The notes under the pieces are model-generated. The model was not told where the DNA came from and ran no database searches. It worked only from the letters and a program-made list of their open reading frames with translations. Both the position numbers and the translations under genes were made by a program. 64,000 nt of DNA, from the IMG/VR virus record IMGVR_UViG_3300032323_003710. One strand, 5' to 3'. Numbering within the stretch: position 1 is the first letter of the stretch; each line of letters starts with the position of its first letter. The DNA comes from an uncultured virus (IMG/VR IMGVR_UViG_3300032323_003710) (taxonomy: Duplodnaviria; Heunggongvirae; Uroviricota; Caudoviricetes). This document shows, piece after piece, positions 1 through 64,000 of this stretch.

Positions 1-153
1 AAACCCTGTAGGTGTTCCATTGTAACCATCTGATACAATCATACCATTTTTAACTATTATAGCACCTACTTTCTTTCTTGTACAATGTGAAAGAGTTGCC
101 CATTCAGTTGCCATATTGAGATATACTCTATCATATCTATCTTGTTTATTCAT
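1..153 (-). CDS. dCMP deaminase (ComEB-like), N-terminal part; runs off window start
   Basis: Hand translation MNKQDRYDRVYLNMATEWATLSHCTRKKVGAIIVKNGMIVSDGYNGTPTGF; S-x-C..VGA..GYNG-P motif; not in ORF track. Confidence 0.9.
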   Translation of the reverse strand, partial: MNKQDRYDRVYLNMATEWATLSHCTRKKVGAIIVKNGMIVSDGYNGTPTGF

Positions 154-325
154 CTTTTAATATTTTATTTATTTTTTCCTTCCTCATTTCTGATTTTGTA
201 TTATTAAAATAATCATACCATTGTTTTGACACGGTTATATAATTAGCTGAACCTCTAACACTTCCTCTTGCAATTGTATTTGCAGCTTCATTTAGTTTAG
301 ATATTAATTCAGATTGTGTCATCAT
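146..325 (-). CDS. 59-aa protein: major-capsid (gp23)-like fragment with C-terminal RD-type tag
   Basis: Hand translation MMTQSELISKLNEAANTIARGSVRGSANYITVSKQWYDYFNNTKSEMRKEKINKILKDE; TAATG overlap with nusG stop, overlaps dCMP deaminase start; below ORF-track cutoff. Confidence 0.75.
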   Translation of the reverse strand: MMTQSELISKLNEAANTIARGSVRGSANYITVSKQWYDYFNNTKSEMRKEKINKILKDE

Positions 326-879
326 TATGAATATTTTTTATCAATTTGATGCATTTCTAAAGTAAGTGGAGTTTTTCTACCAAAGATAGAAACTGCTAAA
401 ACTACTTTTTGATCTTCAATTTTATCAATAGTTGCTTTCATTGTTGCAAATGGTCCTTCATTGATTGTAACTTCTTCACCAACTGTAAAAATATTATCAA
501 TTTTCTTATTCATTGATTCAGTTTGTTTACCAATCATTTTGTTTACTTCTGCTTCTGTTAATGATTGAATATCACCATTTCTTTCTGCCAAGAATCCTGT
601 TGCACCTTTAACTCCTTTAAGAAAGTATTTTAACTCACCAAGTGAATTAGTTTCCATAAAGATATACCCTGGAAACATAATAGTTTCTTTCTCTACTTTC
701 TTATTGTTTTTTAAGTAAATTGATTTTTCAAGTGGTACAAGAACTTGTCCTATCTTACCAGTAAGATTTCCTGTTTCTCCTTCTTTATTTATTTTTTCTG
801 CAACTGATTTTTCACGGTTTCCTTGTGTTCTCACAACATACCATTTCATGTCTGTTTTGTTTATAACTTCTGTACTCAT
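325..879 (-). CDS. nusG: Transcription termination/antitermination factor NusG
   Basis: WYVVRT..G.E NGN domain, FPGYIF, KOW motif GEEVTINEGPF, SIFGRKTPL. Confidence 0.93.
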   Translation of the reverse strand: MSTEVINKTDMKWYVVRTQGNREKSVAEKINKEGETGNLTGKIGQVLVPLEKSIYLKNNKKVEKETIMFPGYIFMETNSLGELKYFLKGVKGATGFLAERNGDIQSLTEAEVNKMIGKQTESMNKKIDNIFTVGEEVTINEGPFATMKATIDKIEDQKVVLAVSIFGRKTPLTLEMHQIDKKYS

Positions 880-882
880 AAT

Positions 883-1278
883 TTATATTTGTTTTTCTAA
901 TTTTTTTATATAATCAAGTTCATCTTTAATGAACTCTGGATGTTTATCTATTAGATAATTAATATCATCAGGTTTAACCTTTAGTTTAATAGTTAACATC
1001 TTAAATTCTTTTTCTGTAATTTTGGGTTTATCTACTTTTTCACTTTTAGACCAGAACCATTTTGGAAATGGTTGTGTAAGCATAAAGTTGTACCACAAAT
1101 CCATAACAAGTACTTTATCAATTCCTTTTATGTTCATAAGGGCTGCTTGTTCAATATATTTCTTAGAAAAATAACGATTGAATATAAAGGAAAACTTCTC
1201 TTTATCATCACTCGTTATCTTAACCCAGTCTCTTTTATTCTTTAACATTGCATTAAAGACATCAATTAATTCTGCCAT
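883..1278 (-). CDS. Probable clamp-loader small subunit (T4 gp62-like)
   Basis: Size and pattern FIFNRYFS..A..MN...DK...D.W.N...KWF resemble gp62 family; in a replication operon. Confidence 0.5.
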   Translation of the reverse strand: MAELIDVFNAMLKNKRDWVKITSDDKEKFSFIFNRYFSKKYIEQAALMNIKGIDKVLVMDLWYNFMLTQPFPKWFWSKSEKVDKPKITEKEFKMLTIKLKVKPDDINYLIDKHPEFIKDELDYIKKLEKQI

Positions 1279-1677
1279 TTATAGTATAATTTTATCTATT
1301 TGTTTATCTCTAAATTCTATTGGATCATAATACTTCATATATTCTAATCCTAATACTTCTATTAATTCATCAGTAGAAAGTTCATAAGAAAATGAAGAAT
1401 TAACAGGCACATATCTACCATTAGCTAATTCATACTCTTCAACACCAGTGAAGACATTAAAAACATTTCTAACAATACCTACTCTTTTTGAGTTATCTAC
1501 ATTATCTCTTATTTTAGATAATTTATCAATAAACTCATCATTATTTACTTCTAAAGATGACTGCCATTCACAATAATTACAGATATGTTCAAATAGAACT
1601 TTATTTTTTGTAGGATATCCTAATTGTTCAATTACAGGTTCCCATTTACGAATTATATTCTTTTCAATGTTAGTCAT
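1279..1677 (-). CDS. Hypothetical protein; N-terminus like gp23 major capsid N-terminal segment, C-terminal RD tag
   Basis: KWEPVIEQLGYP...EWQ; ends FRDKQIDKIIL. Confidence 0.65.
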   Translation of the reverse strand: MTNIEKNIIRKWEPVIEQLGYPTKNKVLFEHICNYCEWQSSLEVNNDEFIDKLSKIRDNVDNSKRVGIVRNVFNVFTGVEEYELANGRYVPVNSSFSYELSTDELIEVLGLEYMKYYDPIEFRDKQIDKIIL

Positions 1678-2192
1678 TATTCATTTATATTTTTCAATAA
1701 CTCATCTATATTGTTATCTCTCATTAATCCTGATTCCTTCATTACATCATTCCAAATATCATTGAAGTTTTCACTATTAATATCTTTTAATTTATTAGTA
1801 GCAAGAGGTAATATCTCATCATACATTTTAGGATCTAAATACTGAGCTCTAATGTTATAACCTTTATTTATTGAGAAACCTGTTTCTTTAAGAATTTCTA
1901 CTGAAAAGTAATCATCATCACTAACTTTAGTTAAACCTGAACTACTATTTCTTGATTTCTTAATACCTGATAAATTATCAGTACTTATTGAAAATCCACT
2001 ATCATTTATATTTATATTAATGTTATTTCTATAATTTAATAGATTTAACAACATTGTTTTTAACTTATCACTAACCTCTTCATCATAACCAGCCCAATCA
2101 GCAGTGTACATTTGAGATTTGATAGGTCTATCCATCTCTCTCATTTCCTCAACTACTAACTTCACTATCTTTTTTAATTTCTTATCTTTCAT
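1677..2192 (-). CDS. Hypothetical protein with C-terminal RD tag
   Basis: Translationally coupled ORF; ends MRDNNIDELLKNINE. Confidence 0.75.
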   Translation of the reverse strand: MKDKKLKKIVKLVVEEMREMDRPIKSQMYTADWAGYDEEVSDKLKTMLLNLLNYRNNINININDSGFSISTDNLSGIKKSRNSSSGLTKVSDDDYFSVEILKETGFSINKGYNIRAQYLDPKMYDEILPLATNKLKDINSENFNDIWNDVMKESGLMRDNNIDELLKNINE

Positions 2193-3160
2193 ATTCCTTC
2201 AAATACTTTTGTCATTCTACTTACAACTTCTTGAGGTAGATTGCTAATTCTTAAATCAATCAATCTAACATTCATTTCAATATTACCAACAATTGGTGAT
2301 ATTTGACTTTTACTTAGTTTCTTTTTCTCACAGATTAAATCTGCAATGTTTTCATGTAAATCTGGATCCAATAAATTAACTTCACCAAATTCTAATAAGT
2401 ACTCATCATATATTGTTTTTGCACCAGCTGCACCGATACCTCTTTTTTTACCATTTTTTGTAACACTCCAAACAGAATTAATGTTATCACTTGAATCACC
2501 TGATATAATCTTAATGATTAAAGATTCCATTGGGTCAATCTCATGAACTTCATATTTATTTATGAAGTTATCTAATAAACCAATAAACTCAACATTATCA
2601 TTTAGATTAAAAATATCATCATTTGGTAATTTTGATAGTTTGTTTAAGAAAACTTGATAGTTCTTTGGTAAGAACAATTTTTCTTTGTTATACATCTCAT
2701 TAGTCATCAAATTAATTGTAAGAGGGTCTAATGAATAGTTAACCATTTGTTTAATATCATAGTCATTTGAAACTATAATTACTGATCTTCCTTCACTATT
2801 TGCATTCTCAGTTAAATATGAAATCCAGTCATCACCTTCAATATGTGGTGCTTCTAATACTTTCATTGTTGATTTTACTTCTTCTTTGAACTCACCATAA
2901 GCAGTGTAAACAAAGTTCCAATCAATGTCAGTATCTTTCTTTCTTGTTCCTTTGTATTCTTCAATTAGTTTCTTTCTCCAAGATTTCTCTTTTGAATCAG
3001 ATACTAAATAAACATTTGCAAAAGGATACCATTTTCTATATCCTGTTATGTTATTCTCAAGTGCTTTATGTAGTCCACCAAATAACAGGTTGTGTTTGTG
3101 TAGTGTAAACACTAACTTAGATAGTATATAGTTACCATCAATTATTAAATCTACTCCCAT
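2189..3160 (-). CDS. rnh: RNase H / 5'-3' exonuclease (T4 RNase H, FEN-like)
   Basis: IIDGN, SWRK...YKGTRK, EGDDWI, SNDYD, GDSSDNI, GIG motifs. Confidence 0.9.
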   Translation of the reverse strand: MGVDLIIDGNYILSKLVFTLHKHNLLFGGLHKALENNITGYRKWYPFANVYLVSDSKEKSWRKKLIEEYKGTRKKDTDIDWNFVYTAYGEFKEEVKSTMKVLEAPHIEGDDWISYLTENANSEGRSVIIVSNDYDIKQMVNYSLDPLTINLMTNEMYNKEKLFLPKNYQVFLNKLSKLPNDDIFNLNDNVEFIGLLDNFINKYEVHEIDPMESLIIKIISGDSSDNINSVWSVTKNGKKRGIGAAGAKTIYDEYLLEFGEVNLLDPDLHENIADLICEKKKLSKSQISPIVGNIEMNVRLIDLRISNLPQEVVSRMTKVFEGI

Positions 3161-3180
3161 GTAGTTTTATCTTATTTTTT

Positions 3181-3209
3181 ATTTATACTCAATAAGATAA
3201 GATTTGTTG
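3181..3209 (-). promoter_or_regulatory. Class B promoter candidate (AAC-N18-TATAAAT)
   Basis: Minus strand CAAC-AAATCTTATCTTATTGAG-TATAAAT upstream of RNase H. Confidence 0.5.
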
Positions 3210-3617
3210 TTATTTTAGTATGTCATTAATCTTTTTATCTCTATCTAATATAGTTATTCTTTCTTCAATGAATTTATCCATTTCATAACCAAATGAAAAT
3301 TGTTGTTTCTTTAATTCTAACCAATAAGGTTTACCTAATACATTTAATGTTGCAATTGCCATACCTAATGTAGGATCTGGATATCCCTCAGATTCATATT
3401 CTTCTCCAAGAATTACATAAGTTGTCTTCTGTGATGTAATGGTTGCTCCTGTTCCCCAAGAACCATGTCCATTTCCATAAATTGCATTTACATTATTTCC
3501 TAATGTTATTGTACTATTTGCCCAGTTTCCTGTTGTTATATTAGCAGTTCCTGTTGTAATACTTGTACCTGTTAGTGAACCAGATGACATATTTAATGTC
3601 TTTGTTTTCTTTGCCAT
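3210..3617 (-). CDS. Hypothetical protein, T/G/S-rich N-terminus, C-terminal RD tag
   Basis: Ends LDRDKKINDILK. Confidence 0.75.
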   Translation of the reverse strand: MAKKTKTLNMSSGSLTGTSITTGTANITTGNWANSTITLGNNVNAIYGNGHGSWGTGATITSQKTTYVILGEEYESEGYPDPTLGMAIATLNVLGKPYWLELKKQQFSFGYEMDKFIEERITILDRDKKINDILK

Positions 3618-3632
3618 TTTTTAATCTTCTTT

Positions 3633-4157
3633 TTATATGATTCTGTTAATTTGTATATCTCTATACATTACAGAAAATTCTTCTCTTATATCTAACTCAC
3701 AATCATATATATGAGTGTTGCTATAGTAATCATACCAATTTCTATTAACAACTTTCTTTAATATACTATCATAGTTTTCTTTAAGTAAGTGAAAACACTT
3801 TTCTTTTTCCATCCAATGTGTGAAGTTTCTTATTAAATCAAATCCAATTTTATCAAAACCATAAAAGAATTGTGGTCTTGAATAGGCAAATAAGTAATGT
3901 GATATTACTAAGTTATCATCTATTTCTACTTTTGGATTTGAATACTCTGGTGTTGTGAAGTAAAATTCAACACCTAATTTCATTACTGCTTTAGTTAACT
4001 TTAATACCTGATTAGGTAATCTAACATCTAAGAATAGATAATAGATGTCATCTTCAATAAAACACATAGGTATATTTTGTAACTTTTTATACATTAAAAA
4101 GTTACCTTTTACTGACCAATTCCCAGTATTATCAAGTATTAAATTATCTAAGCCCAT
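3633..4157 (-). CDS. Hypothetical protein with C-terminal RD tag
   Basis: Ends YRDIQINRII. Confidence 0.75.
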   Translation of the reverse strand: MGLDNLILDNTGNWSVKGNFLMYKKLQNIPMCFIEDDIYYLFLDVRLPNQVLKLTKAVMKLGVEFYFTTPEYSNPKVEIDDNLVISHYLFAYSRPQFFYGFDKIGFDLIRNFTHWMEKEKCFHLLKENYDSILKKVVNRNWYDYYSNTHIYDCELDIREEFSVMYRDIQINRII

Positions 4158-4458
4158 TTTGTTTTAATATTTTGAGAAATACAACTCTTTGCTTTTCTCT
4201 ATTATCACCATCTCTGTAATAATTTCTGTTTTTATTTGGAGAATATTTACATTTATACTTAGTATCTGACCTTTTAGATGTATAAGTCTTATACATAAAG
4301 TTATAAGAAGTACCAATGAAGTCTTTAATCATTGGTTCTTGTATAAGAATGTTATTAACATCCCTATGTCTTCGCCACCAACCACCTCTAGACATCTTAG
4401 TCAATCTCTTTATAACCTTCTGATCTTCTTTAAATTTTCTCCAAGCACGATTTCTCAT
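4144..4458 (-). CDS. Basic hypothetical protein
   Basis: R/K-rich ORF in operon, preceded by class B motif. Confidence 0.7.
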   Translation of the reverse strand: MRNRAWRKFKEDQKVIKRLTKMSRGGWWRRHRDVNNILIQEPMIKDFIGTSYNFMYKTYTSKRSDTKYKCKYSPNKNRNYYRDGDNREKQRVVFLKILKQNGLR

Positions 4459-4463
4459 ACTGG

Positions 4464-4491
4464 ATTATATAAATTATTGGAGTAATTGTTT
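4464..4491 (-). promoter_or_regulatory. Class B promoter candidate (AAAC-N18-TATAAT)
   Basis: Minus strand AAAC-AATTACTCCAATAATTTA-TATAAT. Confidence 0.55.
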
Positions 4492-6335
4492 TATTTTAAT
4501 AATTCTACTTTTCTCAAATCTGAGTTCTTACCAAACCAAGTTTCTAATGCACCACTTGATACATCATTTTTATTTATTAGTGTAAGTCTAGGACTATTAA
4601 TAATATCTTGGTACTCATCATCAACTAATGCTGCCAAACCTTTCTTATATTTAATCTCAAAGTTTTTTAAGTCATTTTGGTCAGCCCATTCATTGTATTC
4701 AGTTTGTGAATAGAAAAGTATTTTCTTTTTACCTTTTGCTCTTGGTACAGCAACCACAATAGGTGTCTCAACTTTGTATATCATTTTTCTTTCAAATATC
4801 TCTGGCCAATACTTAAAGAAGAAGTTAATTAATAAAGCAGAAATGGCATTACCATCAACATCAGCATCAGTATAAAAGAATATCTTACCATATCTTAAAT
4901 GTTTCAATTCTATTGGTTGTCCTAATTTTAATCCAATTGCCGCCATAAGATTAACAGCTTCTGTATTTTGAACTAATTTCTGATTAGTAATCTCAGATAC
5001 ATTTATAAACTTTCCTCTCAATGAGAAAGCTCCCATTGTATCTGCAGTTCTATATTTTCTAAATGCACCTGCTGCAGAATCTCCCTCAAATAATCCTAAT
5101 GAACATTTCCATCTGTCTTTACCTTTAGCATCAATAAGTTTCTCTACTTTAATCTTAGATAACTTCTTATTTAATTCTCTTTGTAGTTTATTGTCATCTG
5201 CATTTTTCTTTTGCTCTATCCAATCCAATATAGAGTTAACTATCTCTGATTTAAGAATAGATTGTACTAATTTAGTACTTACTTCAAATGTAGTTCCAAA
5301 CTCTTTAACCTCTGTAATTAATTTCTCTTTTGTTTGTGATGAAAATGATGGATTGATTATAGTTGAATCTAAAAACAAAGTCATATGATTTTTTAACTCT
5401 GTTGGTTTAATATCAACCTTATGTTTTTTTAAGAAGAACTCTCTTAGTTGCGCAACTATTTGTGACATAACATAATCAACATGTGTTCCACCATCATATG
5501 TTTCTGTTGAGTTAGCAAAACTAATTTGTTGGAATCCATTTTCTGAAATAGCAATTGCAATAGACCAACTTTTATTTTTATTACATTCAAAGAAGTAATC
5601 ATCTGTATAAAGTTTAATGTAATCTTCAAATGAATTTAGATTTATTAGTTTATCATTAAAGTATATTTTAAGACTTGGGTTACAAGCAGCTAAGTCATAT
5701 ATTCTTTTCTCAATCATTTTGTAATGATCTTCATCAATATTTTCTAAACCAAACTTTTCAAAGTCAGTAGCAAAAGTTATTTCAGTATGTTTCTTTGTCC
5801 CTTTAACTACTTTAGCTTCTGTTCTATCTCTCATATTATTTGTGAATGTTTGGTCAAATTGATTTTTACCATCACAAGTTGATATAGTGAATTTTTTAGA
5901 ATAGATATTTACTAATACTGAACCTACACCATTTGTTCCTGCCCAAGTTCTACTATCATCATCATCAAAGTTAGAACCTGCTTTAAGATTAGAGAATATC
6001 ATTTCAGGAATCCATTCATTATGTTCTTGGTGTTTGATTACTGGTATACCACCATTATCCCATACAGAGATAACATCATTTTTTATAGTAACTTTGATTG
6101 TGTTTAATTTTGATCCTTCTCTTTTACTCTCATCAACTGAGTTAGTAATAATTTCATCAAATATTTTAAGAAATCCAGGGTTGTAAGTAAGTTCCCTTTG
6201 TGTCATTTTCTCTTCTCCTAATACCCATTTAGTTGCTGTATGAGGTTTAATTGAACCAATATACATACCAGGTCTTAGTATAACATGCTCAATATCAGTT
6301 AATTTCTTATACTTATCTTCTATTTTTTTAGACAT
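4491..6335 (-). CDS. Type II DNA topoisomerase large subunit (T4 gp39+60-like, GHKL ATPase + TOPRIM)
   Basis: HVILRPGMYIGS, EIITNSVD, DNGGIP, GTNGVGS, EGDSA, LRGK, TDADVDG, YKKGLA. Confidence 0.95.
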   Translation of the reverse strand: MSKKIEDKYKKLTDIEHVILRPGMYIGSIKPHTATKWVLGEEKMTQRELTYNPGFLKIFDEIITNSVDESKREGSKLNTIKVTIKNDVISVWDNGGIPVIKHQEHNEWIPEMIFSNLKAGSNFDDDDSRTWAGTNGVGSVLVNIYSKKFTISTCDGKNQFDQTFTNNMRDRTEAKVVKGTKKHTEITFATDFEKFGLENIDEDHYKMIEKRIYDLAACNPSLKIYFNDKLINLNSFEDYIKLYTDDYFFECNKNKSWSIAIAISENGFQQISFANSTETYDGGTHVDYVMSQIVAQLREFFLKKHKVDIKPTELKNHMTLFLDSTIINPSFSSQTKEKLITEVKEFGTTFEVSTKLVQSILKSEIVNSILDWIEQKKNADDNKLQRELNKKLSKIKVEKLIDAKGKDRWKCSLGLFEGDSAAGAFRKYRTADTMGAFSLRGKFINVSEITNQKLVQNTEAVNLMAAIGLKLGQPIELKHLRYGKIFFYTDADVDGNAISALLINFFFKYWPEIFERKMIYKVETPIVVAVPRAKGKKKILFYSQTEYNEWADQNDLKNFEIKYKKGLAALVDDEYQDIINSPRLTLINKNDVSSGALETWFGKNSDLRKVELLK

Positions 6336-6412
6336 TTATATAATTAATTTTTATTTGTATATAGTAAAAACTCATGTTTGTTTTTTATCCAAGTATTTAA
6401 AAATATTGTATA

Positions 6413-6447
6413 TTGTTTATTTATTACAAATATTCTCCTTATCTTTG
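6413..6447 (+). promoter_or_regulatory. Bacteroidota-type housekeeping promoter (-7 TATCTTTG)
   Basis: TATCTTTG at 6440-6447, 17 nt before ATG 6465. Confidence 0.55.
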
Positions 6448-6464
6448 TATTTAAACTAAATAGT

Positions 6465-6602
6465 ATGTTAGATAAATATGCCCCAGTAGGAACTAAAGAT
6501 TGTGAATCACAATGTGAACGTAAGGTTGTAATGACACCTGATGGTCCTGTTATTGTATGTGATGGTTGTGATAGAATTGTAATGGATAATAGAGATAAGT
6601 AA
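6465..6602 (+). CDS. Small Cys-rich (Zn-ribbon-like) protein
   Basis: MLDKYAPVGTKDCESQCERK...VCDGCDR; start moved from 6378 to the ATG after the promoter. Confidence 0.6.
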   Translation: MLDKYAPVGTKDCESQCERKVVMTPDGPVIVCDGCDRIVMDNRDK

Positions 6603-7246
6603 TGGTTTGTAAGTGTATAAAGAAAATAGAAGATAGTAAATTCATTAGTGGTAATTATTATACATATGAGTTTTATAATGAAACTTATTGTGTAATAAAA
6701 CCTGGTAAACCAGTTTATGGAATACCAAATATTAATCAAGTGATGAATGCAGATACCTTCAATGAATATTTCATTGATATGTCTAAAGCAAAACCTGTAG
6801 AAAAAAAGGTAGAGGTAAAAGGACCAAGTAAATTAAGTGTAACAACTATAGTTGATCGAAGTTTAACAGATTTACTTAAACAAAATTTAGGATTTCTTGA
6901 AGCTAAAGAAAATCTTAGATTAAGAACAGTAAAACTTAGAGTAAGTCTTGAAAGAGATATGAAAACTTGTGAGTTACTTAAAAATATTGATCCTGATGTT
7001 TTGTTATATACACCAGAGTATTGGACCACAGTTCAATCTTCAAGAGTTAAATATCACCTTTATTATATCTCACATTGTCTTAAAAGAATTGAAGATATTA
7101 ATTGGTGTTTAACAAACAGATTAAAATTCTATGAGTATAGTGCTTTGCAATTATTCAACTTAATTAAGTTAAAAGAAAAGTTATCATTAGAGAATGCAGA
7201 ACCAGTACAGGAATTCTCTGCCGGGTCTATGATTTATACTATATAA
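6602..7246 (+). CDS. Hypothetical protein
   Basis: TAATG-coupled ORF; N-terminal VCKCIK...FNEYF segment resembles ORF 13430. Confidence 0.75.
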   Translation: MVCKCIKKIEDSKFISGNYYTYEFYNETYCVIKPGKPVYGIPNINQVMNADTFNEYFIDMSKAKPVEKKVEVKGPSKLSVTTIVDRSLTDLLKQNLGFLEAKENLRLRTVKLRVSLERDMKTCELLKNIDPDVLLYTPEYWTTVQSSRVKYHLYYISHCLKRIEDINWCLTNRLKFYEYSALQLFNLIKLKEKLSLENAEPVQEFSAGSMIYTI

Positions 7247-7285
7247 CTAAAGCATGTAACATCATGATATATAATAAATAATAAT

Positions 7286-7316
7286 TTTGAAAATTTTAAA
7301 ATAATTAATATCTTTG
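7286..7316 (+). promoter_or_regulatory. Bacteroidota-type promoter TTTG-N19-TATCTTTG
   Basis: TTTG 7286-7289, TATCTTTG 7309-7316, ATG at 7321. Confidence 0.7.
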
Positions 7317-7320
7317 TAAA

Positions 7321-7875
7321 ATGAAACAGATTACAGAATTGTGGTGGAAAAAATGTTTAGATGATAAACAAAAATTAGAACATTGGTTAGTTGGATTATA
7401 TAATAATGAGAAAGATGCTGAAGAAAGATTTATAGACTTTGCAGAAACCTATTGTAAATCAGACATTCATGCTTATGTTATCTTTAGAAAAATTGCTGAA
7501 CAAGAAGCAAATCATGCAATTTTAGTAGAGAAGATATTAAAAGATAGAAATGTTGAACTATTTGAAAAATCAACTAAAGATGGTAGATACTGGAGAAATA
7601 CTTTACCTTGTATAGTTGATTGTTCAACTGCTGCAGCAATAGGTGCTTATGCAGAAGGCTTATCCTTATCAAGAATGAGAGTTATTATAGCTGATCCTAA
7701 TACTCCAGAAGATTTGGTTGAACTATTTAAAGTAATTGAACCAGAAGAAGCCTACCATGCCAAAACATTGGCAATGATTGCAACTAAACATGGTATGGAT
7801 AAGGTTAAAGATTGTCATGATAAAGGATTAGAAGAACTTGGATTAAAAATTAGAGATAAAAATGAAAAGAAGTAA
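7321..7875 (+). CDS. Ferritin-like di-iron protein
   Basis: Two ExxH motifs (EANH, EAYH) with upstream Glu helices. Confidence 0.75.
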   Translation: MKQITELWWKKCLDDKQKLEHWLVGLYNNEKDAEERFIDFAETYCKSDIHAYVIFRKIAEQEANHAILVEKILKDRNVELFEKSTKDGRYWRNTLPCIVDCSTAAAIGAYAEGLSLSRMRVIIADPNTPEDLVELFKVIEPEEAYHAKTLAMIATKHGMDKVKDCHDKGLEELGLKIRDKNEKK

Positions 7876-8230
7876 ATGGTTATTCAATACAACTCTTAAA
7901 GATTGTAAAACTAATAGTTGTGATACTAAATTAGGTATTGTTGGTGTGTTTGATACAGATAAATCACATTGGAAGTATTATGTAGTTTCTTACTACACAA
8001 ACTCTCTTGGTGATGTTAAAACATCTTCTGATTTATGTGGCTATTCTGGCTATGACTTGGATTTGAATGCAGTTCAAAAATATGGTAAAGAATACACTAC
8101 AAAAGAAGAAGGAATTGCATTCATTGAAGAATATAAAACTAAATGGGAATCAGGTTCAAACTCTACCTTAGAAGAAAAAAGAGACAAAAAATTAAGTCAA
8201 TTATTAGATAATGAAGATGAAAAAAGTTAA
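7862..8230 (+). CDS. Hypothetical protein with RD tag
   Basis: Ends EKRDKKLSQLLDNEDEKS. Confidence 0.75.
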   Translation: MKRSKWLFNTTLKDCKTNSCDTKLGIVGVFDTDKSHWKYYVVSYYTNSLGDVKTSSDLCGYSGYDLDLNAVQKYGKEYTTKEEGIAFIEEYKTKWESGSNSTLEEKRDKKLSQLLDNEDEKS

Positions 8231-8277
8231 TACTGAGTTAATTCCAGTAATACTTTAGTTACTTGGACATTTAATAT

Positions 8278-8308
8278 AAAAAAAGAGGACACTTTGTCCT
8301 CTTTTTTT
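8278..8308. terminator. Bidirectional intrinsic terminator
   Basis: A-tract AGAGGACA-ctt-TGTCCTCT T-tract between convergent genes. Confidence 0.8.
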
Positions 8309-8309
8309 A

Positions 8310-9194
8310 TTATATACAAGATGGTGGTTTCCTATTTCTTTGAAATTTCCAGTGTAATGACTCCCAATTATTAATTTCTTCACTTAATTTAAGTAACTCA
8401 GCTTCCCATTCTTTAGTTTCTTGTAGTCTTATTTCAAAGTCTCTTATTTCATCACTAATATCTGACTCTTTTTGATTTAATAATATCTCTAAATTAGATA
8501 ACTCTTTTTCTTTCTTAGAAAGAACTGCTTCTTTCTTATCTAAAGCTAGAAGATCAGTATCTATTTTTCCCTTTAATTCTTTATACTTACCTTCAATATC
8601 TTGACTTGAGTTTAGAATTTCATTTTCAAGATTTCTTTCTCTCTCATTAATTTCTCTTAATGCATCTTCTAAATTTAGTTCTCTCTCAGTAATTTTAGAT
8701 ATTCTTAATAATAAATCATTTTCTTTTTCATCTAATTGTTTAATATTTTCTTTGTAAATATCTTCTCTATTCTGAATTCTCTTTAACTTTTCAACATTAT
8801 CATCTTCATTCTCTATAACTCTTTTCTCTCTTCTTTGTATATCTAACTCTCTTTTACTAATTAAATCTTCATTGACTACAATAGTACTCTCAATTTTTGA
8901 TGAATTTGTTTCATTGTTTAATATAAACTCTTCCATAAAAGGATAAAGTTTTTTACTCAATATTGCTGGTTGAGGTATTTTATTAGATTTCAGGTAAGAC
9001 AATAATTCTGCTTTCCATTCAACTATTTCAAAGAAATCAGGATTACTATCAACAATATCTTTATCTATTGGTATAAGCTCTGATTTTAGCTTATAGATAT
9101 ATTCTTCAAGTATAGTTCCTACTTTAAGTACAATGATTTTCTTATCATCACCTAAGTATTGAAACTCTTTAATTAATTTATGTTTTAATTTCAT
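8310..9194 (-). CDS. Coiled-coil hypothetical protein
   Basis: Long E/K/R-rich heptads; AATATATA motif upstream (9213-9220). Confidence 0.8.
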   Translation of the reverse strand: MKLKHKLIKEFQYLGDDKKIIVLKVGTILEEYIYKLKSELIPIDKDIVDSNPDFFEIVEWKAELLSYLKSNKIPQPAILSKKLYPFMEEFILNNETNSSKIESTIVVNEDLISKRELDIQRREKRVIENEDDNVEKLKRIQNREDIYKENIKQLDEKENDLLLRISKITERELNLEDALREINERERNLENEILNSSQDIEGKYKELKGKIDTDLLALDKKEAVLSKKEKELSNLEILLNQKESDISDEIRDFEIRLQETKEWEAELLKLSEEINNWESLHWKFQRNRKPPSCI

Positions 9195-9204
9195 TAAATA
9201 CTTT

Positions 9205-9235
9205 TTTGTTTTTATATATTAAATCCTTACTTTTG
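9205..9235 (+). promoter_or_regulatory. Bacteroidota-type promoter TTTG-N19-TACTTTTG
   Basis: TTTG 9205-9208, TACTTTTG 9228-9235, ATG 9240. Confidence 0.65.
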
Positions 9236-9239
9236 TTGT

Positions 9240-9734
9240 ATGATTAAGACACAAGCAAAAAATTTAGTAAACTTCTCAATATTAATGCATAATTCCTTAG
9301 AAAATGGAATTATGGGTTATGATCCAAGTTATATAATGGAGAAATGGGATAAATACATTGGTGTAAAACCAAGTTCTGATATTACATTTAATAAAGAAGG
9401 TGTCATAGACCAATGGATTAAAAGATGGCATGTTAGTGATGAACAAGTAGATAATATGAAAAATATACTTGCATTTATTGTTAGAGTTAATCATAAACAT
9501 TTCTTTATAAGAGGATTAGAAGCTGATGAAAATGACCCAAGTAATCATATTAAACCTAATTCAGTTTGGTTTTTATCTGAGTTAGTTGAATTATTTGAAG
9601 ATGTAGTTGGACCTGCAGATGATATTAATACAGAGTTTTATAATCATTTACATCCAAATGTTGCAAAAGTAATTACAGAATGGGAAAACTCAACATTAGT
9701 TAGAAGAGATAACAATTTAACTTTACTATTATAA
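9240..9734 (+). CDS. Hypothetical protein with RD tag
   Basis: Ends VRRDNNLTLLL. Confidence 0.75.
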   Translation: MIKTQAKNLVNFSILMHNSLENGIMGYDPSYIMEKWDKYIGVKPSSDITFNKEGVIDQWIKRWHVSDEQVDNMKNILAFIVRVNHKHFFIRGLEADENDPSNHIKPNSVWFLSELVELFEDVVGPADDINTEFYNHLHPNVAKVITEWENSTLVRRDNNLTLLL

Positions 9735-9736
9735 AC

Positions 9737-9766
9737 AAAAAAACCACTTTAATGAGTGGTTTTTTT
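9737..9766. terminator. Bidirectional intrinsic terminator
   Basis: AAAAAAACCACT-ttaatg-AGTGGTTTTTTT. Confidence 0.8.
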
Positions 9767-9810
9767 ATTATATACCTAATTGTTATATTCAATCAATTTT
9801 AGATAATAAA

Positions 9811-10302
9811 TCAATTTACTCTGTCTTTTTCTCTAATACAAATAAAAGTGATTTCATCACTATAATTCTTTGGAAGGTGTGAACCTGGATTTCTTGCCTC
9901 ATCTTCTGTTTTCTTTTCAGAAATAACTACCTCTGGAAATTTAGATGTAAATTCTTCAATTAATTTATCAACACCTTGTCCAGTATATTTATTAAGTGAA
10001 ACTGCAATAAATGGACCATCCTTATGAAGTCTAGATTTAAAATTAACTCCAGGAAAACTATTAGCAATATATATTTGTATTCCATAATTATTTGTCTTCC
10101 AAAAATCACCTGCATCATCTTTTCCACCTATAGTATGCCACCTGTCAAAAGTGTCACTAGATCCCATTTCTTTTTTTAATTCAACTTCAATTTTTTTTTC
10201 TTTTAGAAAGGAATATAATTTATTTACAAAAGAATCTAACTCTAAAATGTCCTCATTTATCATAAAATTCTCAAACAACTTAACATATTTTAATTTTCTC
10301 AT
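9811..10302 (-). CDS. Hypothetical protein with N-terminal KYxKLFE tag
   Basis: MRKLKYVKLFENF; AATATATA at 10324-10331. Confidence 0.8.
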   Translation of the reverse strand: MRKLKYVKLFENFMINEDILELDSFVNKLYSFLKEKKIEVELKKEMGSSDTFDRWHTIGGKDDAGDFWKTNNYGIQIYIANSFPGVNFKSRLHKDGPFIAVSLNKYTGQGVDKLIEEFTSKFPEVVISEKKTEDEARNPGSHLPKNYSDEITFICIREKDRVN

Positions 10303-10358
10303 AGTTTTAATTTTTTTATATTCTATATATTAAAAAAAACAGTTTTTTTTCTATCATA

Positions 10359-10712
10359 TTATTCATAATCTTCTTCTATATCAAGTTCTTTTTGAACTAC
10401 ATATATTGCAAAATCTTTTAGATTTCCATTTCTACAATATGAATCAAATCTATCTTCATCAATATTAATTACAAAGAATTCTTCCATTTCAGTATATTTA
10501 GTAGTAATTTCATCTTTACTATCAATTATTTCATAGAACTCTTTTTGTAATTCTGGATCAGCAGGTAACATTTTATCAATCTTATCATATGCCATTACAT
10601 AACAGTCTTCTATATCAGTTTCATCCATTTCAACATTATCATCAAAATGTGGATGCCACCAATTATCTGGTTTGGATTCCTCAGACTCATTAAATCTTTT
10701 TAAGTATTTCAT
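10359..10712 (-). CDS. Acidic hypothetical protein with N-terminal MKYLKRFNE tag
   Basis: Start moved to MKYLKRFNESE (10712). Confidence 0.75.
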   Translation of the reverse strand: MKYLKRFNESEESKPDNWWHPHFDDNVEMDETDIEDCYVMAYDKIDKMLPADPELQKEFYEIIDSKDEITTKYTEMEEFFVINIDEDRFDSYCRNGNLKDFAIYVVQKELDIEEDYE

Positions 10713-10714
10713 AA

Positions 10715-10945
10715 TTAAATACAAGTTATTTTTACACTATTGGTTCCCCAAGTATCTCCCATTTCTGCTTCATCAAGAAACTCTGCAAGGGTTTGTTCTG
10801 TATTATCATCTTCTTCACTAAGATCCCAAGTTCTTTCAATATCACTTTTTCCTAGTCTTGCTTTAGCACCTCTACCAGATAAGTCTTTTACCATGAACTC
10901 TTTTTCTTGTGATTCAGATTCATTAAATCTTCTTAAATGTTTCAT
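10715..10945 (-). CDS. Small protein with N-terminal MKHLRRFNE tag
   Basis: MKHLRRFNESE; AATATATA at 10970-10977. Confidence 0.75.
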   Translation of the reverse strand: MKHLRRFNESESQEKEFMVKDLSGRGAKARLGKSDIERTWDLSEEDDNTEQTLAEFLDEAEMGDTWGTNSVKITCI

Positions 10946-11031
10946 AAATTAATTTTAATTTTATATCATTATATATTAAACTTTTAAAGCGGTTTTATAT
11001 AAATAAATATATATCCTAAAAACTTAATATC

Positions 11032-11742
11032 ATGAAAAACATTCTGTTACTACTTTTGTCTTTATTTATTGTGTCATGTTCTACTACATCTTATGTAAGA
11101 GAATATCCTGAAACAACAACCTACTTTTCTAATTTACCTGCAGTTAGTCCAACATTAACTATAGTTACCTATAACCCACCTTATTGGACTCAAAACTATT
11201 GGTATTCAAATAATATTTATACTAATCATTGGCCTTACACAAATAATGTTTATAGTAATGATTATTTTGGGTATTATGGAAATTATACACATTATTATTT
11301 ACCTAATTATTATCCATACTATACACCTTATCATTTAAACTGGTATAATAATCATTGTAATAATTGGAACAATTGGAACAATCACTATTATTATTCAAAT
11401 GGTCGTAGAAATTTTACAACAAGAACAAATAGCAATAGAAGTTTTACACCAAGAACAAATTATAGTACAGGACCACGACAAAATAATTTATCACCAAGAC
11501 CAGTATATTATAATAATACACCAAGACAAAATAATGGTGGTAGAACAACAACACCAAGAGAAAATACTAACTATAGTACACCAAGACCTACAAGTGGTGG
11601 TAGAACAACCACTACACCTACTAGAACAACAACACCAAGAGAAAATACTAACTATAGTACACCAAGACCTACAAGTGGTGGTAGAACAACCACCACTACA
11701 ACCACTACTAGAACAACAACATCTACAGGAGGTAGAAGATAA
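11032..11742 (+). CDS. Lipoprotein with Y/N/W-rich region and T/R/P-rich repeat tail
   Basis: Signal peptide MKNILLLLLSLFIVS-C (lipobox); low-complexity tail. Confidence 0.75.
   Translation: MKNILLLLLSLFIVSCSTTSYVREYPETTTYFSNLPAVSPTLTIVTYNPPYWTQNYWYSNNIYTNHWPYTNNVYSNDYFGYYGNYTHYYLPNYYPYYTPYHLNWYNNHCNNWNNWNNHYYYSNGRRNFTTRTNSNRSFTPRTNYSTGPRQNNLSPRPVYYNNTPRQNNGGRTTTPRENTNYSTPRPTSGGRTTTTPTRTTTPRENTNYSTPRPTSGGRTTTTTTTTRTTTSTGGRR
11541..11693 (+). repeat. 72-bp perfect direct repeat (period 81 bp) within lipoprotein
   Basis: 11541-11612 identical to 11622-11693 (RTTTPRENTNYSTPRPTSGGRTT). Confidence 0.9.
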
Positions 11743-11757
11743 AAAATAATATTAACT

Positions 11758-11955
11758 ATGATAAAAACAACTTACAATGAATACTTGGTTGATATTATTA
11801 ATCAGGTTTTAGAAACTTACAATGATAAGAAAAGAGAAAAAGTATTAAAGAATATGATAGTAGAAATAAATTCTACTGATGATGATGAAAGACTCAATCA
11901 TATTGCAGAAGAACTTGATTACTTAATCAATATAATAAAAATGTCCTCTAAATAG
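11758..11955 (+). CDS. Hypothetical protein
   Basis: Short ORF following lipoprotein, ends in terminator. Confidence 0.65.
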   Translation: MIKTTYNEYLVDIINQVLETYNDKKREKVLKNMIVEINSTDDDERLNHIAEELDYLINIIKMSSK

Positions 11956-11966
11956 AGGACATTTTT
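11938..11966. terminator. Bidirectional terminator hairpin
   Basis: ATGTCCTCTA-aa-TAGAGGACAT flanked by A/T tracts between convergent genes. Confidence 0.7.
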
Positions 11967-12270
11967 ATTCACTTTTGTCATTTTTCTGAGTTCCAAAGTA
12001 ATATGAGAAAATCATAAGAGTTAATGCCTTAATTAAATCAAATAATTGACTATTCATTTCACTACTAAGTAACTGAACCTTAAATGCAATTATCTTATCA
12101 ACTATAAATACCCCTACAAGTGCAGCAAACACCAATAAAATGAATCTAACTAATGCATCTTTAGTTTGTGCAACAAATAATTTATTTACATAAACTACTG
12201 ATCCAATTATAAAACCAAGTCCTGTAAAAACACCTAATAACATTACCCATAATTCATTACTTGAAAACAT
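11965..12270 (-). CDS. Small 3-TM membrane protein (holin-like)
   Basis: Three hydrophobic segments, C-terminal FSYYFGTQK then charged tail. Confidence 0.65.
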   Translation of the reverse strand: MFSSNELWVMLLGVFTGLGFIIGSVVYVNKLFVAQTKDALVRFILLVFAALVGVFIVDKIIAFKVQLLSSEMNSQLFDLIKALTLMIFSYYFGTQKNDKSE

Positions 12271-12272
12271 AC

Positions 12273-12383
12273 TTATTCTTTATCTTTTTTATTTTCTAAT
12301 GTTTTTAATATTCTTTCAATCTTTTTCTTTCTAAGATAAAATTTAGAAACATTAAAAATTCCTGGATAGTGTGGCAAAGGCAT
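12273..12383 (-). CDS. 36-aa peptide consisting largely of an RD-type tag
   Basis: Hand translation MPLPHYPGIFNVSKFYLRKKKIERILKTLENKKDKE; AATATATA at 12406-12413; abuts next gene. Confidence 0.5.
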   Translation of the reverse strand: MPLPHYPGIFNVSKFYLRKKKIERILKTLENKKDKE

Positions 12384-12401
12384 AACAAATACTTATTTTA
12401 T

Positions 12402-12430
12402 AAACTATATATTAAAAAACATATATAAAT
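12402..12430 (+). promoter_or_regulatory. Class B promoter candidate overlapping an opposite-strand AATATATA motif
   Basis: AAAC-N18-TATAAAT upstream of methylase. Confidence 0.5.
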
Positions 12431-12472
12431 AAATATGTAATTAGATATTACAATAATAAACAATGGTAAATA

Positions 12473-13423
12473 ATGAATGTTTTAAGCTTATTTGATGGAA
12501 TGAGTTGTGGTAGAATAGCTTTAGATAAAGCAAATATAAAATATGATAATTATTATGCATCTGAAATAGATAAACATGCAATTTCAGTAAGTATGAAAAA
12601 TCATCCTACAACTATTCAATTAGGTTCAGTATTAGATTTAGATATATCTAAATTAGATAAAATTGACTTACTTATAGGTGGATCACCTTGTACAAACTTT
12701 TCTGTTGCAGGTAAAGGAAATGGTATGATAACTACTGATAATCAAGAATTATTATCATTAGATGATTATTTAGAACTAAAACAAAAAGGATTTCAATTTA
12801 AGGGACAGTCTTATCTTTTCTGGGAATATGTTAGAATATTAAGAGAAACTAAACCAAAGTATTTTTTATTAGAAAATGTTAAAATGAAAAAGAAATGGGA
12901 AGATTTAATTTCAAAAGAACTTGGTGTTAAACCAGTTCTAATAAATTCCAATTTATTTTCGGCACAAAATCGTCAGAGATTATACTGGACTAATATAGAA
13001 TTAAATGATGAAATAGTAGATAAAGGAATAAAACTAAAAGATATTTTAGATCAAAATGTTGATAAAAGTTTATACTTATCTGATGATGAAATAACAAGAG
13101 TACAATTTAAGAAATCTAAGAAATCTGTACCCAGGGTAAAGAATGGTTTTGAATACTTCTTTAATGAAGGCTCAATTCAATTTCCAAATAGTATTGAGAA
13201 AAAATCACAATGTTTATTGGCTGCAGGTCAAGGTATATCAAGAACTACTACTTATGTAGATAATGGTAATGGTATTAGAAAATTATCACCTGTTGAATGT
13301 GAGAGATTACAAAATGTACCGGACAACTATACTGATAATGTAAGTAACTCACAAAGATATAAAATGTTAGGCAATGGCTGGACAGTTGATGTTATTGCTT
13401 ACATTTTTTCAAAAATGAAGTAA
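12473..13423 (+). CDS. dcm: DNA (cytosine-5)-methyltransferase
   Basis: LSLFDG (I), GGSPC (IV), LLENV (VI), QNRQRLYW (VIII), ERLQ, YKMLGNGW (X). Confidence 0.95.
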   Translation: MNVLSLFDGMSCGRIALDKANIKYDNYYASEIDKHAISVSMKNHPTTIQLGSVLDLDISKLDKIDLLIGGSPCTNFSVAGKGNGMITTDNQELLSLDDYLELKQKGFQFKGQSYLFWEYVRILRETKPKYFLLENVKMKKKWEDLISKELGVKPVLINSNLFSAQNRQRLYWTNIELNDEIVDKGIKLKDILDQNVDKSLYLSDDEITRVQFKKSKKSVPRVKNGFEYFFNEGSIQFPNSIEKKSQCLLAAGQGISRTTTYVDNGNGIRKLSPVECERLQNVPDNYTDNVSNSQRYKMLGNGWTVDVIAYIFSKMK

Positions 13424-13429
13424 AATGGT

Positions 13430-13759
13430 ATGTATAAAGTAGTTTGTATAAGGACAGTATTCTTTGATAGTCCTTATGATAAAAAATCAACTAAATGGAA
13501 TAGAAATAAAATATATCATTTTAAACCAGTAGATTCTAAAAGTATGGAATCTTTACAACTTATTGGATATATGGAAACTGATATGATTATTGATAAACCA
13601 CATCATGGTCTAAAAGCAGGTGAAACTTACTATTCACCTGTAACTGAGAAAGAATATAAAAAGTATTTTACAACTATTGAAGATTTTAGAGATAGAAAGA
13701 TAGCACACATATTAAATAATAAAGAAAATGACAACAAGGATGATTTTATCAGATACTGA
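13430..13759 (+). CDS. Hypothetical protein with RD tag
   Basis: YKVVCIR...KKYFTTIEDFRDRKIAHILN. Confidence 0.75.
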   Translation: MYKVVCIRTVFFDSPYDKKSTKWNRNKIYHFKPVDSKSMESLQLIGYMETDMIIDKPHHGLKAGETYYSPVTEKEYKKYFTTIEDFRDRKIAHILNNKENDNKDDFIRY

Positions 13760-14504
13760 TATAATAAATTTCAGTAATCAACTGAATGATAGTAGGTTTT
13801 TTATTAGACCAGAATATACTAATTTCAGTTCATATCCAGTAATAGGTTATTACATAAACTCAATGCATCAAGATGTTAGAAATCTTGGTCAAGGAAACTA
13901 TGGTAATGACTCAAGAATACATGGTAGAATCCATGAACCTGAGGTAGAATATGAACTTACATTTTCAGTATGTGAAAAAAGAGCAGATGAATTCTTTGAC
14001 ATCTTTAAGAATATAACTAAAAATGGTATTGAGAACTTTGTTTACCATTCAACTACAGAACATAGACCAATTAAATTTACAGAAGATATAATTTATTCAA
14101 AAAATGAATTAATACATTCTTTTATGAATAGAAATTATAAAAAAATACAATATAACTTTAGAGGAAAAGTTTCTTCTATTCTGGCTTATGTACAAGCTAT
14201 AAAAGATACTATAGAATACTTTGGTATGATATGGGGTTATACAGAAGAAGGAGAAGAATTATGTTTACTTAAATATCCTATTGGTAGTATTGTGTCTCCT
14301 AAAAATGATAAATCAAAAGATGTGCTAGTAGTTGATTATAAATATAATAAATCAACCAATAGTAAATTCACTATAGAGTATGAAGTTTATGAAATACTTA
14401 GTAATGAAAAGTCATCTACATTACAATATGGTAAAAAAGATATATTCTCAGAAATTGAATTAAGTCTTAGTAGAACAGCACAGGTTAATAGTATTTTAAA
14501 CTAA
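13728..14504 (+). CDS. Hypothetical protein; C-terminal SH3-like segment and degenerate RD tag
   Basis: KYPIGSIVSPK...ELSLSRTAQVNSILN. Confidence 0.75.
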   Translation: MTTRMILSDTDIINFSNQLNDSRFFIRPEYTNFSSYPVIGYYINSMHQDVRNLGQGNYGNDSRIHGRIHEPEVEYELTFSVCEKRADEFFDIFKNITKNGIENFVYHSTTEHRPIKFTEDIIYSKNELIHSFMNRNYKKIQYNFRGKVSSILAYVQAIKDTIEYFGMIWGYTEEGEELCLLKYPIGSIVSPKNDKSKDVLVVDYKYNKSTNSKFTIEYEVYEILSNEKSSTLQYGKKDIFSEIELSLSRTAQVNSILN

Positions 14505-14505
14505 A

Positions 14506-15012
14506 ATGTCAAAAGATTTTACAAATATTACAAAAAATGTTGTTGATTTAAGAGATATGTATTATCTTTGGATAAAATATCAACAATATAACTACTATTC
14601 ATTAGGTAATGAATATTATAAGTATAAAGAATACAGAGGTGAAATGCCAAAAAAGAATTTTTACCTTATGTTTGAAATTAAATTAACTGAAATCAATATA
14701 AAAATGGCTGGATCATACAATGGACAAAGCAAGGCAGAGTTTGTCAAAAACTTTAAGAGAGTTAAAGACATCATTACTAAAAGTGATGGTGACCAAGACA
14801 AAGCAATTAGATTAGCAAGAACTCAAGCAAATCTAATTAAAGATGAAATGAAGGCACTTAACAGAGCCAATGCAGCACAACAAATGGAACGTGTTGAAGA
14901 TGAACCAATCTATGAAAGTATCTTTGAAGTCTTTTTTCAAAGAGCATATGAATTAGGTTCAGTAACTAAACAAGACTACAGAAACTATAAACTAGAAAAA
15001 TTAGGTATATAA
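14506..15012 (+). CDS. Hypothetical protein with RD tag (start may be internal MAGSYN at 14703)
   Basis: Ends DYRNYKLEKLGI. Confidence 0.7.
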   Translation: MSKDFTNITKNVVDLRDMYYLWIKYQQYNYYSLGNEYYKYKEYRGEMPKKNFYLMFEIKLTEINIKMAGSYNGQSKAEFVKNFKRVKDIITKSDGDQDKAIRLARTQANLIKDEMKALNRANAAQQMERVEDEPIYESIFEVFFQRAYELGSVTKQDYRNYKLEKLGI

Positions 15013-15068
15013 AAAAATTTATACCTAATTTAATGTTTACTAATAGATAAATAATAAACCCAATAAAT

Positions 15069-15470
15069 ATGTTTGATAAAGAAGAAAAAGAGACCCCTAA
15101 ATTGATTGTATCTGATGAATTTCTGAAAATTTATAGAAATTTTAATGTATATGACCAAACTGAACAGATTAATAAACTCTCTGATAGAGAACGTTATCTG
15201 TTACTTATATTATGTGTAGATAAGCATGATGATGAAAACCCTATTGTACTATACAACTTTAAACCTTTTAAAGAAGAGATTAAAGAAATCTATGAAGTAC
15301 AAGACAACAAAGAAACAACTAATCAAGTACTTTTAGATTTGATTAAAGAAACTGATCATAAACATGTTGAAAGTGATTATATCAGAGATAAAGATGGTAA
15401 TAAAGTACCAGATCCATTTGATAAAAATGAAGTAAGAGATAAAAAAATTGATATTATTAATAATATCTAA
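15069..15470 (+). CDS. Hypothetical protein with RD tag
   Basis: Ends EVRDKKIDIINNI. Confidence 0.8.
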   Translation: MFDKEEKETPKLIVSDEFLKIYRNFNVYDQTEQINKLSDRERYLLLILCVDKHDDENPIVLYNFKPFKEEIKEIYEVQDNKETTNQVLLDLIKETDHKHVESDYIRDKDGNKVPDPFDKNEVRDKKIDIINNI

Positions 15471-15508
15471 AAATAATATTGTATATTTGTAAACTAAAAT
15501 AAAAACTT

Positions 15509-17344
15509 ATGAGTGAAGATAAAAAAGGAATGATGAATTCTATTCAAGAAATGGCAAAGAACTTAGGACTTGGTAAAGTTTCCTTTGGTGATGATGGTAT
15601 TTCTATTGGTGAAAAAGAAGAAGCTACTGAGGTAGAAACAGAAGTAAAAGAAGTAAACCTTGGTGAGTTCAAACCAAAAAGAAAATTCATTAGCTTTATC
15701 TCTGGAGTTAATGGTGCAAGAGTTCGTTTTAACAGAGATTCTGCCTTTGTTAAAGGTGAGAAATTATCTGGTATGTTAGAAGGTGTAATTTTCAAAATTA
15801 CTATCTGTGATGAAGGAACTATTAATTTTGAAGAAGTTGAAGGTACAACTTTATCAGATGCTGCAATGAGACAAAGATTACTTGATGATATTGATTCTAT
15901 GGATGTTACAGGATATACTCAAAAGTATGTTGTGGCCAATCTTGAGTTTACTGATATGGATGGTAACAGATGTTACTTAGAAGTTGATGAAGCTAAACCA
16001 ATTGATAAATTAAGAATGTTATTTGGTTCTGATGAAGAAGAAACCAAAACTACAGAACCTGTAGAAATATCTGCTAAAGGATTAAGTATTCTTGACCAAT
16101 TGTTTGGTGGAAGTGATGATACTGATGAAACAGAAGTTGAAGAAACTATTGAAGAAGAAGTTGTTGATACACCTGTAGTTGAGGTTGAAGAAGAAGATTA
16201 TATGGCTAAACAATTCAGACTTATGAATGAAGCCAAAGTTAATGAGTTAAAAGAAAGAATTGATAACTCACATAAAGACATCAAAAAATATAATATGGAC
16301 ATCAAAAATGCCGAGACTAACTTGAAAAAGGTTACAGATGGTCTTGGTGTATTAGAAAGTCGTTTAGAGTCTTTAACACCATTTGATGATGCAAATGGAT
16401 ATGTTTTCTTTGTATCAGAAGAAAAGAAAAACATTGAAGGTCTTAATGAAGATGAATTAAAAATCACAAATAGAATTGCTGATTTGATGAACCTTAAAAA
16501 AGATGTTTTAGTAAAACATTTGACAGAAGGTTTCTACACAATCAAAATTGCTAAGAAAGATGATTTTGAAGATAGAACTATTGATAGAGAAATCTACAAA
16601 ACAATTATTGAATTAGATGTAATGGGTAAAACTTCTGTTACTGATACAAATGAGTTTGAATATAGAGGTTCATTAAATTGGCACCAACTAGTTCAAAAGA
16701 TGTTGAGAAAAGGTTTTGAACAAGAACCTGAGTTTGATAAATTAGCTGGCTCTAACTCTTATGAGTCTAAGGAAGAAATTGCTAATGAAATTGGTGTTAT
16801 GGGTGTAATGCCAACACCAAGTACAAATACAAGCTCCAACACTTCTAATGAAGAAGAGCCAACTGAATCTAATGAAGTTAGGACTTTTGATAAACCAACT
16901 AATTTAGTAATTGTTGGTACAGGTGATGCTGGTTCTGATATAGAAATCACAGATGATTACAGTAGTTATGATGTTTATATTGGTGGTAAACTTCAAAAGT
17001 TTTCTACTGAATGTGATGGCTTTGTTAAAATTATGGAAGTTGATGAATATAAACAATGGTTGGCTAAAGTTGATGAAATACCTAATGCTTTGGAGTTTGC
17101 ATTTGATGGAATTGATTGTTTATTTGTACCAAACTTCAAAGGAACCATTGGTGCTGTTGTAAAAACAGAAGAAGGTGACTTTAGTACAGACTTTGATTTA
17201 AGTGATTATATTTGTCACCAATTTGAGGATTATGTTGAAGTAGGATTAGTATTTCCAGAGGGAACTACTATACTTCAAATGAAAGATGGTAAAATTCCAT
17301 TGGATGTAGTAAGAGATATTAAAATTGATACAATCTTAAACTAA
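15509..17344 (+). CDS. Large acidic multidomain protein with coiled coil and RD tag
   Basis: 611 aa; TATATTTG promoter box at 15482-15489; ends VVRDIKIDTILN. Confidence 0.85.
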   Translation: MSEDKKGMMNSIQEMAKNLGLGKVSFGDDGISIGEKEEATEVETEVKEVNLGEFKPKRKFISFISGVNGARVRFNRDSAFVKGEKLSGMLEGVIFKITICDEGTINFEEVEGTTLSDAAMRQRLLDDIDSMDVTGYTQKYVVANLEFTDMDGNRCYLEVDEAKPIDKLRMLFGSDEEETKTTEPVEISAKGLSILDQLFGGSDDTDETEVEETIEEEVVDTPVVEVEEEDYMAKQFRLMNEAKVNELKERIDNSHKDIKKYNMDIKNAETNLKKVTDGLGVLESRLESLTPFDDANGYVFFVSEEKKNIEGLNEDELKITNRIADLMNLKKDVLVKHLTEGFYTIKIAKKDDFEDRTIDREIYKTIIELDVMGKTSVTDTNEFEYRGSLNWHQLVQKMLRKGFEQEPEFDKLAGSNSYESKEEIANEIGVMGVMPTPSTNTSSNTSNEEEPTESNEVRTFDKPTNLVIVGTGDAGSDIEITDDYSSYDVYIGGKLQKFSTECDGFVKIMEVDEYKQWLAKVDEIPNALEFAFDGIDCLFVPNFKGTIGAVVKTEEGDFSTDFDLSDYICHQFEDYVEVGLVFPEGTTILQMKDGKIPLDVVRDIKIDTILN

Positions 17345-17733
17345 TGAGAAAATTTTTTGAATATGATGTTGATTTATCCACACTTAAAGTAATTAAAGAT
17401 GTGGATAGACAATTTGATAAGTTCTTTTATAAAGGACAACCTGAGTTTTTAATTCCAGACTTCTCAAATTGTAAAGAAGATATTTGGGACTCTTACTTAG
17501 AGTATCTTGAGAAAGATTTAGGTAGAGAAATATGGGACCAAGATGGAGGTGAGATTATTGATTATCAATTAATTGATGAAGAGACTGGCTTAACTAAAGT
17601 AAGTTATACTTCTTATGGTATAATGGTAGATGAAGATTCTGAATGTGTAGATCATGATATTGATATAGAGGGTTATGTAATCCAAGATGGTAAAGAAACA
17701 TACTTCTTAACAACAAAAGTAGAGATTGATTAA
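17344..17733 (+). CDS. Acidic hypothetical protein
   Basis: TAATG-coupled ORF. Confidence 0.75.
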   Translation: MRKFFEYDVDLSTLKVIKDVDRQFDKFFYKGQPEFLIPDFSNCKEDIWDSYLEYLEKDLGREIWDQDGGEIIDYQLIDEETGLTKVSYTSYGIMVDEDSECVDHDIDIEGYVIQDGKETYFLTTKVEID

Positions 17734-17744
17734 AATAAATAAAA

Positions 17745-18089
17745 ATGAGAAAATTAATTTTAGGAGCTCTACTACTATTGAGCACATTAAGTTTTGGGCA
17801 AAACTACAAAATTAATCGAATGACTATAGATAATTTTAGTTTTAATATTAAAGGTAGTTTAAAAATAACAAAAGACACTATTACAATAGTTCTTAAAAAT
17901 GAAACTATTAAAATACCAGTAACTACAATGGATATGGTATATTTTAAACCAAGTCAACAAAATGAGAACAATGATGTTAGAATGAAACTAACATCTATAA
18001 ATAATAGTCATTTTTTCACATATGAAAATATAGACACATTTACAAAAAAACTAACTACTATTTTATATATGATTAAAAAAGAAGATTAA
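17745..18089 (+). CDS. Secreted hypothetical protein
   Basis: Signal peptide MRKLILGALLLLSTLSFG-Q (Gln after cleavage, typical of Bacteroidota). Confidence 0.75.
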   Translation: MRKLILGALLLLSTLSFGQNYKINRMTIDNFSFNIKGSLKITKDTITIVLKNETIKIPVTTMDMVYFKPSQQNENNDVRMKLTSINNSHFFTYENIDTFTKKLTTILYMIKKED

Positions 18090-18185
18090 AAAACTTTAAA
18101 AAAAGTTTGGTGGTTTAAAAATATATTAAAATTAGATTTTTATAAAATAATTTGATATTTTCTTTCTTATTAAACTTTTTATATA

Positions 18186-18193
18186 TATCTTTG
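18186..18193 (+). promoter_or_regulatory. Bacteroidota-type -7 box
   Basis: TATCTTTG followed by TAGAA, as at 30781. Confidence 0.55.
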
Positions 18194-18224
18194 TAGAATA
18201 AATAATAAAACTAATTAAATAGAT

Positions 18225-19772
18225 ATGGTAATTAAAAACATTCATGAGAAATTATTAGCAGGTATTCAAGCAATGCTTATTGATACAAAAATAAACCTCC
18301 CATATTACGGAGAATTTAATTTACATGTTAACTTTCATGAAAATGATTCAATAGGTACTTGTGGTGTTAACGTGGGTACAAAAGGTATGAATTTTTACTA
18401 CTCTCCATCATTCCTTGAGAATATGTCTCAAAAAGAAGTAAACTTCATCACATTACATGAGGATTTCCACTTACTTTTTAACCACCCTAAAAGAACAATT
18501 ACAGGTCAGTATGACCACAAAATGTCTAACATTGCTCAAGATATGATTATCAACCATGTTATTTGGGAAGATATTTCACATTCATTTGTTGAAATTCCTA
18601 AGTCTAAAGATGGTAAGAATATGGCACTTTTTGTTCCTAAAGAATACAAAGGTAATCTTATCTTTGAAGAGTTGTATGAGTGGTTGAAAGATGAAAAAGA
18701 GAAATGGCAGAAAGAACAAGACAAGAAAAACAAGTGTCAAACTTGTGATGGTACAGGTGAGAAACAACAATCTCAATCTGGTCAAGGTCAAGAGAAGTCT
18801 GACAAAGGTCAAGGTGGTGAACAAGGTGAGAAAGGTGAAGGTCAAGGTGAGAAATCTGATAAAGGTCAAGGTGGTGATGAACAAGGTGAAGGACAAGGTC
18901 AATCACAAGGTGGTGGACACTCACATGGTCAAGGAGAACCTTGTCCAGACTGTGGTGGTTCAGGTAAAGATGGTGGTGAGTCTGGTAAAGACTCTACTGG
19001 TAAACCATCTTATGGTCCTTATGGTAAAAACCCAGGTAAAGATGGTGAGCCTATGGACACCTGGTCAAAAGAACAAATCTTTCAAGATATGGAAAATGGT
19101 ACAGGTGAGTATTTAGATAAACACATGGGAGACGAAGTTCCAGAAGAAATGAGAGAAGCTATGGTAAGAGACGTTATGGAGAAATTGGCTGCAAGAGGTC
19201 TTTCTGCTGGTAATGTTGAAACTACTCTTAATAAGTTAAGAAAGAAAAGAAAAGATTATCTTAGAGAAATCAAAAGAGCTGTATCTAATATGATTTTTGG
19301 TACAATTAAACAAAAAACTATTGTAAAACCTAACAGACGTCAGATTTCTGGTCTTAAAGGTAATAGAAAAGTTAAAACAATGGTAAATGTTGGTCTTGAT
19401 ACATCTGGTTCAATGGGTGGTCAAGGTACATTTGAGAGAGTACTTTCTTATGTGTACAGAAATGACATTGAAATCAACTTTATGGAATCTGATACTCAAG
19501 TAAATTGGGTACAAAAGATTAAATCTAAAAGAGGTTTAGAAAGTATTCCAATTAAAGGTTTAGGTGGTACTTGTATGCAACCAATGATTGACTACATTGT
19601 AGAACATCACAATGATTGTAATAGTGTAATGCTTACAGATGGTTACACTGATACACTTGACTTCTCAAAAGTCAAAGGTAAGTTCTTAATTATCTCTGTT
19701 GGTGTTAAATGTCCAATTGGTAAAACAAATGGAAGAGTTAAACAAATTGTACTTGATGCAAATGAAAAATAA
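18225..19772 (+). CDS. DUF2201-type metallopeptidase + VWA-like domain protein (MoxR partner)
   Basis: HExxH (LHEDFH), NIAQDMIIN, CxxCxGxG pair flanking G/Q/E linker, MIDAS DTSGS, GGGT-like GLGGT, LTDG. Confidence 0.85.
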   Translation: MVIKNIHEKLLAGIQAMLIDTKINLPYYGEFNLHVNFHENDSIGTCGVNVGTKGMNFYYSPSFLENMSQKEVNFITLHEDFHLLFNHPKRTITGQYDHKMSNIAQDMIINHVIWEDISHSFVEIPKSKDGKNMALFVPKEYKGNLIFEELYEWLKDEKEKWQKEQDKKNKCQTCDGTGEKQQSQSGQGQEKSDKGQGGEQGEKGEGQGEKSDKGQGGDEQGEGQGQSQGGGHSHGQGEPCPDCGGSGKDGGESGKDSTGKPSYGPYGKNPGKDGEPMDTWSKEQIFQDMENGTGEYLDKHMGDEVPEEMREAMVRDVMEKLAARGLSAGNVETTLNKLRKKRKDYLREIKRAVSNMIFGTIKQKTIVKPNRRQISGLKGNRKVKTMVNVGLDTSGSMGGQGTFERVLSYVYRNDIEINFMESDTQVNWVQKIKSKRGLESIPIKGLGGTCMQPMIDYIVEHHNDCNSVMLTDGYTDTLDFSKVKGKFLIISVGVKCPIGKTNGRVKQIVLDANEK

Positions 19773-19797
19773 AAAAAGAGGCTTAGGCCTCTTTTTT
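19771..19797. terminator. Bidirectional intrinsic terminator
   Basis: AAAAAAGAGGC-ttag-GCCTCTTTTTT. Confidence 0.8.
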
Positions 19798-19800
19798 GTT

Positions 19801-22800
19801 TTATAACTCTACTACTGATATACTTATATCTCTTACTCTTGCAGTACCTGCAGTAATTGCAGCTAAGCCTAAATCAATCCAAACTGCAGTATTTAATGTT
19901 AATCCAGTTACAATTGCATTTAATGAAAATGGAACTCTTGTTACTGAACTTGCACCTCCACCACTAGTAACAACACTCATTTTAACTAATCCACCTTGTG
20001 TTGTTCCTGTTAAAGCAGCACCATTTATTGGTGGTGTTCCAGTTCCAGTTCTCATTTGTACTTGAGCACCATCATCACCTGTATTATTATCCATATCTCC
20101 TGATATAATAATCATAATCTTACCTGTTAATACTGGTGTTATAGATGCAGATAGACCCATCATTACACCTACTGTTGAGGATGTTGTAGCTGGATCTACT
20201 GGCGTTTTTTGCGAACTTGCACTTTGAGGTGTTTGCCAAGTAGCTTGTGTTGCAGATACTGCAATTAAAGATTGTCCAATACTTGGTGCAGTTGCTACTA
20301 TAAGAACTGGATTAGTGTTAGTTTTCAATGCATTTGTTTCAACATAGTTAGTTGTTCCAATAATTGTCTTATTAGTTAAAGACTGAGTTGAACTAGTAAT
20401 GTTATTTAGTATTACTTTATCTGCAGCAGACATAAACCCTGCAGTTGTTGTAGATGCAGTAGCATGTAAAGTTCCACCTAATTGATCACCATGTGCATGA
20501 ATATGGTCTTGTCTTGCAAAGTTTGAACTTGTACCAATCTGACTAACAGTTCCAATTGTTGATGGTGTTCCAGTTGATATAGTTTGCCAAGTAGCTTGTG
20601 TTGCAGATACTGCCATTAAGACTTGATTAACACTTGGGGCTGCTGCCACTATATAAACAGGATTAGTTGTTGTTTTCAATCCATTTGCATCAATATAATT
20701 AGTTGAACCTGTTATACCTTTATTAGTTAATGATTGAGTTAAACTTGTAATATTATCTAGTATAACTTTATCTGTAGCTGACATAAATCCTGCAGTTGAC
20801 TGGGATGCAGTGGCATGTAAAGTTCCACCTGCTTGGTCACCATGTGCGTGAATATGGTCTTGTCTTGCAAAGGCATTTATATTACCAATTTGATTAGTAA
20901 CTCCTATTGCAGAAGGTGTTCCTGTTGTTAATGCATCAGAACCACCAGGTAAATGCCTTGATGAATGTGATGTTATATTAACAGAATTAATTAAATTAAC
21001 ACCTGTTATAGAGTAACTACCCATTAATAAGTTTCCTGTTAATGCTCTTGTACCATTTGTTAATAAGTATTGTGTGTGTGAATCAACATTTAAGTTTAAT
21101 AATGATGAGTGGTCAGCAGAAGCATTAATTGCAGGAGCTCTAAAACCAACTACTGGTCTTTGATCTCTAATCTCTACTATACTTGAAGTTCCTTGTTGAA
21201 TAATTATACCTGCAATAAGTGCTACTGCATCAATAAAGTAACTTGGTGGTGTTGGTAAAGAAGCAACTTGCGCAGATAATAAATCAATATGTTCTGTATT
21301 ATCATAAACCATAAAATATTTCTCTTCACCATTATCACCTACAATATATAATGAGTGTTTTACAAAATAACCTGCACTTAATGCAATTAATGAATTAGTA
21401 CCTGCATAATGAGTGTTATCTACTGAATTAGTAGATGATATTATCCAATCACCTAAGCCATCTGGTCTATAACTTTCAAATGTAATGTCTGTTCCACCCG
21501 CAGGTAGAAACTCATTTGCACCATAGTAATATGTACCTGGTGACACATCTAAATGAAATGATTGAGTTGCATTTTCACTCAAAATAGAACCATTTGAATA
21601 AACTGGACCAATACCTTTTCTAAATAATTTAGTTGCTTTATTTGCCCAATGTTCTGAATATAATGGACTTCTTTCTATAAACTCAAAATGATTATTATTT
21701 GTTCTTACTCTACCTAAAAGTATATTTTCTGATGTAAGTGGTATTGTAGGATCATAAGTTATATCACCATTATCATCAAAGTAAACATATAAAGTTGATT
21801 CTTGTGGTATTGCCAATTCAATAGCATCCCAGTCTAATCTATGTAAAATACCTGGATCTAAAATATTATTAGTATGATAATAACCAAAACCTGCAGAGAT
21901 ACTTAATGTCAAACCAGTTCCAAATGTATTATCTGTAATGTAACCACCTTCAATAATACCCATTGTAGATGATTGTGCAATTAAAGTTGATACATCTGTT
22001 ACTACATCTGGTGAATATCTAATATTTAATCCTCCTGTAATTGTAAAGTCACCAGTTACAGTATCTTGTATAACAATACTACAATTAGGTGATTCAGTCA
22101 TAATAGAAGTACTATCAAATGAACCACTTAAACTACCAGTTGTATCTTCACTTTCTAAAACAATTTGATTAGTTGTATTTTGAAGAGATATTGCCACACC
22201 TATTAAGGTAGAACCTGGTTCATCTACTAAATTATAGAATTTATTGTAAATACCATAATCCCAGTATGATGCATTTACCGCATTTAATCTACATTTTGCT
22301 CCTTTCTCAATTTGTAAAAATACTGTATCTGGAACTATAACATTTGCATTTGCTTGAACTGAGTTCATTACAATCTCACAATTTTCTCCACTTGCCTTTG
22401 CAAATGTAGTAGGTCCTGTTAGTGACATTCCTTGTGAATAACAATGTAAAAGTAATATTCTTGCTGAAACTGTTGCACCAGTATTGTTATAAGCTATGAA
22501 TCCATTTGTAAATTGAAAAGCATCACCATATCTAGAATCTATTACTTGAACAGTTGTTCTACTTGTATCTGCATAACATTCAACTTGTGTATAATTTTCT
22601 CCAAAAATACAATCTTTTATAACAAATGCTGTTTGTGCTGTACCAGCAGTTGCTGAATGATAAAAAGCTGCATATCCTGGATCTGTTGCACCTGTAACTA
22701 AACAACCTATTACTGTAGAATAATCTGCACCAATAAAAATATATTGACTTGTAGTGGCTGCTATAACTCTTGTTGATCTATCATTTCCTACAACATTCAC

Positions 22801-23604
22801 ATAAGGTTTCATTGTAATTGTATCTTCATAGAAATCACCAGGTCCAACTTGTATTGTATATCTATTATCATTTGCAGCATCAGTTATTGAATCAACTGCT
22901 GCTTTAATAGATGAAAATTGTCCATTCCCAGTTGCTCCTGTTAATTTAACAATAATTGTATTTTCATCAGTTATAGTTGCATCTAATTGATTCAATGCAC
23001 CCTGTACAGTAGTTGCAGTTAAACTTAATCCAAATGGTGCATAACTAACTTGTGAAGCAACACCTGGTCCTGCTGCACCTGTAGGTCCTTGAATACCTTG
23101 TATACCTTGTAAACCTATACCAACTGGTCCTTGTGAACCTGTTGCACCTTTAGGTCCTTGAGGTCCTACTGGTCCTTGTGTTGCAAGAAGAGCCCAGTTA
23201 GTAGTATCTATATTAGGTGCTAAGTTAGGTGACAATGGGAAAGGTCTACCTGCAATATTATTTTTACTCCACCAAGAAGCTGATGCAAAACCTACTACAT
23301 GATTTCTTAAATAAGATTGTGTTCCACTCCAAGTACCACTCCAAGTTAAACCAGCAGGTGCTATTGCAGCATCTATACCTGGTATACCTTGGTCACCTGT
23401 ATCTCCTTTTGGTCCAGTAGCACCTGTAGCACCAGTCTCACCAACAGAACCTGTTGCACCTGGATCTCCTTGAGGTCCTATAATAACTGAACCAGAACCT
23501 GTTATAATTTGTCCATTTACATATACATATCCACCAGGTCCAGATGTAAGATTTAAGTTTACACCATCATTAGGTCCAACTTCACTAGTTTTTACAATTC
23601 CCAT
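19801..23604 (-). CDS. Virion fibre/spike-like protein: collagen repeats, pectin-lyase-like beta-helix, duplicated C-terminal module
   Basis: G-X-Y runs; QFSSIKAAVD...IQVGPG motif; AATATATA upstream (23630-23637). Confidence 0.75.
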   Translation of the reverse strand: MGIVKTSEVGPNDGVNLNLTSGPGGYVYVNGQIITGSGSVIIGPQGDPGATGSVGETGATGATGPKGDTGDQGIPGIDAAIAPAGLTWSGTWSGTQSYLRNHVVGFASASWWSKNNIAGRPFPLSPNLAPNIDTTNWALLATQGPVGPQGPKGATGSQGPVGIGLQGIQGIQGPTGAAGPGVASQVSYAPFGLSLTATTVQGALNQLDATITDENTIIVKLTGATGNGQFSSIKAAVDSITDAANDNRYTIQVGPGDFYEDTITMKPYVNVVGNDRSTRVIAATTSQYIFIGADYSTVIGCLVTGATDPGYAAFYHSATAGTAQTAFVIKDCIFGENYTQVECYADTSRTTVQVIDSRYGDAFQFTNGFIAYNNTGATVSARILLLHCYSQGMSLTGPTTFAKASGENCEIVMNSVQANANVIVPDTVFLQIEKGAKCRLNAVNASYWDYGIYNKFYNLVDEPGSTLIGVAISLQNTTNQIVLESEDTTGSLSGSFDSTSIMTESPNCSIVIQDTVTGDFTITGGLNIRYSPDVVTDVSTLIAQSSTMGIIEGGYITDNTFGTGLTLSISAGFGYYHTNNILDPGILHRLDWDAIELAIPQESTLYVYFDDNGDITYDPTIPLTSENILLGRVRTNNNHFEFIERSPLYSEHWANKATKLFRKGIGPVYSNGSILSENATQSFHLDVSPGTYYYGANEFLPAGGTDITFESYRPDGLGDWIISSTNSVDNTHYAGTNSLIALSAGYFVKHSLYIVGDNGEEKYFMVYDNTEHIDLLSAQVASLPTPPSYFIDAVALIAGIIIQQGTSSIVEIRDQRPVVGFRAPAINASADHSSLLNLNVDSHTQYLLTNGTRALTGNLLMGSYSITGVNLINSVNITSHSSRHLPGGSDALTTGTPSAIGVTNQIGNINAFARQDHIHAHGDQAGGTLHATASQSTAGFMSATDKVILDNITSLTQSLTNKGITGSTNYIDANGLKTTTNPVYIVAAAPSVNQVLMAVSATQATWQTISTGTPSTIGTVSQIGTSSNFARQDHIHAHGDQLGGTLHATASTTTAGFMSAADKVILNNITSSTQSLTNKTIIGTTNYVETNALKTNTNPVLIVATAPSIGQSLIAVSATQATWQTPQSASSQKTPVDPATTSSTVGVMMGLSASITPVLTGKIMIIISGDMDNNTGDDGAQVQMRTGTGTPPINGAALTGTTQGGLVKMSVVTSGGGASSVTRVPFSLNAIVTGLTLNTAVWIDLGLAAITAGTARVRDISISVVEL
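20231..20925 (-). repeat. Tandem internal duplication (period 351 bp / 117 aa) in fibre gene
   Basis: FARQDHIHAHGDQ.GGTLHATAS...AGFMSA.DKVIL...VSATQATWQT twice; identical DNA at 20231 and 20582. Confidence 0.9.
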
Positions 23605-23696
23605 TTTCTAAAATTTTATTTTTATAAACTATATATTAATTTTTTTGGATGAGCAATTGTTTTTTTGTATATTTACAGTTATAATATATATCAACT

Positions 23697-24254
23697 ATGA
23701 AACCTGTAATATTTTTAGACCATGATGGAGTTATGTGCTTAGCCACAGAATGGGGTGGTCGTTTCCGTAAACAGAAACAATGGAATAAACTTTATCCAGA
23801 GAATTCTGTGTACCTTACAAATGACTTCTGGAAAATGGATGTTCAATATCGTTTTGATAATTTCAATAAAAAAGCAGTAAGAATACTTAATGACATCTTA
23901 AAACAAACTGATGCAGAAATAGTAATTTCTTCTGATTGGAAATATGATTGTACTTTAGAAGAAATGCAAGACCTATTCAAACAATATGGTGTATTAAAAA
24001 GTCCAATAGATTATACACCTTCATTAACAATGGAAGACTTTCAAGGACTTGAATTAGTAAAAGCAGAGTATGAAGCTGAACGAGCATTAGAAATCAAGAA
24101 ATGGTTGGCTTTAAATTCTTCTGTTACTAAATGGGTTGCAATTGATGATTTGAATATGACACCTCACTTAGATAATTTTGTTCACACAATCAAACAGAAT
24201 GAAGGAATAAAACAATCTGGTATAAAAGAAAAAATAATCTCTTACTTAATATAA
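23697..24254 (+). CDS. HAD-superfamily phosphatase (Swiss-Army-knife RNA-repair HAD type)
   Basis: IFLDHDGV, IVISSDW, R..EI..WL, WVAIDDL. Confidence 0.85.
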   Translation: MKPVIFLDHDGVMCLATEWGGRFRKQKQWNKLYPENSVYLTNDFWKMDVQYRFDNFNKKAVRILNDILKQTDAEIVISSDWKYDCTLEEMQDLFKQYGVLKSPIDYTPSLTMEDFQGLELVKAEYEAERALEIKKWLALNSSVTKWVAIDDLNMTPHLDNFVHTIKQNEGIKQSGIKEKIISYLI

Positions 24255-24255
24255 T

Positions 24256-24732
24256 ATGATTTACTTATTAGAAGAAAGAAATAGACTAAGTGAATATGCT
24301 TATAAAGAACCTGATGAAAGAATAGTAGAATTATATAATGCAATGACTGGTTATGGATCAACTTGTACACTTCTTTATAAGTTCAAGTTATCAAGTAAGT
24401 TAGATTATATGAATAAGTTTGGTATTAATGTACCTGAAAAAGTTGACTATAATAAATTAACACAAGATTATTTTATTCTTTACCACTTAACTACTTGGGT
24501 ATTTAACATTGATGCTTTTAAAGGATTAGTAGAGTTTTGTAATAGAAATAATAAAGACTTGATTATACCTTATGCAAATCATGGTAGAGATTTTTATACA
24601 TCTTCAAAGAAAGAAGGTATGATACAAAAATATAATATTTTCTTAGAAGTATTAAAGAGTTATGAAACAGAAAAAATTACTGACATTAAGCTAATGTCAA
24701 GAGATATTAAATTAAAGGGTCTATTGAGTTAA
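24256..24732 (+). CDS. Hypothetical protein with RD tag
   Basis: Ends MSRDIKLKGLLS. Confidence 0.75.
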   Translation: MIYLLEERNRLSEYAYKEPDERIVELYNAMTGYGSTCTLLYKFKLSSKLDYMNKFGINVPEKVDYNKLTQDYFILYHLTTWVFNIDAFKGLVEFCNRNNKDLIIPYANHGRDFYTSSKKEGMIQKYNIFLEVLKSYETEKITDIKLMSRDIKLKGLLS

Positions 24733-24983
24733 TACTTAATAGACTCTATGTTTTTTAGAGAAACTTCATATTCATTACCATCATATTCTATAGTAACTAA
24801 ACCATCATCATCTATACTTACTGGTTTAAGTGGTTTTTCAGGATCATTATCAGCAAACTCTTTTATGATTGTGGCATAAACAACACCACCTGCTTGAATA
24901 CATTTTATTACATCATCCGCAGTAATTAAAGAACCATCCGGATTATTATTTTTAAAATCTTCATATATTTTTAAGTATCTCAT
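24729..24983 (-). CDS. Small protein with N-terminal MRYLKIYE tag
   Basis: MRYLKIYEDF. Confidence 0.75.
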   Translation of the reverse strand: MRYLKIYEDFKNNNPDGSLITADDVIKCIQAGGVVYATIIKEFADNDPEKPLKPVSIDDDGLVTIEYDGNEYEVSLKNIESIKY

Positions 24984-25873
24984 TAGCTTCTAATATCATT
25001 TTCATAACCACCAAAGAAATATTTCTCTGTATCTGCAGCACTATTAACATAATGTGGTATTTCACTTCTATATAAATAATTTAGTGAAACTTTTTTATAG
25101 AAGTTTAAGATTTCATCTACTTTATCAGCTTTCATATTTAGTATAGACAGTATATCCATTATTTTATCAGCATGTTCATCCATTTCTTTAGGTAGAATAT
25201 TATTTTTGAAATTTAATGCACTTTTTCTGTCTGAAAATAATCCATACTCATTGTTATCACCATAAGTTTTTGATGGTAAGTTTTTTGCATTTGGATAAGA
25301 TAATGTTATTTTAGGTTCTTCTTTGTAAATCTCACTAAAATATTTCTGCATATAAACACTATCCTCACTCAACCTTTTTACAAGTAAATCATAAGCAGTT
25401 CCATTTATCCTTCTATGAATTAAGAAGTTTATGTTGAATAATGGAACTTCTCTATCAAAATACTCTTTATCAAATTTAACACTTTTAATAGTTTCTTTAG
25501 TTGGTTTAAAATAAAAATCAATATTAAATCCTAAATCACATTTACGATGTTCCCAAAAATCCACTAAACCTTCAGCATCCATCTCTTGACCACCTAATTC
25601 ATATGTAGAATTTCTTGGATAAAAGTAAAATTTGCTACTTGAAAAATTATAACTAAGTGGAATTGGTTCACTTCTATCATCATCTTCTTTTTTTGGTAGT
25701 CTTTTTAACCAACTACCATTATCAGTAATCCAAACATTAAATGGGTCACCTCCAGAATAAGACTTATCTAATAAATCTAAACCTCTTTCACTATGACCTT
25801 TACTAATAAGCTGATTACCTGCTCTTCTGATTAACTCTGGACTTAATTCTTCAAATTTCTTTAAGTATTTCAT
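24983..25873 (-). CDS. Paralog-family protein A (N-terminal MKYLKKFEE tag)
   Basis: Shares N-terminus, DRKSALNFK and KVSLNYLY with 25906 and 26703 ORFs. Confidence 0.8.
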   Translation of the reverse strand: MKYLKKFEELSPELIRRAGNQLISKGHSERGLDLLDKSYSGGDPFNVWITDNGSWLKRLPKKEDDDRSEPIPLSYNFSSSKFYFYPRNSTYELGGQEMDAEGLVDFWEHRKCDLGFNIDFYFKPTKETIKSVKFDKEYFDREVPLFNINFLIHRRINGTAYDLLVKRLSEDSVYMQKYFSEIYKEEPKITLSYPNAKNLPSKTYGDNNEYGLFSDRKSALNFKNNILPKEMDEHADKIMDILSILNMKADKVDEILNFYKKVSLNYLYRSEIPHYVNSAADTEKYFFGGYENDIRS

Positions 25874-25926
25874 AAATCTATATATAAAAAATAATATATA
25901 GATTTATGAAATACTTAAAGAAATTT
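25853..25926. repeat. Perfect 33-bp inverted repeat, 8-bp spacer, spanning two divergent start codons
   Basis: 25853-25885 is the exact reverse complement of 25894-25926. Confidence 0.92.
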
Positions 25927-26697
25927 AATGAAGAGTTGAAGTCAAGTACTTATAAAAGTGCTGCAGATAAACTAAATTATAGACATACTGCCAGATCTAA
26001 AGCTCTTTCTGACTTTAGTGATGTAAGACTTAAAGAAGAACAAGAAGAAGAAAAAAGGATTGCATTAGAGAATGAAAGAATTAAAAAAGAGAAAGAATAT
26101 AAAGAATGGCAAGATGAAATTAAAAGATATTCACCATTTGGATTATTCACATTTAGAATAAGTCCTGATGGCGGACCAGCATTTGAAGAAGACTTCTACT
26201 TAATGGTCACACACTGGTATGATGAAGGTCACTATGGTGAAATTGAACAAAATAATCAAACTTGGTTAAACTTTGATTTTCATTTAGTTCCTAAAGATAT
26301 TGAGACATATAATAAAGTTCGTAGTTGTGCTGATTGGGATTGGCAAGATGGATATAGATTTCATATCTGGAGAGGTTGGGTTAATATAAAAACTAAAGAA
26401 TATGATTGTGAAGTTGAAGGTTTCTCAACTGATACTGCAGATAATTTTTATGGTCAAATTGATATAGCTGATAGGAAAACTGCATTAAAATTCAAAAGAT
26501 TATTGTATAGTATATTTACTAGTAAAGATTATCCAGATTATGTTGCAACTTATCATGAAACATATCCATCATTATATAATGCAGTTGAGGCTACATTGGC
26601 ACAATCAGGTATATCATCTGATTTTGGTTTAGAAATGAGTCATATAGCAGATGTTGTAAATAAAATAAGTGTAAACTCTTTATATCAAACTAACTAA
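25906..26697 (+). CDS. Paralog-family protein B (MKYLKKFNEE tag)
   Basis: DRKTALKFK, KISVNSLY. Confidence 0.8.
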   Translation: MKYLKKFNEELKSSTYKSAADKLNYRHTARSKALSDFSDVRLKEEQEEEKRIALENERIKKEKEYKEWQDEIKRYSPFGLFTFRISPDGGPAFEEDFYLMVTHWYDEGHYGEIEQNNQTWLNFDFHLVPKDIETYNKVRSCADWDWQDGYRFHIWRGWVNIKTKEYDCEVEGFSTDTADNFYGQIDIADRKTALKFKRLLYSIFTSKDYPDYVATYHETYPSLYNAVEATLAQSGISSDFGLEMSHIADVVNKISVNSLYQTN

Positions 26698-26702
26698 GAA
26701 CT

Positions 26703-27545
26703 ATGAAATATATTAAAAAATTTAATGAAGAGCTTACTGCTAATACTTATATGAAGGCATCTAAAGCACTTAAAGATTTAAAACATAATAAAAGAGCTGA
26801 TAAGTTAGAGAAACATGCTAAAATAATTTCTCAGTTAAATAAATTAAATGATTTAGTAAAAGACCTTAAAAAATATGAACCTTATGGTATATTTGATGCT
26901 GGTTCAGAACAAGGTTCTAAATTAAAAGAACAATTTGCTCTAAAAATGTGGTATGATGATTGGGCCTTTAAAGAATCATTTGAAGATTATGAGAATGAAT
27001 ATAATTCTTTTTTTTGGGTAAGAGTTTCAGTAGGACTTTTACCAATACTTGAAGAAGGTGAAGAAGAACATATAAGAGATTATTACTCAGAAATGAGTGG
27101 TAATGTTTATGATGGTATTTCTTATGTTGATAAATTAGGTGAAATGGAAGAAGATAATGCAATAGGTAGAGTTTGTCAATACTTTGGTAATAATGAATTT
27201 TGGGGTGTTTTTTCAGGTCCTTCTATCTATGTTAGAATGGCTATTGAGGATAATAAAATAGTTATAAAAGGTATAGATGTTGATGAAGATTCAGAAGATG
27301 TACTTAGTATATTAGGTAGAAAGTCTGGTATACAATTCAAAAACTTATTAGTTAAATTATTCTCTAGTGAGAAGTTTGACTTCCCTACAGAAGATGGTAG
27401 AAATCTACAACAAGTTATTAAATATGAACTTTGTGAGAACACAGGGTTTAGTTCAAAATATCAATTTGTATTTGGTGAAATAGGAGAATTTATTAAAAAG
27501 GAAAGTATAAACAAATTTTATCATTCTTTTAACTTTGTAAACTAA
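26703..27545 (+). CDS. Paralog-family protein C (MKYIKKFNEE tag)
   Basis: GRKSGIQFK, KESINKFY. Confidence 0.8.
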   Translation: MKYIKKFNEELTANTYMKASKALKDLKHNKRADKLEKHAKIISQLNKLNDLVKDLKKYEPYGIFDAGSEQGSKLKEQFALKMWYDDWAFKESFEDYENEYNSFFWVRVSVGLLPILEEGEEEHIRDYYSEMSGNVYDGISYVDKLGEMEEDNAIGRVCQYFGNNEFWGVFSGPSIYVRMAIEDNKIVIKGIDVDEDSEDVLSILGRKSGIQFKNLLVKLFSSEKFDFPTEDGRNLQQVIKYELCENTGFSSKYQFVFGEIGEFIKKESINKFYHSFNFVN

Positions 27546-27560
27546 AAAACAACTATCTTT

Positions 27561-28778
27561 GTGAAAATAATTACTAAATACACTAAATTCTTGGAAACAA
27601 TAAACAATAAAGATATTAAGAAAATCTCTGCTAATATAACTCTACCTAATGATATTATAGAAGTATCTAATGCCTACATAAAAGCAGGTAAAGATATTTT
27701 CTTGGTAGGTGGTGCAGTAAGAGATTTTATACAAGGTAAAGAACCTAAAGATTGGGATTTAGTTACCAATGCTTTACCAGAAGAATCAAAACAAATACTT
27801 AAAGGCTTTAAATTATCTGATGAACAAGGTAAAAACTTTGGTGTGTTAAGACTTTACACTAAAGATGAACCAGAAGGATATGAAATTGCATCATACAGAA
27901 AAGATATTTCCAAAGGTAGAGATACTAAAGGTGATGATCAAAAAGTTGAAATGGGTAAACACATAACTATCTTTGATGATTGTATGAGAAGAGATTTAAC
28001 AATGAATGCTCTTTTCTATGATATTAAAAACAAACAGATTGTAGATATTGTTGGTGGTGTTGATGATATTAAAAATGGTGTTGTTAGAGCTGTTGGTAAT
28101 GCAATGGAAAGATTTATTGAAGATAGATTAAGAATTTGTAGAATCTTTAGATTTGCAGCAAGAACTGGTGGTAAAATTGATGGTAACACAGCTAAAGCAA
28201 TTAGAACTGATAACAGATTGAAAGGTATTAGTCCTACTGATGATGTGTCACAAGAAAGAATATTTGAAGAATTTAAGAAAGCATGGAAACAAGCAATTGA
28301 CTTTAATGACTACTTAAACTTCTTTACTGAGTTTGATATGTGGGGACAAGTTTTTCCAGGTTCTAAAATAAATACTGACTTAATAGAGTCAAAAGACTTT
28401 GTTGTTGTTATGTCAAACTTATTCAAAAATGAGTCAACTAAAGGTTTAGAAGATAGATTAGTACAAGAGTACAAGATACCTAACTCACCAGAGTCTGGTA
28501 AAATAGCAACTCAAATGGTATTCTTAATCAACTTATTAGGATTAACTATTGATGATGTACCTGAAATGTACAAAAAGAAAGTTCAATGTTCTATTAAAGA
28601 TATAACCATCTTAGAATGGTTAGATGTAAACTCTATAAATGACCCTGTAAAGATTAAATTTGTTGAGTTCAAACCAAGTGTCTCTTCTAAAGAGTTAATG
28701 GATCGTGGTATCACTGGTAGAGAATTGGGACTTAAAATTAAAGAATTAGAAATAGAAAATTTTAAAAAATTATTATGA
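27561..28778 (+). CDS. cca: CCA-adding enzyme / tRNA nucleotidyltransferase (poly(A) polymerase family)
   Basis: LVGGAVRD, DWD, RRDLTMNA, EDRLRICRIFRF, SQERIFEE; GTG start. Confidence 0.9.
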   Translation: MKIITKYTKFLETINNKDIKKISANITLPNDIIEVSNAYIKAGKDIFLVGGAVRDFIQGKEPKDWDLVTNALPEESKQILKGFKLSDEQGKNFGVLRLYTKDEPEGYEIASYRKDISKGRDTKGDDQKVEMGKHITIFDDCMRRDLTMNALFYDIKNKQIVDIVGGVDDIKNGVVRAVGNAMERFIEDRLRICRIFRFAARTGGKIDGNTAKAIRTDNRLKGISPTDDVSQERIFEEFKKAWKQAIDFNDYLNFFTEFDMWGQVFPGSKINTDLIESKDFVVVMSNLFKNESTKGLEDRLVQEYKIPNSPESGKIATQMVFLINLLGLTIDDVPEMYKKKVQCSIKDITILEWLDVNSINDPVKIKFVEFKPSVSSKELMDRGITGRELGLKIKELEIENFKKLL

Positions 28779-29239
28779 CATACTATATAACATATTTAAA
28801 AGATACAATTGGAAATAACTATTTAGGTATTAAAATACCTAATGATGTTGTTAATCCATTCTTGGATGACTTAAAAGAAATCCTTGGTGATGATTTTGAT
28901 ACCTATACTGAAAATCAAAAGAGAAGAGACCATGATGCTTACCACATCACGGTAATGAATGTAATGGACTATAATAGACTTGCTAAAGAAGTAGGTGTGG
29001 AAAATTTTATTAACTCATTAGAAACAGTTTTAAATTATGAAATAGATGATTTAGAAATGTTGGGTGTTGGTACTGCAGAAAAAGGAGGTAATAGAACTTA
29101 CTTTGTTGTTTGTAATTCTGATAAGTTAGATGCTGTTAGAACAAGATTTGGATTGGGTAAACAAGACTTTCATACTACTTTAGGATTTAAAGATAAGGAT
29201 GTTTTTGGTGTACCTAAAAATAAAATAATTGAAAAATAA
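28775..29239 (+). CDS. 2H phosphoesterase (Swiss-Army-knife type)
   Basis: Two HxT motifs (HITV, HTTL), followed by GF...DVFGVPK. Confidence 0.85.
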   Translation: MTYYITYLKDTIGNNYLGIKIPNDVVNPFLDDLKEILGDDFDTYTENQKRRDHDAYHITVMNVMDYNRLAKEVGVENFINSLETVLNYEIDDLEMLGVGTAEKGGNRTYFVVCNSDKLDAVRTRFGLGKQDFHTTLGFKDKDVFGVPKNKIIEK

Positions 29240-29299
29240 TTAAACTTTTTATAAATTAAAAATAATAAGGTTAACTAAAATAAAAAATAAAAGTAAATT

Positions 29300-29575
29300 A
29301 TGAATGAATTAGGAACAATATGGAACCTTGATGAATGTATCGATCAAAGACTGATAACAACTAAGTTAAAACAACTTGAGAAAGATGGTAAAATAGATTT
29401 CAAAGTATCTGGAGATATTTTAAAGATTGAAGACATTGACTTAGAAGATAGTGATATTGATACTTTAATTAAATTATTTGAAGACAATGATGTTTTTGAA
29501 GAACCAGATTATGAAGATGAATTTGGTGATAACTCAGATGATGATGGTTTTGCAGACTATGATGATGAATATTAA
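29300..29575 (+). CDS. Small acidic hypothetical protein
   Basis: D/E-rich C-terminus. Confidence 0.75.
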   Translation: MNELGTIWNLDECIDQRLITTKLKQLEKDGKIDFKVSGDILKIEDIDLEDSDIDTLIKLFEDNDVFEEPDYEDEFGDNSDDDGFADYDDEY

Positions 29576-29604
29576 AAAAAAACCCACTAATTAGTGGGTT
29601 TTTA
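29575..29604. terminator. Bidirectional intrinsic terminator
   Basis: AAAAAAACCCACTA-at-TAGTGGGTTTTT. Confidence 0.8.
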
Positions 29605-29607
29605 TTT

Positions 29608-30621
29608 TTATAATACTGATTTTACTGTTTTAATAATTCTTGCTGCAATTTTGTATGGATCACCATTTGATGCAGGTCTTCTATCTTCTAAATATCCTTT
29701 CCATCCATTTTGTACTGTATAAAGAGGAATTCTAATTGATGCACCTCTATCAGATATACCATAAGAAAAGTCATTTATAGATGCAGTTTCATGTTTTCCA
29801 GTTAGACGTTGGTCATTGTGAGCACCATATACTGCAATGTGTTCATTTACAACAGGTCTAAAAGCTTCACAAATTTTATCATAAACTTCTTTATCACCAC
29901 AAGTTCTTAAAACTTCATTAGAGAAGTTAGCATGCATTCCAGACCCATTCCAATCTGTATCACCTAAAGGTTTAGGATGATATTCAATATAGTAACCATA
30001 TTTTTCAGTTAAACGATCTAATAGATAACGAGCAACCCATATTTCATCACCTGCTTTCTTTGCACCTTTTGCAAATAATTGAAATTCCCATTGACCACAT
30101 GCAACTTCTTGATTTATACCTTCAAAGTTAAGTCCAGCTGCAATACATAAATCTGCATGTTCTTCTACTAATCTTCTTCCATGAGTGTTTTTTCCACCAA
30201 CTGAACAGTAATACATTCCTTGTGGTGCAGGATAACCGCCTATTGGAAATCCTAATGGTAGTAAAGTTTTTGTATCCATTATGAAATATTCTTGTTCAAA
30301 ACCAAACCAGAAATCTCCATCATCATCAATAGTAGATCTACCATTTGATGGATGTGGAGTTCCATCTGCATACATAACTTCTGTCATAACTAAATAACCA
30401 TTCAAACGAGTAGGGTCAGGGTAAATTGCAACAGGAACTAATAAACAATCTGATGAACCACCTTCTGCTTGTTTTGTTGATGAACCATCAAAAGACCAAT
30501 TTCCTATTTCTTCTAATGTTCCTTTAAAGTCTTGATGTTCTTCTACCTTAGTTTTACTTCTAAGATTTTGAGTTGGTTCATATCCATCTAACCAAATATA
30601 TTCTAATTTTATTTTTGTCAT
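29608..30621 (-). CDS. glnII: Glutamine synthetase type II
   Basis: EYIWLDG, LRSKT, WSFDGSST, FGFEQEY, GINQEV..GQWEFQ, DWNGSGMHANFS, RLTGKHET, RGASIRIP, YLEDRRPASN. Confidence 0.95.
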   Translation of the reverse strand: MTKIKLEYIWLDGYEPTQNLRSKTKVEEHQDFKGTLEEIGNWSFDGSSTKQAEGGSSDCLLVPVAIYPDPTRLNGYLVMTEVMYADGTPHPSNGRSTIDDDGDFWFGFEQEYFIMDTKTLLPLGFPIGGYPAPQGMYYCSVGGKNTHGRRLVEEHADLCIAAGLNFEGINQEVACGQWEFQLFAKGAKKAGDEIWVARYLLDRLTEKYGYYIEYHPKPLGDTDWNGSGMHANFSNEVLRTCGDKEVYDKICEAFRPVVNEHIAVYGAHNDQRLTGKHETASINDFSYGISDRGASIRIPLYTVQNGWKGYLEDRRPASNGDPYKIAARIIKTVKSVL

Positions 30622-30641
30622 AAATCAAATTATTTTTAAAA

Positions 30642-30669
30642 ATTATATAATAAAAAGTAAAAATTGTTT
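30642..30669 (-). promoter_or_regulatory. Class B promoter candidate
   Basis: AAAC-N18-TATAAT upstream of glnII. Confidence 0.55.
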
Positions 30670-30788
30670 TGGTGGAACTAAAAAAAGAAGTATCTTTGTC
30701 AAACAAATGAGAAACATATTAACTCTCACAAACAAATAAAAAATAATTAAAATAAAGTTTGTAGAATTAAAAAAGTTCCTTATCTTTG
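30668..30788 (+). promoter_or_regulatory. Two tandem Bacteroidota-type promoters
   Basis: TTTG-N19-TATCTTTG at 30668-30698 and at 30758-30788. Confidence 0.75.
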
Positions 30789-30836
30789 TAGAAGAAATAA
30801 AAACACTAACACTAACACTTAAAAATATAAAACACT

Positions 30837-31460
30837 ATGAGTTTATTTGCAAAAGCCAAAACAGCAGCACCAGTTAAAACAACAGCAGGAAAAGATGAAA
30901 AAGTAAGAATTAAAATTCAAGATCCTTCTTTCTTTGACAAAGTTGAAAAACTTGAAGTATTATTAGATAACCAAAAAAGAGACAAGGCAAAATCTGATAT
31001 GCTTAATGATGAGCTAAAAGACTTAGCAAGAGACGAGTGGGCTAAATTATATGACAAAACTGGTAAAAATCCAGAGTCTGTAATGTTAGAGTATGTTAAA
31101 GAAGAGAATGATGATACTGCTCAATTTATGTTTATCCCAACAGATAAATATATCACTATCACACCTGCAAGAGCAGAAGAGTTACAAGACCTTTATGGTG
31201 AGACTATTGTAGAAGAGAAAACAGTTTTCTCTTTTGACAATGCAATGATTGAGAAGTATGGTGAGATTATCTCAAGAATGATTGAAGAAAGTACTGAGAT
31301 TGCTGAGAAAGATAAAGAAAAAATCATCAAAGCAACTACTTCATTCTCAGTTGCTAAAGGAACAATTGACAACTTCTCTAAGTTAGGAAATGTTCAAGAA
31401 TTGATGGAAGCTACTAAACCAGTAGTAATGTTGAAAAACATTGGTGTTATCAAAGGATAA
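30837..31460 (+). CDS. Hypothetical (probably highly expressed early) protein
   Basis: Tandem host-type promoters; followed by hairpin 31489-31517. Confidence 0.8.
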   Translation: MSLFAKAKTAAPVKTTAGKDEKVRIKIQDPSFFDKVEKLEVLLDNQKRDKAKSDMLNDELKDLARDEWAKLYDKTGKNPESVMLEYVKEENDDTAQFMFIPTDKYITITPARAEELQDLYGETIVEEKTVFSFDNAMIEKYGEIISRMIEESTEIAEKDKEKIIKATTSFSVAKGTIDNFSKLGNVQELMEATKPVVMLKNIGVIKG

Positions 31461-31549
31461 TAATAAACTCTTAATTGAGTATGTAATAAGTACCCAAACA
31501 ACTGGAGTTTGGGTACTCACAAAAAAGATTGAAGATTTACAGAAATAAA

Positions 31550-31580
31550 TTTGGTAGATTAAAAATAAGTAGTAACTTTG
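31550..31580 (+). promoter_or_regulatory. Bacteroidota-type promoter TTTG-N19-TAACTTTG
   Basis: Upstream of AAA ATPase. Confidence 0.7.
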
Positions 31581-31612
31581 TACAATAATTAATAAAAAAA
31601 TAAAAAACAGAT

Positions 31613-32755
31613 ATGTCAGAAAAAATGAAATTAAAATTGATGCCAGCAGAAATGCAAGAAGCCTTAGCAGGCTTGACTTTGAAAGAGAGAAAATATTTCT
31701 CTATTATGTGGGCTAAGTATGGTGTTCTTAACATCACATCTAAACCTGGAGTTGCAAAATCTGCAATTGGTAGAGCCATTGCTGATAAAATGAACTTTAG
31801 ATATATGGATATCCGTTTATCTATGGTTGATGAAACAGATGTTGGTTTATATCCAAATGTATCAGAAGTGATGGTTGATGGTGCACCAGTAAAATGTTTA
31901 GACTTTGTTGTTCCTCGTTGGGCAATTGAAGCTAACAAACAACCTACTATCATCCACTTTGAAGAGTTGAATAGAGCTTCACAACAAGTTCGAAATGCTG
32001 CACTTCAAATCTTGTTAGAGCGTCAGATTGGTACTGACTTCAAATTTAATGAGAATGTATTAATGATGTCTTCTGGTAACTTAGGTGATGAAGATGGTAC
32101 TGATGTTGAAGAGTTTGATAATGCATTGAACAATCGTTTAATTCACATTAGTCACACTTTGGGTGTTGATGAATGGATTGATGGTTTTGCTGCAGAGAAA
32201 TGTCACCCAATGATTGTTTCTTTCATCAAGTCACACCCAGAGCAAATGTACAAAGATCCTACAGAGAGTGCTAAAGGGTATGCAACACCTCGTTCTTGGA
32301 CTATGTTGTCAGAGTTTATTCTTTGTAACTATGGTTTTGACTCTTCACCAAGAGAGTTCTTACCTTTACTTAGAGAGGTGGCATCTGGCTACTTGGGTAA
32401 CTCAGCAATGAAGTTCATCCAGTATTGTCAAGATATGTTGAATGTTAACATTGAAGATGTTATCAACAACTATGACAAAGTGAAAAAAGAGCTTGAGAAA
32501 TACAACAGAGACAAGAACTCTGAGCTTATCCAGGCTTTAAGAGAGAAAGATGTGACTAAGTTCACAGAAAAACAACTTGACAATGTGTACAAGTTCTTGG
32601 AGAGAGTTGGTGATGATGAAAAGACTGCATACTTGTTATACATCTTAGACAACATTGCTGATGTAACAAACCCTAAATTGAAAGCATTCTTGCTAAAATT
32701 TGAGCCTTTGTTAAAAACTATCAAGAAAATCAACAAACCTGGTAGTGCAAGATAA
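31613..32755 (+). CDS. MoxR-like AAA+ ATPase
   Basis: Walker A SKPGVAKS, Walker B IIHFEELNRA, SSGN sensor, NALNNRL, TPRSW. Confidence 0.88.
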   Translation: MSEKMKLKLMPAEMQEALAGLTLKERKYFSIMWAKYGVLNITSKPGVAKSAIGRAIADKMNFRYMDIRLSMVDETDVGLYPNVSEVMVDGAPVKCLDFVVPRWAIEANKQPTIIHFEELNRASQQVRNAALQILLERQIGTDFKFNENVLMMSSGNLGDEDGTDVEEFDNALNNRLIHISHTLGVDEWIDGFAAEKCHPMIVSFIKSHPEQMYKDPTESAKGYATPRSWTMLSEFILCNYGFDSSPREFLPLLREVASGYLGNSAMKFIQYCQDMLNVNIEDVINNYDKVKKELEKYNRDKNSELIQALREKDVTKFTEKQLDNVYKFLERVGDDEKTAYLLYILDNIADVTNPKLKAFLLKFEPLLKTIKKINKPGSAR

Positions 32756-32774
32756 AAATTGAAAAATTTTTAGT

Positions 32775-32808
32775 GAGAGAAGTACCAAAAGTACTTCTCT
32801 CTTTTTTT
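32775..32808 (+). terminator. Intrinsic terminator
   Basis: GAGAGAAGTAC-caaaa-GTACTTCTCTC-TTTTTTT. Confidence 0.85.
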
Positions 32809-32840
32809 AAACAAATATGTTTCATTTTAATACAACTAAT

Positions 32841-33074
32841 ATGGTTGAAATTCAAATGATAGTTATAAATGATTTTGGTGAGTTTAAAGGTAGAAAAACA
32901 ATACTCACAATAGAAGATTGTAACAGTTTTCTAACAATGTGTAAAAATTTTCATTCTGCTGGAGGTTTTGATTTAACTTGTGAAGATGGAACATTTATGG
33001 TTTTTGCACCACAAATTGTGCAAAAATCTATATTAAAGATTAATAAAAGAATAATAGAAAAAGAAAATGTATAG
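32841..33074 (+). CDS. Hypothetical protein
   Basis: Start probably MVEIQM (32841) after AAAC-N18-TACAAC. Confidence 0.65.
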   Translation: MVEIQMIVINDFGEFKGRKTILTIEDCNSFLTMCKNFHSAGGFDLTCEDGTFMVFAPQIVQKSILKINKRIIEKENV

Positions 33075-33705
33075 AAACAAATTTAAGAAGTTTGGTGGAG
33101 AAATGATACCAGACATCATAGAGTACTTAAAAGAAATAATAGAAAGAGAACCAACATCTACAATTAGTGTGGGTTGTGACTCTATTCAAGTACGTAGAAG
33201 AACAATCTATGCAGTTACAGTAATGACCTATAATACAGACCTAAAAAATGGTGCTCACGTAGTTTTCTTTAGAGAATCTTGTCCTAAAATTAGAGACACA
33301 CAAGAAAGATTATACAAAGAAGCACAATACTTACATGATGTTGGAACATTCATCAATGATGAATTAGAGAAGTTTTACATAAGAACAGACATAACTGATA
33401 TAGAAAGACGTAAATATAAATATCACCTCTTAAAATCAGCTGGTGAGTTTTCTGAGACCTTACTTCACAATGAAGAAGGTGTTATGAATAACTTAACCTT
33501 AACTGATGCAGACAGAGTTGAAGTTAAACAGATTGATTTACATGTTGACTTTAATCCATTTCCTGGATCAACTAATAGAAATAGATCTTACATAGCTTAT
33601 AAAAGTTATGTTCCTTGGTTAAGAGGTTTAGGTTTTAGAGTATGGTGTAAACCACTTGCATACAGTGCAACATCAGCAGCAGACCTTTTATTAAAGAATA
33701 ATTAA
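33067..33705 (+). CDS. RNase H-like YkuK (DUF458) family protein
   Basis: ISVGCDS, ERLYKEA, LHVDFN, KPLAYSATSAAD. Confidence 0.8.
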   Translation: MYRNKFKKFGGEMIPDIIEYLKEIIEREPTSTISVGCDSIQVRRRTIYAVTVMTYNTDLKNGAHVVFFRESCPKIRDTQERLYKEAQYLHDVGTFINDELEKFYIRTDITDIERRKYKYHLLKSAGEFSETLLHNEEGVMNNLTLTDADRVEVKQIDLHVDFNPFPGSTNRNRSYIAYKSYVPWLRGLGFRVWCKPLAYSATSAADLLLKNN

Positions 33706-33708
33706 ACA

Positions 33709-34041
33709 ATGATAATAAATACAATTATATTAAGTAAGTTTGGTTGGGTTGAACGTAGTTTCTTTTGGAATAAACCATTTGCAATTACAGATTTACAACA
33801 CAAAGATATAAAATATGATTTTTTGGATAAGTTCTTTATAATACAAAATCCTGATACTATGGCATACTTCTTTGTCATAGTGAAGGATGAAGATATAGTA
33901 AAGAAAGAAGTAGAGCTTACAAAATGTGAAATGTTTTTAATAAAAACAAATCAAGAACTATTCAAACTGATAATAAAACATGAAGCATTTTCAGAAGATT
34001 ATCAAAGACACTTTAGAATTAACAAAATATTAAAACAATAA
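33709..34041 (+). CDS. Hypothetical protein with RD-type tag
   Basis: Ends YQRHFRINKILKQ. Confidence 0.7.
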   Translation: MIINTIILSKFGWVERSFFWNKPFAITDLQHKDIKYDFLDKFFIIQNPDTMAYFFVIVKDEDIVKKEVELTKCEMFLIKTNQELFKLIIKHEAFSEDYQRHFRINKILKQ

Positions 34042-34629
34042 ATGAAAAGAAAATTAGTAAAAGTATTAGGATTATCATATAGTCAAAGTCAAACAGGATC
34101 GTATGTATTAGTTTTAGCAGAGAATAAAGGTAAAGGTAAACTACCTGTAATTATCAAACCAAATGAAGCTCAAAGAATAGCTTTAGAAGCAGAAGGTATT
34201 AAATCACCAAGACCTCTAACACATGACTTATTAAAGTCTATGAGTGACTCTTATGGTGTTAATGTGAAAGAAGTTTTTATTCACTCTTTAGCAGAAGGTA
34301 TATTTTATGCTAAGATGGTTACAGAAGACAAAAATCAAGAAATTGAAATTGAATGTTCTGTAGGTGATGCAGTTATCCTATCATATGTTTACAAATGTCC
34401 TATCTATGTTGCAATGAGTGTTATGAATGCAGCAGGTGTTTATATGAATGATGATGGAACTCCTGTAGATGTAATTGAAGAAGATGAAGTAGTTGAAGAA
34501 CCTAAGGCTGTTGTATCTATTGAGAACTTAGAGAGAGCTTTAGAAGATGCAGTCAGAAATGAAGAGTATGAAATTGCTGCTCAAGTGAGAGATAGAATTA
34601 ATGAACTGAAAAATCAATCACAAGAATAA
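34042..34629 (+). CDS. Bifunctional nuclease (BFN/DUF151) domain + C-terminal UVR domain
   Basis: LPVII...EAQRIA, RPLTHDL, EGIFYA, DAV..S...CPIYV; EEYEIAAQVRDRI. Confidence 0.88.
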   Translation: MKRKLVKVLGLSYSQSQTGSYVLVLAENKGKGKLPVIIKPNEAQRIALEAEGIKSPRPLTHDLLKSMSDSYGVNVKEVFIHSLAEGIFYAKMVTEDKNQEIEIECSVGDAVILSYVYKCPIYVAMSVMNAAGVYMNDDGTPVDVIEEDEVVEEPKAVVSIENLERALEDAVRNEEYEIAAQVRDRINELKNQSQE

Positions 34630-34633
34630 CAAT

Positions 34634-34658
34634 AAACCCACTATTAAGTGGGTTTTTT
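34634..34658 (+). terminator. Intrinsic terminator
   Basis: AAACCCACT-atta-AGTGGGTTTTTT. Confidence 0.8.
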
Positions 34659-34740
34659 ATTTTTCTGTAATAATTTCTATTAAAAAGTAAAAAAAATGAC
34701 TTTTTAAACTAAATATATAATAAAAAATAAATTTATTAAA

Positions 34741-35277
34741 ATGAAAAAATTTAAACACATAAAATTATTTGAATCTTTTGTTAATGAGGAATTATCACCT
34801 GAACTTAAAAAAAGAACTTATGATGAAATGATAAAAATTGCAAATGACCCAAATGCAATTGATAATTTAAAGAGACGTAATCAAGCAAATAATGTAATGA
34901 GTTCTTTAACACCTGCAGTTGAAAAACTAAAAAGTGAGTTAGAGAGTCATGCTAGGAAAGTTTTTCCGGATGCAACAAAAGAAATTAATGTTATAGTAAA
35001 TGACTATGGTCTATCAAATTACAGTTCCACTTCTAAAGGTTATGTGAGTCTGTTTGTGACGATTGGAGATGTGGAGCTTCTATATTTATCAATAAGTAAA
35101 GATAAATATGAAAAAGGTAAGGATAAAGGAAGTGCAACAGGACAACTTTTGGGAGATAGAGCCTTTGTAAATACACTTAAAAAACTAATTGTTCAAATAC
35201 AAAAAGATGAAATCCCAGGTGATGAACAAGTTTCAGAACAACCTGAATCTATTACACCAGAAGGTAATATTGTTTAA
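34741..35277 (+). CDS. Hypothetical protein with KHIKLFE tag, distant member of paralog family
   Basis: MKKFKHIKLFESFVNEELSPEL; AATATATA 34712-34719. Confidence 0.8.
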   Translation: MKKFKHIKLFESFVNEELSPELKKRTYDEMIKIANDPNAIDNLKRRNQANNVMSSLTPAVEKLKSELESHARKVFPDATKEINVIVNDYGLSNYSSTSKGYVSLFVTIGDVELLYLSISKDKYEKGKDKGSATGQLLGDRAFVNTLKKLIVQIQKDEIPGDEQVSEQPESITPEGNIV

Positions 35278-35297
35278 GTTAATTCAAATAGAATATA

Positions 35298-35325
35298 AAA
35301 AACCCACTTAATAGTGGGTTTTTTA
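35298..35325. terminator. Bidirectional intrinsic terminator
   Basis: AAAAACCCACT-taat-AGTGGGTTTTT. Confidence 0.8.
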
Positions 35326-36159
35326 TTAGTTAAAGTCTTCAAAACTTTTTAAGTTTTCAAACTTATATTTTGTTTTCATTTCAGCAACTTTTCTTTTTGC
35401 TGTTGCTAATTCATTTTCTAATGCTACTCTACTTGGATCCTGTTTAGACATTTTAGATAATTGTTCTTCTCTTTGTTTAATTGTTTGTTTTAATGTATTA
35501 TAAAGATTTCCTTTTGGATGACCTGCAGTATTATCTTTTTTAGGTCCTGAACCAGTACCAGTACTACCACCACTTTTATAACCTGATGATGAAGAAGATC
35601 CTCCATAACTATTATATCTATCATAACCAGACTTCTGAGGTCTTGTGCGACCTTTATCAATCATTTCATTGAATAAAGAGATAAACTTTGATGTCCATAT
35701 AGAACCAAGTGTATAAGTAGTGTCTCCCCATTCTAAACAATATCTGCTATCATTTGCTTTTTTATAAAATTTAATAATTTTACCATTCTCAAATCTATAG
35801 TTACATGCATTTTCACCATTTATTCTAGGAGTTACAATTTTATCTGAATAAGGATTAGCACTAAAGTCAGAAATCATTGATCTATAAAGAGTATTAAGTT
35901 CTCTCTCAATCTGGTCTTGTTCTTCTTGTTTTCTTCTAACATCTTCTCTTGCTTGTTGATCTCTTCTAGCTTGTTCTTGTCTTTCTCTAGATTTCTGTCT
36001 TTCATCAGCTTGACGTTTAAGTTCAGCTTGTTTCTCTTTTTCAAGTTTAGCTGCTCTTTTTTTAGATGGTTCACCTTTAATATCTTCACCTGTATTGATT
36101 TCATAATCAACAAAGTTTCTTAACCATTTAGGACTTCTATATTTTGCTTCATTTATCAT
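35326..36159 (-). CDS. Coiled-coil hypothetical protein with C-terminal NLKSFE motif
   Basis: AATATATA 36164-36171; ends KFENLKSFEDFN. Confidence 0.8.
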   Translation of the reverse strand: MINEAKYRSPKWLRNFVDYEINTGEDIKGEPSKKRAAKLEKEKQAELKRQADERQKSRERQEQARRDQQAREDVRRKQEEQDQIERELNTLYRSMISDFSANPYSDKIVTPRINGENACNYRFENGKIIKFYKKANDSRYCLEWGDTTYTLGSIWTSKFISLFNEMIDKGRTRPQKSGYDRYNSYGGSSSSSGYKSGGSTGTGSGPKKDNTAGHPKGNLYNTLKQTIKQREEQLSKMSKQDPSRVALENELATAKRKVAEMKTKYKFENLKSFEDFN

Positions 36160-36174
36160 ATTCTATATATTATT

Positions 36175-36573
36175 TTAATAATATCCTTTTCCAACAACTG
36201 AATGTCTAACTCCACCTTTTGGATTATCAACATCACCTGTATATCTTGGTATTAAATGACAATGAAACTGCATAACTGTTTGTCCTGCAGATAAACCACA
36301 ATTCATTCCAATGTTATATCCATCTGGTGAATATTCACCTTCAATAATTTCTTTTGCTTTATCCAACATAAGTGAAAGTTTATTTTTCTTACTTTGACTT
36401 AACTCAAAATAATCTCTTTCTGGACCATTAGTTATTATTAGTGTATGTCCTGGACTTGTTGGGAATCCATCATACATAATAAAAAAATCATCATCAATAT
36501 ATAATATCTTTTCATCTTCAATCATAAGATGTCCAAACTTTACTGATTCATTTAACATAGAAAACTTCTTCAT
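36175..36573 (-). CDS. HIT-family hydrolase
   Basis: PGHTLII, DGYNIGMN.G..AGQTV, QFHCHLIPR (first triad His replaced by Gln). Confidence 0.88.
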   Translation of the reverse strand: MKKFSMLNESVKFGHLMIEDEKILYIDDDFFIMYDGFPTSPGHTLIITNGPERDYFELSQSKKNKLSLMLDKAKEIIEGEYSPDGYNIGMNCGLSAGQTVMQFHCHLIPRYTGDVDNPKGGVRHSVVGKGYY

Positions 36574-36590
36574 ACTAATATATATTAAAT

Positions 36591-36938
36591 ATGAAACTTG
36601 AAATTAATGAAGTGTATCACCAATATATTGTAAGAATTGTAATCTTTGCTCTTTTTACATTTAAAAGACAGATTAGACAACCTAATGTTTATAAACAATC
36701 TGTGTATAGTTTTGTTGAAAAAAGATTACCCTGGAAAATCAATTTACTAATTGATACTGGTGAAAAATTATCTAAAGAAGATGAAAGAGATTTAATCTTA
36801 GAAGAACTACTTAATGATAAAAAAGTTGATTTCTTAAAGTATGTTTGTGTTATATTTACAACACCACTTAAACAAGACTGTATGATGGAGATTGATTTGA
36901 CTGATGAAAAGAAGTATGAACATTATCTTTATTCTTGA
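36591..36938 (+). CDS. Hypothetical protein with internal RD-type motif
   Basis: DERDLILEELL. Confidence 0.6.
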   Translation: MKLEINEVYHQYIVRIVIFALFTFKRQIRQPNVYKQSVYSFVEKRLPWKINLLIDTGEKLSKEDERDLILEELLNDKKVDFLKYVCVIFTTPLKQDCMMEIDLTDEKKYEHYLYS

Positions 36939-38185
36939 GGTTCAAAGTATATTTTAACTATATCATAGTGTTCATTATCATATTCATAACCACCTAATCT
37001 TTTAGTAATACTATCTAATTTATCCTCAACATCACTATAATTACTACCATTATCCTCAAACTCTACTTTAATATAATCATCATAGAAAGTAATACCATCC
37101 ACATCTAAACCATCTGAATTAAATACATCTATAATCTGTTCTCTTGTAAATGCACTTTGTAAACTTTTATTACTTATCTTAACTTTAGGTTTAGTAAATA
37201 CAAATCTTATGTGATAAAATCTATGTTCACCTGCACTATCATCATCAGGACTTGCAAAGAAATCTGTTAAAGTCCAACCCTTATTTGCTATATCTTCTAT
37301 AGTAACAACCATATCATTTATAATAGTTGCAAAATCCTCAAAACTTAAACTTGTTTTACTATTGGTTACTTCTAATGTGAATTTACTAGATCTGTTATTA
37401 CCAATATCTTTAGATAACATAAAGTTCTTATACTTATCTGTTTCTTTATCAATATCATCTGTACTTAAATATCTTTCATCTTGATCATAAAAGTTTATTA
37501 AGAAACCATCATCTATTACTGCAATTGCACTTAGGTAAGCATCTTTAATACTGAACTCTCTATTATCTACATTCTCAACATATCTATCTGCTTTTCTTTT
37601 AAGAATTTTTTGACCATCATACTTCATAAACTTATACTTACCATCAATATTGTAAACAATATAATAAGTATCTGGATTTAAACTTGAGAAATATTTCATA
37701 TTTGTGAATTGTTCTGAATATATGTTTTTTATAACATCTTCTGGAACATTTCTTTCTCTTTGTAAATTTTGTTTCAATGATAAGTCTAAAGTACCAACTA
37801 AATGCACATAAACAATATTGTAGCCATTATCTCTTGCTTCTTTTGTGACACTCTCAACATTCTGTTTTTTTACTCCAGTTGTATCATAAATGAATGAACC
37901 ACCTGATTTTATAAACATAAAAAGTTTTTTAATATTAAGTTCAGAAGATCCTCTTCTGTAAACATCATGTTGTTTAGTTAATGTTAAGGAAACATCATCT
38001 GTTGAAAATATCTTAATATTCTGATTTTTATGAGTAATATAATTTTTTGCAAATGTTGACTTACCAATACCTGGTGCACCAATTAAAACTATTCCTAATT
38101 TACCACCTTGTGTTATTTCAGGTATTGGATCATTTTTACTGTTCTCAAGAATTATAAACTTATCATAACTATTTAGATATATCAT
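36929..38185 (-). CDS. P-loop kinase (AAA_33/PNK/zeta-like) fused to unknown C-terminal domain
   Basis: [30 protein letters not shown]. Confidence 0.8.
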
Positions 38186-38889
38186 ATAGTATATATTAAT
38201 TCTAATTTATCTTTTTTAATATCTCTATTTATTTTACTACATAGTGGTTGAAGATTTGAATAGTGATTTAATTTTATAATTTCCTCTTCTGTTTTAGCAC
38301 TTGATATTGGTATAATATGGTCAATATCCCAACCATAACTTAACTCTCCATTATATAATCCTCTATTTTCCCAAGTCATCCAAGGTTGAAACTTATCTTC
38401 CAAATATAACTTAAACTCTTCAAATGAACATCCTAATATTTTTGATGTTTTTGATGTTTTTGAAAATCCACCATTTGAAATATGTTTTCTTATCATATTT
38501 CTTGTATATTGTGACAATCTGTATAGGTTATCATTTTTTAATCTATTACAACGTAATTTATTTCTTTTATCCTTATTATTATCTCTATACTCTTTGTTTT
38601 TATACTTATTGTTACTATAATATTTTCTAACTTTATCTTTTATAATTTCTTTATTATCATCATAATACTTAATAGATTTAATCTTAATTAAATCTTTATT
38701 ATCATCATAGTATTCCTTTTTCCATTCCTTAATTGTTTCTTTATTATTAATTGAATAAATCTTAGATTTTAATTTAATTAATTCTTTATTCTCTTGATAG
38801 TAAATCTTTTTATTACAAGAAAGGCATATACTAGTTTTTTTAACTATTTTAACTTCTTCATCACCTAAATTACATACTTTACAAGTCAT
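38182..38889 (-). CDS. HNH homing-endonuclease-like protein
   Basis: CxxC..CxxC N-terminus, YY..NKE repeats, [21 protein letters not shown]. Confidence 0.85.
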
Positions 38890-38977
38890 AACAATTTTAC
38901 TTTCTTTTATATATTAAAAAAATACTACTTCCCTACCACTTTTTATAAACTTTTTTTATATAAATTATATAAATTAG

Positions 38978-39151
38978 ATGAATAATAAAATACCAGAAGA
39001 AGCAAAAAAAGTTAAAATATCAATATCAATTGATCCAGTCTTAGATAAGAAAGTTGAAGATATAATAATGAAAATGAAATTTTATAAAAAATCAAGATTT
39101 ATAGAGTTTTTAATTAGAAAATACATAGATGAAAATAAAGATACTTTATAG
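38978..39151 (+). CDS. Ribbon-helix-helix DNA-binding protein (57 aa)
   Basis: Hand translation MNNKIPEEAKKVKISISIDPVLDKKVEDIIMKMKFYKKSRFIEFLIRKYIDENKDTL; class B motif at 38947-38974. Confidence 0.7.
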   Translation: MNNKIPEEAKKVKISISIDPVLDKKVEDIIMKMKFYKKSRFIEFLIRKYIDENKDTL

Positions 39152-39159
39152 TATCTTTT

Positions 39160-39191
39160 TTTGTTTCTAAAATAAAAATTACCTATCTTTG
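39160..39191 (+). promoter_or_regulatory. Bacteroidota-type promoter TTTG-N20-TATCTTTG
   Basis: Upstream of ORF 39210. Confidence 0.65.
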
Positions 39192-39209
39192 TCAAAACAA
39201 ATATAAACT

Positions 39210-40085
39210 ATGAGAGGATATACTGATTACAACAAAGAACAACTATTTTCAATAATTGACAAGATTTCAATTACTAAAGAAGGTACACAAGTTATCACCA
39301 AGTATGGTAATAGAATTATTAAAGTTGCAAATGTATCTAATAGATATGAAATCTTTGATATTGCTAAGTATCTTAAAGATAAGATTGAGACTATTGAGAA
39401 AAACTTTGAAATCAGTAAATATAGATTAGATATTATTGGTGGTAAACAATACTTACAATTGATTTCTGATAGTATTAATGTAGGTGGTGTTGATTTTCAT
39501 AAATCATTCTATATCTTAAACTCTTCTGATAAGTCAAGAAGATTGAGTTTCAATGTTGGTTTATACTCTGATATAAATGACTTGTATGTAATTGGTGCAA
39601 GTAATACTGGATTGATTAAGAAACACTTAAAAGGTGTTACTCAAGCTGCAGAGGTAGCTTCTGAGGGATTAAATGGTGAAACATTTAATGAGCAAATTGA
39701 AGCTATGGAGTCTATTGTTGGTCACAAAGTTGCTTTCTCTAAATTAAGAGAAATTATCTTAGGTGAAAGTGAAGATGTACCACAAATTAATCATAGAAAA
39801 TTTGATGCATTCAAAAACAATGTTAGATATGTTGCTCATAAAAATGAATTAGTACAAACTAAACTTTCTACAGAACAAAGAAATATGTTATATAAAGATT
39901 CTACAAAGATAAAAGAAGTGACAAGAGAGTTAGACTTTTATGTAGATGCATTTTGGGCCTTTCAAACCTACTTAAAAATATTTAACAGACAAGATTCTCA
40001 TATTATTAAAATTGAGACTGAGAGAATTACTAAAATAACTCAATGTGCTGTTAGAAATTCTATCTTAGAAGCATTAGGAATTTAA
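39210..40085 (+). CDS. DUF932-like protein with RD-type tag
   Basis: YILNSSDKS..L.F..GL...KH motif; ends AVRNSILEALGI. Confidence 0.55.
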   Translation: MRGYTDYNKEQLFSIIDKISITKEGTQVITKYGNRIIKVANVSNRYEIFDIAKYLKDKIETIEKNFEISKYRLDIIGGKQYLQLISDSINVGGVDFHKSFYILNSSDKSRRLSFNVGLYSDINDLYVIGASNTGLIKKHLKGVTQAAEVASEGLNGETFNEQIEAMESIVGHKVAFSKLREIILGESEDVPQINHRKFDAFKNNVRYVAHKNELVQTKLSTEQRNMLYKDSTKIKEVTRELDFYVDAFWAFQTYLKIFNRQDSHIIKIETERITKITQCAVRNSILEALGI

Positions 40086-40126
40086 AAAATAATAACTATA
40101 TTTGTAAAAAATAAAAACACATACTT

Positions 40127-41545
40127 ATGCCAACATATCAAAGAAAAACTATTGACTTACTTATCTCAGATGATTTGAGAAACATATTGACAGAAATTGA
40201 ATCTGAGTCAATGGTTGCAAAACTTTTATTAAAGAAAAGACACTCTATAGAAGATTTAGTAGAGTCTCCTGTTAATTATATCTCTGTATCACATGATGAT
40301 AAAAGTAAGATTTCTTATCTTACTACAGACAGAATTAACTCATTAGAACCAGATAATTACTGGACTTCTAATAGTAGATACAAAGGTAAACCAGGTGCCT
40401 TTGTTGGTAAATTATTCAAGAATATTCCTTCAAGAGAAGTTGAGAAGTTTTCAAGTCTTTTCAGAACACAATCTTTAATGCCTGTATTTACTTTTAAAGT
40501 AGTTGATGCTGATGATATTAAAAAATACTATCATCATGAAACTTATGTAACTGATGCTGATGGTTACACAAGAGGTTCATTAGGTGCATCTTGTATGAAA
40601 CATGATCAATGTCAAAAGTTATTCAAACTTTATACTAAAAACACTGACCAAGTGAAGATGTTAGTTATGTTGGATGAAAATGAGAAGTTGATTGGTAGAG
40701 CCTTACTTTGGAACCTTGAGAGTAATAAAATCATGGATAGAATTTACACTAAACTTGATGAAGATTATGCATTCCATTTCAAAAAGTGGGCCACAAAAAA
40801 TGGTTATTTATACAAAAGTGAGCAAAACTGGTTTAATACTCTTTTCTTTGAGAACCTTAATATCAAAAGAAAAGAATTATACTTAGAGTTCAACATAGGT
40901 ATAAATCCAAAAAAATATCCTTATATGGACACCTTTAAGTTTGTTAACTTAGAGTCTGGTAGATTGTATAACTACATTCCAGAGAATATTAATGTTAAAA
41001 CTTTGACTTCTTCTGATGGTGGTTATCATGATGGTGACCATTTAAGATTTGATGGTATTCATAAAGTATTTAGATACAGAAATGAAGTAAGTTGGTTAGC
41101 TTATTTGAATCTTTATACTCGTACTTATGATTGTAATTACTCAGAAGTTAATGAAACTTATATTTTGAAAAAAGATTGTCAATATGATGATAAAATTGGA
41201 GATTATATTTTTGGTGGAGAGTATGAACACTTGAATAACAAATCAAAACTTGAGGAACTTAGAAACCCTGTAGTAAAAATAGTTGAAGAAACTATACCAA
41301 GTTACTATGATTATAGTAGTAGAGGAACTCAAAGGTCTTTATCAGAAACAATTTCTAATTTAAGTGATTTAATAGCAGATATAAATATTCCAGATTTAGG
41401 AAGTATTGGTTCAAGTTTATATTCACAATGGCAACAACTATCAAGAACTGAACAAGAAGAAATTTTAGAACAAGTTGCTGATAGAGATAATAATGAAGGA
41501 GAAGACTTACAACTTGAATTAGAAGAAGAACCAACCCCATTTTAA
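40127..41545 (+). CDS. Conserved phage protein (SCM..GRALLW..MDRIY..PYMDT motifs)
   Basis: Motif string seen in many phage hypotheticals; TATATTTG at 40097-40104. Confidence 0.7.
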   Translation: MPTYQRKTIDLLISDDLRNILTEIESESMVAKLLLKKRHSIEDLVESPVNYISVSHDDKSKISYLTTDRINSLEPDNYWTSNSRYKGKPGAFVGKLFKNIPSREVEKFSSLFRTQSLMPVFTFKVVDADDIKKYYHHETYVTDADGYTRGSLGASCMKHDQCQKLFKLYTKNTDQVKMLVMLDENEKLIGRALLWNLESNKIMDRIYTKLDEDYAFHFKKWATKNGYLYKSEQNWFNTLFFENLNIKRKELYLEFNIGINPKKYPYMDTFKFVNLESGRLYNYIPENINVKTLTSSDGGYHDGDHLRFDGIHKVFRYRNEVSWLAYLNLYTRTYDCNYSEVNETYILKKDCQYDDKIGDYIFGGEYEHLNNKSKLEELRNPVVKIVEETIPSYYDYSSRGTQRSLSETISNLSDLIADINIPDLGSIGSSLYSQWQQLSRTEQEEILEQVADRDNNEGEDLQLELEEEPTPF

Positions 41546-41556
41546 TGGGGTTTTTT
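41533..41556. terminator. Intrinsic terminator
   Basis: AACCCCATT-tt-AATGGGGTTTTTT. Confidence 0.75.
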
Positions 41557-41557
41557 A

Positions 41558-42409
41558 TTACATATAACTAACAACATCCAAATCTAATGTTCTGTTTATA
41601 ACATCTATTGGTGTTTTATACTCTTCATAACAATTATCCTTTAATAAGATAAGTGTAGCTCTTACAATTTTAATATCTTCATATTTAGTTCCTTGTAACA
41701 TTTTCTTAAACAATTTACCATATAATGATAATTGTACATAGTAATGTCCTAATGCAGTATTTGGTAAGTCTTGATAAGGTTCTTCCATTGGAACTGTCCA
41801 TTTTGTTTCAACAAAGTTCTTTGGTTTATTAGTTTTCCAGTCAGTTACAACTATTCCTAATTGTGTTCTTTCTTTATTTGATACTAACCAAATCTTATCT
41901 GCTTGTCCTGTATAACCAAGTTGTGGATCACCCATTACAACTTCTGTATCAATTAAAACAGCACCATTTTTAATCATCTTTTCATAGAACTGTACACCAT
42001 AATTAATCATATGGTCTGATGTAATTTCTTGTTCAAAGTCACAATTAAACTCAGGCTCTCTTACTTCTTTATCTAATCCAAATCTTTCAATGATTTTCTT
42101 TTCTAAGAAGTAGTGAACTCTACTTCCTGTATTATTGGCATAGTCTGCCATTTGAGACCATTCTTTAATAAGTTTCTTTTGCAGAACTACATCACCTTTA
42201 GCTTTCTTAAATGATGCTTCTTGAGTTGGGAACTCAGGGTAGAAACTTTTTAGAACCTTTGATACTGATGGCCAGTTACTTTGTGATTGACCTTGTAGGT
42301 TATTCATAAAGTATTTATGATTGTCTTCTATAAAATACAGATTCAATTCTTTTCTTCGTTCTTCTAATAAAATTCTTATTTCATTAGCTATTTGGTATAA
42401 ATCTATCAT
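41558..42409 (-). CDS. PD-(D/E)XK exonuclease (Cas4/RecB-like, phage type)
   Basis: PSVSKVL, GSRVH, E, GQAD, DWKT, YYVQLSLY; class B motif 42414-42440. Confidence 0.85.
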   Translation of the reverse strand: MIDLYQIANEIRILLEERRKELNLYFIEDNHKYFMNNLQGQSQSNWPSVSKVLKSFYPEFPTQEASFKKAKGDVVLQKKLIKEWSQMADYANNTGSRVHYFLEKKIIERFGLDKEVREPEFNCDFEQEITSDHMINYGVQFYEKMIKNGAVLIDTEVVMGDPQLGYTGQADKIWLVSNKERTQLGIVVTDWKTNKPKNFVETKWTVPMEEPYQDLPNTALGHYYVQLSLYGKLFKKMLQGTKYEDIKIVRATLILLKDNCYEEYKTPIDVINRTLDLDVVSYM

Positions 42410-42444
42410 CTAAATTATATTTTATTATTTTATAAAGTTTTAAC

Positions 42445-42472
42445 AAAAAAAGAGAGCAAATGCTCTCTTTTT
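42445..42472 (-). terminator. Intrinsic terminator
   Basis: AAAAAAGAGAGCA-aa-TGCTCTCTTTTT. Confidence 0.75.
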
Positions 42473-42950
42473 ATACTGTTGGTTGAATAACATTTGCTTT
42501 AACCTCTGCAGACCCATCAATATATAATTCTCTTTCTTTTAATAAATCAATTATATAACTTGTAACATAGTGTTCTTGTTTTAAGAAAACAACTTCTGTA
42601 CTTCCAATAACCATATCAACATCTTTAGTTGATGCCCATTCAGTTATAATTCTTTCTAAGTCATTATATATCTCTTTAGATAATTCATCATTCATTTGTC
42701 TCATTCTGTGCTTGAACTCTTCATCAATTTGCATTCCTTCTTCTTGTAAGATTTGAAATCTTTCTGCACTTGCTTTCTGAGTTGCTTCATCTGCAGTCAT
42801 ACTTGTTTTTAGTAATTCTTGCATCTCATCTCTGAAAGGATCTAATTTTTTAACAAACTCTTCTTTAACTTGTTCAATCTTTTTAATACCTTCTTGATAT
42901 TTAACATAATGACGACTTAGTATTTCAAAGTCAACTACTTTTATATTCAT
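42471..42950 (-). CDS. skp: Skp/OmpH-like chaperone lacking a signal peptide
   Basis: IKVVDF N-terminal strand, long coiled-coil arms, DMVI...VVF....YVT..II..L C-terminus. Confidence 0.7.
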   Translation of the reverse strand: MNIKVVDFEILSRHYVKYQEGIKKIEQVKEEFVKKLDPFRDEMQELLKTSMTADEATQKASAERFQILQEEGMQIDEEFKHRMRQMNDELSKEIYNDLERIITEWASTKDVDMVIGSTEVVFLKQEHYVTSYIIDLLKERELYIDGSAEVKANVIQPTV

Positions 42951-42974
42951 AATAAAATTTTTATTTTTATATGA

Positions 42975-43853
42975 TTATGAAGTTAATAAGTTTACTGCAG
43001 TTACATATTTCCTGTACATATTCTCATCATCTGATATAGAATAATCATAATCTTCTAAAATAACTGATTGTGTTGCACCTATTTTATTAACTTCTAAGTA
43101 ATTTCTTCTAGTCTTTGTTATTCTTGCAAATTGTCTATTCTTAATTAAGTATTTTGTTTCATCATTATAATCGTCTATTTCAATTATCTGACCTAAATAC
43201 TTATTTGTACTTAAATTAAATTTATAATTTAGTTCTCTAAATGGTGATCTTTCCTTTGTGTTAATAAGCCACTGTGTATCAAATGATGTTGGTATTTCCA
43301 ATTCATATGATGATTGAGTTATTCCTATAATCTCTTGATATTTCTCAATATTTGATGGTATTGATGGTGTACCACTCCAAATAGCTTTACTAATTTCAAT
43401 TTCATATATCTTAGGATTTAAGATATTTATATTTAAGATAGCATTACTTCTTGTAATATTAATTCCTGCTGATGCACTTGCGGATGAATAAGTTACTGAT
43501 AATGGAGATGATAAATTAATAACAAAGTATTTAGGATCTTGACTCCACATATCAAATGATGTTTGATAAACCTTTTTACTATCATATAATTTCTTAATCT
43601 TTTTTGCTAAAGTTAAGTTTGTTAATATTCTAATTTGATTCCAAGTTTTATTTTTTACATCATCTACTGTAATTAACTTCTCTATATCAATATAATAATT
43701 ATAATATAAACATTGTAATAAGTTATCATAGTCAAACTTTTCAATAGAATCATCAATATATTGACAATATTCCAAGTAGTTGTCTTTACCTTTTAAAGCA
43801 ATCTTATCTATTTGAGAATATATCTTATTAATTTTCTTTCTATCTGGATTCAT
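42975..43853 (-). CDS. Hypothetical protein
   Basis: 292-aa ORF in minus-strand operon. Confidence 0.75.
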   Translation of the reverse strand: MNPDRKKINKIYSQIDKIALKGKDNYLEYCQYIDDSIEKFDYDNLLQCLYYNYYIDIEKLITVDDVKNKTWNQIRILTNLTLAKKIKKLYDSKKVYQTSFDMWSQDPKYFVINLSSPLSVTYSSASASAGINITRSNAILNINILNPKIYEIEISKAIWSGTPSIPSNIEKYQEIIGITQSSYELEIPTSFDTQWLINTKERSPFRELNYKFNLSTNKYLGQIIEIDDYNDETKYLIKNRQFARITKTRRNYLEVNKIGATQSVILEDYDYSISDDENMYRKYVTAVNLLTS

Positions 43854-43868
43854 TCTCTTTTGTTATTT

Positions 43869-44879
43869 TTATGCTTCTTCTTCACCACCTAATAATTTAT
43901 CAACTTCTGGTAATTTATCTGTTTTTGTTTTAATAAAATCAACAAACTTGGCAACTCTTTTCATTTGTTCAGGATCTTTTTTAAGTTCTCCTAAATCAGT
44001 TTGTAGTTTTTTCTCATCTTCTCCTTCCGCAGCAACTTCTGTTTTACCTACTATCTCTGCAGTAGTCTTAACAATTTGTTTACCATCATTACCTGTAAAT
44101 GTAAATTTATCACCTTCAATTTTATCAACTTTTTTAACATTAACTATTTTCTTTGCTACTTCATCTGTAGTAGGTGCTTTCTTTTGCTCATCTGTTAAAG
44201 CATCCCAAGCAGTTTTTTGTTGACCCTTTCTTAAATAGATAAGTTCTTCACCTACTTTATAATCAGTTGCAGTAGATGCTGCAATTTGATTAGCTTTTCT
44301 ATACTCTTCTTCTGCTTTTTTGAATATTTCATTATTCATAATAGTTTTCTTAAAGTCATCAACAATTGTTTTAATTTCTGATATTGCAACAGCTTTTTTT
44401 GCTGCTAAGTCTGCAGCAGCAGCAAACTTTTTATCAAAGTCAGCTTTTATCTCACCTGCTTTCTTTTTCATCATTCCAAATGCAACACTTGCACCAATTA
44501 AAGCATCTTGAATCTTTCCTTCATTAATTGAATTTGACTCTTTAACTATTTTAACTTCTTTATCAAACTCTGCAATTTGGTCATCAATTTGTTTAACAAA
44601 ATCCAATCTCATATTAGTAAGTGCTTCTTCATCCTCTGCCTTATTAATTCCATCAGTTGCTCCTTTAAGTAAAGCATCCATCTTAGCAATCATTGTTTGT
44701 TTAACTTTTTCTCTATCCATACCTTTCTTAAAATCATCTTTCAATGTTTTGAATGGTGCTGCAATATTACCTAAGAAACTTTTTAATGCTCCTTTTGCAG
44801 CATTATAAAGTGCTCCTAAAAATTCTTCATTTACTGAATCTTCTTGTTTGAAAGATTCATATTTTTTTACATATCTCAT
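43869..44879 (-). CDS. Helical protein with N-terminal MRYVKKYE tag
   Basis: MRYVKKYESF...VNEE; AATATATA 44904-44911. Confidence 0.8.
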   Translation of the reverse strand: MRYVKKYESFKQEDSVNEEFLGALYNAAKGALKSFLGNIAAPFKTLKDDFKKGMDREKVKQTMIAKMDALLKGATDGINKAEDEEALTNMRLDFVKQIDDQIAEFDKEVKIVKESNSINEGKIQDALIGASVAFGMMKKKAGEIKADFDKKFAAAADLAAKKAVAISEIKTIVDDFKKTIMNNEIFKKAEEEYRKANQIAASTATDYKVGEELIYLRKGQQKTAWDALTDEQKKAPTTDEVAKKIVNVKKVDKIEGDKFTFTGNDGKQIVKTTAEIVGKTEVAAEGEDEKKLQTDLGELKKDPEQMKRVAKFVDFIKTKTDKLPEVDKLLGGEEEA

Positions 44880-44942
44880 TACTGATAATTATTTTTTATA
44901 AACTATATATTAAAATTAAAATATAAAAAAGAAAAAATATAT

Positions 44943-45437
44943 ATGAATAACAATTACATAGAAATGGTTGCAGAATTCCACAAAACATTCCAAGCACCAA
45001 TATTACCAACACCACAAATACCATCTGCAGATAGATGTAAACTAAGAGTTTCCTTACTACAAGAAGAATTAAATGAATTACAAGAAGCTATTGATAACAA
45101 TGACTTAGTAGAGATTGCTGATGCACTTGCAGATTTACAATATGTTTTAAGTGGTGCTATATTAGAATTTGGTTTAGGAGAAAAGTTCAATGAACTATTC
45201 AATGAAGTACAAAGAAGTAATATGTCTAAGGCATGTGAAAATGAAGTTATTGCTCAAGAAACTATAGAACACTACAAACAAAAAGATGGTACTGAATCTG
45301 ATTACAAAGAAGTAAATGGTAAATACATTGTTTACAGAAATGAAGACAATAAAGTTTTGAAATCTGTAAATTATAGCCCTGCTAATCTACCAGGTATAAT
45401 TAAAGGTGTTGATACTTTTAATATGTATTTAGACTAA
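44943..45437 (+). CDS. MazG-like / PRA-PH nucleoside triphosphate pyrophosphohydrolase
   Basis: V.EFH..F, LLQEELNEL, EIADALADLQYV, EVQRSNMSK, KVLKS; class B motif 44900-44927. Confidence 0.9.
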   Translation: MNNNYIEMVAEFHKTFQAPILPTPQIPSADRCKLRVSLLQEELNELQEAIDNNDLVEIADALADLQYVLSGAILEFGLGEKFNELFNEVQRSNMSKACENEVIAQETIEHYKQKDGTESDYKEVNGKYIVYRNEDNKVLKSVNYSPANLPGIIKGVDTFNMYLD

Positions 45438-45760
45438 TGAATGATTATATTAAAGATAAACTCAGACTTAAATTAAATCTTCATGCTTCTTCTGGTAAAA
45501 AGAGAGAAGGTGTTATTGATGAGAAAGTTATTGAATCTCTTACTAAACAAGTTGATGGATTGGGAAAATATGAAATTACATATAAAGGTATTTTTCCAAC
45601 TGGGATTCATAAGTTAGATGATAACTATCAAGTTGAATATAAGAATGGTAAGTACTATCTCTCACTACATGGTGTAACTACTGACTTAAAAGCAAATGAG
45701 TTTATTGATTTTAATATAAAAGAATTTAGAAATATACAATTAAAAAAACTACTTTCTTAA
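45437..45760 (+). CDS. Hypothetical protein with RD tag
   Basis: Ends EFRNIQLKKLLS. Confidence 0.75.
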   Translation: MNDYIKDKLRLKLNLHASSGKKREGVIDEKVIESLTKQVDGLGKYEITYKGIFPTGIHKLDDNYQVEYKNGKYYLSLHGVTTDLKANEFIDFNIKEFRNIQLKKLLS

Positions 45761-45782
45761 AATAATTTGCTATATTTGTAGC

Positions 45783-46049
45783 ATGAAGACAAAAGATTTA
45801 GACAAGTTAACACAAGGAGATATAGTAGTTTTTATAAAACATATTAATGGTTGGGCTTTTAATAAGTATAAAATTGGAGACCAATATAAGTTTCATAGTT
45901 TTAACATTAATAAAAATATGCCTATGTCTTCAAATACTGTTTACTTAGAAAGTTTACAAGGTGAAGTAATAGCATTTACACCAAAGGTTGCATATAATAT
46001 AGAAACTCTACAGAAGTGGAGACAATTACAATTAGAAAAATTAGTATAA
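45783..46049 (+). CDS. Small SH3/KOW-like protein with RD tag
   Basis: QGDIVVF; ends KWRQLQLEKLV; TATATTTG 45771-45778. Confidence 0.7.
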   Translation: MKTKDLDKLTQGDIVVFIKHINGWAFNKYKIGDQYKFHSFNINKNMPMSSNTVYLESLQGEVIAFTPKVAYNIETLQKWRQLQLEKLV

Positions 46050-46393
46050 TGACTGATAAAGAAAAGAAGTTAAGACAACATAAAAAAGAACTAAAGAGTC
46101 TTAGAAATAAAATGGGTAAACATATTGTTTGGTTTGATGCACTTGCTTCAAATAGACAATATGATTTACTATTTCTATGGAAAAAAGAAAAATATAAAGT
46201 AAAGGATATTAAAGTACCAACCAAAGTAAAGTTTGAATATGGTAATAGATTCACATTACAAAAGACTTATACTAAATATCCTGCAAGTATTAAACATTTT
46301 TTAGAAGTTTATACTTTAGATAGTAGATTCCAACCAAGTAAAGCAAGAATAAGAGAAGCATCACTAAAAATATTATTAAATGAATTATCCTGA
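46049..46393 (+). CDS. Basic hypothetical protein with RD tag
   Basis: Start MTDKEKK (TAATG coupling); ends RIREASLKILLNELS. Confidence 0.7.
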   Translation: MTDKEKKLRQHKKELKSLRNKMGKHIVWFDALASNRQYDLLFLWKKEKYKVKDIKVPTKVKFEYGNRFTLQKTYTKYPASIKHFLEVYTLDSRFQPSKARIREASLKILLNELS

Positions 46394-46928
46394 ACATATT
46401 AGAGACATTAAACTTAATCTATTGATGTCTGAGAATACTATAACTATAGACCCAAGTAAAAGAAAAGGTAAACTTACATTTCTTAGACCTGGATATGGTT
46501 TAATAAAACAATTAATTAAAATGGGTGCTATTGTCACTGGTTCAAGAGCACTTAGATGTTATAACATAAATGGTAAACAACTATTTGATAGAAAACCAAG
46601 GGATTGGGATTTTCTTGTAACTGAAAAAATGGCAATGAAAATTTGTGATGAACATGGTGTTACTTACAAAGATGGTAGTATAATGGTTTTGAAACAAATG
46701 ATTCTATTCAGAGATAGTTGTTATGGAGATTCAAGATATTTTACAACAGATATTCAACTTATTGTTAAAGATGAACTACCTGAGTATAGAGAAGTTGATG
46801 GTGTCAGATTTTCTGAACTATCACATATCATAGATGAAAAATATAAACTTGTCAGTACTTATTGTAATTCTATGAATAAACATGATGAAGATTTAAGACA
46901 AATAATAGCAAGATTTAACAACTTATGA
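46380..46928 (+). CDS. Nucleotidyltransferase-like protein with N-terminal RD tag
   Basis: VTGSRAL...RKPRDWDF (GS..DxD); starts HIRDIKLNLLM. Confidence 0.7.
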   Translation: MNYPEHIRDIKLNLLMSENTITIDPSKRKGKLTFLRPGYGLIKQLIKMGAIVTGSRALRCYNINGKQLFDRKPRDWDFLVTEKMAMKICDEHGVTYKDGSIMVLKQMILFRDSCYGDSRYFTTDIQLIVKDELPEYREVDGVRFSELSHIIDEKYKLVSTYCNSMNKHDEDLRQIIARFNNL

Positions 46929-47482
46929 TAGACTATGCAAGATTAGATAGATCCTTAAACTTCTATGAAGAAGCAGGATTCAAAAGAATAGAAGCACCCT
47001 GGACAGTTACCAAAGCTATATCCTCAATAACTAAACCACAAGGTAAAACAGATTGGGAAATTATAGGTAAAGATAAAGTACTAGTGGCTTCAGGTGAACA
47101 AAGTTTCCTCTACTTATACCTAAAAGGATTTCTTCCTAAAGGTCGCTACCAAACTATAACACCATGTTTTAGAGAAGAGCCTTTTGACCAAACACATAGT
47201 AAATACTTTATTAAGAATGAGTTAATCATAACTGATGAAGTAAATACTAAAACATTAGTTGATGTTATAAATGTTTGTAAAAAATTCTATGAGAGTGAAT
47301 TAGAAACATCTGTTGATTTGGTTAAGACTGAGTTTGGATTTGACTTAGAAGTAAATGGAATTGAGATAGGTTCTTATGGAATAAGAAGTTGTGAATATCT
47401 GGATTGGATATATGCAACAGGATTAGCAGAGCCAAGATTTTCAATAATAAAAAATATAGTAAAGAAAAATGGGTTATCATAA
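46925..47482 (+). CDS. Minimal class II aminoacyl-tRNA-synthetase-like catalytic domain
   Basis: Motif 1 GF..IEAP, ASGEQSF, motif 2 PCFREE...H..YF.K.EL, EIGSYG, motif 3 GLAEPR; no anticodon domain. Confidence 0.8.
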   Translation: MIDYARLDRSLNFYEEAGFKRIEAPWTVTKAISSITKPQGKTDWEIIGKDKVLVASGEQSFLYLYLKGFLPKGRYQTITPCFREEPFDQTHSKYFIKNELIITDEVNTKTLVDVINVCKKFYESELETSVDLVKTEFGFDLEVNGIEIGSYGIRSCEYLDWIYATGLAEPRFSIIKNIVKKNGLS

Positions 47483-47720
47483 AACTGAAATACCAAGAGG
47501 TAAATATGGTGAGTTCTCTAAAATTAGAGAAGAGTTTTTAGAAGCACAAGATGCTTTAGAACAAGATAATAAAATAATGTTGATGGTTGAACTATCAGAC
47601 TTGATTGGTTCAATTGAAGCTTATTGTAAACAACATCACAATATTACTTTAGATGATTTGATTACAATGAAAGAAGCAACTAAAAGAGCGTTCACTGATG
47701 GTACAAGAGAACCAAGGTAA
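47469..47720 (+). CDS. Small MazG-like protein
   Basis: SKIREEFLEAQDA...VELSDLIG. Confidence 0.7.
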   Translation: MGYHKTEIPRGKYGEFSKIREEFLEAQDALEQDNKIMLMVELSDLIGSIEAYCKQHHNITLDDLITMKEATKRAFTDGTREPR

Positions 47721-47940
47721 AACTTACTATGAAGTAGGTGATAGAGTTCTTAGAGGTAATCATAATTGTATTATAATAGTAATACATAGACCTAATAATA
47801 GATATTATATTAGATACTTAGATAATTTTAATACTCAAGGAACTAATGTTGAAAGTTGGGTTGCTTACTCAGATATTGAGTTAGATAGAGAATATTATAG
47901 AGATTTAAAAATAGAACAGATATTAAATGGAGATAGGTGA
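47698..47940 (+). CDS. Small SH3/KOW-like protein with RD tag
   Basis: YEVGDRV; YYRDLKIEQILN. Confidence 0.75.
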   Translation: MVQENQGKTYYEVGDRVLRGNHNCIIIVIHRPNNRYYIRYLDNFNTQGTNVESWVAYSDIELDREYYRDLKIEQILNGDR

Positions 47941-48160
47941 TATAGTAATACTTAAAGAGGATAGTTTTCTAAAAGAATATTTTCCTGGTTATTGTGAAAT
48001 AATTGAGACTATAACTATTATGAGAGAACTTAGGTATAGTATTAGGACTATTGACTTTATTAATGGCTCACAAAATATAACCTTGTCATATGAAAATGAT
48101 ATTATACCAATAGTCAGAATTAGAAATGAGAAATTAAATAAATTATTAGATGAAATATAA
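47927..48160 (+). CDS. Small SH3/KOW-like protein with RD tag
   Basis: MEIGDIVILK; RIRNEKLNKLLD. Confidence 0.75.
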   Translation: MEIGDIVILKEDSFLKEYFPGYCEIIETITIMRELRYSIRTIDFINGSQNITLSYENDIIPIVRIRNEKLNKLLDEI

Positions 48161-48482
48161 AATTAGATTTGAGATTAAGTATGGTGATTTAAGTAAAGAT
48201 GAAATCAGAGACCATAAATTAGGATTATTGGATCAAGATATAACTACAGAAATTGAATCTGAATATCCCTTGAATATACCTTCTAAAGATGAAATGGTTG
48301 AGTTAGGTGAAGAATTATACTCAATCAATATGATTTATCATAAATTAGAAAAAGATTGCTATACAAGTGTTATTTCAGTTACTAGTAATAAGATTAAAAA
48401 TATGTTAGATGCTAAGCAAAGAAAGCTTGACACAGAAAGAGAAATAGAAAGAATGAGTTCTATGTTTTCATTTAAAGTATAA
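48150..48482 (+). CDS. Hypothetical protein with N-proximal RD motif
   Basis: EIRDHKLGLL. Confidence 0.7.
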   Translation: MKYKIRFEIKYGDLSKDEIRDHKLGLLDQDITTEIESEYPLNIPSKDEMVELGEELYSINMIYHKLEKDCYTSVISVTSNKIKNMLDAKQRKLDTEREIERMSSMFSFKV

Positions 48483-48799
48483 TGACTATAGAAAAACTAA
48501 ATGAACTTATAGATAAAAGTAAGATGTTTGGTAGAGATTTTAGAATTAAAACTTTTGAAACTTTCCCAAATGTACATCCAACATTAAAAAATCCACTCAA
48601 TCATCTTAATGATATTAGAGTAGAATTTTCTATGTATGATGTCAATATATTTGGGGTTCATATGTTAAGTGAAATGACTATAAAAGACTTCTTTGATGAA
48701 GTTGATAAGATTGCAAATGAAAGAAATGAAACATATAAAAATTGGAAACAAACAGAATTAAGAGAATATAACATAGATAAAATATTAGAAAATGAGTAA
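48482..48799 (+). CDS. Hypothetical protein with RD tag
   Basis: Ends ELREYNIDKILENE. Confidence 0.75.
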   Translation: MTIEKLNELIDKSKMFGRDFRIKTFETFPNVHPTLKNPLNHLNDIRVEFSMYDVNIFGVHMLSEMTIKDFFDEVDKIANERNETYKNWKQTELREYNIDKILENE

Positions 48800-49778
48800 A
48801 TATATAAATGATTTCATTAAAGACTTATCAATTAAAGATAAGAAAACACTTTCACAAAAAACACTTAAATTAGTAGAAGAAGTAGGTGAACTCTCAAGAT
48901 TTATTCTACCATTTGATTCAGCACCAGGAACAAACCATAGATTTTCAGATAGAGAAAAAATACTTGAAGAAGTAGTAGATGTTTATTTATCAAACATTTC
49001 TATTGCACATTCATTAGGTTTCACTGATGAAGAGTTTAATGAAATGTTAAACAAGAAAACTGATAAGTGGGCTAAGCTTCAATTAAAAGAAGATGAAGTA
49101 ACTTTCCCTTTACCTTATGAGATACATGTTACTGTTGATACCTCAGAAAACTTCTTTGAATGTGATATAGATGGGTTTAAATCTAAATGTCAAGAAATTG
49201 ATGTTAAACCAATTGTTTTAGATTTAGAAATGAAAGAAGGAACTTTGAAGGATGTAATGACAAGTTCAAAGCACTTTGGAGACAATAGAACTGCATATGA
49301 AGAAGCAAATCGTATTGCTAATAAACTTACATCATTTGGTTACAAAGTTGTCAGAAACAAGATAGAAACAGTTCCTTGGCATCCTGCAGCACCTACTTTT
49401 AAAACAGGAGAACCAATTCCAAATGGATGTTACTTTGAAAGTCATATTGGTGTTGTTATTTCACCAGATGAAAAAGAAGCTCTACAAGAGTTTGTACAAG
49501 GATTAAATGATAGATGTACAGAAGCTGGTAGAATTGAGATAGGTGGTACTTGTAAATTATCACAGAACTTCTTTAAGAAATCTAAAGATGGTAGTAAGTT
49601 TGTTAATATGCTTACTTATAGAGATAATATGACTTGTAGAGAAGACTTTGAACATGGAGTTGAAGCAATTAAATGGTCATTAGATAAATGTGGATTTGAC
49701 TTTGAGAAAGTTGAAGTTGAATATGCACTTTATGATACCAATGTAAATCATGATTCAAAATGGATTCTTGGACTATAA
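48792..49778 (+). CDS. MazG-like domain fused to uncharacterised His/Glu-motif domain
   Basis: KLVEEVGEL...EEVVDV; then YEIHVTV, RNKIET, YFESHIG, EYALYDTN..HD..W. Confidence 0.75.
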   Translation: MSKYINDFIKDLSIKDKKTLSQKTLKLVEEVGELSRFILPFDSAPGTNHRFSDREKILEEVVDVYLSNISIAHSLGFTDEEFNEMLNKKTDKWAKLQLKEDEVTFPLPYEIHVTVDTSENFFECDIDGFKSKCQEIDVKPIVLDLEMKEGTLKDVMTSSKHFGDNRTAYEEANRIANKLTSFGYKVVRNKIETVPWHPAAPTFKTGEPIPNGCYFESHIGVVISPDEKEALQEFVQGLNDRCTEAGRIEIGGTCKLSQNFFKKSKDGSKFVNMLTYRDNMTCREDFEHGVEAIKWSLDKCGFDFEKVEVEYALYDTNVNHDSKWILGL

Positions 49779-50038
49779 AAAGTAATATAAAGGATGGTAA
49801 GGTTAAATTTAAAGTAGGTGATAAAGTAATTTGTTTTAGAAGAAAAACTAATGGTCATCCAAGAAAAATAAAGGATGATGTTGAATATACTATAAAGTCA
49901 ATAGTTAATGATGATTTGTTTATTGCAACACATTCATTAGATGGTATTGGATGGAATCAAGTTATAAAGGTTCATAAAACTTATATGATAAGTAAAGCAG
50001 ATTTAAGAGAAATTAAAATAAATGAGATATTAAGATGA
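49760..50038 (+). CDS. Small SH3/KOW-like protein with RD tag
   Basis: FKVGDKVIC; ends DLREIKINEILR. Confidence 0.75.
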   Translation: MDSWTIKSNIKDGKVKFKVGDKVICFRRKTNGHPRKIKDDVEYTIKSIVNDDLFIATHSLDGIGWNQVIKVHKTYMISKADLREIKINEILR

Positions 50039-50472
50039 TATACTATGATTCACATAAGAATAAATTTATACCTATAGATAAAAAAGATATAGAGATTAAG
50101 TTTATTACAAATAATAACATTACAACAAGACAACTAAGTAAAGAGTGTGAAATAGTTATAAGGTTTGATTATTCTGAATTAAAGTATTTCAAACAATGGT
50201 TTGATGATACACATGATAGTCAAAGGATGAGGTATGTTTCTGAATATAAAAGAGACATCTTTATATCAGATCCCGATTCTGTTATAGATACAAAGTTTTG
50301 TAATTGTTTTATATCAAGTATGGAATTATATGATTTTAGATCACCTTACAATAGTGTGGTTAATCAGTTTGAAGTTTTATTGAAATGTGATTATTATGAA
50401 AAAGGTGGTGTTTATCCAGAGTTAAAGGCAATATATAGAGATAAGAAGATAGACTTAATACTATCAAAATAA
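50035..50472 (+). CDS. Tail-tube (gp19)-like derivative with RD tag
   Basis: YFKQW...SEYKRDIFI...FEVLLKCDYYE then YRDKKIDLILSK. Confidence 0.65.
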   Translation: MIYYDSHKNKFIPIDKKDIEIKFITNNNITTRQLSKECEIVIRFDYSELKYFKQWFDDTHDSQRMRYVSEYKRDIFISDPDSVIDTKFCNCFISSMELYDFRSPYNSVVNQFEVLLKCDYYEKGGVYPELKAIYRDKKIDLILSK

Positions 50473-50500
50473 AAAGAGAAGTCAATGACTTCTCTTTTTT
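50470..50500. terminator. Bidirectional intrinsic terminator
   Basis: AAAAAGAGAAGTCA-a-TGACTTCTCTTTTTT. Confidence 0.8.
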
Positions 50501-50550
50501 ATGGTTACCAGTAGTAACAGACTTATAGTACTGAGACTATAAGGTGGTTT

Positions 50551-51021
50551 TTAATATATCATTTTACTTGGGAACTCACTTTCTTTTCTAGTATGTGGGT
50601 ATGATTCTTTATCAAAACACTTTTTAATTTCACACGCTTTTTTCCAAGCAACAAACTTAGGATCATGTTCTGCAGGATTTTCAAAACTATGTTGAAAGTT
50701 TTTTTGATAGTCAAGTAATTCTTCTTTTGATTTATTCATAAAGTAATCAAAGGTTCCTTCTGTTTCTTCTCTACTTTCTAATAGTTTATTTAACATTTTA
50801 CCATCTGCTGCATAAAAGTCTGTAAGTTTGAATCCTAATTCTTTACAATATTTAGTAATAAGTTTATCTTGAAACTTTTCTTTTTGACCTGCTAATAAAT
50901 CTTTATAATCTTTATTATCTTTTAAATCAGCTTTAACTTTCTTGGCAACTGCTCTTCTGTTTGCATCTGTCATTTCTTTCTTAGCTTCTTTAGCTTCATT
51001 AAATCTTTTTAAATATTTCAT
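50551..51021 (-). CDS. Hypothetical protein with MKYLKRFNE tag
   Basis: Start moved to MKYLKRFNEA; AATATATA 51044-51051. Confidence 0.8.
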   Translation of the reverse strand: MKYLKRFNEAKEAKKEMTDANRRAVAKKVKADLKDNKDYKDLLAGQKEKFQDKLITKYCKELGFKLTDFYAADGKMLNKLLESREETEGTFDYFMNKSKEELLDYQKNFQHSFENPAEHDPKFVAWKKACEIKKCFDKESYPHTRKESEFPSKMIY

Positions 51022-51106
51022 AATATACAATTTTTTATTAAACTATATATTAATTAATCAAACTTATTTTTCTTTTTTTCTATAAATAAGAAAATAATTT
51101 AATTAA

Positions 51107-52282
51107 ATGGGTAAACTCGCGTTAAATTTTATATGTAAAGATGAATCACATGTAATAGAAAGAATGCTTACTTCTGTTAAATCAATTGTTGATTTAATAG
51201 TTGTTAATGATACCGGATCAACTGATGGTACACAAGACTTGATAAGAAAGTTTGGAAAAGAAAACAATATACCTACTTATGTTTTTGATAGACCTTTTGA
51301 TGACTTTGAAAAAAGTAGAAATCATGCTATGGAAAAACTAAGAGAAGTAGTAAAGGAATTAGGCTGGGATGCTAACAAAGTACACGGTTTCTGGATTGAC
51401 TGTGATGAACAAATGGTTGTTGAACCAGGTTTCAATAAAAATCAATTCACTAATGACCTTTATATGATTAATACTTTCATTGGTCAAATGAAATACACAA
51501 GAAATACTTTCTTCAAAGTTTCTAAACCCTTTAGATGGTATGGCCCTGTGCATGAGTTCATTGTGTGTGATGACCAGAACATTTCATCAGGATTAGCAGA
51601 AGGATGTTTTGTTAATGTTAGTATGGATGGTAATTCTTGGCAGTCAAGTATTCCTGCTAAATACCTATCACATTCTCACAAATTAGAATCTTATATTGCA
51701 GAGAATAGACAGGATCCAAGATGGATTTTCTATACTGCACAATCTTATCATGATTCAGCATCAATGCCTGATAATCAAGAAGAGAATAAAGAAAGACTTA
51801 GACGTTCTTTAAGATATTATAAAGAAAGAACTGAAAGAACTGATGGTTATGCAGAGGAAATTTACTATGCTCATTACAGAATGGGTTCAATTATGAAAAC
51901 ATTAGAAGAACCTTGGAACTTAACAATGCAACAATGTTTAAAAGCTTATGCAATTGATCCTTTGAGAGGTGAATCAATTAAACTAATAATTGATTACTAC
52001 TTACAAATGGGAGAATGGCACTTAGCTTATTTATACACTAAGTTTGGTTATGAGAACTTTCACAATAAAAATCCTTATCCAACAAGATTATTATTTGTTG
52101 AAGAAGCTCTTTACACTTGGAAATTTGCAGAGGCACATGCTGCATCTTGTTTCTATACAGGTAGAAAAGATGAAGCTAAGAAAGTTTATGAACAAATGGT
52201 AGCATTAACTAAAACAAATCCTGGTGCATTCTCACAAGATGATTTGAATAAGATTAATACTAATGCACAATTCTTCAAATAA
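51107..52282 (+). CDS. GT2 glycosyltransferase with C-terminal TPR-like repeats
   Basis: ICKDES..IER.L.S, DTGSTDGT, FDDF..SRN, IDCDE, WYGPVHE; class B motif 51060-51087. Confidence 0.88.
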   Translation: MGKLALNFICKDESHVIERMLTSVKSIVDLIVVNDTGSTDGTQDLIRKFGKENNIPTYVFDRPFDDFEKSRNHAMEKLREVVKELGWDANKVHGFWIDCDEQMVVEPGFNKNQFTNDLYMINTFIGQMKYTRNTFFKVSKPFRWYGPVHEFIVCDDQNISSGLAEGCFVNVSMDGNSWQSSIPAKYLSHSHKLESYIAENRQDPRWIFYTAQSYHDSASMPDNQEENKERLRRSLRYYKERTERTDGYAEEIYYAHYRMGSIMKTLEEPWNLTMQQCLKAYAIDPLRGESIKLIIDYYLQMGEWHLAYLYTKFGYENFHNKNPYPTRLLFVEEALYTWKFAEAHAASCFYTGRKDEAKKVYEQMVALTKTNPGAFSQDDLNKINTNAQFFK

Positions 52283-52308
52283 AAAAATCCCTCAACTGAG
52301 GGATTTTT
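52281..52308. terminator. Bidirectional intrinsic terminator
   Basis: AAAAATCCCTCA-ac-TGAGGGATTTTT. Confidence 0.8.
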
Positions 52309-53047
52309 ATTTTTTTATCCATTCTTTAAATCTAATAATAGATTCATTTAATGTTTCTACAAAATCAAATTCTCTAAGAAAATCACCAAAATCTTCAAGA
52401 TAACCTTTCTTACTTTCATCAAACTTATCTTTAGTCCATTGCCAATTAAATGATAGAATATCAGGTGTCTTAAATCCAAAGAATCCCAATACTTCTCTTT
52501 CTAATTTTATTGCTTCTTTACCATTCCAATTGTGACCAGTTGCAATGATACCACATTCTTTGTTTTTTAATAAATTGGATTCACCTAATGTAGCATGTCT
52601 ATTTTCTAACCAAGTTAATCTTTCAATTAGTTCACCATAAATAGAATTCATTTTACCCCAACGTATAGATCCAAAAAATATTATTATGTCTGCATCAAAA
52701 ATAGCATTTGCAACCTTGTACATTTCATCAGTTTTATTGTTTAGTGCTGCCCAACATCTAATATCTCCAGTAGGATTTTTTGTCTTATCATTTAACTTTG
52801 CTTGTTTAAGACCACAAGTATTTCCTCTTTTAGTTGATACATTTCCCTCACAAGGAAATATTTTAAGTTTTGAAACATTAATAAGATTAATATTTTCAGA
52901 ACCTAACTTCTTTATTAATTCATCTGCAATTATTGATGATTTGGGTAGTTCTTTATCTCCTTCCCATCTATTAGATGTAGTTAGAAAAAGAATTTTCTTA
53001 TCATCATTCTTTTTAAGATAGTTGTAAAGCTTTTTTAATTTATCCAT
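52307..53047 (-). CDS. Flavodoxin-fold NAD(P)H-dependent FMN reductase-like protein
   Basis: LTTSNR, KIFPCEGNVS...C...CWA, DADIIIFFGSIRWG, IERL, GHNW. Confidence 0.8.
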   Translation of the reverse strand: MDKLKKLYNYLKKNDDKKILFLTTSNRWEGDKELPKSSIIADELIKKLGSENINLINVSKLKIFPCEGNVSTKRGNTCGLKQAKLNDKTKNPTGDIRCWAALNNKTDEMYKVANAIFDADIIIFFGSIRWGKMNSIYGELIERLTWLENRHATLGESNLLKNKECGIIATGHNWNGKEAIKLEREVLGFFGFKTPDILSFNWQWTKDKFDESKKGYLEDFGDFLREFDFVETLNESIIRFKEWIKK

Positions 53048-53060
53048 ACATTATATATAA

Positions 53061-53094
53061 AAAAAGAAACATCACTTTTTCAAGTGATGTTTCT
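53061..53094 (-). terminator. Intrinsic terminator
   Basis: A-tract AGAAACATCACTT-tttc-AAGTGATGTTTCT. Confidence 0.75.
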
Positions 53095-53109
53095 AAAATA
53101 AATTAATTT

Positions 53110-53277
53110 TTATTTTTTTCTTTTGTTCAATACTGATAAAACAACACCAGTTAATGTAACTACTGCACCAATTGCTTCTTGGATTAAACCAGCTTCTAAT
53201 AAACCATTAGTTAATAAAACACCTCCAACAAATGTAAGAGTGTGTCTAAGTAAACCTAAAATTTCTTCTTTATTCAT
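53110..53277 (-). CDS. Putative 2-TM holin (Pam3-gp28-like), 55 aa
   Basis: Hand translation MNKEEILGLLRHTLTFVGGVLLTNGLLEAGLIQEAIGAVVTLTGVVLSVLNKRKK; AATATATA 53329-53336. Confidence 0.7.
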   Translation of the reverse strand: MNKEEILGLLRHTLTFVGGVLLTNGLLEAGLIQEAIGAVVTLTGVVLSVLNKRKK

Positions 53278-53380
53278 AGTTTTTATTTATTTTTTGTTAT
53301 GATTATGTGGTCACATATTCACATTATCTATATATTTTACTCAAAATAAGTGTTATGGAAGGATCATAAAAAACCAATTA

Positions 53381-53437
53381 AAAAAGAAACACCACTTAAA
53401 AAATAAGTGGTGTCTGACCAGAAATACTATTTCTGGT
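53381..53437 (-). terminator. Tandem hairpins / terminator
   Basis: ACACCACTTA..TAAGTGGTGT and ACCAGAAAT..ATTTCTGGT, U-tract on minus strand. Confidence 0.65.
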
Positions 53438-53454
53438 GGGGTTCTTAAATTTAT

Positions 53455-53619
53455 TTAAGCATATGACCAATTACTTGAATCATTGTGATCATCTAATTCA
53501 TCTTCCTCAAGTTGTTTTTGTTTAGCTTTTTGAATCATTTTAATTTTAGATTTTACCTTGTCAAAAAATCTCTTCTTAATATTATCAGATTTTAGAATTA
53601 ATTTTACAATCTTTCTCAT
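53455..53619 (-). CDS. 54-aa hypothetical protein
   Basis: Hand translation MRKIVKLILKSDNIKKRFFDKVKSKIKMIQKAKQKQLEEDELDDHNDSSNWSYA. Confidence 0.5.
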   Translation of the reverse strand: MRKIVKLILKSDNIKKRFFDKVKSKIKMIQKAKQKQLEEDELDDHNDSSNWSYA

Positions 53620-53629
53620 TTTTAACTTT

Positions 53630-54658
53630 TTAATTTTTTAATTTTAATAACCATTGTATTTTAGCTTTTATGTTATATAACCCCAAACTAAAACTTTGTA
53701 ACCATGTAATAAAACCTCTATATTTATAAGCTAATTTTAATTTTCTAACAATACCTCTATGTGATGTAGGTGATACCTTCATAATCCAAGGCATCCAACT
53801 TATATCATCAGAAGCTACTATTGGAACTTTAGCTGTAACAAAATCAGCAGTAACAATATTAAATGATTCAGAAAAAGATACTTGCATACCTATATCCATT
53901 TTAGATGCTACTTCCAAAAATTCAGAATGTTTATACCATTTATGTTCAATAAGCTCATGTTCAGAATGTTCAAATAACGCTTGAATATTTCTTAACACAT
54001 TGTCACCAGATTGTTCTACTCTGGTTCCATTGATGTGAAATCTTAATCTTTTACCTATTTTTTCAGCAAACTCTATTGCAGCCATTGCTTGTTGGTATGT
54101 ATTCTTCATAGGTCTAATTGCACCAAAAGAACCAATATCAACAAAGTCATCACTTTTAATGTGTTTTTCAGGTGTGAATGGTTTAGCTTTATAAATATTT
54201 GGTAAAAATATAAATTTACCAGTTGGGAAACAATAAGTTAATTGTTCAGTAAGTTCTGTTGTGTTTGGAGCTATCTCAATTTTCAAATCCTTGATAGAAG
54301 CATATTGTTTTATCCATCTAGTTGCAATACCCTCATTGGCCAAAAATGGTGCTTTTGAATGTAATCTAACTATCCATCTTCTATTCTTGTGTCTTTGTAT
54401 TTGAAATAATTCTTTGAACTTTGCAGGTGGAACCCAAATAGCTTCAATTATAACCACATCTGGATTAAATTCAGTCACAACTCTATCAATTTGATTTGAG
54501 TCAACTACTGGTGTAATTTTAGCTTCAAAATCATTTTCATTTAGATAATTAACAACAAAACTAGCAGAATTAAATAACCCCGAAGTAACACCATAAGTGT
54601 CTTTTACTCTATCACATGTTATAAATTGTATGCGTTTCTTTGGGTTTATTTCTCTCAT
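53630..54658 (-). CDS. GT-B (GT4-like) glycosyltransferase
   Basis: IGSFGAIRPMKN, QVSFSESFNIVTADFV..KVPIVAS. Confidence 0.8.
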   Translation of the reverse strand: MREINPKKRIQFITCDRVKDTYGVTSGLFNSASFVVNYLNENDFEAKITPVVDSNQIDRVVTEFNPDVVIIEAIWVPPAKFKELFQIQRHKNRRWIVRLHSKAPFLANEGIATRWIKQYASIKDLKIEIAPNTTELTEQLTYCFPTGKFIFLPNIYKAKPFTPEKHIKSDDFVDIGSFGAIRPMKNTYQQAMAAIEFAEKIGKRLRFHINGTRVEQSGDNVLRNIQALFEHSEHELIEHKWYKHSEFLEVASKMDIGMQVSFSESFNIVTADFVTAKVPIVASDDISWMPWIMKVSPTSHRGIVRKLKLAYKYRGFITWLQSFSLGLYNIKAKIQWLLKLKN

Positions 54659-54678
54659 TTTATAACATATGTTTTTTT

Positions 54679-55008
54679 TTATTTACAACAATCTTTAATG
54701 ATTGTAGTTATTTCTGCTTTAACTTTTCCTAATTGATCATATTTGAATTCTTTACCAAATTTCTCACCTTTTTTCTTAACAGTGATTTCATTAGTACGGA
54801 ACATAACTTGACCAATATGTTCACCATCACAATGAATTTCAAAATCATCACCAACTTGTTTTGCTTTACAATCTTTAGTTTTGATATGGTCTTCAACAGA
54901 CTTTCTTAATTGGTCTTTCTTATCCTCTTTTACTTTGTTTCCATAAGGATTTTTTGCCGCTTTTTCAGCTTTGCCTTCAAAAAGGTTAAATGATACTAAG
55001 TTTTTCAT
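54679..55008 (-). CDS. Hypothetical protein with MKNLVSFNLFE tag
   Basis: AATATATA 55031-55038. Confidence 0.75.
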   Translation of the reverse strand: MKNLVSFNLFEGKAEKAAKNPYGNKVKEDKKDQLRKSVEDHIKTKDCKAKQVGDDFEIHCDGEHIGQVMFRTNEITVKKKGEKFGKEFKYDQLGKVKAEITTIIKDCCK

Positions 55009-55091
55009 TATTTAGTTATTTTTTATAAGTTATATATTAAATACTAAAACTACTTTTAGAACTTTCTATAATTATTTCTCAAAAAATAGTA

Positions 55092-55128
55092 AAAAAAATA
55101 GACACTTAAAAAAGTGTCTATTTTTTTT
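55092..55128 (-). terminator. Intrinsic terminator
   Basis: AAAAAAATAGACACTT-aaaa-AAGTGTCTATTTTTTT. Confidence 0.75.
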
Positions 55129-55768
55129 ATTTTGAGAGTAATTTTATCAAATCTTCTGTTATCTTAGTTATTAACTTTTTACCATCAACTTCAACTAAAG
55201 GAATATTTTTAATCATTGAATACTTATCATTACCATCAACATAAATTGATTCAATAAGTTTTTTCATCTTTGGATCTTTATATTTATTTATGTAATAAGT
55301 TTTTAATTCATTAACAAACTTGTTAAGATCAACTCCTTCTTTATGATTATATTTAACCATTTGAAGTTCATTATCTAATTTCTCAACCATTATGTACCAT
55401 ATTGATTTCTTTGAAACTTTTACATTCTCTAAAAAGTTGAAAGCTTTAGATGCTTTTACATTCTTTGGGAATTTTGCAACTCGACCATAAGTCTGTACTT
55501 TGTCTTCACTAATTTTCTCATCTTCCTTAGCTTCTTCTTCTTTCTCATCATACCACTCATTATCCAACTTAGGATATTGTTGCTCTTTAGGCATTAGATT
55601 TTTTCTTGAAGCAGGTCTCTCAATCTTTGTAGATCCAGTTGGAACATTAGGATTCATAGGTAAGTCTGTATCAGGTGTTAAAGACATATCTACTTCTTCT
55701 ACTTTAGAAGAACCTGACTTAATATCTGAAAACTTTTTAAAACCTACAATTTTTTTATTGTCTGCCAT
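55127..55768 (-). CDS. Hypothetical protein
   Basis: N-terminal GFKKFSD; AATATATA 55796-55803. Confidence 0.8.
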   Translation of the reverse strand: MADNKKIVGFKKFSDIKSGSSKVEEVDMSLTPDTDLPMNPNVPTGSTKIERPASRKNLMPKEQQYPKLDNEWYDEKEEEAKEDEKISEDKVQTYGRVAKFPKNVKASKAFNFLENVKVSKKSIWYIMVEKLDNELQMVKYNHKEGVDLNKFVNELKTYYINKYKDPKMKKLIESIYVDGNDKYSMIKNIPLVEVDGKKLITKITEDLIKLLSK

Positions 55769-55867
55769 TTTATTTACTTTTTATTTTAGTAATAGTATAT
55801 ATTAAATAATATATCTCAATTTATGTATTTTATCATAAAATATCAAAAAGTTACTATTATTTTAGGT

Positions 55868-56308
55868 TTACTTTTTTATTGTAATTATCAATTTTTTAAT
55901 TTTACTATTATCTAAGGAACTTAAATCAAGATTATATCTATCATTATATTCTGTTGAAGGCCACTTTATTTTACGATTTCCATCTAAGTAAAGAATACCT
56001 CTTATACCATATTTCTCACTTAAAAATAATATAAATGGAATTAAATCATCTGAAAACTCATTAAAATCAAATACTTCACTCATAATTTGTAAACTATTTG
56101 TGAACTTCTCAACTACAATTGTATCATATCTACTATTTGATGGATATTTAATAGTAGTTTGAAAATTACTATCAGATTGTATTTGTGCTTCTCTTGATAC
56201 TCTAACAACAAAATTGAAATTTTTATCAATTAAGTAAGCTAAATTATCATTACAGAATTGTTTTAATTCATCTGTTCTTGATGCTTCAAATAGTTTTAAA
56301 TATTTCAT
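55868..56308 (-). CDS. Hypothetical protein with MKYLKLFE tag
   Basis: Start moved to MKYLKLFEAS. Confidence 0.75.
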   Translation of the reverse strand: MKYLKLFEASRTDELKQFCNDNLAYLIDKNFNFVVRVSREAQIQSDSNFQTTIKYPSNSRYDTIVVEKFTNSLQIMSEVFDFNEFSDDLIPFILFLSEKYGIRGILYLDGNRKIKWPSTEYNDRYNLDLSSLDNSKIKKLIITIKK

Positions 56309-56309
56309 A

Positions 56310-56555
56310 TTATTTGTACCAGTCTTTATCAACTATATAATTTTTGAAATTCTTAACAACATTCATCTGGTCAAATAACAATCCAACCAATGGTTGTAAT
56401 CTCTTTAGAAAACCATTCATTGTGTCATTTTGATATAAGTAAGGTGTTAGAGTTTTATCTAATAACATATTCTCATAGTCAATATAATCATTATCATTAT
56501 CATGTCTATGTTTCATATAATATAATTCTGGGAGTTGTTTCTTTCTATATAACAT
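56310..56555 (-). CDS. Small protein downstream of baseplate wedge (possibly baseplate-associated)
   Basis: TAATG-coupled to gp6-like gene. Confidence 0.65.
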   Translation of the reverse strand: MLYRKKQLPELYYMKHRHDNDNDYIDYENMLLDKTLTPYLYQNDTMNGFLKRLQPLVGLLFDQMNVVKNFKNYIVDKDWYK

Positions 56556-58279
56556 TAGATTTGTGGTCTATTTTTTGAATCAACTGTACCTTTCTTGATT
56601 ATATTTACTGATTTTAATCCTGTTGAATCAACACCATCAGAATAGTAATTACCATTTCTATCATACCAACCACCTCTTATTACAGGGATTTCATTTGGTT
56701 CAAATATAATGTCACCTAAGACAGGATCTAAACCAACAACACTTGTTGGGTTGTAACCTGGAACTAAAGCTGCGGTAGATATGTCGGTGTTGTAGCTAGA
56801 GGCATACTTACTAACTTTGTTAGCAGCAATTACCATATTTTCATTGTGGTAGTCTTCATTCTTTTTAGATACAAATTGAATATCAACAGAGTGAATATCA
56901 GTAATTGTTGATAACTCTCTAATAATATCTAACTTAGGTACTCTATCAATTCTTGATAAGTCTAAGAAGTACTCTGAAATCCTATCTAATATCTGTGCAT
57001 TAACTGATTCATCTGTTGCATCTGAATAACTAATAACAAATATGTTCATTGTGTAATATGAAAGTGTAGGTGAAACTATTTTATATTTTCTTGTTAATTG
57101 TATGTTACCACCTGTTCTTAAATACTTATCAATCTTTGACTTCTCATAATTATCTAAAATAAAGGCAGCAATATTTATTGAGAAGTAATCTGCATTTTGA
57201 CTTTTGAATAATCTAATGTTAGGTGTGGCAACTATGAATATAGTTCCTGATCTTTCATAAGCATTAACATGTGAGAATACACCAAGTTTTTTAATTTCAT
57301 AAGCATATTGTTGAGGTAATCCTAATACAAAATTATTACTTGCAATTGGTAATATATTTCTTGTAAATGCCAAACTTTCTTTATCTGCACCAAAGTTTAT
57401 ATCTGTAAAAATATCAATATCAAAAACTTTATCAACATTTACAACCTCACCATCTGAACTAATAATATCATCTACAAATTTCCAATCATTTATTGTTCTT
57501 CTAAAGATATTACCTAATTGACCATCTGTACATAAATATTTAACTTCTATTATAGAACCAATTGTAGGAATTAAACCAAATCCCTCATTACCAAAGATAA
57601 TATCAATACCACCATCATAACCAGTTCTTACAACACAAGCTTTCTCACCAGGTAGCATTTCAAATATATGTTTCTTCAATGAGTAAAAATCACCATTTAC
57701 TGTAACTTCACAATTAAAGTTCTCAACATCCTTTCTACCTAATTCAATAACTGAAAGTGTTTGTAATGGTGTACCATCTCCAGTATAAGTTTTAGTTTTC
57801 CAGCTACCTTGAATAATAGGAACATAAAATGTATAGTTTGGTGTTATTCTATGTGTAATAGTATCAGTACCAATATTGAATGAATAAGAAAGACCATTAG
57901 TTTTGTTTTTCATTTCAATTTTATTTCTCAATGTAACTCTTGATCCAGGAATATCTTTTTCAATATCTGCTGATGACTTTAATGTAAATTTAATTGTACC
58001 TGTTGCTGATATTGCTCTACCTGGATTGTGACCAGCTGAGATTGCTGCATTTCTAATAACTCTCTCATTGTTAGAATTTGCAATACTCAAGTCAAATGTA
58101 TTAATAGCATTCTTTAGATAAAGTAAAGATAACTGATGTAAGTTCTCTACTACCAAAAGTATTTGCCCATAAGGAGCTGCTGCAGAGAATAAAACATTAG
58201 CTTTATTGTACTCATTTTTTAAAAAGTTTTCAATTTCAAACTTAACATTTGAGAAAGTAATTTCTGAAAATAATGCCAT
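56555..58279 (-). CDS. Baseplate wedge protein (T4 gp6-like)
   Basis: ITFSNVK..I..FL, IRNAA..AGHNP.RAISA, IIFGN.GFG.IP..GSIIEVKYL.TDG..GN, GADKES. Confidence 0.8.
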   Translation of the reverse strand: MALFSEITFSNVKFEIENFLKNEYNKANVLFSAAAPYGQILLVVENLHQLSLLYLKNAINTFDLSIANSNNERVIRNAAISAGHNPGRAISATGTIKFTLKSSADIEKDIPGSRVTLRNKIEMKNKTNGLSYSFNIGTDTITHRITPNYTFYVPIIQGSWKTKTYTGDGTPLQTLSVIELGRKDVENFNCEVTVNGDFYSLKKHIFEMLPGEKACVVRTGYDGGIDIIFGNEGFGLIPTIGSIIEVKYLCTDGQLGNIFRRTINDWKFVDDIISSDGEVVNVDKVFDIDIFTDINFGADKESLAFTRNILPIASNNFVLGLPQQYAYEIKKLGVFSHVNAYERSGTIFIVATPNIRLFKSQNADYFSINIAAFILDNYEKSKIDKYLRTGGNIQLTRKYKIVSPTLSYYTMNIFVISYSDATDESVNAQILDRISEYFLDLSRIDRVPKLDIIRELSTITDIHSVDIQFVSKKNEDYHNENMVIAANKVSKYASSYNTDISTAALVPGYNPTSVVGLDPVLGDIIFEPNEIPVIRGGWYDRNGNYYSDGVDSTGLKSVNIIKKGTVDSKNRPQI

Positions 58280-58288
58280 TATTTATTA

Positions 58289-58759
58289 TTATTTTTTTAA
58301 CTTAATTAATAGTTTATTAATTAAATCTAATGCAGAATCCTTATCTAAATGATTAGAATTTTCTAATTCCTTTTTTAAGTCTTCCAATTTTTTCTCATTA
58401 TCATCAAAACCTCCATCAAATAAAATCTCCAAAGAATTAGTTAAATTCTCAACAATGTAATCTGAACTGAATCTGTTTTTCTCAAAGATGTCTTGAACAT
58501 CTGAACTAAATGTATAGATAGATGAAACTCTTTCAACTAAACTATTCTCATCTAATGGATTTGCATAATAGTTCCAAGAGAAATTAGCATTTTCAATTTC
58601 AGTCATCTTAATTATTGCTTTAACTTCTTTATTATTTTCTAATACTGATAACTCAAAATAGTTACCTAATTCTTTGTTAGACTTCTCAGAAATCTGAACA
58701 TTTTCAAAGTAATTAGTAAGATCACCATGAACTCTATTTATATTTTGTTTCAATTCCAT
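58289..58759 (-). CDS. Hypothetical protein
   Basis: First gene of baseplate operon; AATATATA 58781-58788. Confidence 0.75.
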   Translation of the reverse strand: MELKQNINRVHGDLTNYFENVQISEKSNKELGNYFELSVLENNKEVKAIIKMTEIENANFSWNYYANPLDENSLVERVSSIYTFSSDVQDIFEKNRFSSDYIVENLTNSLEILFDGGFDDNEKKLEDLKKELENSNHLDKDSALDLINKLLIKLKK

Positions 58760-58901
58760 TTTAATTTTTTAATTTTCTTTTATATATTAAAAAAATTATC
58801 TTGCTAATACAAAATAAATACAAAACTACGTCGTTATAGTAGAGAATGTCAGACTTTTTATTATTTAGTTTTAATATATATAATAAAAAAAATTGTATTG
58901 G

Positions 58902-59630
58902 ATGAATGATACATTATTAGATGAGTTAATAAATCTTATTGATAAACATGGCATTAAAGGATTTGTAGGTGTTTTACTTGTATATTCACTAATTTCTATA
59001 TTTAAAAGTCAATGGTTTGGTAACCTTTTCTCAAAATTATCAGATAAATTTGTTGAAAGATTTATGAAAAGTGAGACAAAAGATGTTAGTATCAGAAAAA
59101 TTAATGATTCTGATATAACTAATCATGATATATTTAACTATATTGACTTTTGGACTTATTCTAAAGTTCCAACTTTTCAATTCTCAACAGAGTTTAGAAC
59201 TGCAGTATTTAGAAAGTATTTAACTATCTATCTTAAAAACTACAAAAGAAACATTGAGAAATTTGTAGTAGATAAAAGTTATGAGACAATGGATGAACCA
59301 CAAATACTTAAAACATTTCTTAACCTTATAAACCAAACTGTTTATGACTATGAGAGAGAAATGAGTGATGTAGGTATCACTCCTATTATTATAGAGAAGA
59401 TGAAAGTTAAGAACAATGATAACATATCTTTAACAATAGATTTAGTTGAAGGTGTTTGTTCATCACAGTTTTATAACTCTGAGAATAATTTATTAAAAAT
59501 ATATTCAATACTTAATATATTACTTACAGTATTAGAAAGTACTGTAAATAATGCTGAAAGTGTTTGTAATACTATCAATGGTCAATTAAAAGGATTGACT
59601 TTTGAAGGAAAAATAGAACCTGGTAAATAA
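58902..59630 (+). CDS. Membrane-anchored hypothetical protein, first gene of two-component operon
   Basis: N-terminal TM (GFVGVLLVYSLISIF); AATATATA 58873-58880; ATG at 58902 or TTG at 58893. Confidence 0.75.
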   Translation: MNDTLLDELINLIDKHGIKGFVGVLLVYSLISIFKSQWFGNLFSKLSDKFVERFMKSETKDVSIRKINDSDITNHDIFNYIDFWTYSKVPTFQFSTEFRTAVFRKYLTIYLKNYKRNIEKFVVDKSYETMDEPQILKTFLNLINQTVYDYEREMSDVGITPIIIEKMKVKNNDNISLTIDLVEGVCSSQFYNSENNLLKIYSILNILLTVLESTVNNAESVCNTINGQLKGLTFEGKIEPGK

Positions 59631-61108
59631 TGGATATTATTAAAGAATTAGAAAAGTATGTAAACGAATTAAAAAGAAAAGAGGATGAAATATCCAATAG
59701 AATGTATGCTATTAATCAGTCAAATGCAGTCATAGAGTTTGAACTAAATGGTACTATAAAATATGCAAATAAATTATTTTTAGAAACTATGGGTTATTCA
59801 TCAGAAGATGAAGTTGTAGGAAAACATCATAGTATTTTTATGGAAGATGATGTAAAAGATACTCAAGCATATTTTGATTTTTGGGAAAGATTAAATCAAG
59901 GTAAATTCTTTAGTGGAGAAATCAAAAGAAAGAAGAAAGATGGAACTCTAATTTATTTACAAGCAACATATAATCCAATTATTGGTACTGATGGTAAAGC
60001 TTATAGTGTAATAAAAATTGCTACTGATATTACTAAAATTTTTAATCAACAAATAGAGATTGAAAATAAAGAAAATGAAATTCGTAATAGAATGAATGCT
60101 ATTAACCAGTCAAATGCTGTTATAGAGTTTGAACTTAATGGTACTATAAAATATGCAAATGATTTATTTGTATCTACTATGGGTTATTCTTCACAGGATG
60201 AAATTGTAGGAAAACATCATAGTATTTTTATGGAAGATGATGTAAAAGATACTCAGGCATATTTTGATTTTTGGGAAAGATTAAATGAAGGTACATTCTT
60301 TAGTGGAGAGATTACAAGAAAGAAAAAAGATGGAACTTTAATCTATTTACAAGCAACATATAATCCAATTATTTCGACTGATGGTAGAATATATAGTGTA
60401 ATGAAAATTGCAACTGATATTACTAAAAGTTTTAATCAACAAATAGAGATTGAAAAGAAAAATACTTATCTAGAACATGCTGCCAAAATACTTAGACATG
60501 ATATGCATAGTGGAATTAATACCTATATGCCACGTGGTTTAAGTTCACTTGATCGTAGGATTACTGATGAACAACTGAAAGAGTTAAAAATTGATGCACC
60601 TCTTAAAATGATAAGAGAAGGTTTAAGACATACTCAAAAAGTTTACAAAGGAGTTTATGAATTTACAAATCTTGTAAAGAAAGATGTTGTTTTAAATCGT
60701 TCAGATCTTAACCTAAAAGATATTCTTGAGGATTATCTTTCAGCAACTGCATACAAACCTCAAGTTATTATAGAAGACTTAGGTATTGTATCAGTAAATG
60801 AAGCTCTTTTCTGTACTGCAATAGACAATTTAATTCGTAATGGACTTAAATACAATGATAGTGCATCAAAGTTTGTCAAAATTTATAAAAAAGATTATAA
60901 TATATACATAGAAGATAATGGTAGAGGTATGTCCGCAGAGGAATTTAAACTTCTATCTCAACCTTACACTAGAAAAGAAGATCAAAAAGAATCTGGTACT
61001 GGATTAGGCCTTAACATATGTGTTGCTATACTTGAAGAACATAAATTTAATATATCTTGTAGAAAGTTATCTCAAGGTACACAAATAAAAATAAAAATAA
61101 ATAACTAA
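59630..61108 (+). CDS. Soluble PAS-PAS sensor histidine kinase
   Basis: Two PAS/PAC domains; H-box LRHDMHS, N-box DNLIRNGLKYN, G1 EDNGRGM, G2 GTGLGL. Confidence 0.92.
   Translation: MDIIKELEKYVNELKRKEDEISNRMYAINQSNAVIEFELNGTIKYANKLFLETMGYSSEDEVVGKHHSIFMEDDVKDTQAYFDFWERLNQGKFFSGEIKRKKKDGTLIYLQATYNPIIGTDGKAYSVIKIATDITKIFNQQIEIENKENEIRNRMNAINQSNAVIEFELNGTIKYANDLFVSTMGYSSQDEIVGKHHSIFMEDDVKDTQAYFDFWERLNEGTFFSGEITRKKKDGTLIYLQATYNPIISTDGRIYSVMKIATDITKSFNQQIEIEKKNTYLEHAAKILRHDMHSGINTYMPRGLSSLDRRITDEQLKELKIDAPLKMIREGLRHTQKVYKGVYEFTNLVKKDVVLNRSDLNLKDILEDYLSATAYKPQVIIEDLGIVSVNEALFCTAIDNLIRNGLKYNDSASKFVKIYKKDYNIYIEDNGRGMSAEEFKLLSQPYTRKEDQKESGTGLGLNICVAILEEHKFNISCRKLSQGTQIKIKINN
59696..60456 (+). repeat. 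Recent tandem duplication of PAS domain (period 390 bp)
   Basis: 59696-60066 vs 60086-60456 nearly identical at DNA level. Confidence 0.9.
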
Positions 61109-61110
61109 AA

Positions 61111-61542
61111 ATGATTGATTCTATTTTATTAGTGGACGATGAAAGCCTTTTCCACTTAGTATTTGAAGACGCTTGTAGTCTTTTAGATATATCTCTTTCT
61201 TTAGAATGTTTAGATAGCTCAGATGAAGCAGCTAGAACATTTGAAGATTTATATCAAACAGGGAAAGCTAGACCAGAGTGTGTCTTTGTAGACCTAAATA
61301 TAATTGGTTCCTCTTTTGATGGAATTGAACTAATTCGTAAAATAACTGAGGACATGGGTAATGGAATGGTTATTGGAATCATCTCATCATCAGATGAACC
61401 AGAAGAACAAGCAAAAGCTAAAAAAGCTGGTGCACAATTTTGGATAATAAAGTCTGATGAGATTGAACCACGTCTTGAAGATTTTGTAAAAGATTTTGAT
61501 GGTTATAAAAATCATACAGCACCATTTAAAGTATATAAATAG
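61111..61542 (+). CDS. Single-domain response regulator (REC)
   Basis: ILLVDDE, VFVDLN (phospho-Asp), DGIELI, ISSS, IIKS. Confidence 0.92.
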   Translation: MIDSILLVDDESLFHLVFEDACSLLDISLSLECLDSSDEAARTFEDLYQTGKARPECVFVDLNIIGSSFDGIELIRKITEDMGNGMVIGIISSSDEPEEQAKAKKAGAQFWIIKSDEIEPRLEDFVKDFDGYKNHTAPFKVYK

Positions 61543-61548
61543 TAAATA

Positions 61549-62121
61549 ATGAAAATAGATAAAATAACTAGAGATACTTTACTACTAATTAAAAAAGAAA
61601 AGAAAGTTGTCCTTGAAGGAAATATACTAAAAATCCTTAAAGCAGAACCAGGTGATGAGGAATTTGAGAAATATCTTTTAGATGCAACTGAAAAAGATAA
61701 AGAAGGTAGAAGACGTAGATTAGATGTAACTAAACAAGTTCAAGCTAGAAATGCAGAATTGTTAGAATCAGAAGTAGAGAATAAAAAACTATTAGAAGAA
61801 CTAAATGTTGCTTTGGAAAATGCTGAGAAATTAAAGTCAGAAGCAGAACAAGCAAAGGATGATGCTTTGATGGATTTAGATATTCTACAAAAGAAGTCTC
61901 AGACAGAACTTATTAGTACAATTGTAAAAGTAGCTCTTTATGTAATAATTGGTGTTGGACTAACAACAACAATTATGTATGCAATTGCTTTATTTACAGG
62001 TGCTGATACACAAATTATTGGTTCAACTTGGAGTAATATGTTTGGAATACTTTTAACAAATGCCTTTTCAATTGTAGGTACAATTATGGGTGTTAAATAT
62101 GCCAGTGAGAAAAAAGAATAA
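61549..62121 (+). CDS. Coiled-coil protein with two C-terminal TM helices
   Basis: Heptad region then VALYVIIGVGLTTTIMYAIALF and MFGILLTNAFSIVGTIMGV. Confidence 0.8.
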   Translation: MKIDKITRDTLLLIKKEKKVVLEGNILKILKAEPGDEEFEKYLLDATEKDKEGRRRRLDVTKQVQARNAELLESEVENKKLLEELNVALENAEKLKSEAEQAKDDALMDLDILQKKSQTELISTIVKVALYVIIGVGLTTTIMYAIALFTGADTQIIGSTWSNMFGILLTNAFSIVGTIMGVKYASEKKE

Positions 62122-62170
62122 AAAACAAATTGATTGTCAAAACAATCAAAAAAAAACAAAAAAATATAAT

Positions 62171-62545
62171 ATGAAACATATAAAATTATTTGAAAATTTT
62201 AACAATGATATATCAGAAGAAATAGATAACTGGATAGAGGCTAATAATGACTATATTAGTGCATCCTCTTTAGAAGATAAATTGAAAGAACTTATTGGAG
62301 ATGATGATATAGAATCTTCTGAGACTATAGAGAAGAATTCTGGAGGTAATGAGTATGGAGAAAATTGGAGTACTAAAGTTATTTGTATAAAATACAAAGG
62401 ACAAGAACTTATGAAGGTTTGTGTTAATTCCTCAGGTGTATATGATTTTGGAAAGAATAGTATTATGTTTGAGGGACTTCCTAAAGACAAAGTTGTTGAA
62501 GCTGGATTTGGTACAAGATTTTTCTTTGATAAAAGTTTAGTTTAG
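62171..62545 (+). CDS. Hypothetical protein with MKHIKLFE tag
   Basis: Start moved to MKHIKLFENFN. Confidence 0.75.
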   Translation: MKHIKLFENFNNDISEEIDNWIEANNDYISASSLEDKLKELIGDDDIESSETIEKNSGGNEYGENWSTKVICIKYKGQELMKVCVNSSGVYDFGKNSIMFEGLPKDKVVEAGFGTRFFFDKSLV

Positions 62546-62562
62546 AAATTAAATACAATATA

Positions 62563-62603
62563 AATAAAAAATACTCAAACTTTCATTTGAGTATTTTTAT
62601 TTA
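62563..62603. terminator. Bidirectional terminator
   Basis: AAAAATACTCAAA..TTTGAGTATTTTT between convergent genes. Confidence 0.7.
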
Positions 62604-62622
62604 TTGGTAATTGCTCTCTTTT

Positions 62623-63168
62623 TTAATTCATTAAGTCATAAACATCTGTTGCAGTAAAATCAGGATCTGTAATTCCCAAATCATAATCAATATCTACACT
62701 AAAGTCTATATCATCTGCATCAAGTCTTCTTTTAATTGAATCATTTTTGTCTTCTCTTCTATGTAATCTACTTTCTCTTACATCTCTTGCAATGTTTAGA
62801 TAAACAACAAAACATCCTTTTCTTAAATCTTCTGGTAAAGTTAATAACTCTCCTGGTGTCATTATCAATACTTGTTTAGCCATAAACTCTTCTAATGTAA
62901 TTCCATAGTACCAAGTCTCTGGTTCAGAATTTTCAGGTGTTACTTCAAATGATTGATAAGTCAAAAACTTATTATCTTCTATTAATTGCTTAAACTCTTC
63001 TTGTTTTATAAAATTGTAAGTAACTCCATGTTGTTCAAACTTTCTAATAGGTCTTGTAGTACATTTAAGACAAGGTGTTAAACCTTTTTCAACTAACTTT
63101 CTCATTAAGAAATCTTTACCACTCCCAGATTTTCCAAGTATTATCACTTTTTCTGTCTTAATTTGCAT
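62623..63168 (-). CDS. gmk: Guanylate kinase-like protein
   Basis: GKSGSGKD, TTRPIR..E..GV.Y.F, WYYG, RL..R.D...I.RRL..D; class B motif 63189-63217. Confidence 0.85.
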   Translation of the reverse strand: MQIKTEKVIILGKSGSGKDFLMRKLVEKGLTPCLKCTTRPIRKFEQHGVTYNFIKQEEFKQLIEDNKFLTYQSFEVTPENSEPETWYYGITLEEFMAKQVLIMTPGELLTLPEDLRKGCFVVYLNIARDVRESRLHRREDKNDSIKRRLDADDIDFSVDIDYDLGITDPDFTATDVYDLMN

Positions 63169-63291
63169 TATTATAGTTAATATTTTTTATTTATACAAAT
63201 TATTCTATGATTTGTTTATATCTCCAATAGAAACCGCCTGCTCTTCTATGTTCATTATTGCAACAAAAAACTATGTTACTTGATTCTATAT

Positions 63292-63534
63292 TTAATATAT
63301 TGGTTTGTAATTAGGATATATCCCTGGGTAGTTATAGTTTCCTTTTCTTACCTCAGCTGCTTCTGTATCAACTGCTAATTGGTAATCAGGATCTTCTTTT
63401 TCTTTATCTTTACAAGGAATACAAATTGTATCTGTATTAAATACACTCATTGTAGTTTGATTATTTGTGGATTCACCACATCTTGGACAAACATCTACAT
63501 TCATTGAGAATGCTTCAAATTTTTTTAATTTCAT
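63292..63534 (-). CDS. Small Zn-finger protein with MKLKKFE tag
   Basis: CPRC...MSVFNTDTICIPC...GNYNYPGI; start moved to MKLKKFEAF. Confidence 0.75.
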   Translation of the reverse strand: MKLKKFEAFSMNVDVCPRCGESTNNQTTMSVFNTDTICIPCKDKEKEDPDYQLAVDTEAAEVRKGNYNYPGIYPNYKPIY

Positions 63535-64000
63535 AATTATTTTTATTTTTGAATAAGTCAAAGAATTTCTTTACTTTACTAACTGGTTCTTCTTTTGGTA
63601 TTTGTCTATCAAAAGTTAATTCTAATTGATATATTAATGGATTATCATAATTTTCAATTACACTCTTATTAACTTCAACTAGTTCATCTAAACTCATAAC
63701 TCTAATTGAATTATTCATACATACATACCAAACATAAATACGAGTTAATGGTTTATCATAAACATCAAGTATATATTCTTCTGCAACTGATAATGTATCA
63801 TATATACTCTCTAATGAAACACATCCCTCAACTTTATTAGTTCTTTCTTTATCAATTCTTTTTAAGAAAACTCGGAATCCATCATGAAAATCTGGCACAT
63901 AATCACCTGCACAAGGATGATTATATCTTAAAAAAGTGACATCTGTATTAAAATCTAAATCAGTAATCTCAACAAATAAACTTTTAATATCTTCTTTATT
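63515..64000 (-). CDS. Hypothetical protein, starts beyond window end
   Basis: Frame open from 64000 (NKEDIKSLFVEITDLDF...) through ORF-track ORF 63515..63898. Confidence 0.7.
   Translation of the reverse strand, partial: NKEDIKSLFVEITDLDFNTDVTFLRYNHPCAGDYVPDFHDGFRVFLKRIDKERTNKVEGCVSLESIYDTLSVAEEYILDVYDKPLTRIYVWYVCMNNSIRVMSLDELVEVNKSVIENYDNPLIYQLELTFDRQIPKEEPVSKVKKFFDLFKNKNNYEIKKI

Follow-up and report, generated by a model that had tools for sequence, protein, structure and literature searches.

Why should so many otherwise unrelated proteins of one phage end in the same short peptide? In the 64,000 nucleotides of viral DNA analysed here (the window) the nine-residue C-terminal motif R-[D/N/E]-x-K-[I/L]-x-x-[I/L]-[L/I] forms the end of 24 of the 95 genes, counted in a set of 95 non-overlapping ORFs that covers 95% of the window, and one further tag was found at the end of a 36-aa ORF. 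All 24 C-terminal tags listed in an earlier note on this DNA were confirmed in the sequence, as were three motifs described there as internal or N-proximal. The ORFs concerned are:

146..325, minus strand, 59-aa tagged mini-protein, tag RKEKINKIL at 158-184; its body resembles a piece of a T4-type major capsid protein
1279..1677, minus strand, 132 aa, tag RDKQIDKII at 1285-1311
1677..2192, minus strand, 171 aa, tag RDNNIDELL at 1695-1721
3210..3617, minus strand, 135 aa, tag RDKKINDIL at 3216-3242
3633..4157, minus strand, 174 aa, tag RDIQINRII at 3636-3662, with another tag-like copy, IREEFSVMY, ahead of it
7862..8230, plus strand, 122 aa, tag RDKKLSQLL at 8180-8206
9240..9734, plus strand, 164 aa, tag RDNNLTLLL at 9705-9731
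12273..12383, minus strand, 36 aa, tag RKKKIERIL at 12306-12332
13430..13759, plus strand, 109 aa, tag RDRKIAHIL at 13688-13714; opens a run of five consecutive tagged genes
13728..14504, plus strand, 258 aa, tag RTAQVNSIL at 14472-14498
14506..15012, plus strand, 168 aa, variant tag RNYKLEKLG-I at 14980-15006
15069..15470, plus strand, 133 aa, tag RDKKIDIIN at 15435-15461
15509..17344, plus strand, 611 aa, tag RDIKIDTIL at 17312-17338
24256..24732, plus strand, 158 aa, tag RDIKLKGLL at 24700-24726
33709..34041, plus strand, 110 aa, tag RHFRINKIL at 34006-34032
39210..40085, plus strand, 291 aa, variant tag RNSILEALG-I at 40053-40079
45437..45760, plus strand, 107-aa ORFan, tag RNIQLKKLL at 45728-45754
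45783..46049, plus strand, 88-aa ORFan, tag RQLQLEKLV at 46020-46046
46016..46393, plus strand, tagged ORF (46049 in the earlier note), tag REASLKILL at 46352-46378
47698..47940, plus strand, 80 aa, tag RDLKIEQIL at 47899-47925
47927..48160, plus strand, 77-aa ORFan, tag RNEKLNKLL at 48122-48148
48482..48799, plus strand, 105-aa ORFan, tag REYNIDKIL at 48761-48787
49760..50038, plus strand, 92 aa, tag REIKINEIL at 50006-50032
50035..50472, plus strand, 145-aa ORFan, tag RDKKIDLIL at 50437-50463
36591..36938, plus strand, 115 aa, internal tag-like motif RDLILEELL at 36786-36812
46380..46928, plus strand, 182 aa, N-proximal tag-like motif RDIKLNLLM at 46401-46427
48150..48482, plus strand, 110 aa, N-proximal tag-like motif RDHKLGLLD at 48207-48233

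We counted the proteins with a match in their last 26 aa for a strict pattern (R[DENK].[KQN][IL]..[IL][LI]) and a loose pattern (R...[ILV]..[ILV][ILVGN]) and compared them with 2000 composition-preserving shuffles. The strict pattern was found in 16 proteins against a shuffle mean of 0.02 (maximum 1) and the loose pattern in 24 against 1.02 (maximum 5), which bears out the C-terminal placement noted earlier. All 16 strict matches within the 20,175 residues of the window lie at most 15 aa from the C-terminus. Elsewhere in the window the loose pattern occurs at chance level (12 observed, 10.5 expected); the N-terminal 26-aa zones contained no strict and one loose match, and no C-terminal match was detected in the reversed window sequences. 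The 24 loose matches include RFSIIKNIV in 46925, a class-II aaRS-like protein absent from the earlier list, which is probably a chance match. In the pooled data the density reaches 5.47 matches per 1000 positions in the last 30 aa, compared to 0.12 in protein interiors. The motif is followed by 0–3 residues in 241 of 381 matches, by exactly one in 135, and 60 matches (16%) are internal. In its extended form, [hydrophobic]-R-[D/N/E]-x-K-[I/L]-[N/D/K/E]-x-[I/L]-[L/I]-x-stop, the tag is a short amphipathic helix on which the Arg and three aliphatic residues share one face. Position 1 is D in 50%, N in 21% and E in 18% of tags. Two window ORFs, 14506..15012 and 39210..40085, carry a variant ending in LGI.

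The tag is kept in orthologues at 25–50% identity while the protein bodies diverge. It was present in 6 of 6 homologues of the 1279 ORF at related loci, in 12 of 13 for 3210, 21 of 23 for 3633 and 5 of 7 for 9240. Tagged orthologues of 13728, 14506 (55–68% identity) and 33709 occur in the related sets G001, G004 and W01, and a 50-aa homologue of the 12273 ORF in L231 has an identical tag. In the 3633 family the tag Arg is invariant among 20 aligned sequences, with Q, S or R at position 1 in three members. The AF2 model of this protein (pLDDT 90.7) places the tag inside a helix comprising residues 155-173; a comparison with the PDB gave no fold match. The 611-aa protein encoded at 15509 represents the only tagged family common to all five tag-bearing genomes compared. 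It ends in the tag in 93 of 120 database homologues, R602, D603, K605 and I606 show no variation across 36 sequences, and the tag was modelled as helix 598-610 with a pLDDT of about 55. At the DNA level the tag is not conserved, as had been noted before: its codons differ synonymously, the hydrophobic positions using ATA, ATT, ATC, TTA, CTA and GTT. The carriers are also otherwise unrelated. After removal of the tag, the sole pair of tagged proteins recovered by BLASTP at E <0.01 was 146 and 3633, over 12 aa.

Altogether 312 of 2652 proteins from six genomes or fragments end in the tag. The tag-bearing relatives are G001 (43/639), G004 (41/405), G005 (32/268), G012 (17/258) and the 642-kb LR756502.1 (W01), in which 155 of 987 proteins are tagged. 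The complete tag-free relatives G002 (0/328), G029 (1/507) and G030 (1/293) together have 2 tags in 1128 proteins; with 26% GC, G030 is as AT-rich as the tag-bearing phages. The tag is the mark of an entire clade of huge phages of the T4-like type, whose hosts are probably Bacteroidota. It is genuine, terminal, under selection as a peptide and confined to one clade. Literature searches found no published description of it, in agreement with the earlier note.

Most carriers are small, fast-evolving, lineage-specific ORFans, and a few are enzymes. No homologue in eight other sets was found for 102 of the 155 tagged W01 proteins, compared to 355 of 832 untagged ones. A Pfam family was matched by 5 of 123 large tagged proteins and a PHROG by 2 of 24 window carriers. 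The statement that no recognised core enzyme carries the tag holds for the window only, since riboflavin kinase, RNA ligase and a BtpA-like protein are tagged in relatives. Tagged genes tend to form arrays, with 59 adjacent pairs in W01 vs 24 expected. Some carriers are miniature copies of pieces of the phage’s own major capsid protein: at least five tagged mini-proteins match it with E-values of 1e-11 to 4e-6 or weaker. The match of the window protein 146 is weak (Pfam Gp23, E 0.0054); its residues 3-32 align to residues 422-450 of the relatives’ capsid protein in phmmer. Another carrier, of 49 aa, has a match to DNA polymerase B.

The earlier note regarded the tag as a modular terminal peptide that plugs variable proteins into one hub. 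Being position-specific, kept in orthologues, restricted to one clade and carried mostly by lineage-specific ORFans, the tag is best accounted for in this way, and for the hub there are candidates. It could alternatively be a virion address, a C-terminal counterpart of the T4 capsid-targeting sequence that would bring a changing set of small proteins into proheads or to an ejected complex. Like T4, the tag-bearing phages have a capsid protein of the gp23 type, and carriers made of capsid fragments might assemble together with the shell. T4 provides a small-scale precedent for a common targeting tag, as one account describes a single conserved targeting sequence on highly diverse, defence-countering internal proteins (PMC3012670). 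The tag carriers are likewise diverse, small and fast-evolving, with the tag at their C-terminus. However, a phage with 155 different cargo proteins would have no precedent, and tagged genes cluster by replication and nucleotide-metabolism genes, away from any recognised structural module. In addition a second, N-terminal tag, M-K-Y-L-K-K-F-N/E-E, looks closer to the T4 targeting sequence. That this tag never occurs together with the C-terminal one had been observed before and was confirmed in six genomes (0 of 105 N-tagged proteins; hypergeometric P 1.5e-6); the two are therefore probably different addresses, and we consider a virion address unlikely. That the tag serves a host or phage Clp/Lon-type protease as degron or adaptor tail, for timed removal of early proteins or for handing over bound targets to be destroyed, is in our view quite improbable. 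The tight register at the chain end and the resemblance of the carriers to early or accessory genes in arrays would suit it, and in relatives the gene immediately downstream of a conserved tagged gene encodes a Clp/Hsp100-like ATPase of 707 aa (phrog_4871, E 3e-248). But the ATPase is also encoded by G002, which is tag-free (57% identity), while a search of the tag-bearing G005 did not find it, and internal tags do not fit a degron. There is a very slim chance that no common partner exists and that the tag is a terminal capping or self-association helix spread by gene birth and duplication within the clade, or acts on the ribosome at termination. Longer homologues of the 15509 protein retain the motif at a domain boundary, the 3633 model builds the tag helix into the fold with high confidence, and the fixed stop-codon distance would suit an exit-tunnel effect. 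A generic helix cap, however, would not predict an invariant Arg within a fixed nine-residue pattern on unrelated folds, nor a tag that persists while carrier bodies turn over and is nearly missing from the equally AT-rich G030. Moreover, the tagged genes closing convergent units (7862, 9240, 24256, 50035) have no link to a downstream gene by coordinates.

Two hubs of a different kind fit worse than the candidate discussed below. Hsp70s are classical hubs for short peptides, and the tag might be a client or recruitment signal that brings the phage Hsp70 system to fast-evolving ORFans of marginal stability, or it might draw on Hsp70 as a motor. Hsp70 turned up in 14 of the 27 records, and every one of these 14 bears the tag; on a contig nearly identical to the window it lies about 5 kb past the left window edge. 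The tag-bearing phages encode DnaK, GrpE, DnaJ and an atypical J-domain protein of about 220 aa with the signature KKLYRxIVKxTHPDK (5/5 tag-bearing, 0/3 tag-free genomes; 13/40 records). Against this, G029 and G030 are complete Hsp70-encoding genomes with one tag each, no Hsp70 or GrpE was found in tag-bearing G005 (86% complete), and the atypical J-protein is missing from tag-bearing G038 (95% complete). The substrate-binding region of the phage DnaK aligns closely to bacterial DnaK with no special pocket seen, and whereas DnaK-binding peptides have a contiguous hydrophobic core, the tag has i, i+3, i+4 helical spacing and a charged core. Such a role is improbable. We regard it as very unlikely that the tag is a sliding-clamp-binding motif (PIP-box/T4-type tail) tethering proteins to clamps on replicating phage DNA. 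According to one report the C-terminal tails of T4 gp43, gp55 and gp33 can replace one another as a single clamp-binding epitope (PMC2988020), a small-scale precedent for a common C-terminal tag. The T4 termini (gp43 ASLDFLFG, gp55 PSLDFLYEAND) share the hydrophobic spacing of the tag (h4, h7, h8), which is usually followed by one residue and the stop, and the polymerase of tag-bearing phages terminates in (K/R)RLSVVMDIFGG, i.e. R-x3-V-x2-I-F. T4-type epitopes are however hydrophobic and acidic, the tag basic and amphipathic, and Pfam gp45 models identified no clamp gene. The polymerase tail scores only -9 to -4 on the tag matrix, and the gp55-like termini of the tag-bearing phages (...SNDGQGIHSL) resemble that of tag-free G030 (...DGEGFHNF) rather than the tag. 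Because these tails of the phage itself differ from the tag, the clamp suggested earlier is disfavoured.

We therefore return to the reading of the tag as a portable handle by which carriers dock onto one common, phage-encoded receptor, which we favour tentatively, with a DUF2201 protein, acting together with a MoxR AAA+ ATPase, as the most likely receptor:

18225..19772, plus strand, DUF2201 metallopeptidase-VWA protein, candidate receptor (Pfam PF13203, PF09967)
31613..32755, plus strand, MoxR-type AAA+ protein, candidate partner ATPase (weak Pfam AAA_3/AAA_5 matches)

The DUF2201 protein combines an HEDFH metallopeptidase motif and a pair of CxxCxGxG zinc fingers with a VWA-like domain that has the MIDAS residues DTSGS...TDG; HExxH and MIDAS motifs are intact. 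Tag-bearing genomes encode it at 70% identity and tag-free ones lack it: it was found in 10 of 10 tag-bearing records that are whole or at least 84% complete (G001, G003, G004, G005, G012, G036-G039, W01) and in none of four complete tag-free genomes. Only 12 families separate five tag-bearing from three tag-free genomes, and DUF2201 is the most conserved of them (62–80%). Its gene lies directly downstream of the five-gene tagged cluster of the window and, by coordinates, near the 15509 orthologue in W01, G001 and G004. The window MoxR is 70–78% identical in G001, G004 and W01 (W01 vs G005 71%), and its orthologue matches phrog_1297 (‘ATPase’). It is absent from G002, G029 and G030 and was not found on the tag-bearing G012 contig, which also has no capsid gene. 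Gene presence across genomes and gene order thus make circumstantial evidence for DUF2201/MoxR as the best receptor candidate, and among the hubs named earlier MoxR-VWA is the best supported in this way. The phyletic match is weak evidence since it reflects a single clade-level event common to 11 other families, and nothing requires the receptor to be clade-specific: a protein of the host, or one universal among phages, could serve as well.

In the proposed mechanism, the clade would add the tag to hundreds of unrelated proteins so that all engage one receptor, with the variable body as working part or ‘bait’ and the tag as its constant handle. VWA/MIDAS domains are described as binding their targets through an acidic residue or a peptide, with MoxR as motor (PMC9976466, PMC7159879). 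The VWA domain of DUF2201 might capture the tag in the same way, and ATPase and peptidase would then remodel or cut either the carrier or anything bound to it. Only 68% of tags have an acidic residue at position 1, and three members of the 3633 family have Q, S or R there, a poor fit to an obligatory MIDAS ligand. The 3633 tag is part of a long helix that is modelled with confidence (pLDDT about 91), so that in this case it may pack against the protein that carries it. The internal matches (60/381) likewise count against a docking handle. Another form of DUF2201 is carried by the tag-free fragment G022.

The nine-residue C-terminal tag, R-[D/N/E]-x-K-[I/L]-x-x-[I/L]-[L/I], is a genuine feature of the chain end. 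It is under selection as a peptide, is confined to a single clade and sits on otherwise unrelated proteins. The 24 C-terminal and three internal copies listed in the earlier note were all confirmed in the window sequence. Scanning 20,175 residues with the strict pattern gave 16 matches, all 16 within 15 aa of the protein end. In 2000 composition-preserving shuffles 0.02 proteins with a strict C-terminal match were expected versus 16 observed, and 1.02 versus 24 for the loose pattern. Outside the C-termini the loose pattern occurred at chance level (12 versus 10.5), and the control zones, reversed sequences and N-termini, held 0–1 matches. AT-rich composition as the origin of the tag is ruled out by the shuffles and by G030, a tag-free relative of 26% GC with 1 tagged protein in 293. 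A DNA-level signal is ruled out by codon variety: six different codons are in use at the hydrophobic positions of the tag, and the constraint therefore acts on the peptide. Paralogy was likewise ruled out by all-against-all BLASTP with the tag removed, which left a single similarity, 12 aa long, linking g146 and g3633 (ORFs are named by their start in the window); the carriers are unrelated apart from the tag, as the earlier note had proposed.

The logo from the 24 instances reads [hydrophobic]-R-D-x-K-[I/L]-[N/D/E/K]-x-[I/L]-L-[N/K/S]. The pooled rate per 1000 positions reached 5.47 within the 30 C-terminal residues, compared with 0.21 within the 30 N-terminal ones and 0.12 in protein interiors. 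Among 381 matches the last Leu was followed by no residue in 26, one in 135, two in 46 and three in 34; hence 241 stop 0–3 residues short of the chain end, and 60 lie at least 40 residues away. Position 1 is D in 50%, N in 21%, E in 18% and Q in 3% (acidic in 68%), position 3 is K in 68%, position 7 is I, L or V throughout, and position 8 is L, G, I or F in 59, 17, 15 and 3%, respectively. A frequent variant ends R-D-x-K-L-x-x-L-G-I.

Whole records were scanned with a position matrix built from the 24 window instances at a threshold of 10, which 0.16% of shuffled proteins pass.

Proteins passing the tag matrix in each record
Window, 64 kb: 24 of 95
G001, 483 kb: 43 of 639
G004, 281 kb: 41 of 405
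W01 (LR756502.1), 642 kb: 155 of 987
G005, 185 kb: 32 of 268
G012, 183 kb: 17 of 258
G002, 271 kb, complete: 0 of 328
G029, 367 kb, complete: 1 of 507
G030, 243 kb, complete, 26% GC: 1 of 293

Pooled, 312 of 2652 proteins were tagged; for the complete relatives G002, G029 and G030 the combined figure was 2 of 1128. Conservation was assessed in 50 related loci retrieved via the topoisomerase. Homologues retained the tag in 21 of 23 cases for g3633, 12 of 13 for g3210, 6 of 6 for g1279, 5 of 7 for g9240, 4 of 5 each for g13728 and g14506, 3 of 5 for g15069 and 3 of 4 for g15509. In the same loci, homologues of untagged genes had none (0/25, 0/27, 0/27 and 0/55). The tag Arg is among the five invariant columns of the g3633 family alignment (20 sequences, 25–90% identity), and R602, D603, K605 and I606 are invariant among 36 aligned g15509 homologues. 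A search of the database gave 120 homologues of g15509. The tag matrix scored 70 of them at 10 or above, and another 23 have the variant LRDDKI-x-x-VLS; the remaining 27 have other endings, some being longer forms with the motif internal, before an extra domain.

In a more distant phage fragment from IMG/VR (L220, 48 kb, GC 24%, Hsp70 61% identical), at least 4 of the 42 ORFs end in R-K-x-K-L-K-x-L-stop, a tag similar to this one yet different from it, and several weaker copies were noticed there.

The window itself has a GC content of 27% and is almost wholly coding, with 95 non-overlapping ORFs covering 95%. Features recognised with Pfam are as follows.

325-879: NusG-like protein
2189-3160: 5'-3' exonuclease
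4491-6335: T4-type topoisomerase II large subunit
12473-13423: C5 methylase
18225-19772, plus strand: DUF2201 metallopeptidase/VWA protein
19801-23604: collagen-like protein, 1267 aa
23697-29239, plus strand: RNA-repair set
31613-32755: MoxR-type ATPase
59630-61542, plus strand: histidine kinase and response regulator

A 29.7-kb IMG/VR contig (L002) encodes a topoisomerase protein with 99% identity to that of the window. A DNA search of phages with the window gave a sole match, 760 bp at 75% identity in LR756502.1. Relatives of the window phage encode a gp23-type major capsid protein, and some of their proteins carry CHU_C type IX secretion signals and SprB repeats; because of these features the phage is taken to be a T4-like huge phage, probably of Bacteroidota. 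In W01 the CHU_C domains lie in the products of 415688-418384, 514378-519390 and 597508-597858, and one CHU_C protein has 13 SprB repeats and a PKD domain. These W01 proteins suggest that the host belongs to the Bacteroidota and that the phage makes use of its secretion signal.

Tagged proteins are short (median length in W01 111 aa versus 160 aa for the others), and their genes are arrayed, with 59 adjacent pairs observed in W01 versus 24 expected. Homologues in eight other gene sets were missing for 102 of 155 tagged W01 proteins versus 355 of 832 untagged ones. Pfam and PHROGs searches for a carrier function remained almost blank. At E≤1e-4 Pfam matched 5 of the 123 tagged proteins in W01, G001 and G004 that are 110 aa or longer (a riboflavin kinase, an RNA ligase, a BtpA and two DUF6011 proteins), and 12 of 126 shorter carriers with a matrix score of at least 8 had any match at E≤0.01. 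None of the 24 window carriers reached the Pfam cut-off except 46925, an aaRS-like protein whose weak tag match we regard as chance.

Several small tagged ORFs copy pieces of the phage's own gp23-type capsid protein, from at least three different capsid regions.

G001 198754-198957: Pfam Gp23 E 3.5e-8; capsid residues 512-555 by BLASTP, E 3e-7
G001 144179-144931: capsid residues 451-546, E 1e-11
W01 80294-80539: capsid residues 32-86, E 3e-7
W01 277261-277446: capsid residues 513-546, E 4e-6
W01 501868-502047: capsid residues 421-451, E 0.003
G001 335538-335759, 369410-369622 and 161223-161414: further capsid-piece ORFs, gp23 model
W01 466213-466425: further capsid-piece ORF, gp23 model
Window 146-325, minus strand (g146): weak alignment to capsid segment 422-450

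The variant R-[K/R]-x-x-I-x-x-I-F is frequent on these capsid-piece ORFs. Furthermore, a 49-aa carrier (W01 523495-523644) is similar to part of DNA polymerase B (E 1e-4).

With regard to shape, AlphaFold2 modelled the g3633 family confidently (pLDDT 90.7), with a single helix, residues 155-173, that contains both the tag and the tag-like copy upstream of it; the fold had no match in the PDB (Foldseek, E≤0.001). The g3633 gene itself (3633-4157, minus strand, 174 aa) lies next to topoisomerase II and is conserved across the clade. For g15509 the model is poor overall (pLDDT 57.5), with a good C-terminal domain and the tag as a terminal helix of pLDDT about 55; its best VIA Z was 5.5, and a search of the ESM Atlas yielded no usable match. 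From helix geometry, rather than as the result of a tool, R0, I4, I7 and L8 would fall on one helix face.

We infer from these properties that the tag is a portable handle for one common partner, and place a machine of the DUF2201 protein and the MoxR ATPase first among the candidates. This ranking was made because of a single co-occurrence at the level of the clade, which 11 other families have in common with it, together with synteny and the habit of VWA proteins. The 18225 product matches PF09967 and contains HEDFH, two CxxCxGxG motifs and the MIDAS residues DTSGS and TDG. The two CxxCxGxG motifs are of DnaJ type and sit in a long Gly/Gln/Glu-rich low-complexity linker between the HEDFH and VWA parts. 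PF13203 was found in 19 of 40 records: in 10 of 10 tag-bearing records with whole sequences or a completeness of 84% or more, in several tag-bearing fragments, and in 0 of 4 complete tag-free genomes. There are two exceptions: the tag-free G022 has a different split form, and G006, which is 78% complete and has few tags, gave no match. When five tag-bearing genomes were set against three tag-free ones, 12 discriminating families remained, of which DUF2201 is the most conserved (62–80%); the sole tagged one is g15509, a close upstream neighbour of DUF2201 in the window. The window MoxR is 70–78% identical to those of G001, G004 and W01, and the W01 protein is 71% identical to that of G005 with no match in G002, G029 and G030. 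On the G012 contig no MoxR was found, and the capsid gene is missing from that contig too.

The window thus encodes both a VWA protein with intact MIDAS and a MoxR ATPase, which is its likeness to NorQ-NorD, CbbQ-CbbO, RavA-ViaA and midasin. Passages of PMC9976466 and PMC7159879 describe VWA/MIDAS domains as taking an acidic residue or extended peptide of the target, with MoxR giving the force. The acidic residue at position 1 is present in only 68% of tags, which would argue against a strict MIDAS ligand; in three g3633 homologues this position is Q, S or R. Each of the known pairs is dedicated to a single target or a few, whereas here there is a library of tagged proteins, and unlike them the window VWA protein adds a metallopeptidase motif and DnaJ-type zinc-finger motifs; on our reading it may bind the tag. 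A host protein, or a phage protein of universal occurrence, could be the receptor just as well, and presence/absence logic is blind to both.

Other phage-encoded receptors were weighed in the same way. The clade has an Hsp70 set of DnaK (about 65–70% identical to bacterial DnaK), GrpE and DnaJ, and Hsp70 occurs in 14 of 27 records, every one tag-bearing.

L231 (contig nearly identical to the window) 9983-11875: Hsp70-set locus
W01 494282-496165: locus of the Hsp70 set or the atypical J-domain protein
W01 483919-484428: locus of the Hsp70 set or the atypical J-domain protein
W01 541712-542383: locus of the Hsp70 set or the atypical J-domain protein

On L231 the Hsp70 gene lies some 5 kb to the left of where the window starts. 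Among the 12 discriminating families is also an atypical protein of ~220 aa with a central J-domain signature, KKLYRxIVKxTHPDK with HPD, present in 13 of 40 records and absent from the tag-bearing G038 (95% complete). Phage-encoded Hsp70, host DnaK aside, is disfavoured as tag determinant by G029 and G030, which have Hsp70 with 1/507 and 1/293 tags, and by G005, which has 32 of 268 proteins tagged and no Hsp70; the substrate-binding region of the phage DnaK looks ordinary. A Clp/Hsp100-like ATPase does not discriminate, being present in the tag-free G002 too. The PIP box, with consensus Qxx[ILM]xx[FY][FY], has Gln at position 1 and aromatics at positions 7 and 8; the tag has Q at position 1 in 3%, an aliphatic residue at position 7 and rarely F at position 8, and the spacing alone is common. 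A closer likeness is offered by the C-terminal tails of T4 gp43, gp55 and gp33, described in sections of PMC2988020 as an interchangeable epitope on a variable linker that docks on the gp45 clamp. Like this epitope, the tag is a short extreme C-terminal peptide on unrelated proteins of a T4-type phage, with similar hydrophobic spacing and one residue before the stop. The T4 epitope has three carriers, however, whereas the tag has dozens to 155 per genome, and it is hydrophobic and acidic (SLDFL[FY]; in AF158101 gp43 ends ASLDFLFG and gp55 PSLDFLYEAND), whereas the tag is a basic, amphipathic sequence in which the Arg is invariant (consensus R-D-x-K-I-N-x-I-L). What disfavours the clamp epitope is that the phages' own tails differ from the tag: the DNA polymerase of tag-bearing phages ends in the T4-like RLSVVMDIFGG, scoring -9 to -4 on the tag matrix, and their gp55-like proteins end GQGIHSL or GMGLHSL, with a similar ending in the tag-free G030. 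T4 gp55 directly matched in G002 only, and no clamp gene was recognised with the Pfam gp45 models PF09116 and PF02916.

A separate N-terminal tag, M-[K/R]-[Y/H]-[L/I/V]-K-x-[F/Y]-[N/E]-[E/S], was seen within the first 30 aa of 11 of the 95 window genes.

9811-10302, minus strand: N-tagged gene
10359-10724, minus strand: N-tagged gene
10715-10945, minus strand: N-tagged gene
24729-24983, minus strand: N-tagged gene
24983-25873, minus strand: N-tagged gene
25906-26697, plus strand: N-tagged gene
26703-27545, plus strand: N-tagged gene
34741-35277, plus strand: N-tagged gene
43869-44879, minus strand: N-tagged gene
50551-51030, minus strand: N-tagged gene
55868-56332, minus strand: N-tagged gene

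It was counted on 34/987 proteins in W01, 15/639 in G001, 20/405 in G004, 3/268 in G005 and 22/258 in G012, and on 5/328, 0/507 and 1/293 in the tag-free G002, G029 and G030; elsewhere in the proteins of those genomes it occurred only three times. The claim that the two tags never share a protein held (0 of 105, P 1.5e-6), and this mutual exclusion suggests two different addresses. Presumably the N-terminal tag resembles the T4 capsid-targeting sequence (CTS). Passages of PMC3012670 present the CTS as one conserved terminal tag on highly diverse, fast-changing small internal proteins; in a T4-type phage too, the C-terminal tag is carried by diverse, fast-evolving small proteins. The CTS sits at the N-terminus, directs its carriers into the prohead and is cleaved off by the prohead protease, whereas our tag is C-terminal, a position that speaks against identity with the CTS, and exists alongside a separate N-terminal one. 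The T4 clamp tails and the CTS are therefore small-scale precedents, neither of which matches the tag when tested.

By concept, the earlier note had likened the tagged proteins to poxviral adaptors. SspB-type adaptors have a C-terminal ClpX-binding tail, and poxviruses use ankyrin/PRANC (F-box-like) adaptors; both combine a variable target-binding body with a constant handle for a destructive or remodelling machine. The tag has no sequence or domain similarity to either, its handle is nine residues rather than a folded domain, and unlike in those systems neither ClpX nor ubiquitin machinery is implicated. Returning to the MoxR and DUF2201 proteins as partner, each small carrier would bind a different target, and through the shared tag the bound target would reach the VWA-metallopeptidase, to be unfolded or cut with MoxR as the motor. 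Possible targets are host immune sensors of the capsid protein or polymerase, and this would account for the mini-copies of both proteins. Bacterial sensing of the phage major capsid protein is documented in PMC13581612, and the capsid-piece carriers link the tag to the question of how phages escape bacterial sensors of conserved core phage proteins. We consider such a programmable 'bait plus handle' system, in which variable carriers and the tag feed a single machine, an improbable reading; if true, phages would possess an equivalent of viral E3-ligase adaptors and of targeted protein degradation.

In full-text literature searches we found no description of a proteome-wide C-terminal tag and no tagged capsid-fragment mini-proteins in phages, and no full-text paper contained 'DUF2201'. 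If one handle ties 7–25% of the proteins of a giant phage to one receptor, identifying that receptor would offer a first way into the function of hundreds of 'dark' ORFans at once and would also yield a sequence rule for finding such ORFans in metagenomes. Given a known partner, the tag would be a natural nine-residue docking peptide for tool building.

Some further features of these phages were noticed. The RNA-repair-like module of the window (23697-29239, plus strand) combines a HAD domain of the 'Swiss Army Knife' RNA-repair type with the head domain of a CCA-adding/poly(A) polymerase and with a 2H phosphoesterase, and relatives additionally have T4 Rnl1-type and other RNA ligases. The two-component pair (59630-61542, plus strand) consists of a PAS-PAS histidine kinase of 492 aa and a receiver-domain protein of 143 aa. 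The family-B DNA polymerase is split over separate ORFs, at 120483-121907 and 253853-255391 in W01 and at 76001-77311 and 171954-173492 in G001; its C-terminal piece bears the RLSVVMDIFGG tail, and one polymerase B match crosses stop codons, one TAG and one TAA in W01 and one TGA in G001.

Follow-up and report, generated by a model that had tools for sequence, protein, structure and literature searches.

A conserved mini-gene of huge phages encodes a capsid A-domain interface segment with a clade-wide C-terminal tag

MicroProteins are small proteins that descend from the interacting part of a larger one and act by competition, a concept that comes from eukaryotes. Short peptides also serve as targeting tags, as exemplified by the T4 capsid targeting sequence, which is N-terminal and cleaved, and by the cargo-loading peptides of encapsulins. 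In the major capsid protein (MCP) gp23 of phage T4, residues 351–388 belong to the axial (A) domain and constitute a helix-strand-helix element at the capsomer core. The available part of one study (PMC9546572) locates the gp24-bypass substitutions N381S and A387T on a short A-domain helix at the interface with the neighbouring subunit in the capsomer. A different portion of gp23 comprises Gol, a 29-residue region which the accessible text of PMC3014915 places in the first quarter of the protein. Here we describe a window of 64,000 nucleotides from an uncultured tailed virus (IMG/VR record IMGVR_UViG_3300032323_003710). On the basis of sequence comparison, it carries a conserved mini-gene, termed ORF-A, which combines a capsid A-domain interface segment with a tag occurring throughout the clade, and which is one of a set of mini-genes copying other pieces of head proteins.

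Gene neighbourhood, conservation and capsid homology of ORF-A

The original prediction claimed a 59-residue ORF translationally coupled between nusG and a dCMP deaminase gene in a replication-type operon. The ORF listing contains this ORF, including the residues quoted for it and the sequence MRKEKINKIL (Table 1). With the TAA of the NusG-like gene its ATG shares 1 nt, and the ATG of the deaminase (position 153) lies inside its 3′ end with an overlap of 8 nt, which confirms the coupling of the co-directional genes. Upstream of ORF-A, the exonuclease and topoisomerase genes are densely packed on the same strand, so that a replication-type operon is a fair label for the array. Promoter and terminator scans added nothing to this operon picture; sigma-70 sites are fewer than in shuffled sequences (33 versus 48 ± 8.2). 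RNA-library contigs extend over ORF-A in three of four runs, two of them bridging into NusG; as RNA libraries may contain DNA, this coverage is a weak hint of transcription, and the uncovered parts of positions 1–4000 are uninformative. The contigs of run X17 cover, within the ORF-A region, only positions 58–164. A contig of run X18 joins position 1679 to 2199 with 7 other letters in between, which points to a relative without the 171-aa ORF at 1677–2192. Both this ORF and the adjacent 132-aa ORF (1279–1677) are missing from the phage genome LR745206.1.

Table 1. Positions of the mini-gene, its neighbours and tagged ORFs (window coordinates unless a related locus is named)
Position	Strand	Feature	Evidence or remark
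1..153	-	dCMP deaminase, 5′ part, continuing past the window edge	PF00383 E 8e-6; phrog_174 E 6.5e-19
146..325	-	ORF-A, 59-aa mini-gene	ATG start; capsid-protein fragment and C-terminal tag (MRKEKINKIL region)
158..184	-	ORF-A residues 48-56, tag R-K-x-K-I-x-K/R-I-L/F	family conservation and motif recurrence
200..319	-	ORF-A residues 3-42, diverged gp23-type A-domain piece	helix / loop / strand / short helix
325..879	-	NusG-like gene, 184 aa	PF02357 E 2.8e-16, KOW 7.5e-5; phrog_6386 transcription antiterminator E 6.7e-29
2189..3160	-	5′-3′ exonuclease	PF02739 E 3.6e-14
4491..6335	-	topoisomerase II large subunit	phrog_543 E 1.1e-187
12273..12383	-	second clearly tagged mini-gene, 36 aa	tag HMM 16.3 and 13.1 bits; abuts next gene
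3210-3617	-	ORF with weaker tag (this and the six below: 77-145 aa)	4-9 bits
7862-8230	+	ORF with weaker tag	4-9 bits
15069-15470	+	ORF with weaker tag	4-9 bits
47698-47940	+	ORF with weaker tag	4-9 bits
47927-48160	+	ORF with weaker tag	4-9 bits
49760-50038	+	ORF with weaker tag	4-9 bits
50035-50472	+	ORF with weaker tag	4-9 bits
L008 1879-2085; L009 1262-1435; L010 3224-3397; L011 838-1008; L012 2712-2900		ORF-B, tagged mini-gene	portal-derived

In the phage collection, the first 4 kb of the window match only LR745206.1 (634,780 bp) and LR756502.1 (642,428 bp), with ca. 71% nucleotide identity, and by this measure the two phages (634–642 kb) are the nearest complete relatives. The largest genomes reported by Al-Shayeb et al. 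2020, of 634, 636, 642 and 735 kb, are attributed there, in the part of the article available, to a ‘Mahaphage’ clade with predicted Bacteroidetes hosts (PMC7162821). Near-identical DNA is present in lake and freshwater metagenomes from at least four studies apart from the possible source. ORF-A and its position behind NusG are kept in all seven DNA copies (the window and the loci L007–L012), for which a Nei-Gojobori analysis of the 21 pairs gave dN/dS values of 0.18–0.73, without exception below 1; the corresponding values for NusG in the same genomes are 0.05–0.27. ORF-A is a real gene under purifying selection. A copy of ORF-A is also found in LR756502.1, separated from NusG by a 267-aa ORF (L013 1563–2366, minus strand) with HNH-like cysteine/histidine motifs, which, judged by eye from its sequence, looks like a free-standing homing-endonuclease insertion. 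In the whole genome of LR745206.1 no member of the ORF-A family was detected, and ORF-A is therefore dispensable.

A word-based search yielded 28 relatives of ORF-A with 54–74 aa. When a profile of 21 sequences was compared with 1.84 billion cluster representatives, 206 passed E ≤ 1e-3, of which 21 reached E ≤ 1e-10; among the best 150 of these 206 matches, 137 are 50–79 aa long and align from end to end. Mean column identity in an alignment of 105 members amounts to 25%, yet a single architecture is constantly maintained. A related-locus search with the family gave at least one viral and at least three metagenome loci among the matches listed. The relatives in public sets are hypothetical proteins, and the ESM Atlas contains the exact ORF-A sequence with no usable neighbour.

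The front part of ORF-A had been predicted to be an internal fragment of a T4-type MCP, and at the family level this assignment was upheld. The Pfam family Gp23 (PF07068) is matched by 92 of 105 diverse members at E ≤ 0.1 (best E 5.5e-9), the next commonest Pfam family being found in two of the 105, and 21 of 29 close sequences (ORF-A included) match Gp23 individually. For ORF-A alone, the match to Gp23 has an E-value of 0.0054 and covers residues 6–37 on profile positions 223–254 of 376, its score lying under the Pfam gathering cut-off (16.6 versus 24.4 bits), and that to phrog_138 (major head protein) has an E-value of 0.0044. As a control, none of 75 other window ORFs of 45–75 aa matched Gp23 at E ≤ 0.01. 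The control scan also met a 55-aa holin of the Pam3 gp28 family (53110–53277, minus strand; PF23987, E 1.9e-14). A search of the PDB with the family profile returned T4 gp23 chains as the top four matches (E 0.0031–0.0061; next match E 1.9), and the alignment to gp23 is ungapped over residues 351–388 of 521. Judged from these profiles, the front ca. 40 residues of ORF-A are homologous to T4-type MCPs beyond chance. The copied segment is not the Gol region, as it corresponds to 351–388 of 521 and Gol belongs to the first quarter in the accessible part of PMC3014915. The aligned gp23 stretch includes both N381 and A387, as positioned in the available text of PMC9546572, which provides a concrete anchor for the previously mentioned alternative of a modulated capsid assembly.

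The comparison with Gp23 profiles, proposed as a check of the capsid assignment, came out in its favour; for the comparison with an MCP, the protein of the clade was used. Here hhalign aligned the family with the MCP of the clade at a probability of 92.1% and an E-value of 6.3e-7 (ORF-A 3–42 on MCP 410–450). A simple HMMER profile built from the clade MCP did not report ORF-A at E ≤ 1, and a full-length MCP is absent from the best 150 of the 206 family-profile matches. The ORF-A copy of LR756502.1 is identical to the MCP of the same phage in 13 of 31 residues and the window ORF-A to this MCP in 11 of 27, the copy being ca. 30–40% identical to the clade MCP segment; the clade MCP is 74–99% conserved among its best 120 relatives. 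Submitted alone, the 39-residue segment of the clade MCP finds no Gp23 match, whereas the mini-protein does, which puts the latter nearer to the Gp23 consensus than the present MCP. The piece was likely copied from the clade's own MCP, and in terms of these alignments it represents a single core segment that was duplicated long ago and has since diverged.

An AF2 model based on the 105-sequence alignment (pLDDT 84, pTM 0.35) consists of a helix (4–24), a non-helical part (25–33), which corresponds to a strand in the MCP, and a second helix (34–58) running through the tag. With a shallow alignment a single long helix was obtained (pLDDT 75, pTM 0.31), which is uninformative. Isolated ORF-A is modelled with no independent fold, and a Foldseek search of the 105-sequence model against the PDB gave nothing at E ≤ 10. 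A complete HK97-type fold is not contained in ORF-A, which comprises 59 residues, profile positions 223–254 only and two helices plus a loop. In size and homology it is of the microProtein type, i.e. the contact region of a larger oligomer with the other domains missing.

The C-terminal tag and further tagged fragments

The tag logo of 87 members, anchored on a conserved arginine, reads K/R-x-x-x-R-K-x-K-I-K-K/R-I-L/F, and in 63 of these 87 members only 0–3 residues follow. Arg48, Lys51 and Ile52 of ORF-A vary little or not at all across the family, and in ORF-A the tag HMM scores 19.8 and 18.1 bits, 2 residues before the stop. Since the tag codons vary freely among synonyms (AGA/AGG, AAA/AAG, ATT/ATA/ATC, TTT/TTC/TTA), it is the amino acid sequence of the tag that is conserved. 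That a recurrent C-terminal tag is attached to the capsid fragment, as originally suggested, was borne out, for the motif ends other small ORFs too. In the window it clearly terminates two ORFs, 146–325 and 12273–12383, and a weaker ‘R-D-K-x-I’ form terminates several real ORFs (Table 1); seven of eight tag matches of at least 4 bits in window frames of at least 75 aa are located at most 6 residues from the stop. Roughly one window gene in ten seems to carry the motif. The N-terminal part of 12273–12383 has no Pfam or PHROG match, and a look-alike of this mini-gene is a 35-aa ORF of LR745206.1 (261394–261501).

The PIP box has the spacing x-x-x-h-x-x-a-a at the C-terminus, which the spacing K-x-x-I-x-x-I-L/F of the tag resembles. 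By this spacing the tag may be a clamp-binding motif; Pfam families of the gp45 or beta-clamp type were not found in LR745206.1. Two explanations of the tag were rejected. A membrane-binding amphipathic helix is not indicated by its helical moment (0.37 versus 0.43 ± 0.21 for shuffles), and a by-product of the A-rich start of the next gene is incompatible with the synonymous codon variety and with tagged ORFs that are also the last in gene rows. As a copy of the end of the MCP spine helix, the tag gave local scores of 25–31, which are not significant.

The whole genome of LR745206.1 contains 22 ORFs of 26–105 aa with the tag at their end, and its 781 frames of at least 110 aa showed no strong tag match. 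Three of the 22 match Gp23 at different positions, 132–163 (E 0.0057), 164–194 (E 5e-4) and 308–356 (E 2.2e-4), the last one sharing 35% identity with the LR745206.1 MCP over 46 residues (E 3e-5). An 83-aa tagged ORF copies repeats of a 727-aa protein (51–55% identity, E ca. 1e-17) whose gene is directly upstream of the MCP gene. A 79-aa tagged ORF (83154–83393; L018 3154–3393) is weakly similar to two proteins of the same phage, the large subunit of ribonucleotide reductase (RNR; E 0.006, 35.6% over 45 aa) and, in the motif-A region, the family B DNA polymerase (PolB; E 0.014, 11 of 14 residues). Tagged fragments may, on this similarity, not be limited to head proteins.

In five related loci (L008–L012) a further tagged mini-gene, ORF-B, is located between ORF-A and the deaminase gene. 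ORF-B originates from the C-terminal part of a T4-type portal and is absent from the window. ORF-B matches Portal_T4 at positions 380–429 of 433 (E 0.0084) and the portal profile phrog_213 (E 0.0043), and its dN/dS values range from 0.19 to 0.91 in 10 pairs. The clade portal protein has 583 aa (Portal_T4 E 3.3e-57), the stretch matching ORF-B being near residue 485. In LR745206.1 the slot is filled by a single ORF of the ORF-B type (Portal_T4 E 0.048). At this slot the window is ca. 170–200 nt shorter than L008–L012, with the junction inside the tag-coding repeat, and the window ORF-A ends with the last residues of ORF-B. These features fit a deletion between two tag repeats; an insertion in the relatives is a possible alternative. 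In all four RNA-library runs the contigs leave the window at position 156 or 175, as the two-gene form would predict.

Fused forms exist as well. The public proteins P0171 (192 aa) and P0135 (142 aa), two of the longer family-profile matches, match Gp23 at E-values of ca. 8e-11, each with two stretches, and contain capsid pieces in an order different from that in the MCP with tag-like stretches between them. In P0171, residues 12–34 correspond to clade MCP 479–508, residues 39–78 to Gp23 profile positions 224–263 and residues 146–181 to MCP 333–367. Such a shuffled order points to pieces that function as linear segments. A homologue search with P0171 retrieved only the protein itself, and fused forms are rare. 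The 132-aa ORF at 1279–1677 (minus strand), located in the same gene row as ORF-A, ends with the tag variant R-D-K-x-I-x-K-I-I-L. Its N-terminus and that of the clade MCP show weak similarity (E 0.18 with HMMER and 0.004 in a pairwise comparison; a probability of only 12.8% with hhalign), and a second short stretch is similar to MCP 480–500 (E 1.2); it may represent another composite capsid-piece gene. LR756502.1 encodes, in addition, an untagged 250-aa protein (241136–241888; L047 1426–2178, minus strand) that matches only Gp23 positions 209–323 (E 0.0023) and, by virtue of this match, is a partial capsid paralogue. A second full-length gene of the Gp23 family, e.g. for a gp24-type vertex protein, was found neither in LR745206.1 nor in LR756502.1.

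Function of the mini-protein

We tentatively consider ORF-A, with a probability of roughly 0.4, as a microProtein-like competitive mimic of a capsid segment whose tag is the docking handle on a common hub. Mechanistically, ORF-A would offer the copied segment, including the unpaired strand, to the usual contacts of the unassembled capsid protein and thereby compete with the real capsid protein, and the shared tag would dock ORF-A on the hub. The phage's own capsid subunits are a conceivable yet doubtful partner, in which case capsomer or head assembly would be controlled, and a host sensor of capsid protein is a candidate on the same footing; a chaperone or protease that acts on capsid protein in its unfolded state appears rather improbable. 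Competitive mimicry is supported by the location of the aligned segment at the intracapsomer interface of T4, by the non-native order of capsid pieces in the fused forms and by the other tagged ORFs, which copy pieces of the capsid, portal and scaffold-repeat proteins. Several findings speak against it. ORF-A is only ca. 30–40% identical to the MCP segment; as the MCP itself is 74–99% conserved, one might expect an interface mimic of this protein to follow the MCP sequence more closely. The family is absent from LR745206.1, the isolated AF2 model has no independent fold, and ORF-A is surrounded by genes for replication and nucleotide metabolism and not by head genes. A purely head-assembly role is also at variance with the weakly RNR/PolB-like tagged ORF of LR745206.1. 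In a broader version, which we regard as speculative and on balance unlikely, the tagged ORFs would form a library of linear mimics: the most conserved, hard-to-mutate motifs of essential proteins (various parts of the capsid protein, the portal, the protease/scaffold and possibly RNR and DNA polymerase) would be re-encoded as mini-proteins and routed by the tag to one hub, in order to blind or divert host factors that recognise these motifs, thus forming an array of protein decoys against innate sensing.

The original prediction favoured an immune decoy, according to which an early-made mini-protein imitates a conserved capsid motif and blunts or misroutes a host sensor via the tag. Capsid proteins are known triggers of bacterial defence, as described for Gol/Lit/EF-Tu and CapRel in the accessible portions of PMC3014915 and PMC9712102, respectively. 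The tagged mini-genes draw on the best-conserved parts of several essential proteins (capsid, portal, scaffold and, weakly, RNR and PolB), the shuffled pieces favour linear epitopes over a fold, and ORF-A is located in a replication-type array. On the other hand, the copied segment differs from the Gol region as placed in the former source, binding of a trigger usually activates and does not silence a sensor, so that an extra step mediated by the tag has to be assumed, and a precedent was not found in the literature searched; we look upon the decoy as an unlikely candidate. Even less convincing is a structural or cargo role, in which the tag is a head-targeting signal and the mini-protein becomes a minor component, a cement or an internal protein of the head. 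It would readily explain the occurrence of one short tag on many unrelated small proteins, the tag is basic and long acidic stretches are present in the clade portal tail and in the 727-aa protein encoded beside the MCP gene, and the unpaired strand of the predicted model could join a sheet. This role is improbable given the distance of ORF-A from the head genes, the missing family in LR745206.1 and the tag's lack of amphipathic-helix character (0.37 versus 0.43 ± 0.21 for shuffles).

Alternatively, ORF-A could be the functionless relic of a decayed second capsid gene, held open between two coupled genes. The 250-aa partial capsid paralogue of LR756502.1 and the varying content of the slot among relatives (only ORF-A, only ORF-B or both) are compatible with such a history. 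Nevertheless, all 21 pairs have dN/dS values under 1, length and architecture are constant across 206 clusters at 25% mean column identity, and the identical tag is found on pieces of different proteins, all of which renders a relic very improbable. Practically negligible is the assumption that the capsid likeness is due to chance, or that the locus encodes an RNA-level guide-plus-scaffold element comparable to the VIPR vrRNAs. The former could be argued from the single-sequence Gp23 score below the Pfam cut-off and is contradicted by the profile-level matches to Gp23 and the MCP and by the control (0 of 75). The variable part followed by a constant tail superficially recalls guide RNAs as outlined in the accessible part of the VIPR preprint (10.64898/2026.10.15.759431), but the coupled ORFs are intact in seven of seven DNA copies and the amino acids are conserved while synonymous codons vary.

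Capsid-fragment mini-genes were not found described in the full-text literature searched, a scope that lies apart from most subscription-journal papers and bioRxiv supplements, and the accessible part of a survey of jumbo-phage genomics (PMC7824862) makes no mention of capsid fragments, decoys or small proteins. If the fragments are mimics, huge phages cut the most conserved segments of their head proteins into separately encoded, commonly tagged peptides, a strategy absent from the literature searched. One outcome would be a new level of control over how heads are assembled in phages with the largest known capsids, the other a new class of counter-defence that points to host factors reading capsid and portal motifs. 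The family is large (206 clusters), and the DNA recurs in lake and freshwater metagenomes. Peptides of this length can be synthesised directly, which makes the question easy to test.

Comparison with known systems

The closest described protein is T4 gp23, together with gp24 (PF07068; PDB 6uzc and 5vf3). Residues 3–42 of ORF-A are homologous to gp23 351–388, with the order helix, loop/strand and helix predicted from the model. However, ORF-A holds only ca. 10% of the profile; since the P domain, spine helix, N-arm and insertion domain are missing, it cannot form a shell subunit. Conversely, the capsid protein is devoid of the tag which ORF-A carries. The Gol/EF-Tu/Lit system offers a candidate analogy, in that a short linear stretch taken from a capsid protein may by itself act on another protein, but Gol is part of full-length gp23, in its first quarter according to the available text of PMC3014915, whereas ORF-A is a separate gene corresponding to 351–388.

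The T4 capsid targeting sequence and the encapsulin peptides differ from the ORF-A tag in their unrelated sequences, and the T4 tag also in being N-terminal and cleaved whereas that of ORF-A is C-terminal; the likeness, by analogy, would be the attachment of one short peptide to many unrelated small proteins. For microProteins there is no counterpart of the shared C-terminal tag, and competition is in the case of ORF-A only proposed. What ORF-A has in common with them is its small size and its derivation from part of a larger, oligomerising protein whose remainder is missing.

Follow-up and report, generated by a model that had tools for sequence, protein, structure and literature searches.

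The tail-tube fold is familiar from the components of phage tails, eCIS and T6SS, and the C-terminus of a tube subunit lies on the outer face of the tube. The tube terminator gp3 and the initiators gp48 and gp54 of phage T4 are a precedent for paralogues of this fold that do not polymerise themselves. Previous studies have stated, in the parts cited here, that tail-tube proteins trigger the host DSR2 defence and that DSAD1 blocks it (PMC10981675, PMC11087589, PMC11263360), so that the premise of a tube trigger, already used in a first-pass annotation of the DNA described below, agrees with these sources. In the present study, we analyzed a stretch of 64,000 nucleotides from an uncultured virus (the window) and describe a gene at 50035..50472 on the + strand (the 50035 gene), which is probably an accessory, tag-bearing, non-late and non-virion paralogue of the tail-tube fold.

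The G+C content of the window was 28%, and its closest named relatives were two phage records of 634,780 and 642,428 bp. The assembly names of related metagenome contigs pointed to activated sludge and similar waters. We infer that the source of the window is a Mahaphage-like megaphage. Lak phages recode a stop codon; an alternative genetic code was not needed here, since translation table 11 gave 94-95% coding both in the window and in LR745206, a complete 635-kb relative with a T4-like portal (195 bits), an MCP (89 bits) and a sheath-like gene. The part of the megaphage survey cited here assigns genomes larger than 634 kb to the Mahaphage clade, with Bacteroidetes as their predicted hosts (Al-Shayeb et al. 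2020, PMC7162821).

The ORF list gave the 50035 gene an ATG start and a TAA stop, with a product of 145 aa. Residues 1-126 (50035..50412) were modelled as a tube/Hcp-type beta-barrel core whose first strand (MIYYD) is at the very start of the protein. The core is followed by a linker (YPELKA) and a C-terminal tag helix at residues 127-145 (50413..50469), delimited from helix 128-144 of the model and from the family alignment, and the pattern scan placed the strict tag motif R-D-K-K-I-D-L-I-L at residues 135-143 (50437..50463), ending 2 residues ahead of the stop. The strings quoted in the first-pass annotation were all present in this ORF, including KYFKQW (50-55), SEYKRDIFI (69-77) and FEVLLKCDYYE (112-122); the last of these is followed by KGGVYPELKAI and then by YRDKKIDLILSK.

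A profile search of 1.84 billion representatives returned 56 proteins at E<=0.001, including 23 at E<=1e-10. These homologues, which are representatives at the 50% identity level, were nearly all 118-163 aa long and matched the profile from end to end. Homologues of the 50035 protein fell into 56 clusters among 66 candidates and were 36-100% identical to it. Two alignments were built: A1 contained 27 sequences out of the 56 clusters, picked to span the identity range, and A2 contained the 50035 protein with 50 of the 56 representatives, leaving out four fragments (P0055, P0075, P0083 and P0087), one partial match (P0076) and one protein of 230 aa (P0106). The A1 sequences shared an invariant MIYYD start, and their most conserved block was YPELKAIYRDxKIDLIL, which was invariant or nearly so. 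In A2, identity to the 50035 protein went down to 20-45% with the tag still kept, and R135 was the sole residue invariant over the 51 sequences. The whole-gene dN/dS among close relatives was 0.15-0.20, and the last 19 codons showed a dN of 0 at a dS of 0.20 in comparisons with L003 and L005. The reading frame was intact in all six translated copies. At the related locus L010, the copy of the 50035 gene was 42% identical at the protein level, the lowest value among 12 matched genes (window 44943-52282), the remaining 11 being 50-85% identical. These results indicated that, in a tagged tube family that diverges rapidly, conservation is highest in the tag. A tblastn search of the 50035 protein against 50,697 phage records gave no match, none of 90 pattern matches from an IMG/VR scan for the family was confirmed, and literature searches, mainly of listings and abstracts, returned no paper describing a tagged tube-fold family or the tag.

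The structure of the 50035 protein was modelled with AF2 from A1, and the model had a pLDDT of 78.6 and a pTM of 0.71. Helix 128-144 was separate from the rest and of low confidence (pLDDT 52-73). The model had the beta-barrel, flanking helix and long beta-hairpin of the tail tube/Hcp superfamily; the N-terminal segment that precedes the first core strand in phage and eCIS tube chains was missing. A Foldseek search of the PDB gave a best E of 3e-5 and 15 matches at E<=0.001, and every listed match was a tube, Hcp, tube-initiator or tube-terminator entry: the eCIS tubes Pvc1 and Afp1, the phage tubes of Pam3, E217, Sf14, 812 and T4, Hcp proteins, and terminators or initiators. In BFVD, 68 matches were found at E<=0.001; most of the named rows were tail tubes, tube initiators or terminators, and the best matches included KVP40 Gp19 and entries named 'tail tube protein'. 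VIA-align agreed in 49 of its 50 listed rows, which were tube or Hcp entries, the exception being a hypothetical protein of S. aureus; it matched the model from residue 1 to residues 122-128 with tube chains starting at residue 9-21 and with Hcp starting at residue 4-5. An atlas search gave a lead, a cluster with PF06841 in 16% of its members (score 0.88). Neither Pfam nor PHROGs matched the 50035 protein, and with no PF06841 match at E<=1 (curated cut-off 28.2 bits) it does not belong to that family as defined by Pfam. The fold scores were tied among Hcp, eCIS tubes and phage tubes, so that the barrel may come from any of these groups, and the model was of moderate quality (pLDDT 78.6, TM 0.5-0.6).

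The likeness to T4 gp19 was then considered at the sequence level. We translated T4 gene 19 (AF158101) and found QKFVDW, AEYKKSAIV and FEVTLALDYWE colinear with the three strings of the 50035 protein, FEVTLALDYWE being the extreme C-terminus of gp19 (residues 153-163). BLASTP aligned residues 106-122 of the 50035 protein with residues 147-163 of gp19 at an E of 0.003 for the single pair, the local score was reached by 11 of 2000 shuffles (z 3.7), and hhalign gave a probability of 7%. By itself, this sequence likeness is marginal. The thin sequence match agrees with the structural register, which points to a remote homology to gp19 that is seen mainly through the fold. In the model, residue 1 of the 50035 protein aligned to residue 21 of gp19, and the predicted barrel is complete, ends at the end point of gp19 and is devoid of an N-terminal arm, as in Hcp. 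The gp19 motifs named in the first-pass annotation occur in T4 gene 19 in the same order; its assignment of a tail-tube fold is likewise supported by the tube-family Foldseek matches (best E 3e-5). It had also described a tag added beyond the natural C-terminus and a missing gp19 N-terminal part, in keeping with a barrel that stops where gp19 stops, with the tag after it, and with an alignment in which about 20 residues of gp19 are lacking.

The tag was scanned in the window as the pattern R-[DENQ]-x-[KRQN]-[ILMV]-x-x-[ILMV]-[ILMV], and a match was counted as C-terminal within 14 residues of the protein end. The 95 rough ORFs of the window contained 17 matches versus 0.62 expected from shuffled proteins. 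Sixteen of the 17 were C-terminal versus 0.055 expected; no single one of 1000 shuffles gave more than 1, and the reversed window proteins contained none. In LR745206, tagged genes made up 96 of 965 rough genes, or about 10%. The 50035 protein carries the pattern at its C-terminus and keeps it in its homologues. Its helix is the shared C-terminal tag of the Mahaphage-like megaphage, with the consensus R-[DE]-x-K-[IL]-x-x-[IL]-L, and is amphipathic and joined by a flexible linker as modelled. The tag may also be read as PIP-box-like, D-x-K-I-x-x-I-L, which would point to clamp binding. Among 13 tagged or near-tagged window proteins, none reached a curated Pfam cut-off.

Some further tagged proteins of the window were observed. 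The sole tag copy in a non-C-terminal position, IRDIKLNLL, lies at residues 8-16 of a 182-aa protein (46380-46928, +); the gene ahead of it ends in the near-tag IREASLKILLNELS and overlaps the 46380 gene. A misplaced start site or a fusion could account for the position of the tag in the N-terminal part of 46380-46928. Of the small tagged proteins at 45783-46049, 47698-47940, 47927-48160 and 49760-50038, several start with a G-D-x-V stretch, and these gave weak Agenet, Tudor or ProQ-C-like matches (E 0.14-0.17). Judged from such matches, they may consist of SH3-like or Tudor-like domains, paralogous to one another and fused to the tag.

The 50035 gene is the last of a same-strand string of 13 genes (44943..50472, +), annotated with Pfam, PHROG and the tag scan. 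The string contains MazG-like, PRA-PH-like and class-II aaRS-like genes together with small orphans. A 92-aa tagged gene (49760..50038, +) lies immediately upstream, its stop overlapping the start of the 50035 gene (ATGA), and the same gene is directly upstream of the 50035 homologue in six of eight related loci, the loci L006 and L007 being incomplete. A hairpin terminator was found at 50471..50499, between the 50035 gene and the convergent gene 50551-51030 (-), by a terminator scan and RNA folding; it has a 13-bp stem and a folding energy of -14.8 kcal/mol (z -4.06), and none of 200 shuffles was as good. The placement of the gene as last in its operon, made in the first-pass annotation, is thus reinforced by a strong hairpin directly after the stop, and the description of a non-structural operon of small tagged genes holds, as the families around the gene are exclusively non-structural and the strict tag occurs in 7 of the 13 genes. 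The convergent neighbour at 50551-51030 encodes 159 aa with no family match and has a candidate late promoter, motif A, upstream. It is present in L003-L006, whereas L008 and L010 have no copy between the 50035 homologue and a glycosyltransferase, and the corresponding slot of LR745206 has none either; it is thus a second variable gene at the locus.

The rest of the window encodes NusG, a topoisomerase, a 5'-3' exonuclease, a C5 methylase, kinases and glycosyltransferases, as well as an RNA-repair set, a glutamine synthetase and a two-component pair. The RNA-repair set comprises HAD_SAK_2, a PolyA_pol head domain and 2H-SAK, and the two-component pair consists of a PAS histidine kinase and a response regulator; auxiliary genes lie at 23697-29239, 29608-30621 and 59630-61542. 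A 1267-aa protein (19801-23604, -) has a collagen triple-helix repeat (E 9.5e-9), and motif A lies 26 nt ahead of its gene, the sole structural-looking gene of the window, which probably encodes a fibre protein. The 50035 gene lacks the sheath neighbour of a tail-module gene and, judged from motifs, is probably not expressed with the late genes.

To classify the genes by timing, we used promoter motifs. Motif A, TAATATATA, had 19 sites in the window. Although intergenic DNA makes up just 5% of the window, 17 of the sites were intergenic, and 16 of these 17 were 5-28 nt ahead of a start codon. Examples of intergenic sites are 23630-23638 (-), 44904-44912 (-) and 58872-58880 (+). The site at 51044..51052 (-), 14 nt upstream of 50551-51030, is the candidate late promoter of the convergent neighbour. 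In LR745206, motif A was found ahead of the portal and tube genes and of the gene that follows the MCP, with a one-mismatch variant ahead of the MCP itself. Because motif A precedes T4-like structural genes, we read it as a likely late promoter, and some of its transcripts may be nearly leaderless. On the + strand, 44801-50600 contained no motif A; neighbouring units on the opposite strand, both divergent and convergent, had it.

Motif B, TAnnTTTG, which we take to be the Bacteroidota -7 promoter box, is a candidate promoter for the host RNA polymerase. One such box, TATATTTG, lies within the 13-gene string at 45771..45778 (+), 4-5 nt before the 45783 gene and in the same place in L009 and L010. 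Boxes on the + strand were found 5-49 nt ahead of starts at 7309-7316, 9228-9235, 15482-15489, 18186-18193, 30781-30788, 31573-31580, 39184-39191, 40097-40104 and 45771-45778, and the tagged genes 9240, 15509 and 45783 are preceded by the motif. The form of this box is consistent with the cited part of the survey, in which the largest Mahaphages are predicted to infect Bacteroidetes (PMC7162821). A third motif, TATAAATA, precedes five further window genes, and a scan for sigma-70-type promoters was uninformative (54 sites versus 61 expected).

In LR745206, the census of 965 rough genes (96 tagged; 410 in no promoter class) was used for a comparison of tagged and untagged genes. Motif A lay directly upstream of 0/96 tagged versus 134/869 untagged genes (p 4.6e-7), and the result was similar for genes of 45-200 aa (0/88 versus 71/563). 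A-type units held 5/96 tagged versus 257/869 untagged genes (p 2e-8), and B-type units held 38/96 versus 167/869 (p 1.7e-5). The MCP, portal and tube genes were all in A units. By these motifs, the tag in LR745206 is carried by genes outside the late class. Since tagged genes avoid motif A and are enriched behind the host-type box, the results suggested that they are expressed ahead of, or separately from, the late genes. At L010, a + strand motif A lies about 4.3 kb upstream of the 50035 copy, so late read-through into this homologue is possible. Four RNA-library runs contained contigs of relatives with 88-99% identity, and these covered much of the operon. The 50035 gene was covered in run X7 alone (record 22 at 49939-50319, depth to 50488), and runs X1, X5 and X8 had no cover over 50075-50488; these contigs are no proof of transcription and give no timing.

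LR745206 was examined both for the 50035 family and for a separate tube gene. In its syntenic slot, the homologue of the 92-aa gene is followed at once by the glycosyltransferase, and a profile search with A1 found no member of the 50035 family at the sensitivity of that alignment. A 206-aa gene of LR745206, located 2 kb from the sheath-like gene, had a PF06841 match of 19.3 bits, below the cut-off. P0111, 91% identical to its product, matched the PHROG 'tail tube' (phrog_45) at an E of 1e-11, and its PDB match was T4 gp54 at an E of 0.036. The family of the 206-aa protein comprised 1195 clusters, and the best 120 of the 1195 were 82-91% identical. An AF2 model of this family, from alignment A4 (database homologues alone), had a pLDDT of 39.8 and was unusable. 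We conclude that the 206-aa gene is a T4-type tube-family gene, which may be gp54/gp48-like instead of the major tube. With the A2 profile, a divergent member of the 50035 family was detected in LR745206 (L013, 131 aa, E 4e-11), in which a degenerate tag is followed by 11 further residues. The same profile also matched the 206-aa tube gene (E 9e-4), and an hhalign comparison of A2 with A4 was colinear over 66 columns at an E of 4.8e-4 and a probability of 32%; the hhalign comparisons of the tagged family with the phage's own tube gave probabilities of 15-32%, a weak sequence link. From these profile matches, it is plausible that the tagged family branched off long ago from the tube family of the phage itself. 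The separate tube gene of the relative and its empty syntenic slot indicate that the 50035 gene is an accessory paralogue and not the tube itself, and we are fairly confident that it is an accessory, tagged, non-virion tube paralogue.

A tagged protein resembling part of the MCP was also found. L034 (LR745206 207176-207907, +) encodes 243 aa that match MCP residues 344-530 at 27% identity (E 2e-13); its C-terminal end is RDIKIDTLLDGSES, with the tag RDIKIDTLL, and the gene is outside the A-type units. Three untagged small ORFs of LR745206 match N-terminal parts of the MCP. The first-pass annotation had suggested that the phage recycles its own virion proteins, naming two capsid fragments in the window. 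The idea itself gained from the weak colinear link to the tube family and from the tagged MCP fragment of the relative. The two window fragments were not confirmed: the 13 tagged or near-tagged proteins had no Pfam capsid match at E<=1, and tblastn of the LR745206 MCP against the window gave a best E of 0.70. As the relative also has a tagged MCP fragment, such re-use of virion folds appears to be recurrent.

Several other explanations were weighed against this reading. The tube fold might be a mere scaffold, such as an Hcp-like carrier or chaperone ring, in a tagged member of the early proteome whose site is set by the tag alone; its resemblance to a tail tube would then be without functional meaning. 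This would fit a set of tagged proteins that are otherwise unrelated (0/13 at the Pfam cut-off), a barrel that scores equally with Hcp and shares its lack of an N-terminal arm, and a fast divergence of the barrel beside a fixed tag. However, the relative has a tagged MCP fragment too, and colinear gp19-type motifs persist in members that are 20-45% identical, so that we regard the scaffold explanation as rather doubtful. It is distinctly unlikely that the protein is a minor virion or tail-assembly component, a specialised tube paralogue of the gp3/gp48/gp54 kind with the tag as a virion-incorporation signal. Such paralogues are a known precedent in virions, the fold matches include terminators and initiators of tubes, and motif A lies upstream on the same strand in L010; on the other hand, the gene is missing from the LR745206 syntenic slot, its neighbours are non-structural, its family shows much lower conservation than that of the late tube-family gene, and motif A lies upstream of 0/96 tagged versus 134/869 untagged genes.

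The remaining two explanations appeared weaker still. The protein might be an early, dominant-negative 'poison' subunit that would cap or block tube assembly in related co-infecting phages, in host tailocins or in the T6SS of the host, with the tag as a degron that clears it ahead of the assembly of the phage's own tails. A tube fold devoid of the N-terminal arm, an arms race reflected in the divergence of the barrel, and the restriction of the tag to non-late units would all be consistent with this, but the same tag occurs on about 10% of all proteins, and a degron role of the tag and a contact with tube proteins are both unsupported, which makes the explanation very unlikely. That the gene is a decaying, functionless duplicate of a tube gene is hardly conceivable, even though it has been lost from the syntenic slot of one relative and its barrel is highly divergent: the whole gene has a dN/dS of 0.15-0.20 among close relatives, the frame is intact in 6/6 translated copies, clustering at 50% identity leaves 56 representatives of the family, and the N-terminus and tag are invariant or nearly so.

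For the accessory, tag-bearing paralogue, we propose the following role. Synthesis of the protein would precede, or be separate from, that of the late gene products, which we consider likely. It would then form an Hcp-like ring that is unable to stack into a tube and shows its tags on the outside, a step for and against which the arguments are about evenly balanced. The ring is suggested by the analogous Hcp and tube proteins, it may not stack because it has no N-terminal arm and bears a helix on its C-terminus, and the tags would point outward since the C-terminus of a tube subunit is on the outer face. The variable barrel would serve as bait for a partner that recognizes tube- or Hcp-like surfaces, such as a host tube sensor or a competing tube assembly, and the invariant tag would dock the complex on one receptor common to all tagged proteins. 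The combination of a fast-changing barrel with a frozen tag points to a bait mounted on a shared handle, and the DSR2 precedent, in which a host immune protein can recognize a tail-tube protein, is the source of the decoy idea; taken jointly, bait barrel and docking tag are possible, with considerable doubt. The whole chain including this last step, which would make the protein a tagged adaptor or decoy derived from a virion fold, is a tentative reading that falls somewhat short of probable. In an extended form, which we consider unlikely, a Mahaphage-type bait-and-handle system would consist of early, assembly-incompetent copies of the phage's virion folds, such as the tube barrel and capsid fragments, and of many other small binders, all sharing the C-terminal helix; the variable bodies would capture host factors, such as a virion-sensing immune sensor, and the handle would deliver them to one receptor, of phage or host, for sequestration or destruction.

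A conserved tube-fold family encoded away from the tail module, with a portable peptide label and no apparent late promoter ahead of its genes, would represent a novel role for the fold. The 50035 protein is the first carrier of the tag with a recognizable fold and a predictable geometry, probably a ring with the C-termini outside, and thus offers a practical handle for finding the tag receptor. If the decoy or adaptor reading were true, it would show how the largest phages handle host sensors of virion proteins. The classes of promoter motifs also provide a simple temporal sorting of genes in uncultured phages.

The 50035 protein was finally compared with known tube-fold systems. T4 gp19 (PDB 5W5F) belongs to PF06841, whereas the 50035 protein has no match to this family, is devoid of gp19 residues 1-20 and has an added linker and tag helix; in contrast to that of gp19, its gene is accessory and fast-evolving, with no sheath neighbour and no candidate late motif ahead of it. 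The Hcp proteins (B. fragilis Hcp5, 7yw0; F. johnsoniae Hcp1, 6bdc), Pvc1 and Afp1 were the other systems compared, and the 50035 protein differs from them in that it is phage-encoded, comes from a non-structural operon with no secretion-system context, and has the C-terminal tag. Entries of the gp3/gp48/gp54 type (9mkb, 5iv5) are among its fold matches; these T4 proteins are late virion proteins of the tail module, whereas the 50035 gene is outside such a module and has a tag of the non-late class. DSAD1, in the cited parts of the DSR2 papers, is a separate phage inhibitor that is not described as a tube mimic. If the bait-and-handle system were true, it would be the prokaryotic-virus counterpart of the adaptors with which eukaryotic viruses hijack degradation machinery.

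What the first reader, a model, noticed from the sequence alone, without database searches (positions are those of the whole stretch)
58873..62121. Complete phage-encoded two-component operon (TM protein - PAS-PAS kinase - REC - coiled-coil/2TM) under a late-type motif
Seen: four tightly packed genes with intact catalytic motifs (His in RHDM, N/G1/G2 boxes; DD, D, S, K in REC), divergent from the baseplate operon and preceded by AATATATA. The REC protein has no output domain, so it must act by protein-protein contact, and the flanking membrane proteins are obvious candidates. The PAS domains resemble those of soluble chemoreceptors (BdlA-type; redox/O2/energy sensing). Complete phosphorelays are unusual in phages. 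Inference: a late-acting sensor of host physiological state that may time lysis, or rewire host signalling.
Basis: partly seen in the sequence, partly recalled or inferred. Interest (0 to 1): 0.78.

Follow-up and report, generated by a model that had tools for sequence, protein, structure and literature searches.

The report
Phage sensor relay driving membrane hairpin
An uncultured giant phage carries a three-gene cassette (sensor kinase, small phospho-receiver and an undescribed two-helix membrane protein) that recurs in hundreds of viral contigs, and related phages fuse the same membrane hairpin to a sensor right beside their cell-wall-cutting enzyme, so these viruses likely time host bursting by reading the cell's internal state, which is untested.

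Summary
The genes and motifs are real, but the unit has three genes, not four. Kinase > receiver > coiled-coil/2-TM "hairpin" is a conserved cassette: about 630 viral stretches, catalytic residues invariant, dN/dS about 0.1. The 242-aa TM gene and the AATATATA motif belong to the backbone; nine relatives keep that gene without the cassette. The hairpin protein is the likely output. Its coiled coil varies in whole heptads (99 of 100 parsed proteins). Its N-cap also occurs fused to a kinase, and its hairpin occurs fused directly to PAS or GAF sensors. Those PAS-hairpin genes lie within 1 kb of an endolysin in 73 of 79 loci; the three-gene form does so in 62 of 163. Here no endolysin is adjacent, and a Pam3-gp28 holin lies 6 kb away. 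Best reading (0.55): signal-gated lysis timing, probably in Bacteroidota. Receiver-hairpin binding was not modelled (tool unavailable), and nothing is bench-tested. Nine paper searches found no description. This scan had already noted the same system on other genomes.

The parts
59630..61108 (+). Soluble PAS-PAS histidine kinase, 492 aa; His290 in RHDM, N, G1 and G2 boxes; the two PAS units (59681-60070, 60071-60460) are a recent tandem duplication
   Evidence: Pfam PAS and HATPase_c; PAS units 87% aa and 89% nt identical; H-box and G1 present in 129 of 129 distinct relatives; kinase-core dN/dS 0.125 vs L003
61111..61542 (+). Stand-alone receiver, 143 aa; phospho-acceptor D61; conserved C-terminal extension
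   Evidence: about 630 viral stretches, best 80 at 76-92% identity; kinase-receiver fusion proteins exist
61549..62121 (+). Effector: N-terminal helical cap (about 1-72), phase-locked coiled coil, two-helix membrane hairpin (about 121-185) with a polar/small face N163 T170 S174 G177 T178 G181
   Evidence: model pLDDT 87.8, pTM 0.38; alignments; heptad test and hydropathy; no PDB or named viral fold match; domain swaps
58902..59630 (+). 242-aa N-terminal-TM protein (phrog_18926, unknown function): backbone gene into whose 3' side the cassette is inserted; not part of the relay
58873..58880 (+). Phage promoter-like motif AATATATA of the backbone gene; probably drives the cassette by read-through; late timing inferred
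   Evidence: 27 of 40 copies within 45 nt of an ORF start
62171..62545 (+). 124-aa ORF with an MKHIKLFE-type start, inside the inserted stretch but not conserved with the cassette
   Evidence: a contig in run X1 skips it
62567..62598 (.). A/T-rich inverted repeat, terminator-like, between the operon and the convergent guanylate kinase; a match also follows the hairpin gene in records G015 and G016
   Evidence: read directly; not called by the consensus scan
53110..53277 (-). 55-aa Pam3 gp28-family holin about 6 kb upstream; candidate target of the hairpin in this phage
   Evidence: Pfam Phage_holin_10, E 1.9e-14

Best explanation
This phage carries a three-gene cassette of a PAS-PAS histidine kinase, a stand-alone receiver and a coiled-coil/two-helix membrane protein, in which the kinase likely phosphorylates the receiver, the receiver likely docks on the membrane protein's N-terminal cap, and the hairpin probably shifts the timing of holin-dependent lysis. 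Shown: gene order, intact catalytic residues, purifying selection, a heptad-phased linker, and the reuse of the cap with a kinase output and of the hairpin with PAS or GAF inputs beside endolysins. From established two-component chemistry: His290 to Asp61 phosphotransfer. Inferred: receiver-cap binding; a register shift down the dimeric coiled coil; a hairpin that acts as a signal-gated antiholin or co-holin (depolarising trigger) in the inner membrane; a redox or energy signal read by the PAS pair; late expression by read-through from the backbone promoter; a Bacteroidota host. I favour a holin modulator over the sole holin, because canonical holins sit in several of the same cassettes and near-complete relatives lack the cassette.
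For: (1) Fixed trio: among 163 loci with a called receiver, kinase motifs lie within 900 nt upstream in 149 (10 had no room, 4 none), and the hairpin family occurs in 156 loci. (2) Variable inputs, constant output: of 122 distinct complete kinases 85 have a TM or signal segment and 37 are soluble; PAS, GAF and extracytoplasmic inputs occur; 24 loci have two kinases. (3) The linker between two anchors spans 38-98 aa and is 3 mod 7 in 99 of 100 parsed proteins (16 of 116 not parsed), and in 119 of 119 parsed database hits. Such discretised lengths mark signalling coiled coils in Rec-GGDEF enzymes (PMC8041772, passages). (4) The cap plus coiled coil is fused to HisKA/HATPase in 5 clusters; in L083 that form keeps the same receiver upstream among T9SS-tail and CreD genes. 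(5) The hairpin is fused to PAS or GAF domains that are 52-73% identical to cassette kinase sensors. The 80 loci from that search hold no receiver, cap or RHDM kinase. (6) An M15 or GH19 endolysin lies within 1 kb in 73 of 79 such loci, 12 of 13 groups at 90% identity; two of the six misses have a phage lysozyme. (7) Three-gene form: endolysin within 1 kb in 62 of 163 loci, 15 of 37 groups with full flanks. In 17 of the 19 records over 100 kb, 10 have one strong GH19 match, and 9 of these lie within about 3 kb of the receiver. (8) dN/dS 0.10-0.13 against L003.
Against: In this phage no endolysin is adjacent, none matching the GH19 query is in the 17%-complete record, and in the closest cassette relative (G015) the endolysin is about 82 kb away. 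22 of 37 full-flank groups have no recognised endolysin within 1 kb, and many neighbours are metabolic genes. The hairpin matches no holin family convincingly: phrog_689 at E 0.006 in 2 of 72 members. The PAS-hairpin genes form one clade, so their 73 of 79 is not 79 independent events. Lysis cassettes may simply be late-expressed insertion hot spots. Some fusion proteins are evident chimeras, and four of the five cap-kinase clusters have no genomic context. The flavin-binding Asn of NifL and MmoS aligns to Arg in both PAS domains (role of that Asn recalled), so the signal is uncertain. No transcription is shown.
Confidence: 0.55

Rival explanations
1. The relay gates the same hairpin, but the membrane step is not lysis timing: for example superinfection exclusion, tuning of the proton-motive force or ion flux during late infection, or a signal-triggered growth arrest.
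For: The conserved polar face of helix 2 fits a small pore or a partner-binding surface. The cassette is unlinked to endolysin in this window, in G015 and in 22 of 37 full-flank groups. Exclusion genes are often accessory (own knowledge).
Against: The one-component PAS-hairpin form lies within 1 kb of an endolysin in 73 of 79 loci, beside three unrelated enzyme families.
Confidence: 0.22
2. The hairpin is itself the holin or pinholin, and the phosphorelay (or the fused PAS) is its trigger, a full replacement of the usual holin clock.
For: Two TM helices with an amphipathic, Gly/Ser/Thr/Asn-rich face; it is often the gene directly next to the endolysin.
Against: Phage_holin_4_1 or small candidate holins co-occur in many of the same cassettes. 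This window has a separate Pam3-gp28 holin. Three 97-98% complete relatives lack the receiver and the hairpin (one search had no positive control).
Confidence: 0.12
3. The receiver rewires host signalling (phosphate sink or source for host kinases) and the hairpin only anchors or sequesters it at the membrane.
For: Stand-alone receivers commonly shuttle phosphoryl groups (own knowledge). A bacterial-looking version feeds a second kinase.
Against: The hairpin is kept, nearly invariant and in heptad phase, in PAS fusions that have no receiver at all, which an anchor would not need. The receiver subfamily is nearly absent from cellular genomes: 5 close loci in the GTDB scan and 1 of 401 genomes of one Bacteroidota order.
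Confidence: 0.08
4. Host contamination, misassembly or a decaying relic.
For: The junction between the TM gene and the kinase is not bridged by an independent contig.
Against: Third-position GC is 0.13-0.16, like the baseplate gene; there is a TAATG overlap at the junction; 579 of 600 pattern-matching viral stretches encode a receiver relative; dN/dS is about 0.1; a contig in run X1 spans kinase end, receiver and hairpin start, and another joins the hairpin end to the guanylate kinase flank.
Confidence: 0.03

Closest known systems
T4 lysis inhibition: holin T with antiholin RI (PMC11413866, abstract read)
   Same: A phage adjusts holin timing in response to a signal through a membrane-associated partner.
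   Different: T4 responds to superinfection through a periplasmic T/RI contact, with no kinase, receiver or PAS domain. No similarity to T or RI came up in the family or fold searches.
Rec-controlled coiled-coil effectors: Leptospira DgcR (PMC8041772, passages) and LvrB (PMC13269768, abstract)
   Same: Receiver phosphorylation acts through a coiled coil; in Rec-GGDEF proteins linker lengths differ by multiples of 7, as here. The cap-kinase form in L083 resembles a split Rec-controlled kinase.
   Different: Here the receiver is a separate gene acting in trans (inferred), and the output is a membrane hairpin rather than an enzyme.
Phage phiCDHM1 agr cassette (PMC7790227, passages)
   Same: A phage encodes a homologue of a sensor kinase (AgrC).
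   Different: It lacks the response regulator AgrA and is a peptide quorum-sensing system; here kinase, receiver and effector are all phage-encoded.
LytSR control of LrgAB/CidAB in Firmicutes (recalled; lead from an earlier scan note, no paper read)
   Same: A two-component system is linked to holin/antiholin-like membrane proteins.
   Different: Bacterial and transcriptional (DNA-binding LytR); here there is no DNA-binding output.
cREC domains of jumbo phages (PMC7824862, passages)
   Same: Receiver-like domains encoded by jumbo phages.
   Different: cREC is divergent, tied to NAD+-processing enzymes and, per the paper, never found in histidine-kinase systems; this receiver is canonical and kinase-linked.
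Flavin PAS sensors MmoS, NifL, Aer (PDB 3EWK, 2GJ3, 8DIK)
   Same: Best solved relatives of the kinase's PAS pair (E 4e-14 to 7e-09).
   Different: The Asn before the RRKDG motif of NifL and MmoS is Arg in both window PAS domains; the cofactor is not established.

Membership tests
Two-component system (His kinase + receiver) | HATPase_c domain with N, G1 and G2 boxes | tested here: met
   Pfam HATPase_c 8.6e-15; G1 in 129 of 129, strict N pattern in 107, strict G2 pattern in 104 distinct relatives
Two-component system (His kinase + receiver) | Conserved phospho-accepting His in a DHp region | tested here: met
   H-box pattern in 129 of 129, at a fixed 27 aa from the last PAS in 70 parsed kinases; Pfam HisKA itself not matched, so the DHp is atypical
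Two-component system (His kinase + receiver) | Receiver fold with acidic pocket, phospho-Asp, switch Ser/Thr and Lys | tested here: met
   D9, D10, D61, S92, K114 invariant in 57 sequences; fold matches solved receivers
Two-component system (His kinase + receiver) | Cognate pairing of kinase and receiver | tested here: met
   Adjacent in 149 of 163 loci; natural kinase-receiver fusions P0281-P0283. Genetic evidence only.
Two-component system (His kinase + receiver) | Autophosphorylation and phosphotransfer activity | not testable with these tools
   needs biochemistry
Holin / antiholin (190-aa hairpin protein) | Sequence or fold membership of a described holin family | tested here: not met
   Pfam none; phrog_689 only E 0.006 in 2 of 72 members; no fold match
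Holin / antiholin (190-aa hairpin protein) | Small TM protein encoded with the endolysin | tested here: inconclusive
   Met for PAS-hairpin relatives (73 of 79) and 62 of 163 three-gene loci; not met in this window
Holin / antiholin (190-aa hairpin protein) | Timed membrane permeabilisation, or its inhibition | not testable with these tools
   needs a lysis assay
FAD-binding PAS redox sensor (Aer/NifL/MmoS type) | Overall similarity to FAD PAS domains | tested here: met
   best PDB hits 3EWK, 8DIK, 2GJ3; BdlA/McpS PAS domains are predicted FAD binders in PMC8694187 (passages)
FAD-binding PAS redox sensor (Aer/NifL/MmoS type) | Flavin-contacting Asn before the RRKDG motif (role recalled) | tested here: not met
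   Arg at that position in both PAS domains (alignment)
   0 of 80 receiver loci have it; 0 of 9 records with it have the receiver
T4-type late promoter | TATAAATA consensus (recalled) | tested here: not met
   The motif is AATATATA; TATAAATA precedes ORFs in 7 of 27 copies against 27 of 40 for AATATATA. It works like a phage promoter; timing untested.

The most novel reading that the evidence does not exclude
Aquatic phages, large and small, share an undescribed signal-gated lysis switch: an invariant two-helix membrane hairpin on a heptad-phased coiled coil, plugged either directly into PAS or GAF sensors or into a complete phage phosphorelay with swappable and sometimes doubled kinases. The cassette moves between phage backbones, and lets a lytic phage set its burst time from host redox, energy or envelope state.
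Probability: 0.5. Interest if true: 0.92.

Novelty: categorically new. Interest (0 to 1): 0.8.

Why it matters
How lytic phages match burst time to host condition is an open question, and the best-known control (T4 lysis inhibition) responds to superinfection from outside. A phage-owned phosphorelay ending on a membrane hairpin would be a new kind of lysis control and a new output class for two-component signalling. It is small and modular, so it can be tested without culturing the phage. It is common in viral metagenome contigs yet has no receiver match among 50,697 GenBank phage records, which may explain why it was missed. This window adds that the cassette is accessory and probably mobile between backbones, and that it can sit away from the endolysin.

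Tried and rejected
Four-gene unit: rejected. TM gene 58902 as holin or receiver partner: no family beyond phrog_18926 and only unnamed viral look-alikes. Receiver-cap complex prediction: the tool's queue was full and nothing was folded, so binding is neither supported nor contradicted. Fold searches of the hairpin model found nothing named. A 'longer' search with hairpin residues 1-80 found nothing, though the profile search did find cap-kinase fusions. Viral scans with the L084 receiver and with cap-kinase P0255 found no relatives. Sigma-70 scan: 21 sites against 27 expected. Expression: three runs held only 5% of the words. Contigs of relatives in RNA run X3 cover parts of the receiver, the receiver-hairpin junction and the hairpin at depth 3-6, which does not show transcription. 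Hairpin tree: 90 columns only; fusions need 3 label changes, but starred branches do not rule out one origin. Several long 'fusions' (glycosyltransferase, FecCD, RNA polymerase, methylase) look chimeric and were set aside. JGI names such as 'Fe2+ transport protein B' and 'GLE1-like' were not supported by Pfam. Literature searches that found no description of the system: (listings only; two searches were for background). Subscription journals and bioRxiv supplements were not visible, and no supplements were read, so a mention in annotation tables cannot be excluded.
Full report
Setting. The window is the first 64 kb of a 75.6-kb linear viral record estimated 17% complete, i.e. a genome of roughly 440 kb. 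GC is 24-35% throughout, with no step at the finding. It encodes a baseplate wedge protein and a guanylate kinase on either side of the finding, plus NusG, glutamine synthetase, OmpH and a bifunctional nuclease. The nuclease matches 148 of 151 Bacteroidota genomes, mostly over its full length (E 1e-27 to 1e-44), but genomes of the Proteobacteria sample only partly (best 1.6e-17). A Bacteroidota host is therefore likely; only two phyla were compared.

Observation. The kinase is PAS-PAS-HATPase without a Pfam HisKA match, and the receiver passes Pfam's cut-off. The receiver model has a standard receiver fold with an extra C-terminal strand, and its catalytic residues are invariant in 57 sequences. 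The two PAS units are 87% identical, a recent duplication. The closest relative, L003, has a different PAS in first position. The best solved PAS relatives are MmoS, Aer and NifL, but the Asn before their RRKDG motif is Arg here, so the ligand is open.

The unit has three genes. A receiver scan of viral contigs confirmed 579 of 600 pattern-matching stretches (about 630 estimated in all) and kept 80 loci at 76-92% identity. A metagenome scan with a divergent receiver added 80 loci. Among 163 loci with a called receiver (73 groups at 92% identity), the hairpin family occurs in 156 and kinase motifs lie directly upstream in 149, with 10 too short and 4 lacking them. The 242-aa TM gene occurs in 0 of the first 80 loci. 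Its nine viral relatives lie beside the baseplate wedge gene, most also beside the guanylate kinase, with no cassette. None of those nine records matches the receiver, including three that are 97-98% complete. In L087 the end of the TM gene lies about 20 nt from the end of the guanylate kinase gene, so about 3 kb (59620-62609) is inserted in the window. Over window 45000-64000, record G015 shares only the cassette (93% over 2,063 nt), whereas G006 and G007 share the flanks at 70-90% and not the cassette. This points to transfer between backbones, with the caveat that G015 is 25% complete. AATATATA is a real promoter-like motif (27 of 40 copies before ORF starts; six of seven control octamers 0-31%, the overlapping one 13 of 23), but it belongs to the backbone gene.

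It is phage-borne and under selection. The GTDB scan gave five close loci, all in metagenome-assembled genomes of different phyla. L081 and L084 have phage-family neighbours, L082 and L085 are ambiguous, and L083 looks bacterial (T9SS-tail proteins, CreD). One of 401 genomes of L083's order matches. No receiver match exists in 50,697 GenBank phage records. dN/dS against L003 is 0.125, 0.112 and 0.099 for kinase core, receiver and hairpin.

The output is the 190-aa protein. The model shows a small helical cap, one long helix running into the first TM segment, a turn, and a second TM helix. The second helix is nearly invariant and has a face of Asn, Thr, Ser and Gly. The linker between two anchors varies from 38 to 98 residues and stays 3 mod 7 in 99 of 100 parsed proteins (16 not parsed). 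Rec-GGDEF linkers show the same discretised pattern and switch by a register shift (PMC8041772, passages). Both halves are reused elsewhere. Cap plus coiled coil is fused to a kinase in five clusters, and in L083 that form follows the same kinase and receiver, which ties the cap to the receiver. The hairpin is fused directly to PAS or GAF domains taken from the cassette kinases (52-73% identity), with PAS-to-anchor distances of 35 or 42. Loci of that form contain no receiver, cap or RHDM kinase (0 of 80). The simplest reading is sensor to coiled coil to hairpin, with the phosphorelay as an exchangeable front end. The inputs vary widely: 85 of 122 kinases have TM or signal segments and 37 are soluble, and 24 loci have two kinases.

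Link to lysis. PAS-hairpin genes have an M15 or GH19 endolysin within 1 kb in 73 of 79 loci (12 of 13 groups). Two of the misses have a phage lysozyme and three are cut short on one side. Phage_holin_4_1 or small TM genes often sit in the same cassettes. These genes form one clade, so the loci are not independent, though their neighbourhoods and enzyme families differ. For the three-gene form, an endolysin lies within 1 kb in 62 of 163 loci, 47 of 87 with both flanks and 15 of 37 groups. This is a lower bound, since only 22 family representatives and 165 of 172 listed nearest neighbours were annotated. Of the 19 receiver records over 100 kb I searched 17 (two near-copies left out): 10 have one strong GH19 match, 9 of them within about 3 kb of the receiver; 4 have only weak matches 6-38 kb away and 3 have none. 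Against the link: this window has no adjacent endolysin, G015's lies about 82 kb off, and more than half of the groups show none nearby. A Pam3-gp28 holin lies 6 kb upstream here. Trans action on a holin needs no linkage, but this phage gives no direct support.

Mechanism and odds. Holin modulator setting lysis time 0.55; other membrane function 0.22; sole gated holin 0.12; host rewiring 0.08; artefact 0.03. Expression is not shown: contigs of relatives in one RNA run cover parts of the cassette at depth 3-6.

Known systems and novelty. T4 T/RI is the functional analogue (PMC11413866, abstract). DgcR and LvrB are the mechanistic analogues (PMC8041772 passages; PMC13269768 abstract). phiCDHM1 carries a kinase without its regulator (PMC7790227, passages). 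Jumbo-phage cREC domains are unrelated to kinases (PMC7824862, passages). The kinase and receiver are members of a known class; the hairpin fails the family test for holins, so I claim that it likely works on lysis, not that it is a holin. Seven targeted searches of the open-access library listed no paper describing this system. Earlier notes of this scan report the same trio and the PAS-hairpin form on other genomes. They are not independent evidence; they gave me the T4 paper, the LytSR comparison and a prompt to test the fusion form, which I then counted myself.

Noticed in passing
window 53110-53277 (-): 55-aa Pam3 gp28-family holin; also found in relatives G006 and G011, which have no receiver match.
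   Followed up: partly
window 58902-59630 (+): Conserved N-terminal-TM protein (phrog_18926) kept beside the baseplate wedge gene in nine large-phage loci; function unknown, only unnamed viral look-alikes.
   Followed up: partly
whole record, e.g. 9220, 10331, 25893, 34712, 51051, 64881, 68057: Many genes start with an MKxLKxFE-like peptide and most of these follow the AATATATA motif; the motif-to-ATG spacing falls into two classes, about 4-8 and about 18-28 nt.
   Followed up: partly
window 325-879, 29608-30621, 34042-34629, 42471-42950, 27561-28778: Host-like genes: NusG, glutamine synthetase, bifunctional nuclease with UVR motif, OmpH/Skp-like protein and a poly(A) polymerase/CCA-type nucleotidyltransferase.
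   Followed up: partly
window 18225-19772 and 31613-32755: DUF2201 metallopeptidase-VWA protein and a MoxR-like AAA ORF (read by eye; no Pfam hit at 1e-4).
   Followed up: no
L083:4100-7481: Bacterial-looking version: multi-PAS kinase, the same receiver, and cap-coiled coil fused to a second kinase; a split receiver-controlled kinase.
   Followed up: partly
L003:6036-6410: The closest cassette relative has a T4-type late sigma factor (phrog_234) directly downstream of the hairpin gene.
   Followed up: no
L064:3327-3941 and family 10: A 200-245-aa protein with a signal-peptide-like start lies between the two kinases in many two-kinase loci; possibly an extracytoplasmic partner of the second kinase; no Pfam match.
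   Followed up: no
L007:2269-2877: TM protein with a GAF-like soluble domain (read by eye; weak unknown PHROGs) recurs near endolysins, reminiscent of the T4 holin T layout (recalled).
   Followed up: no
L082:7805-12240: PrkA, SpoVR and DUF444 trio next to the cassette in a phage-like contig binned with Bdellovibrionota.
   Followed up: no
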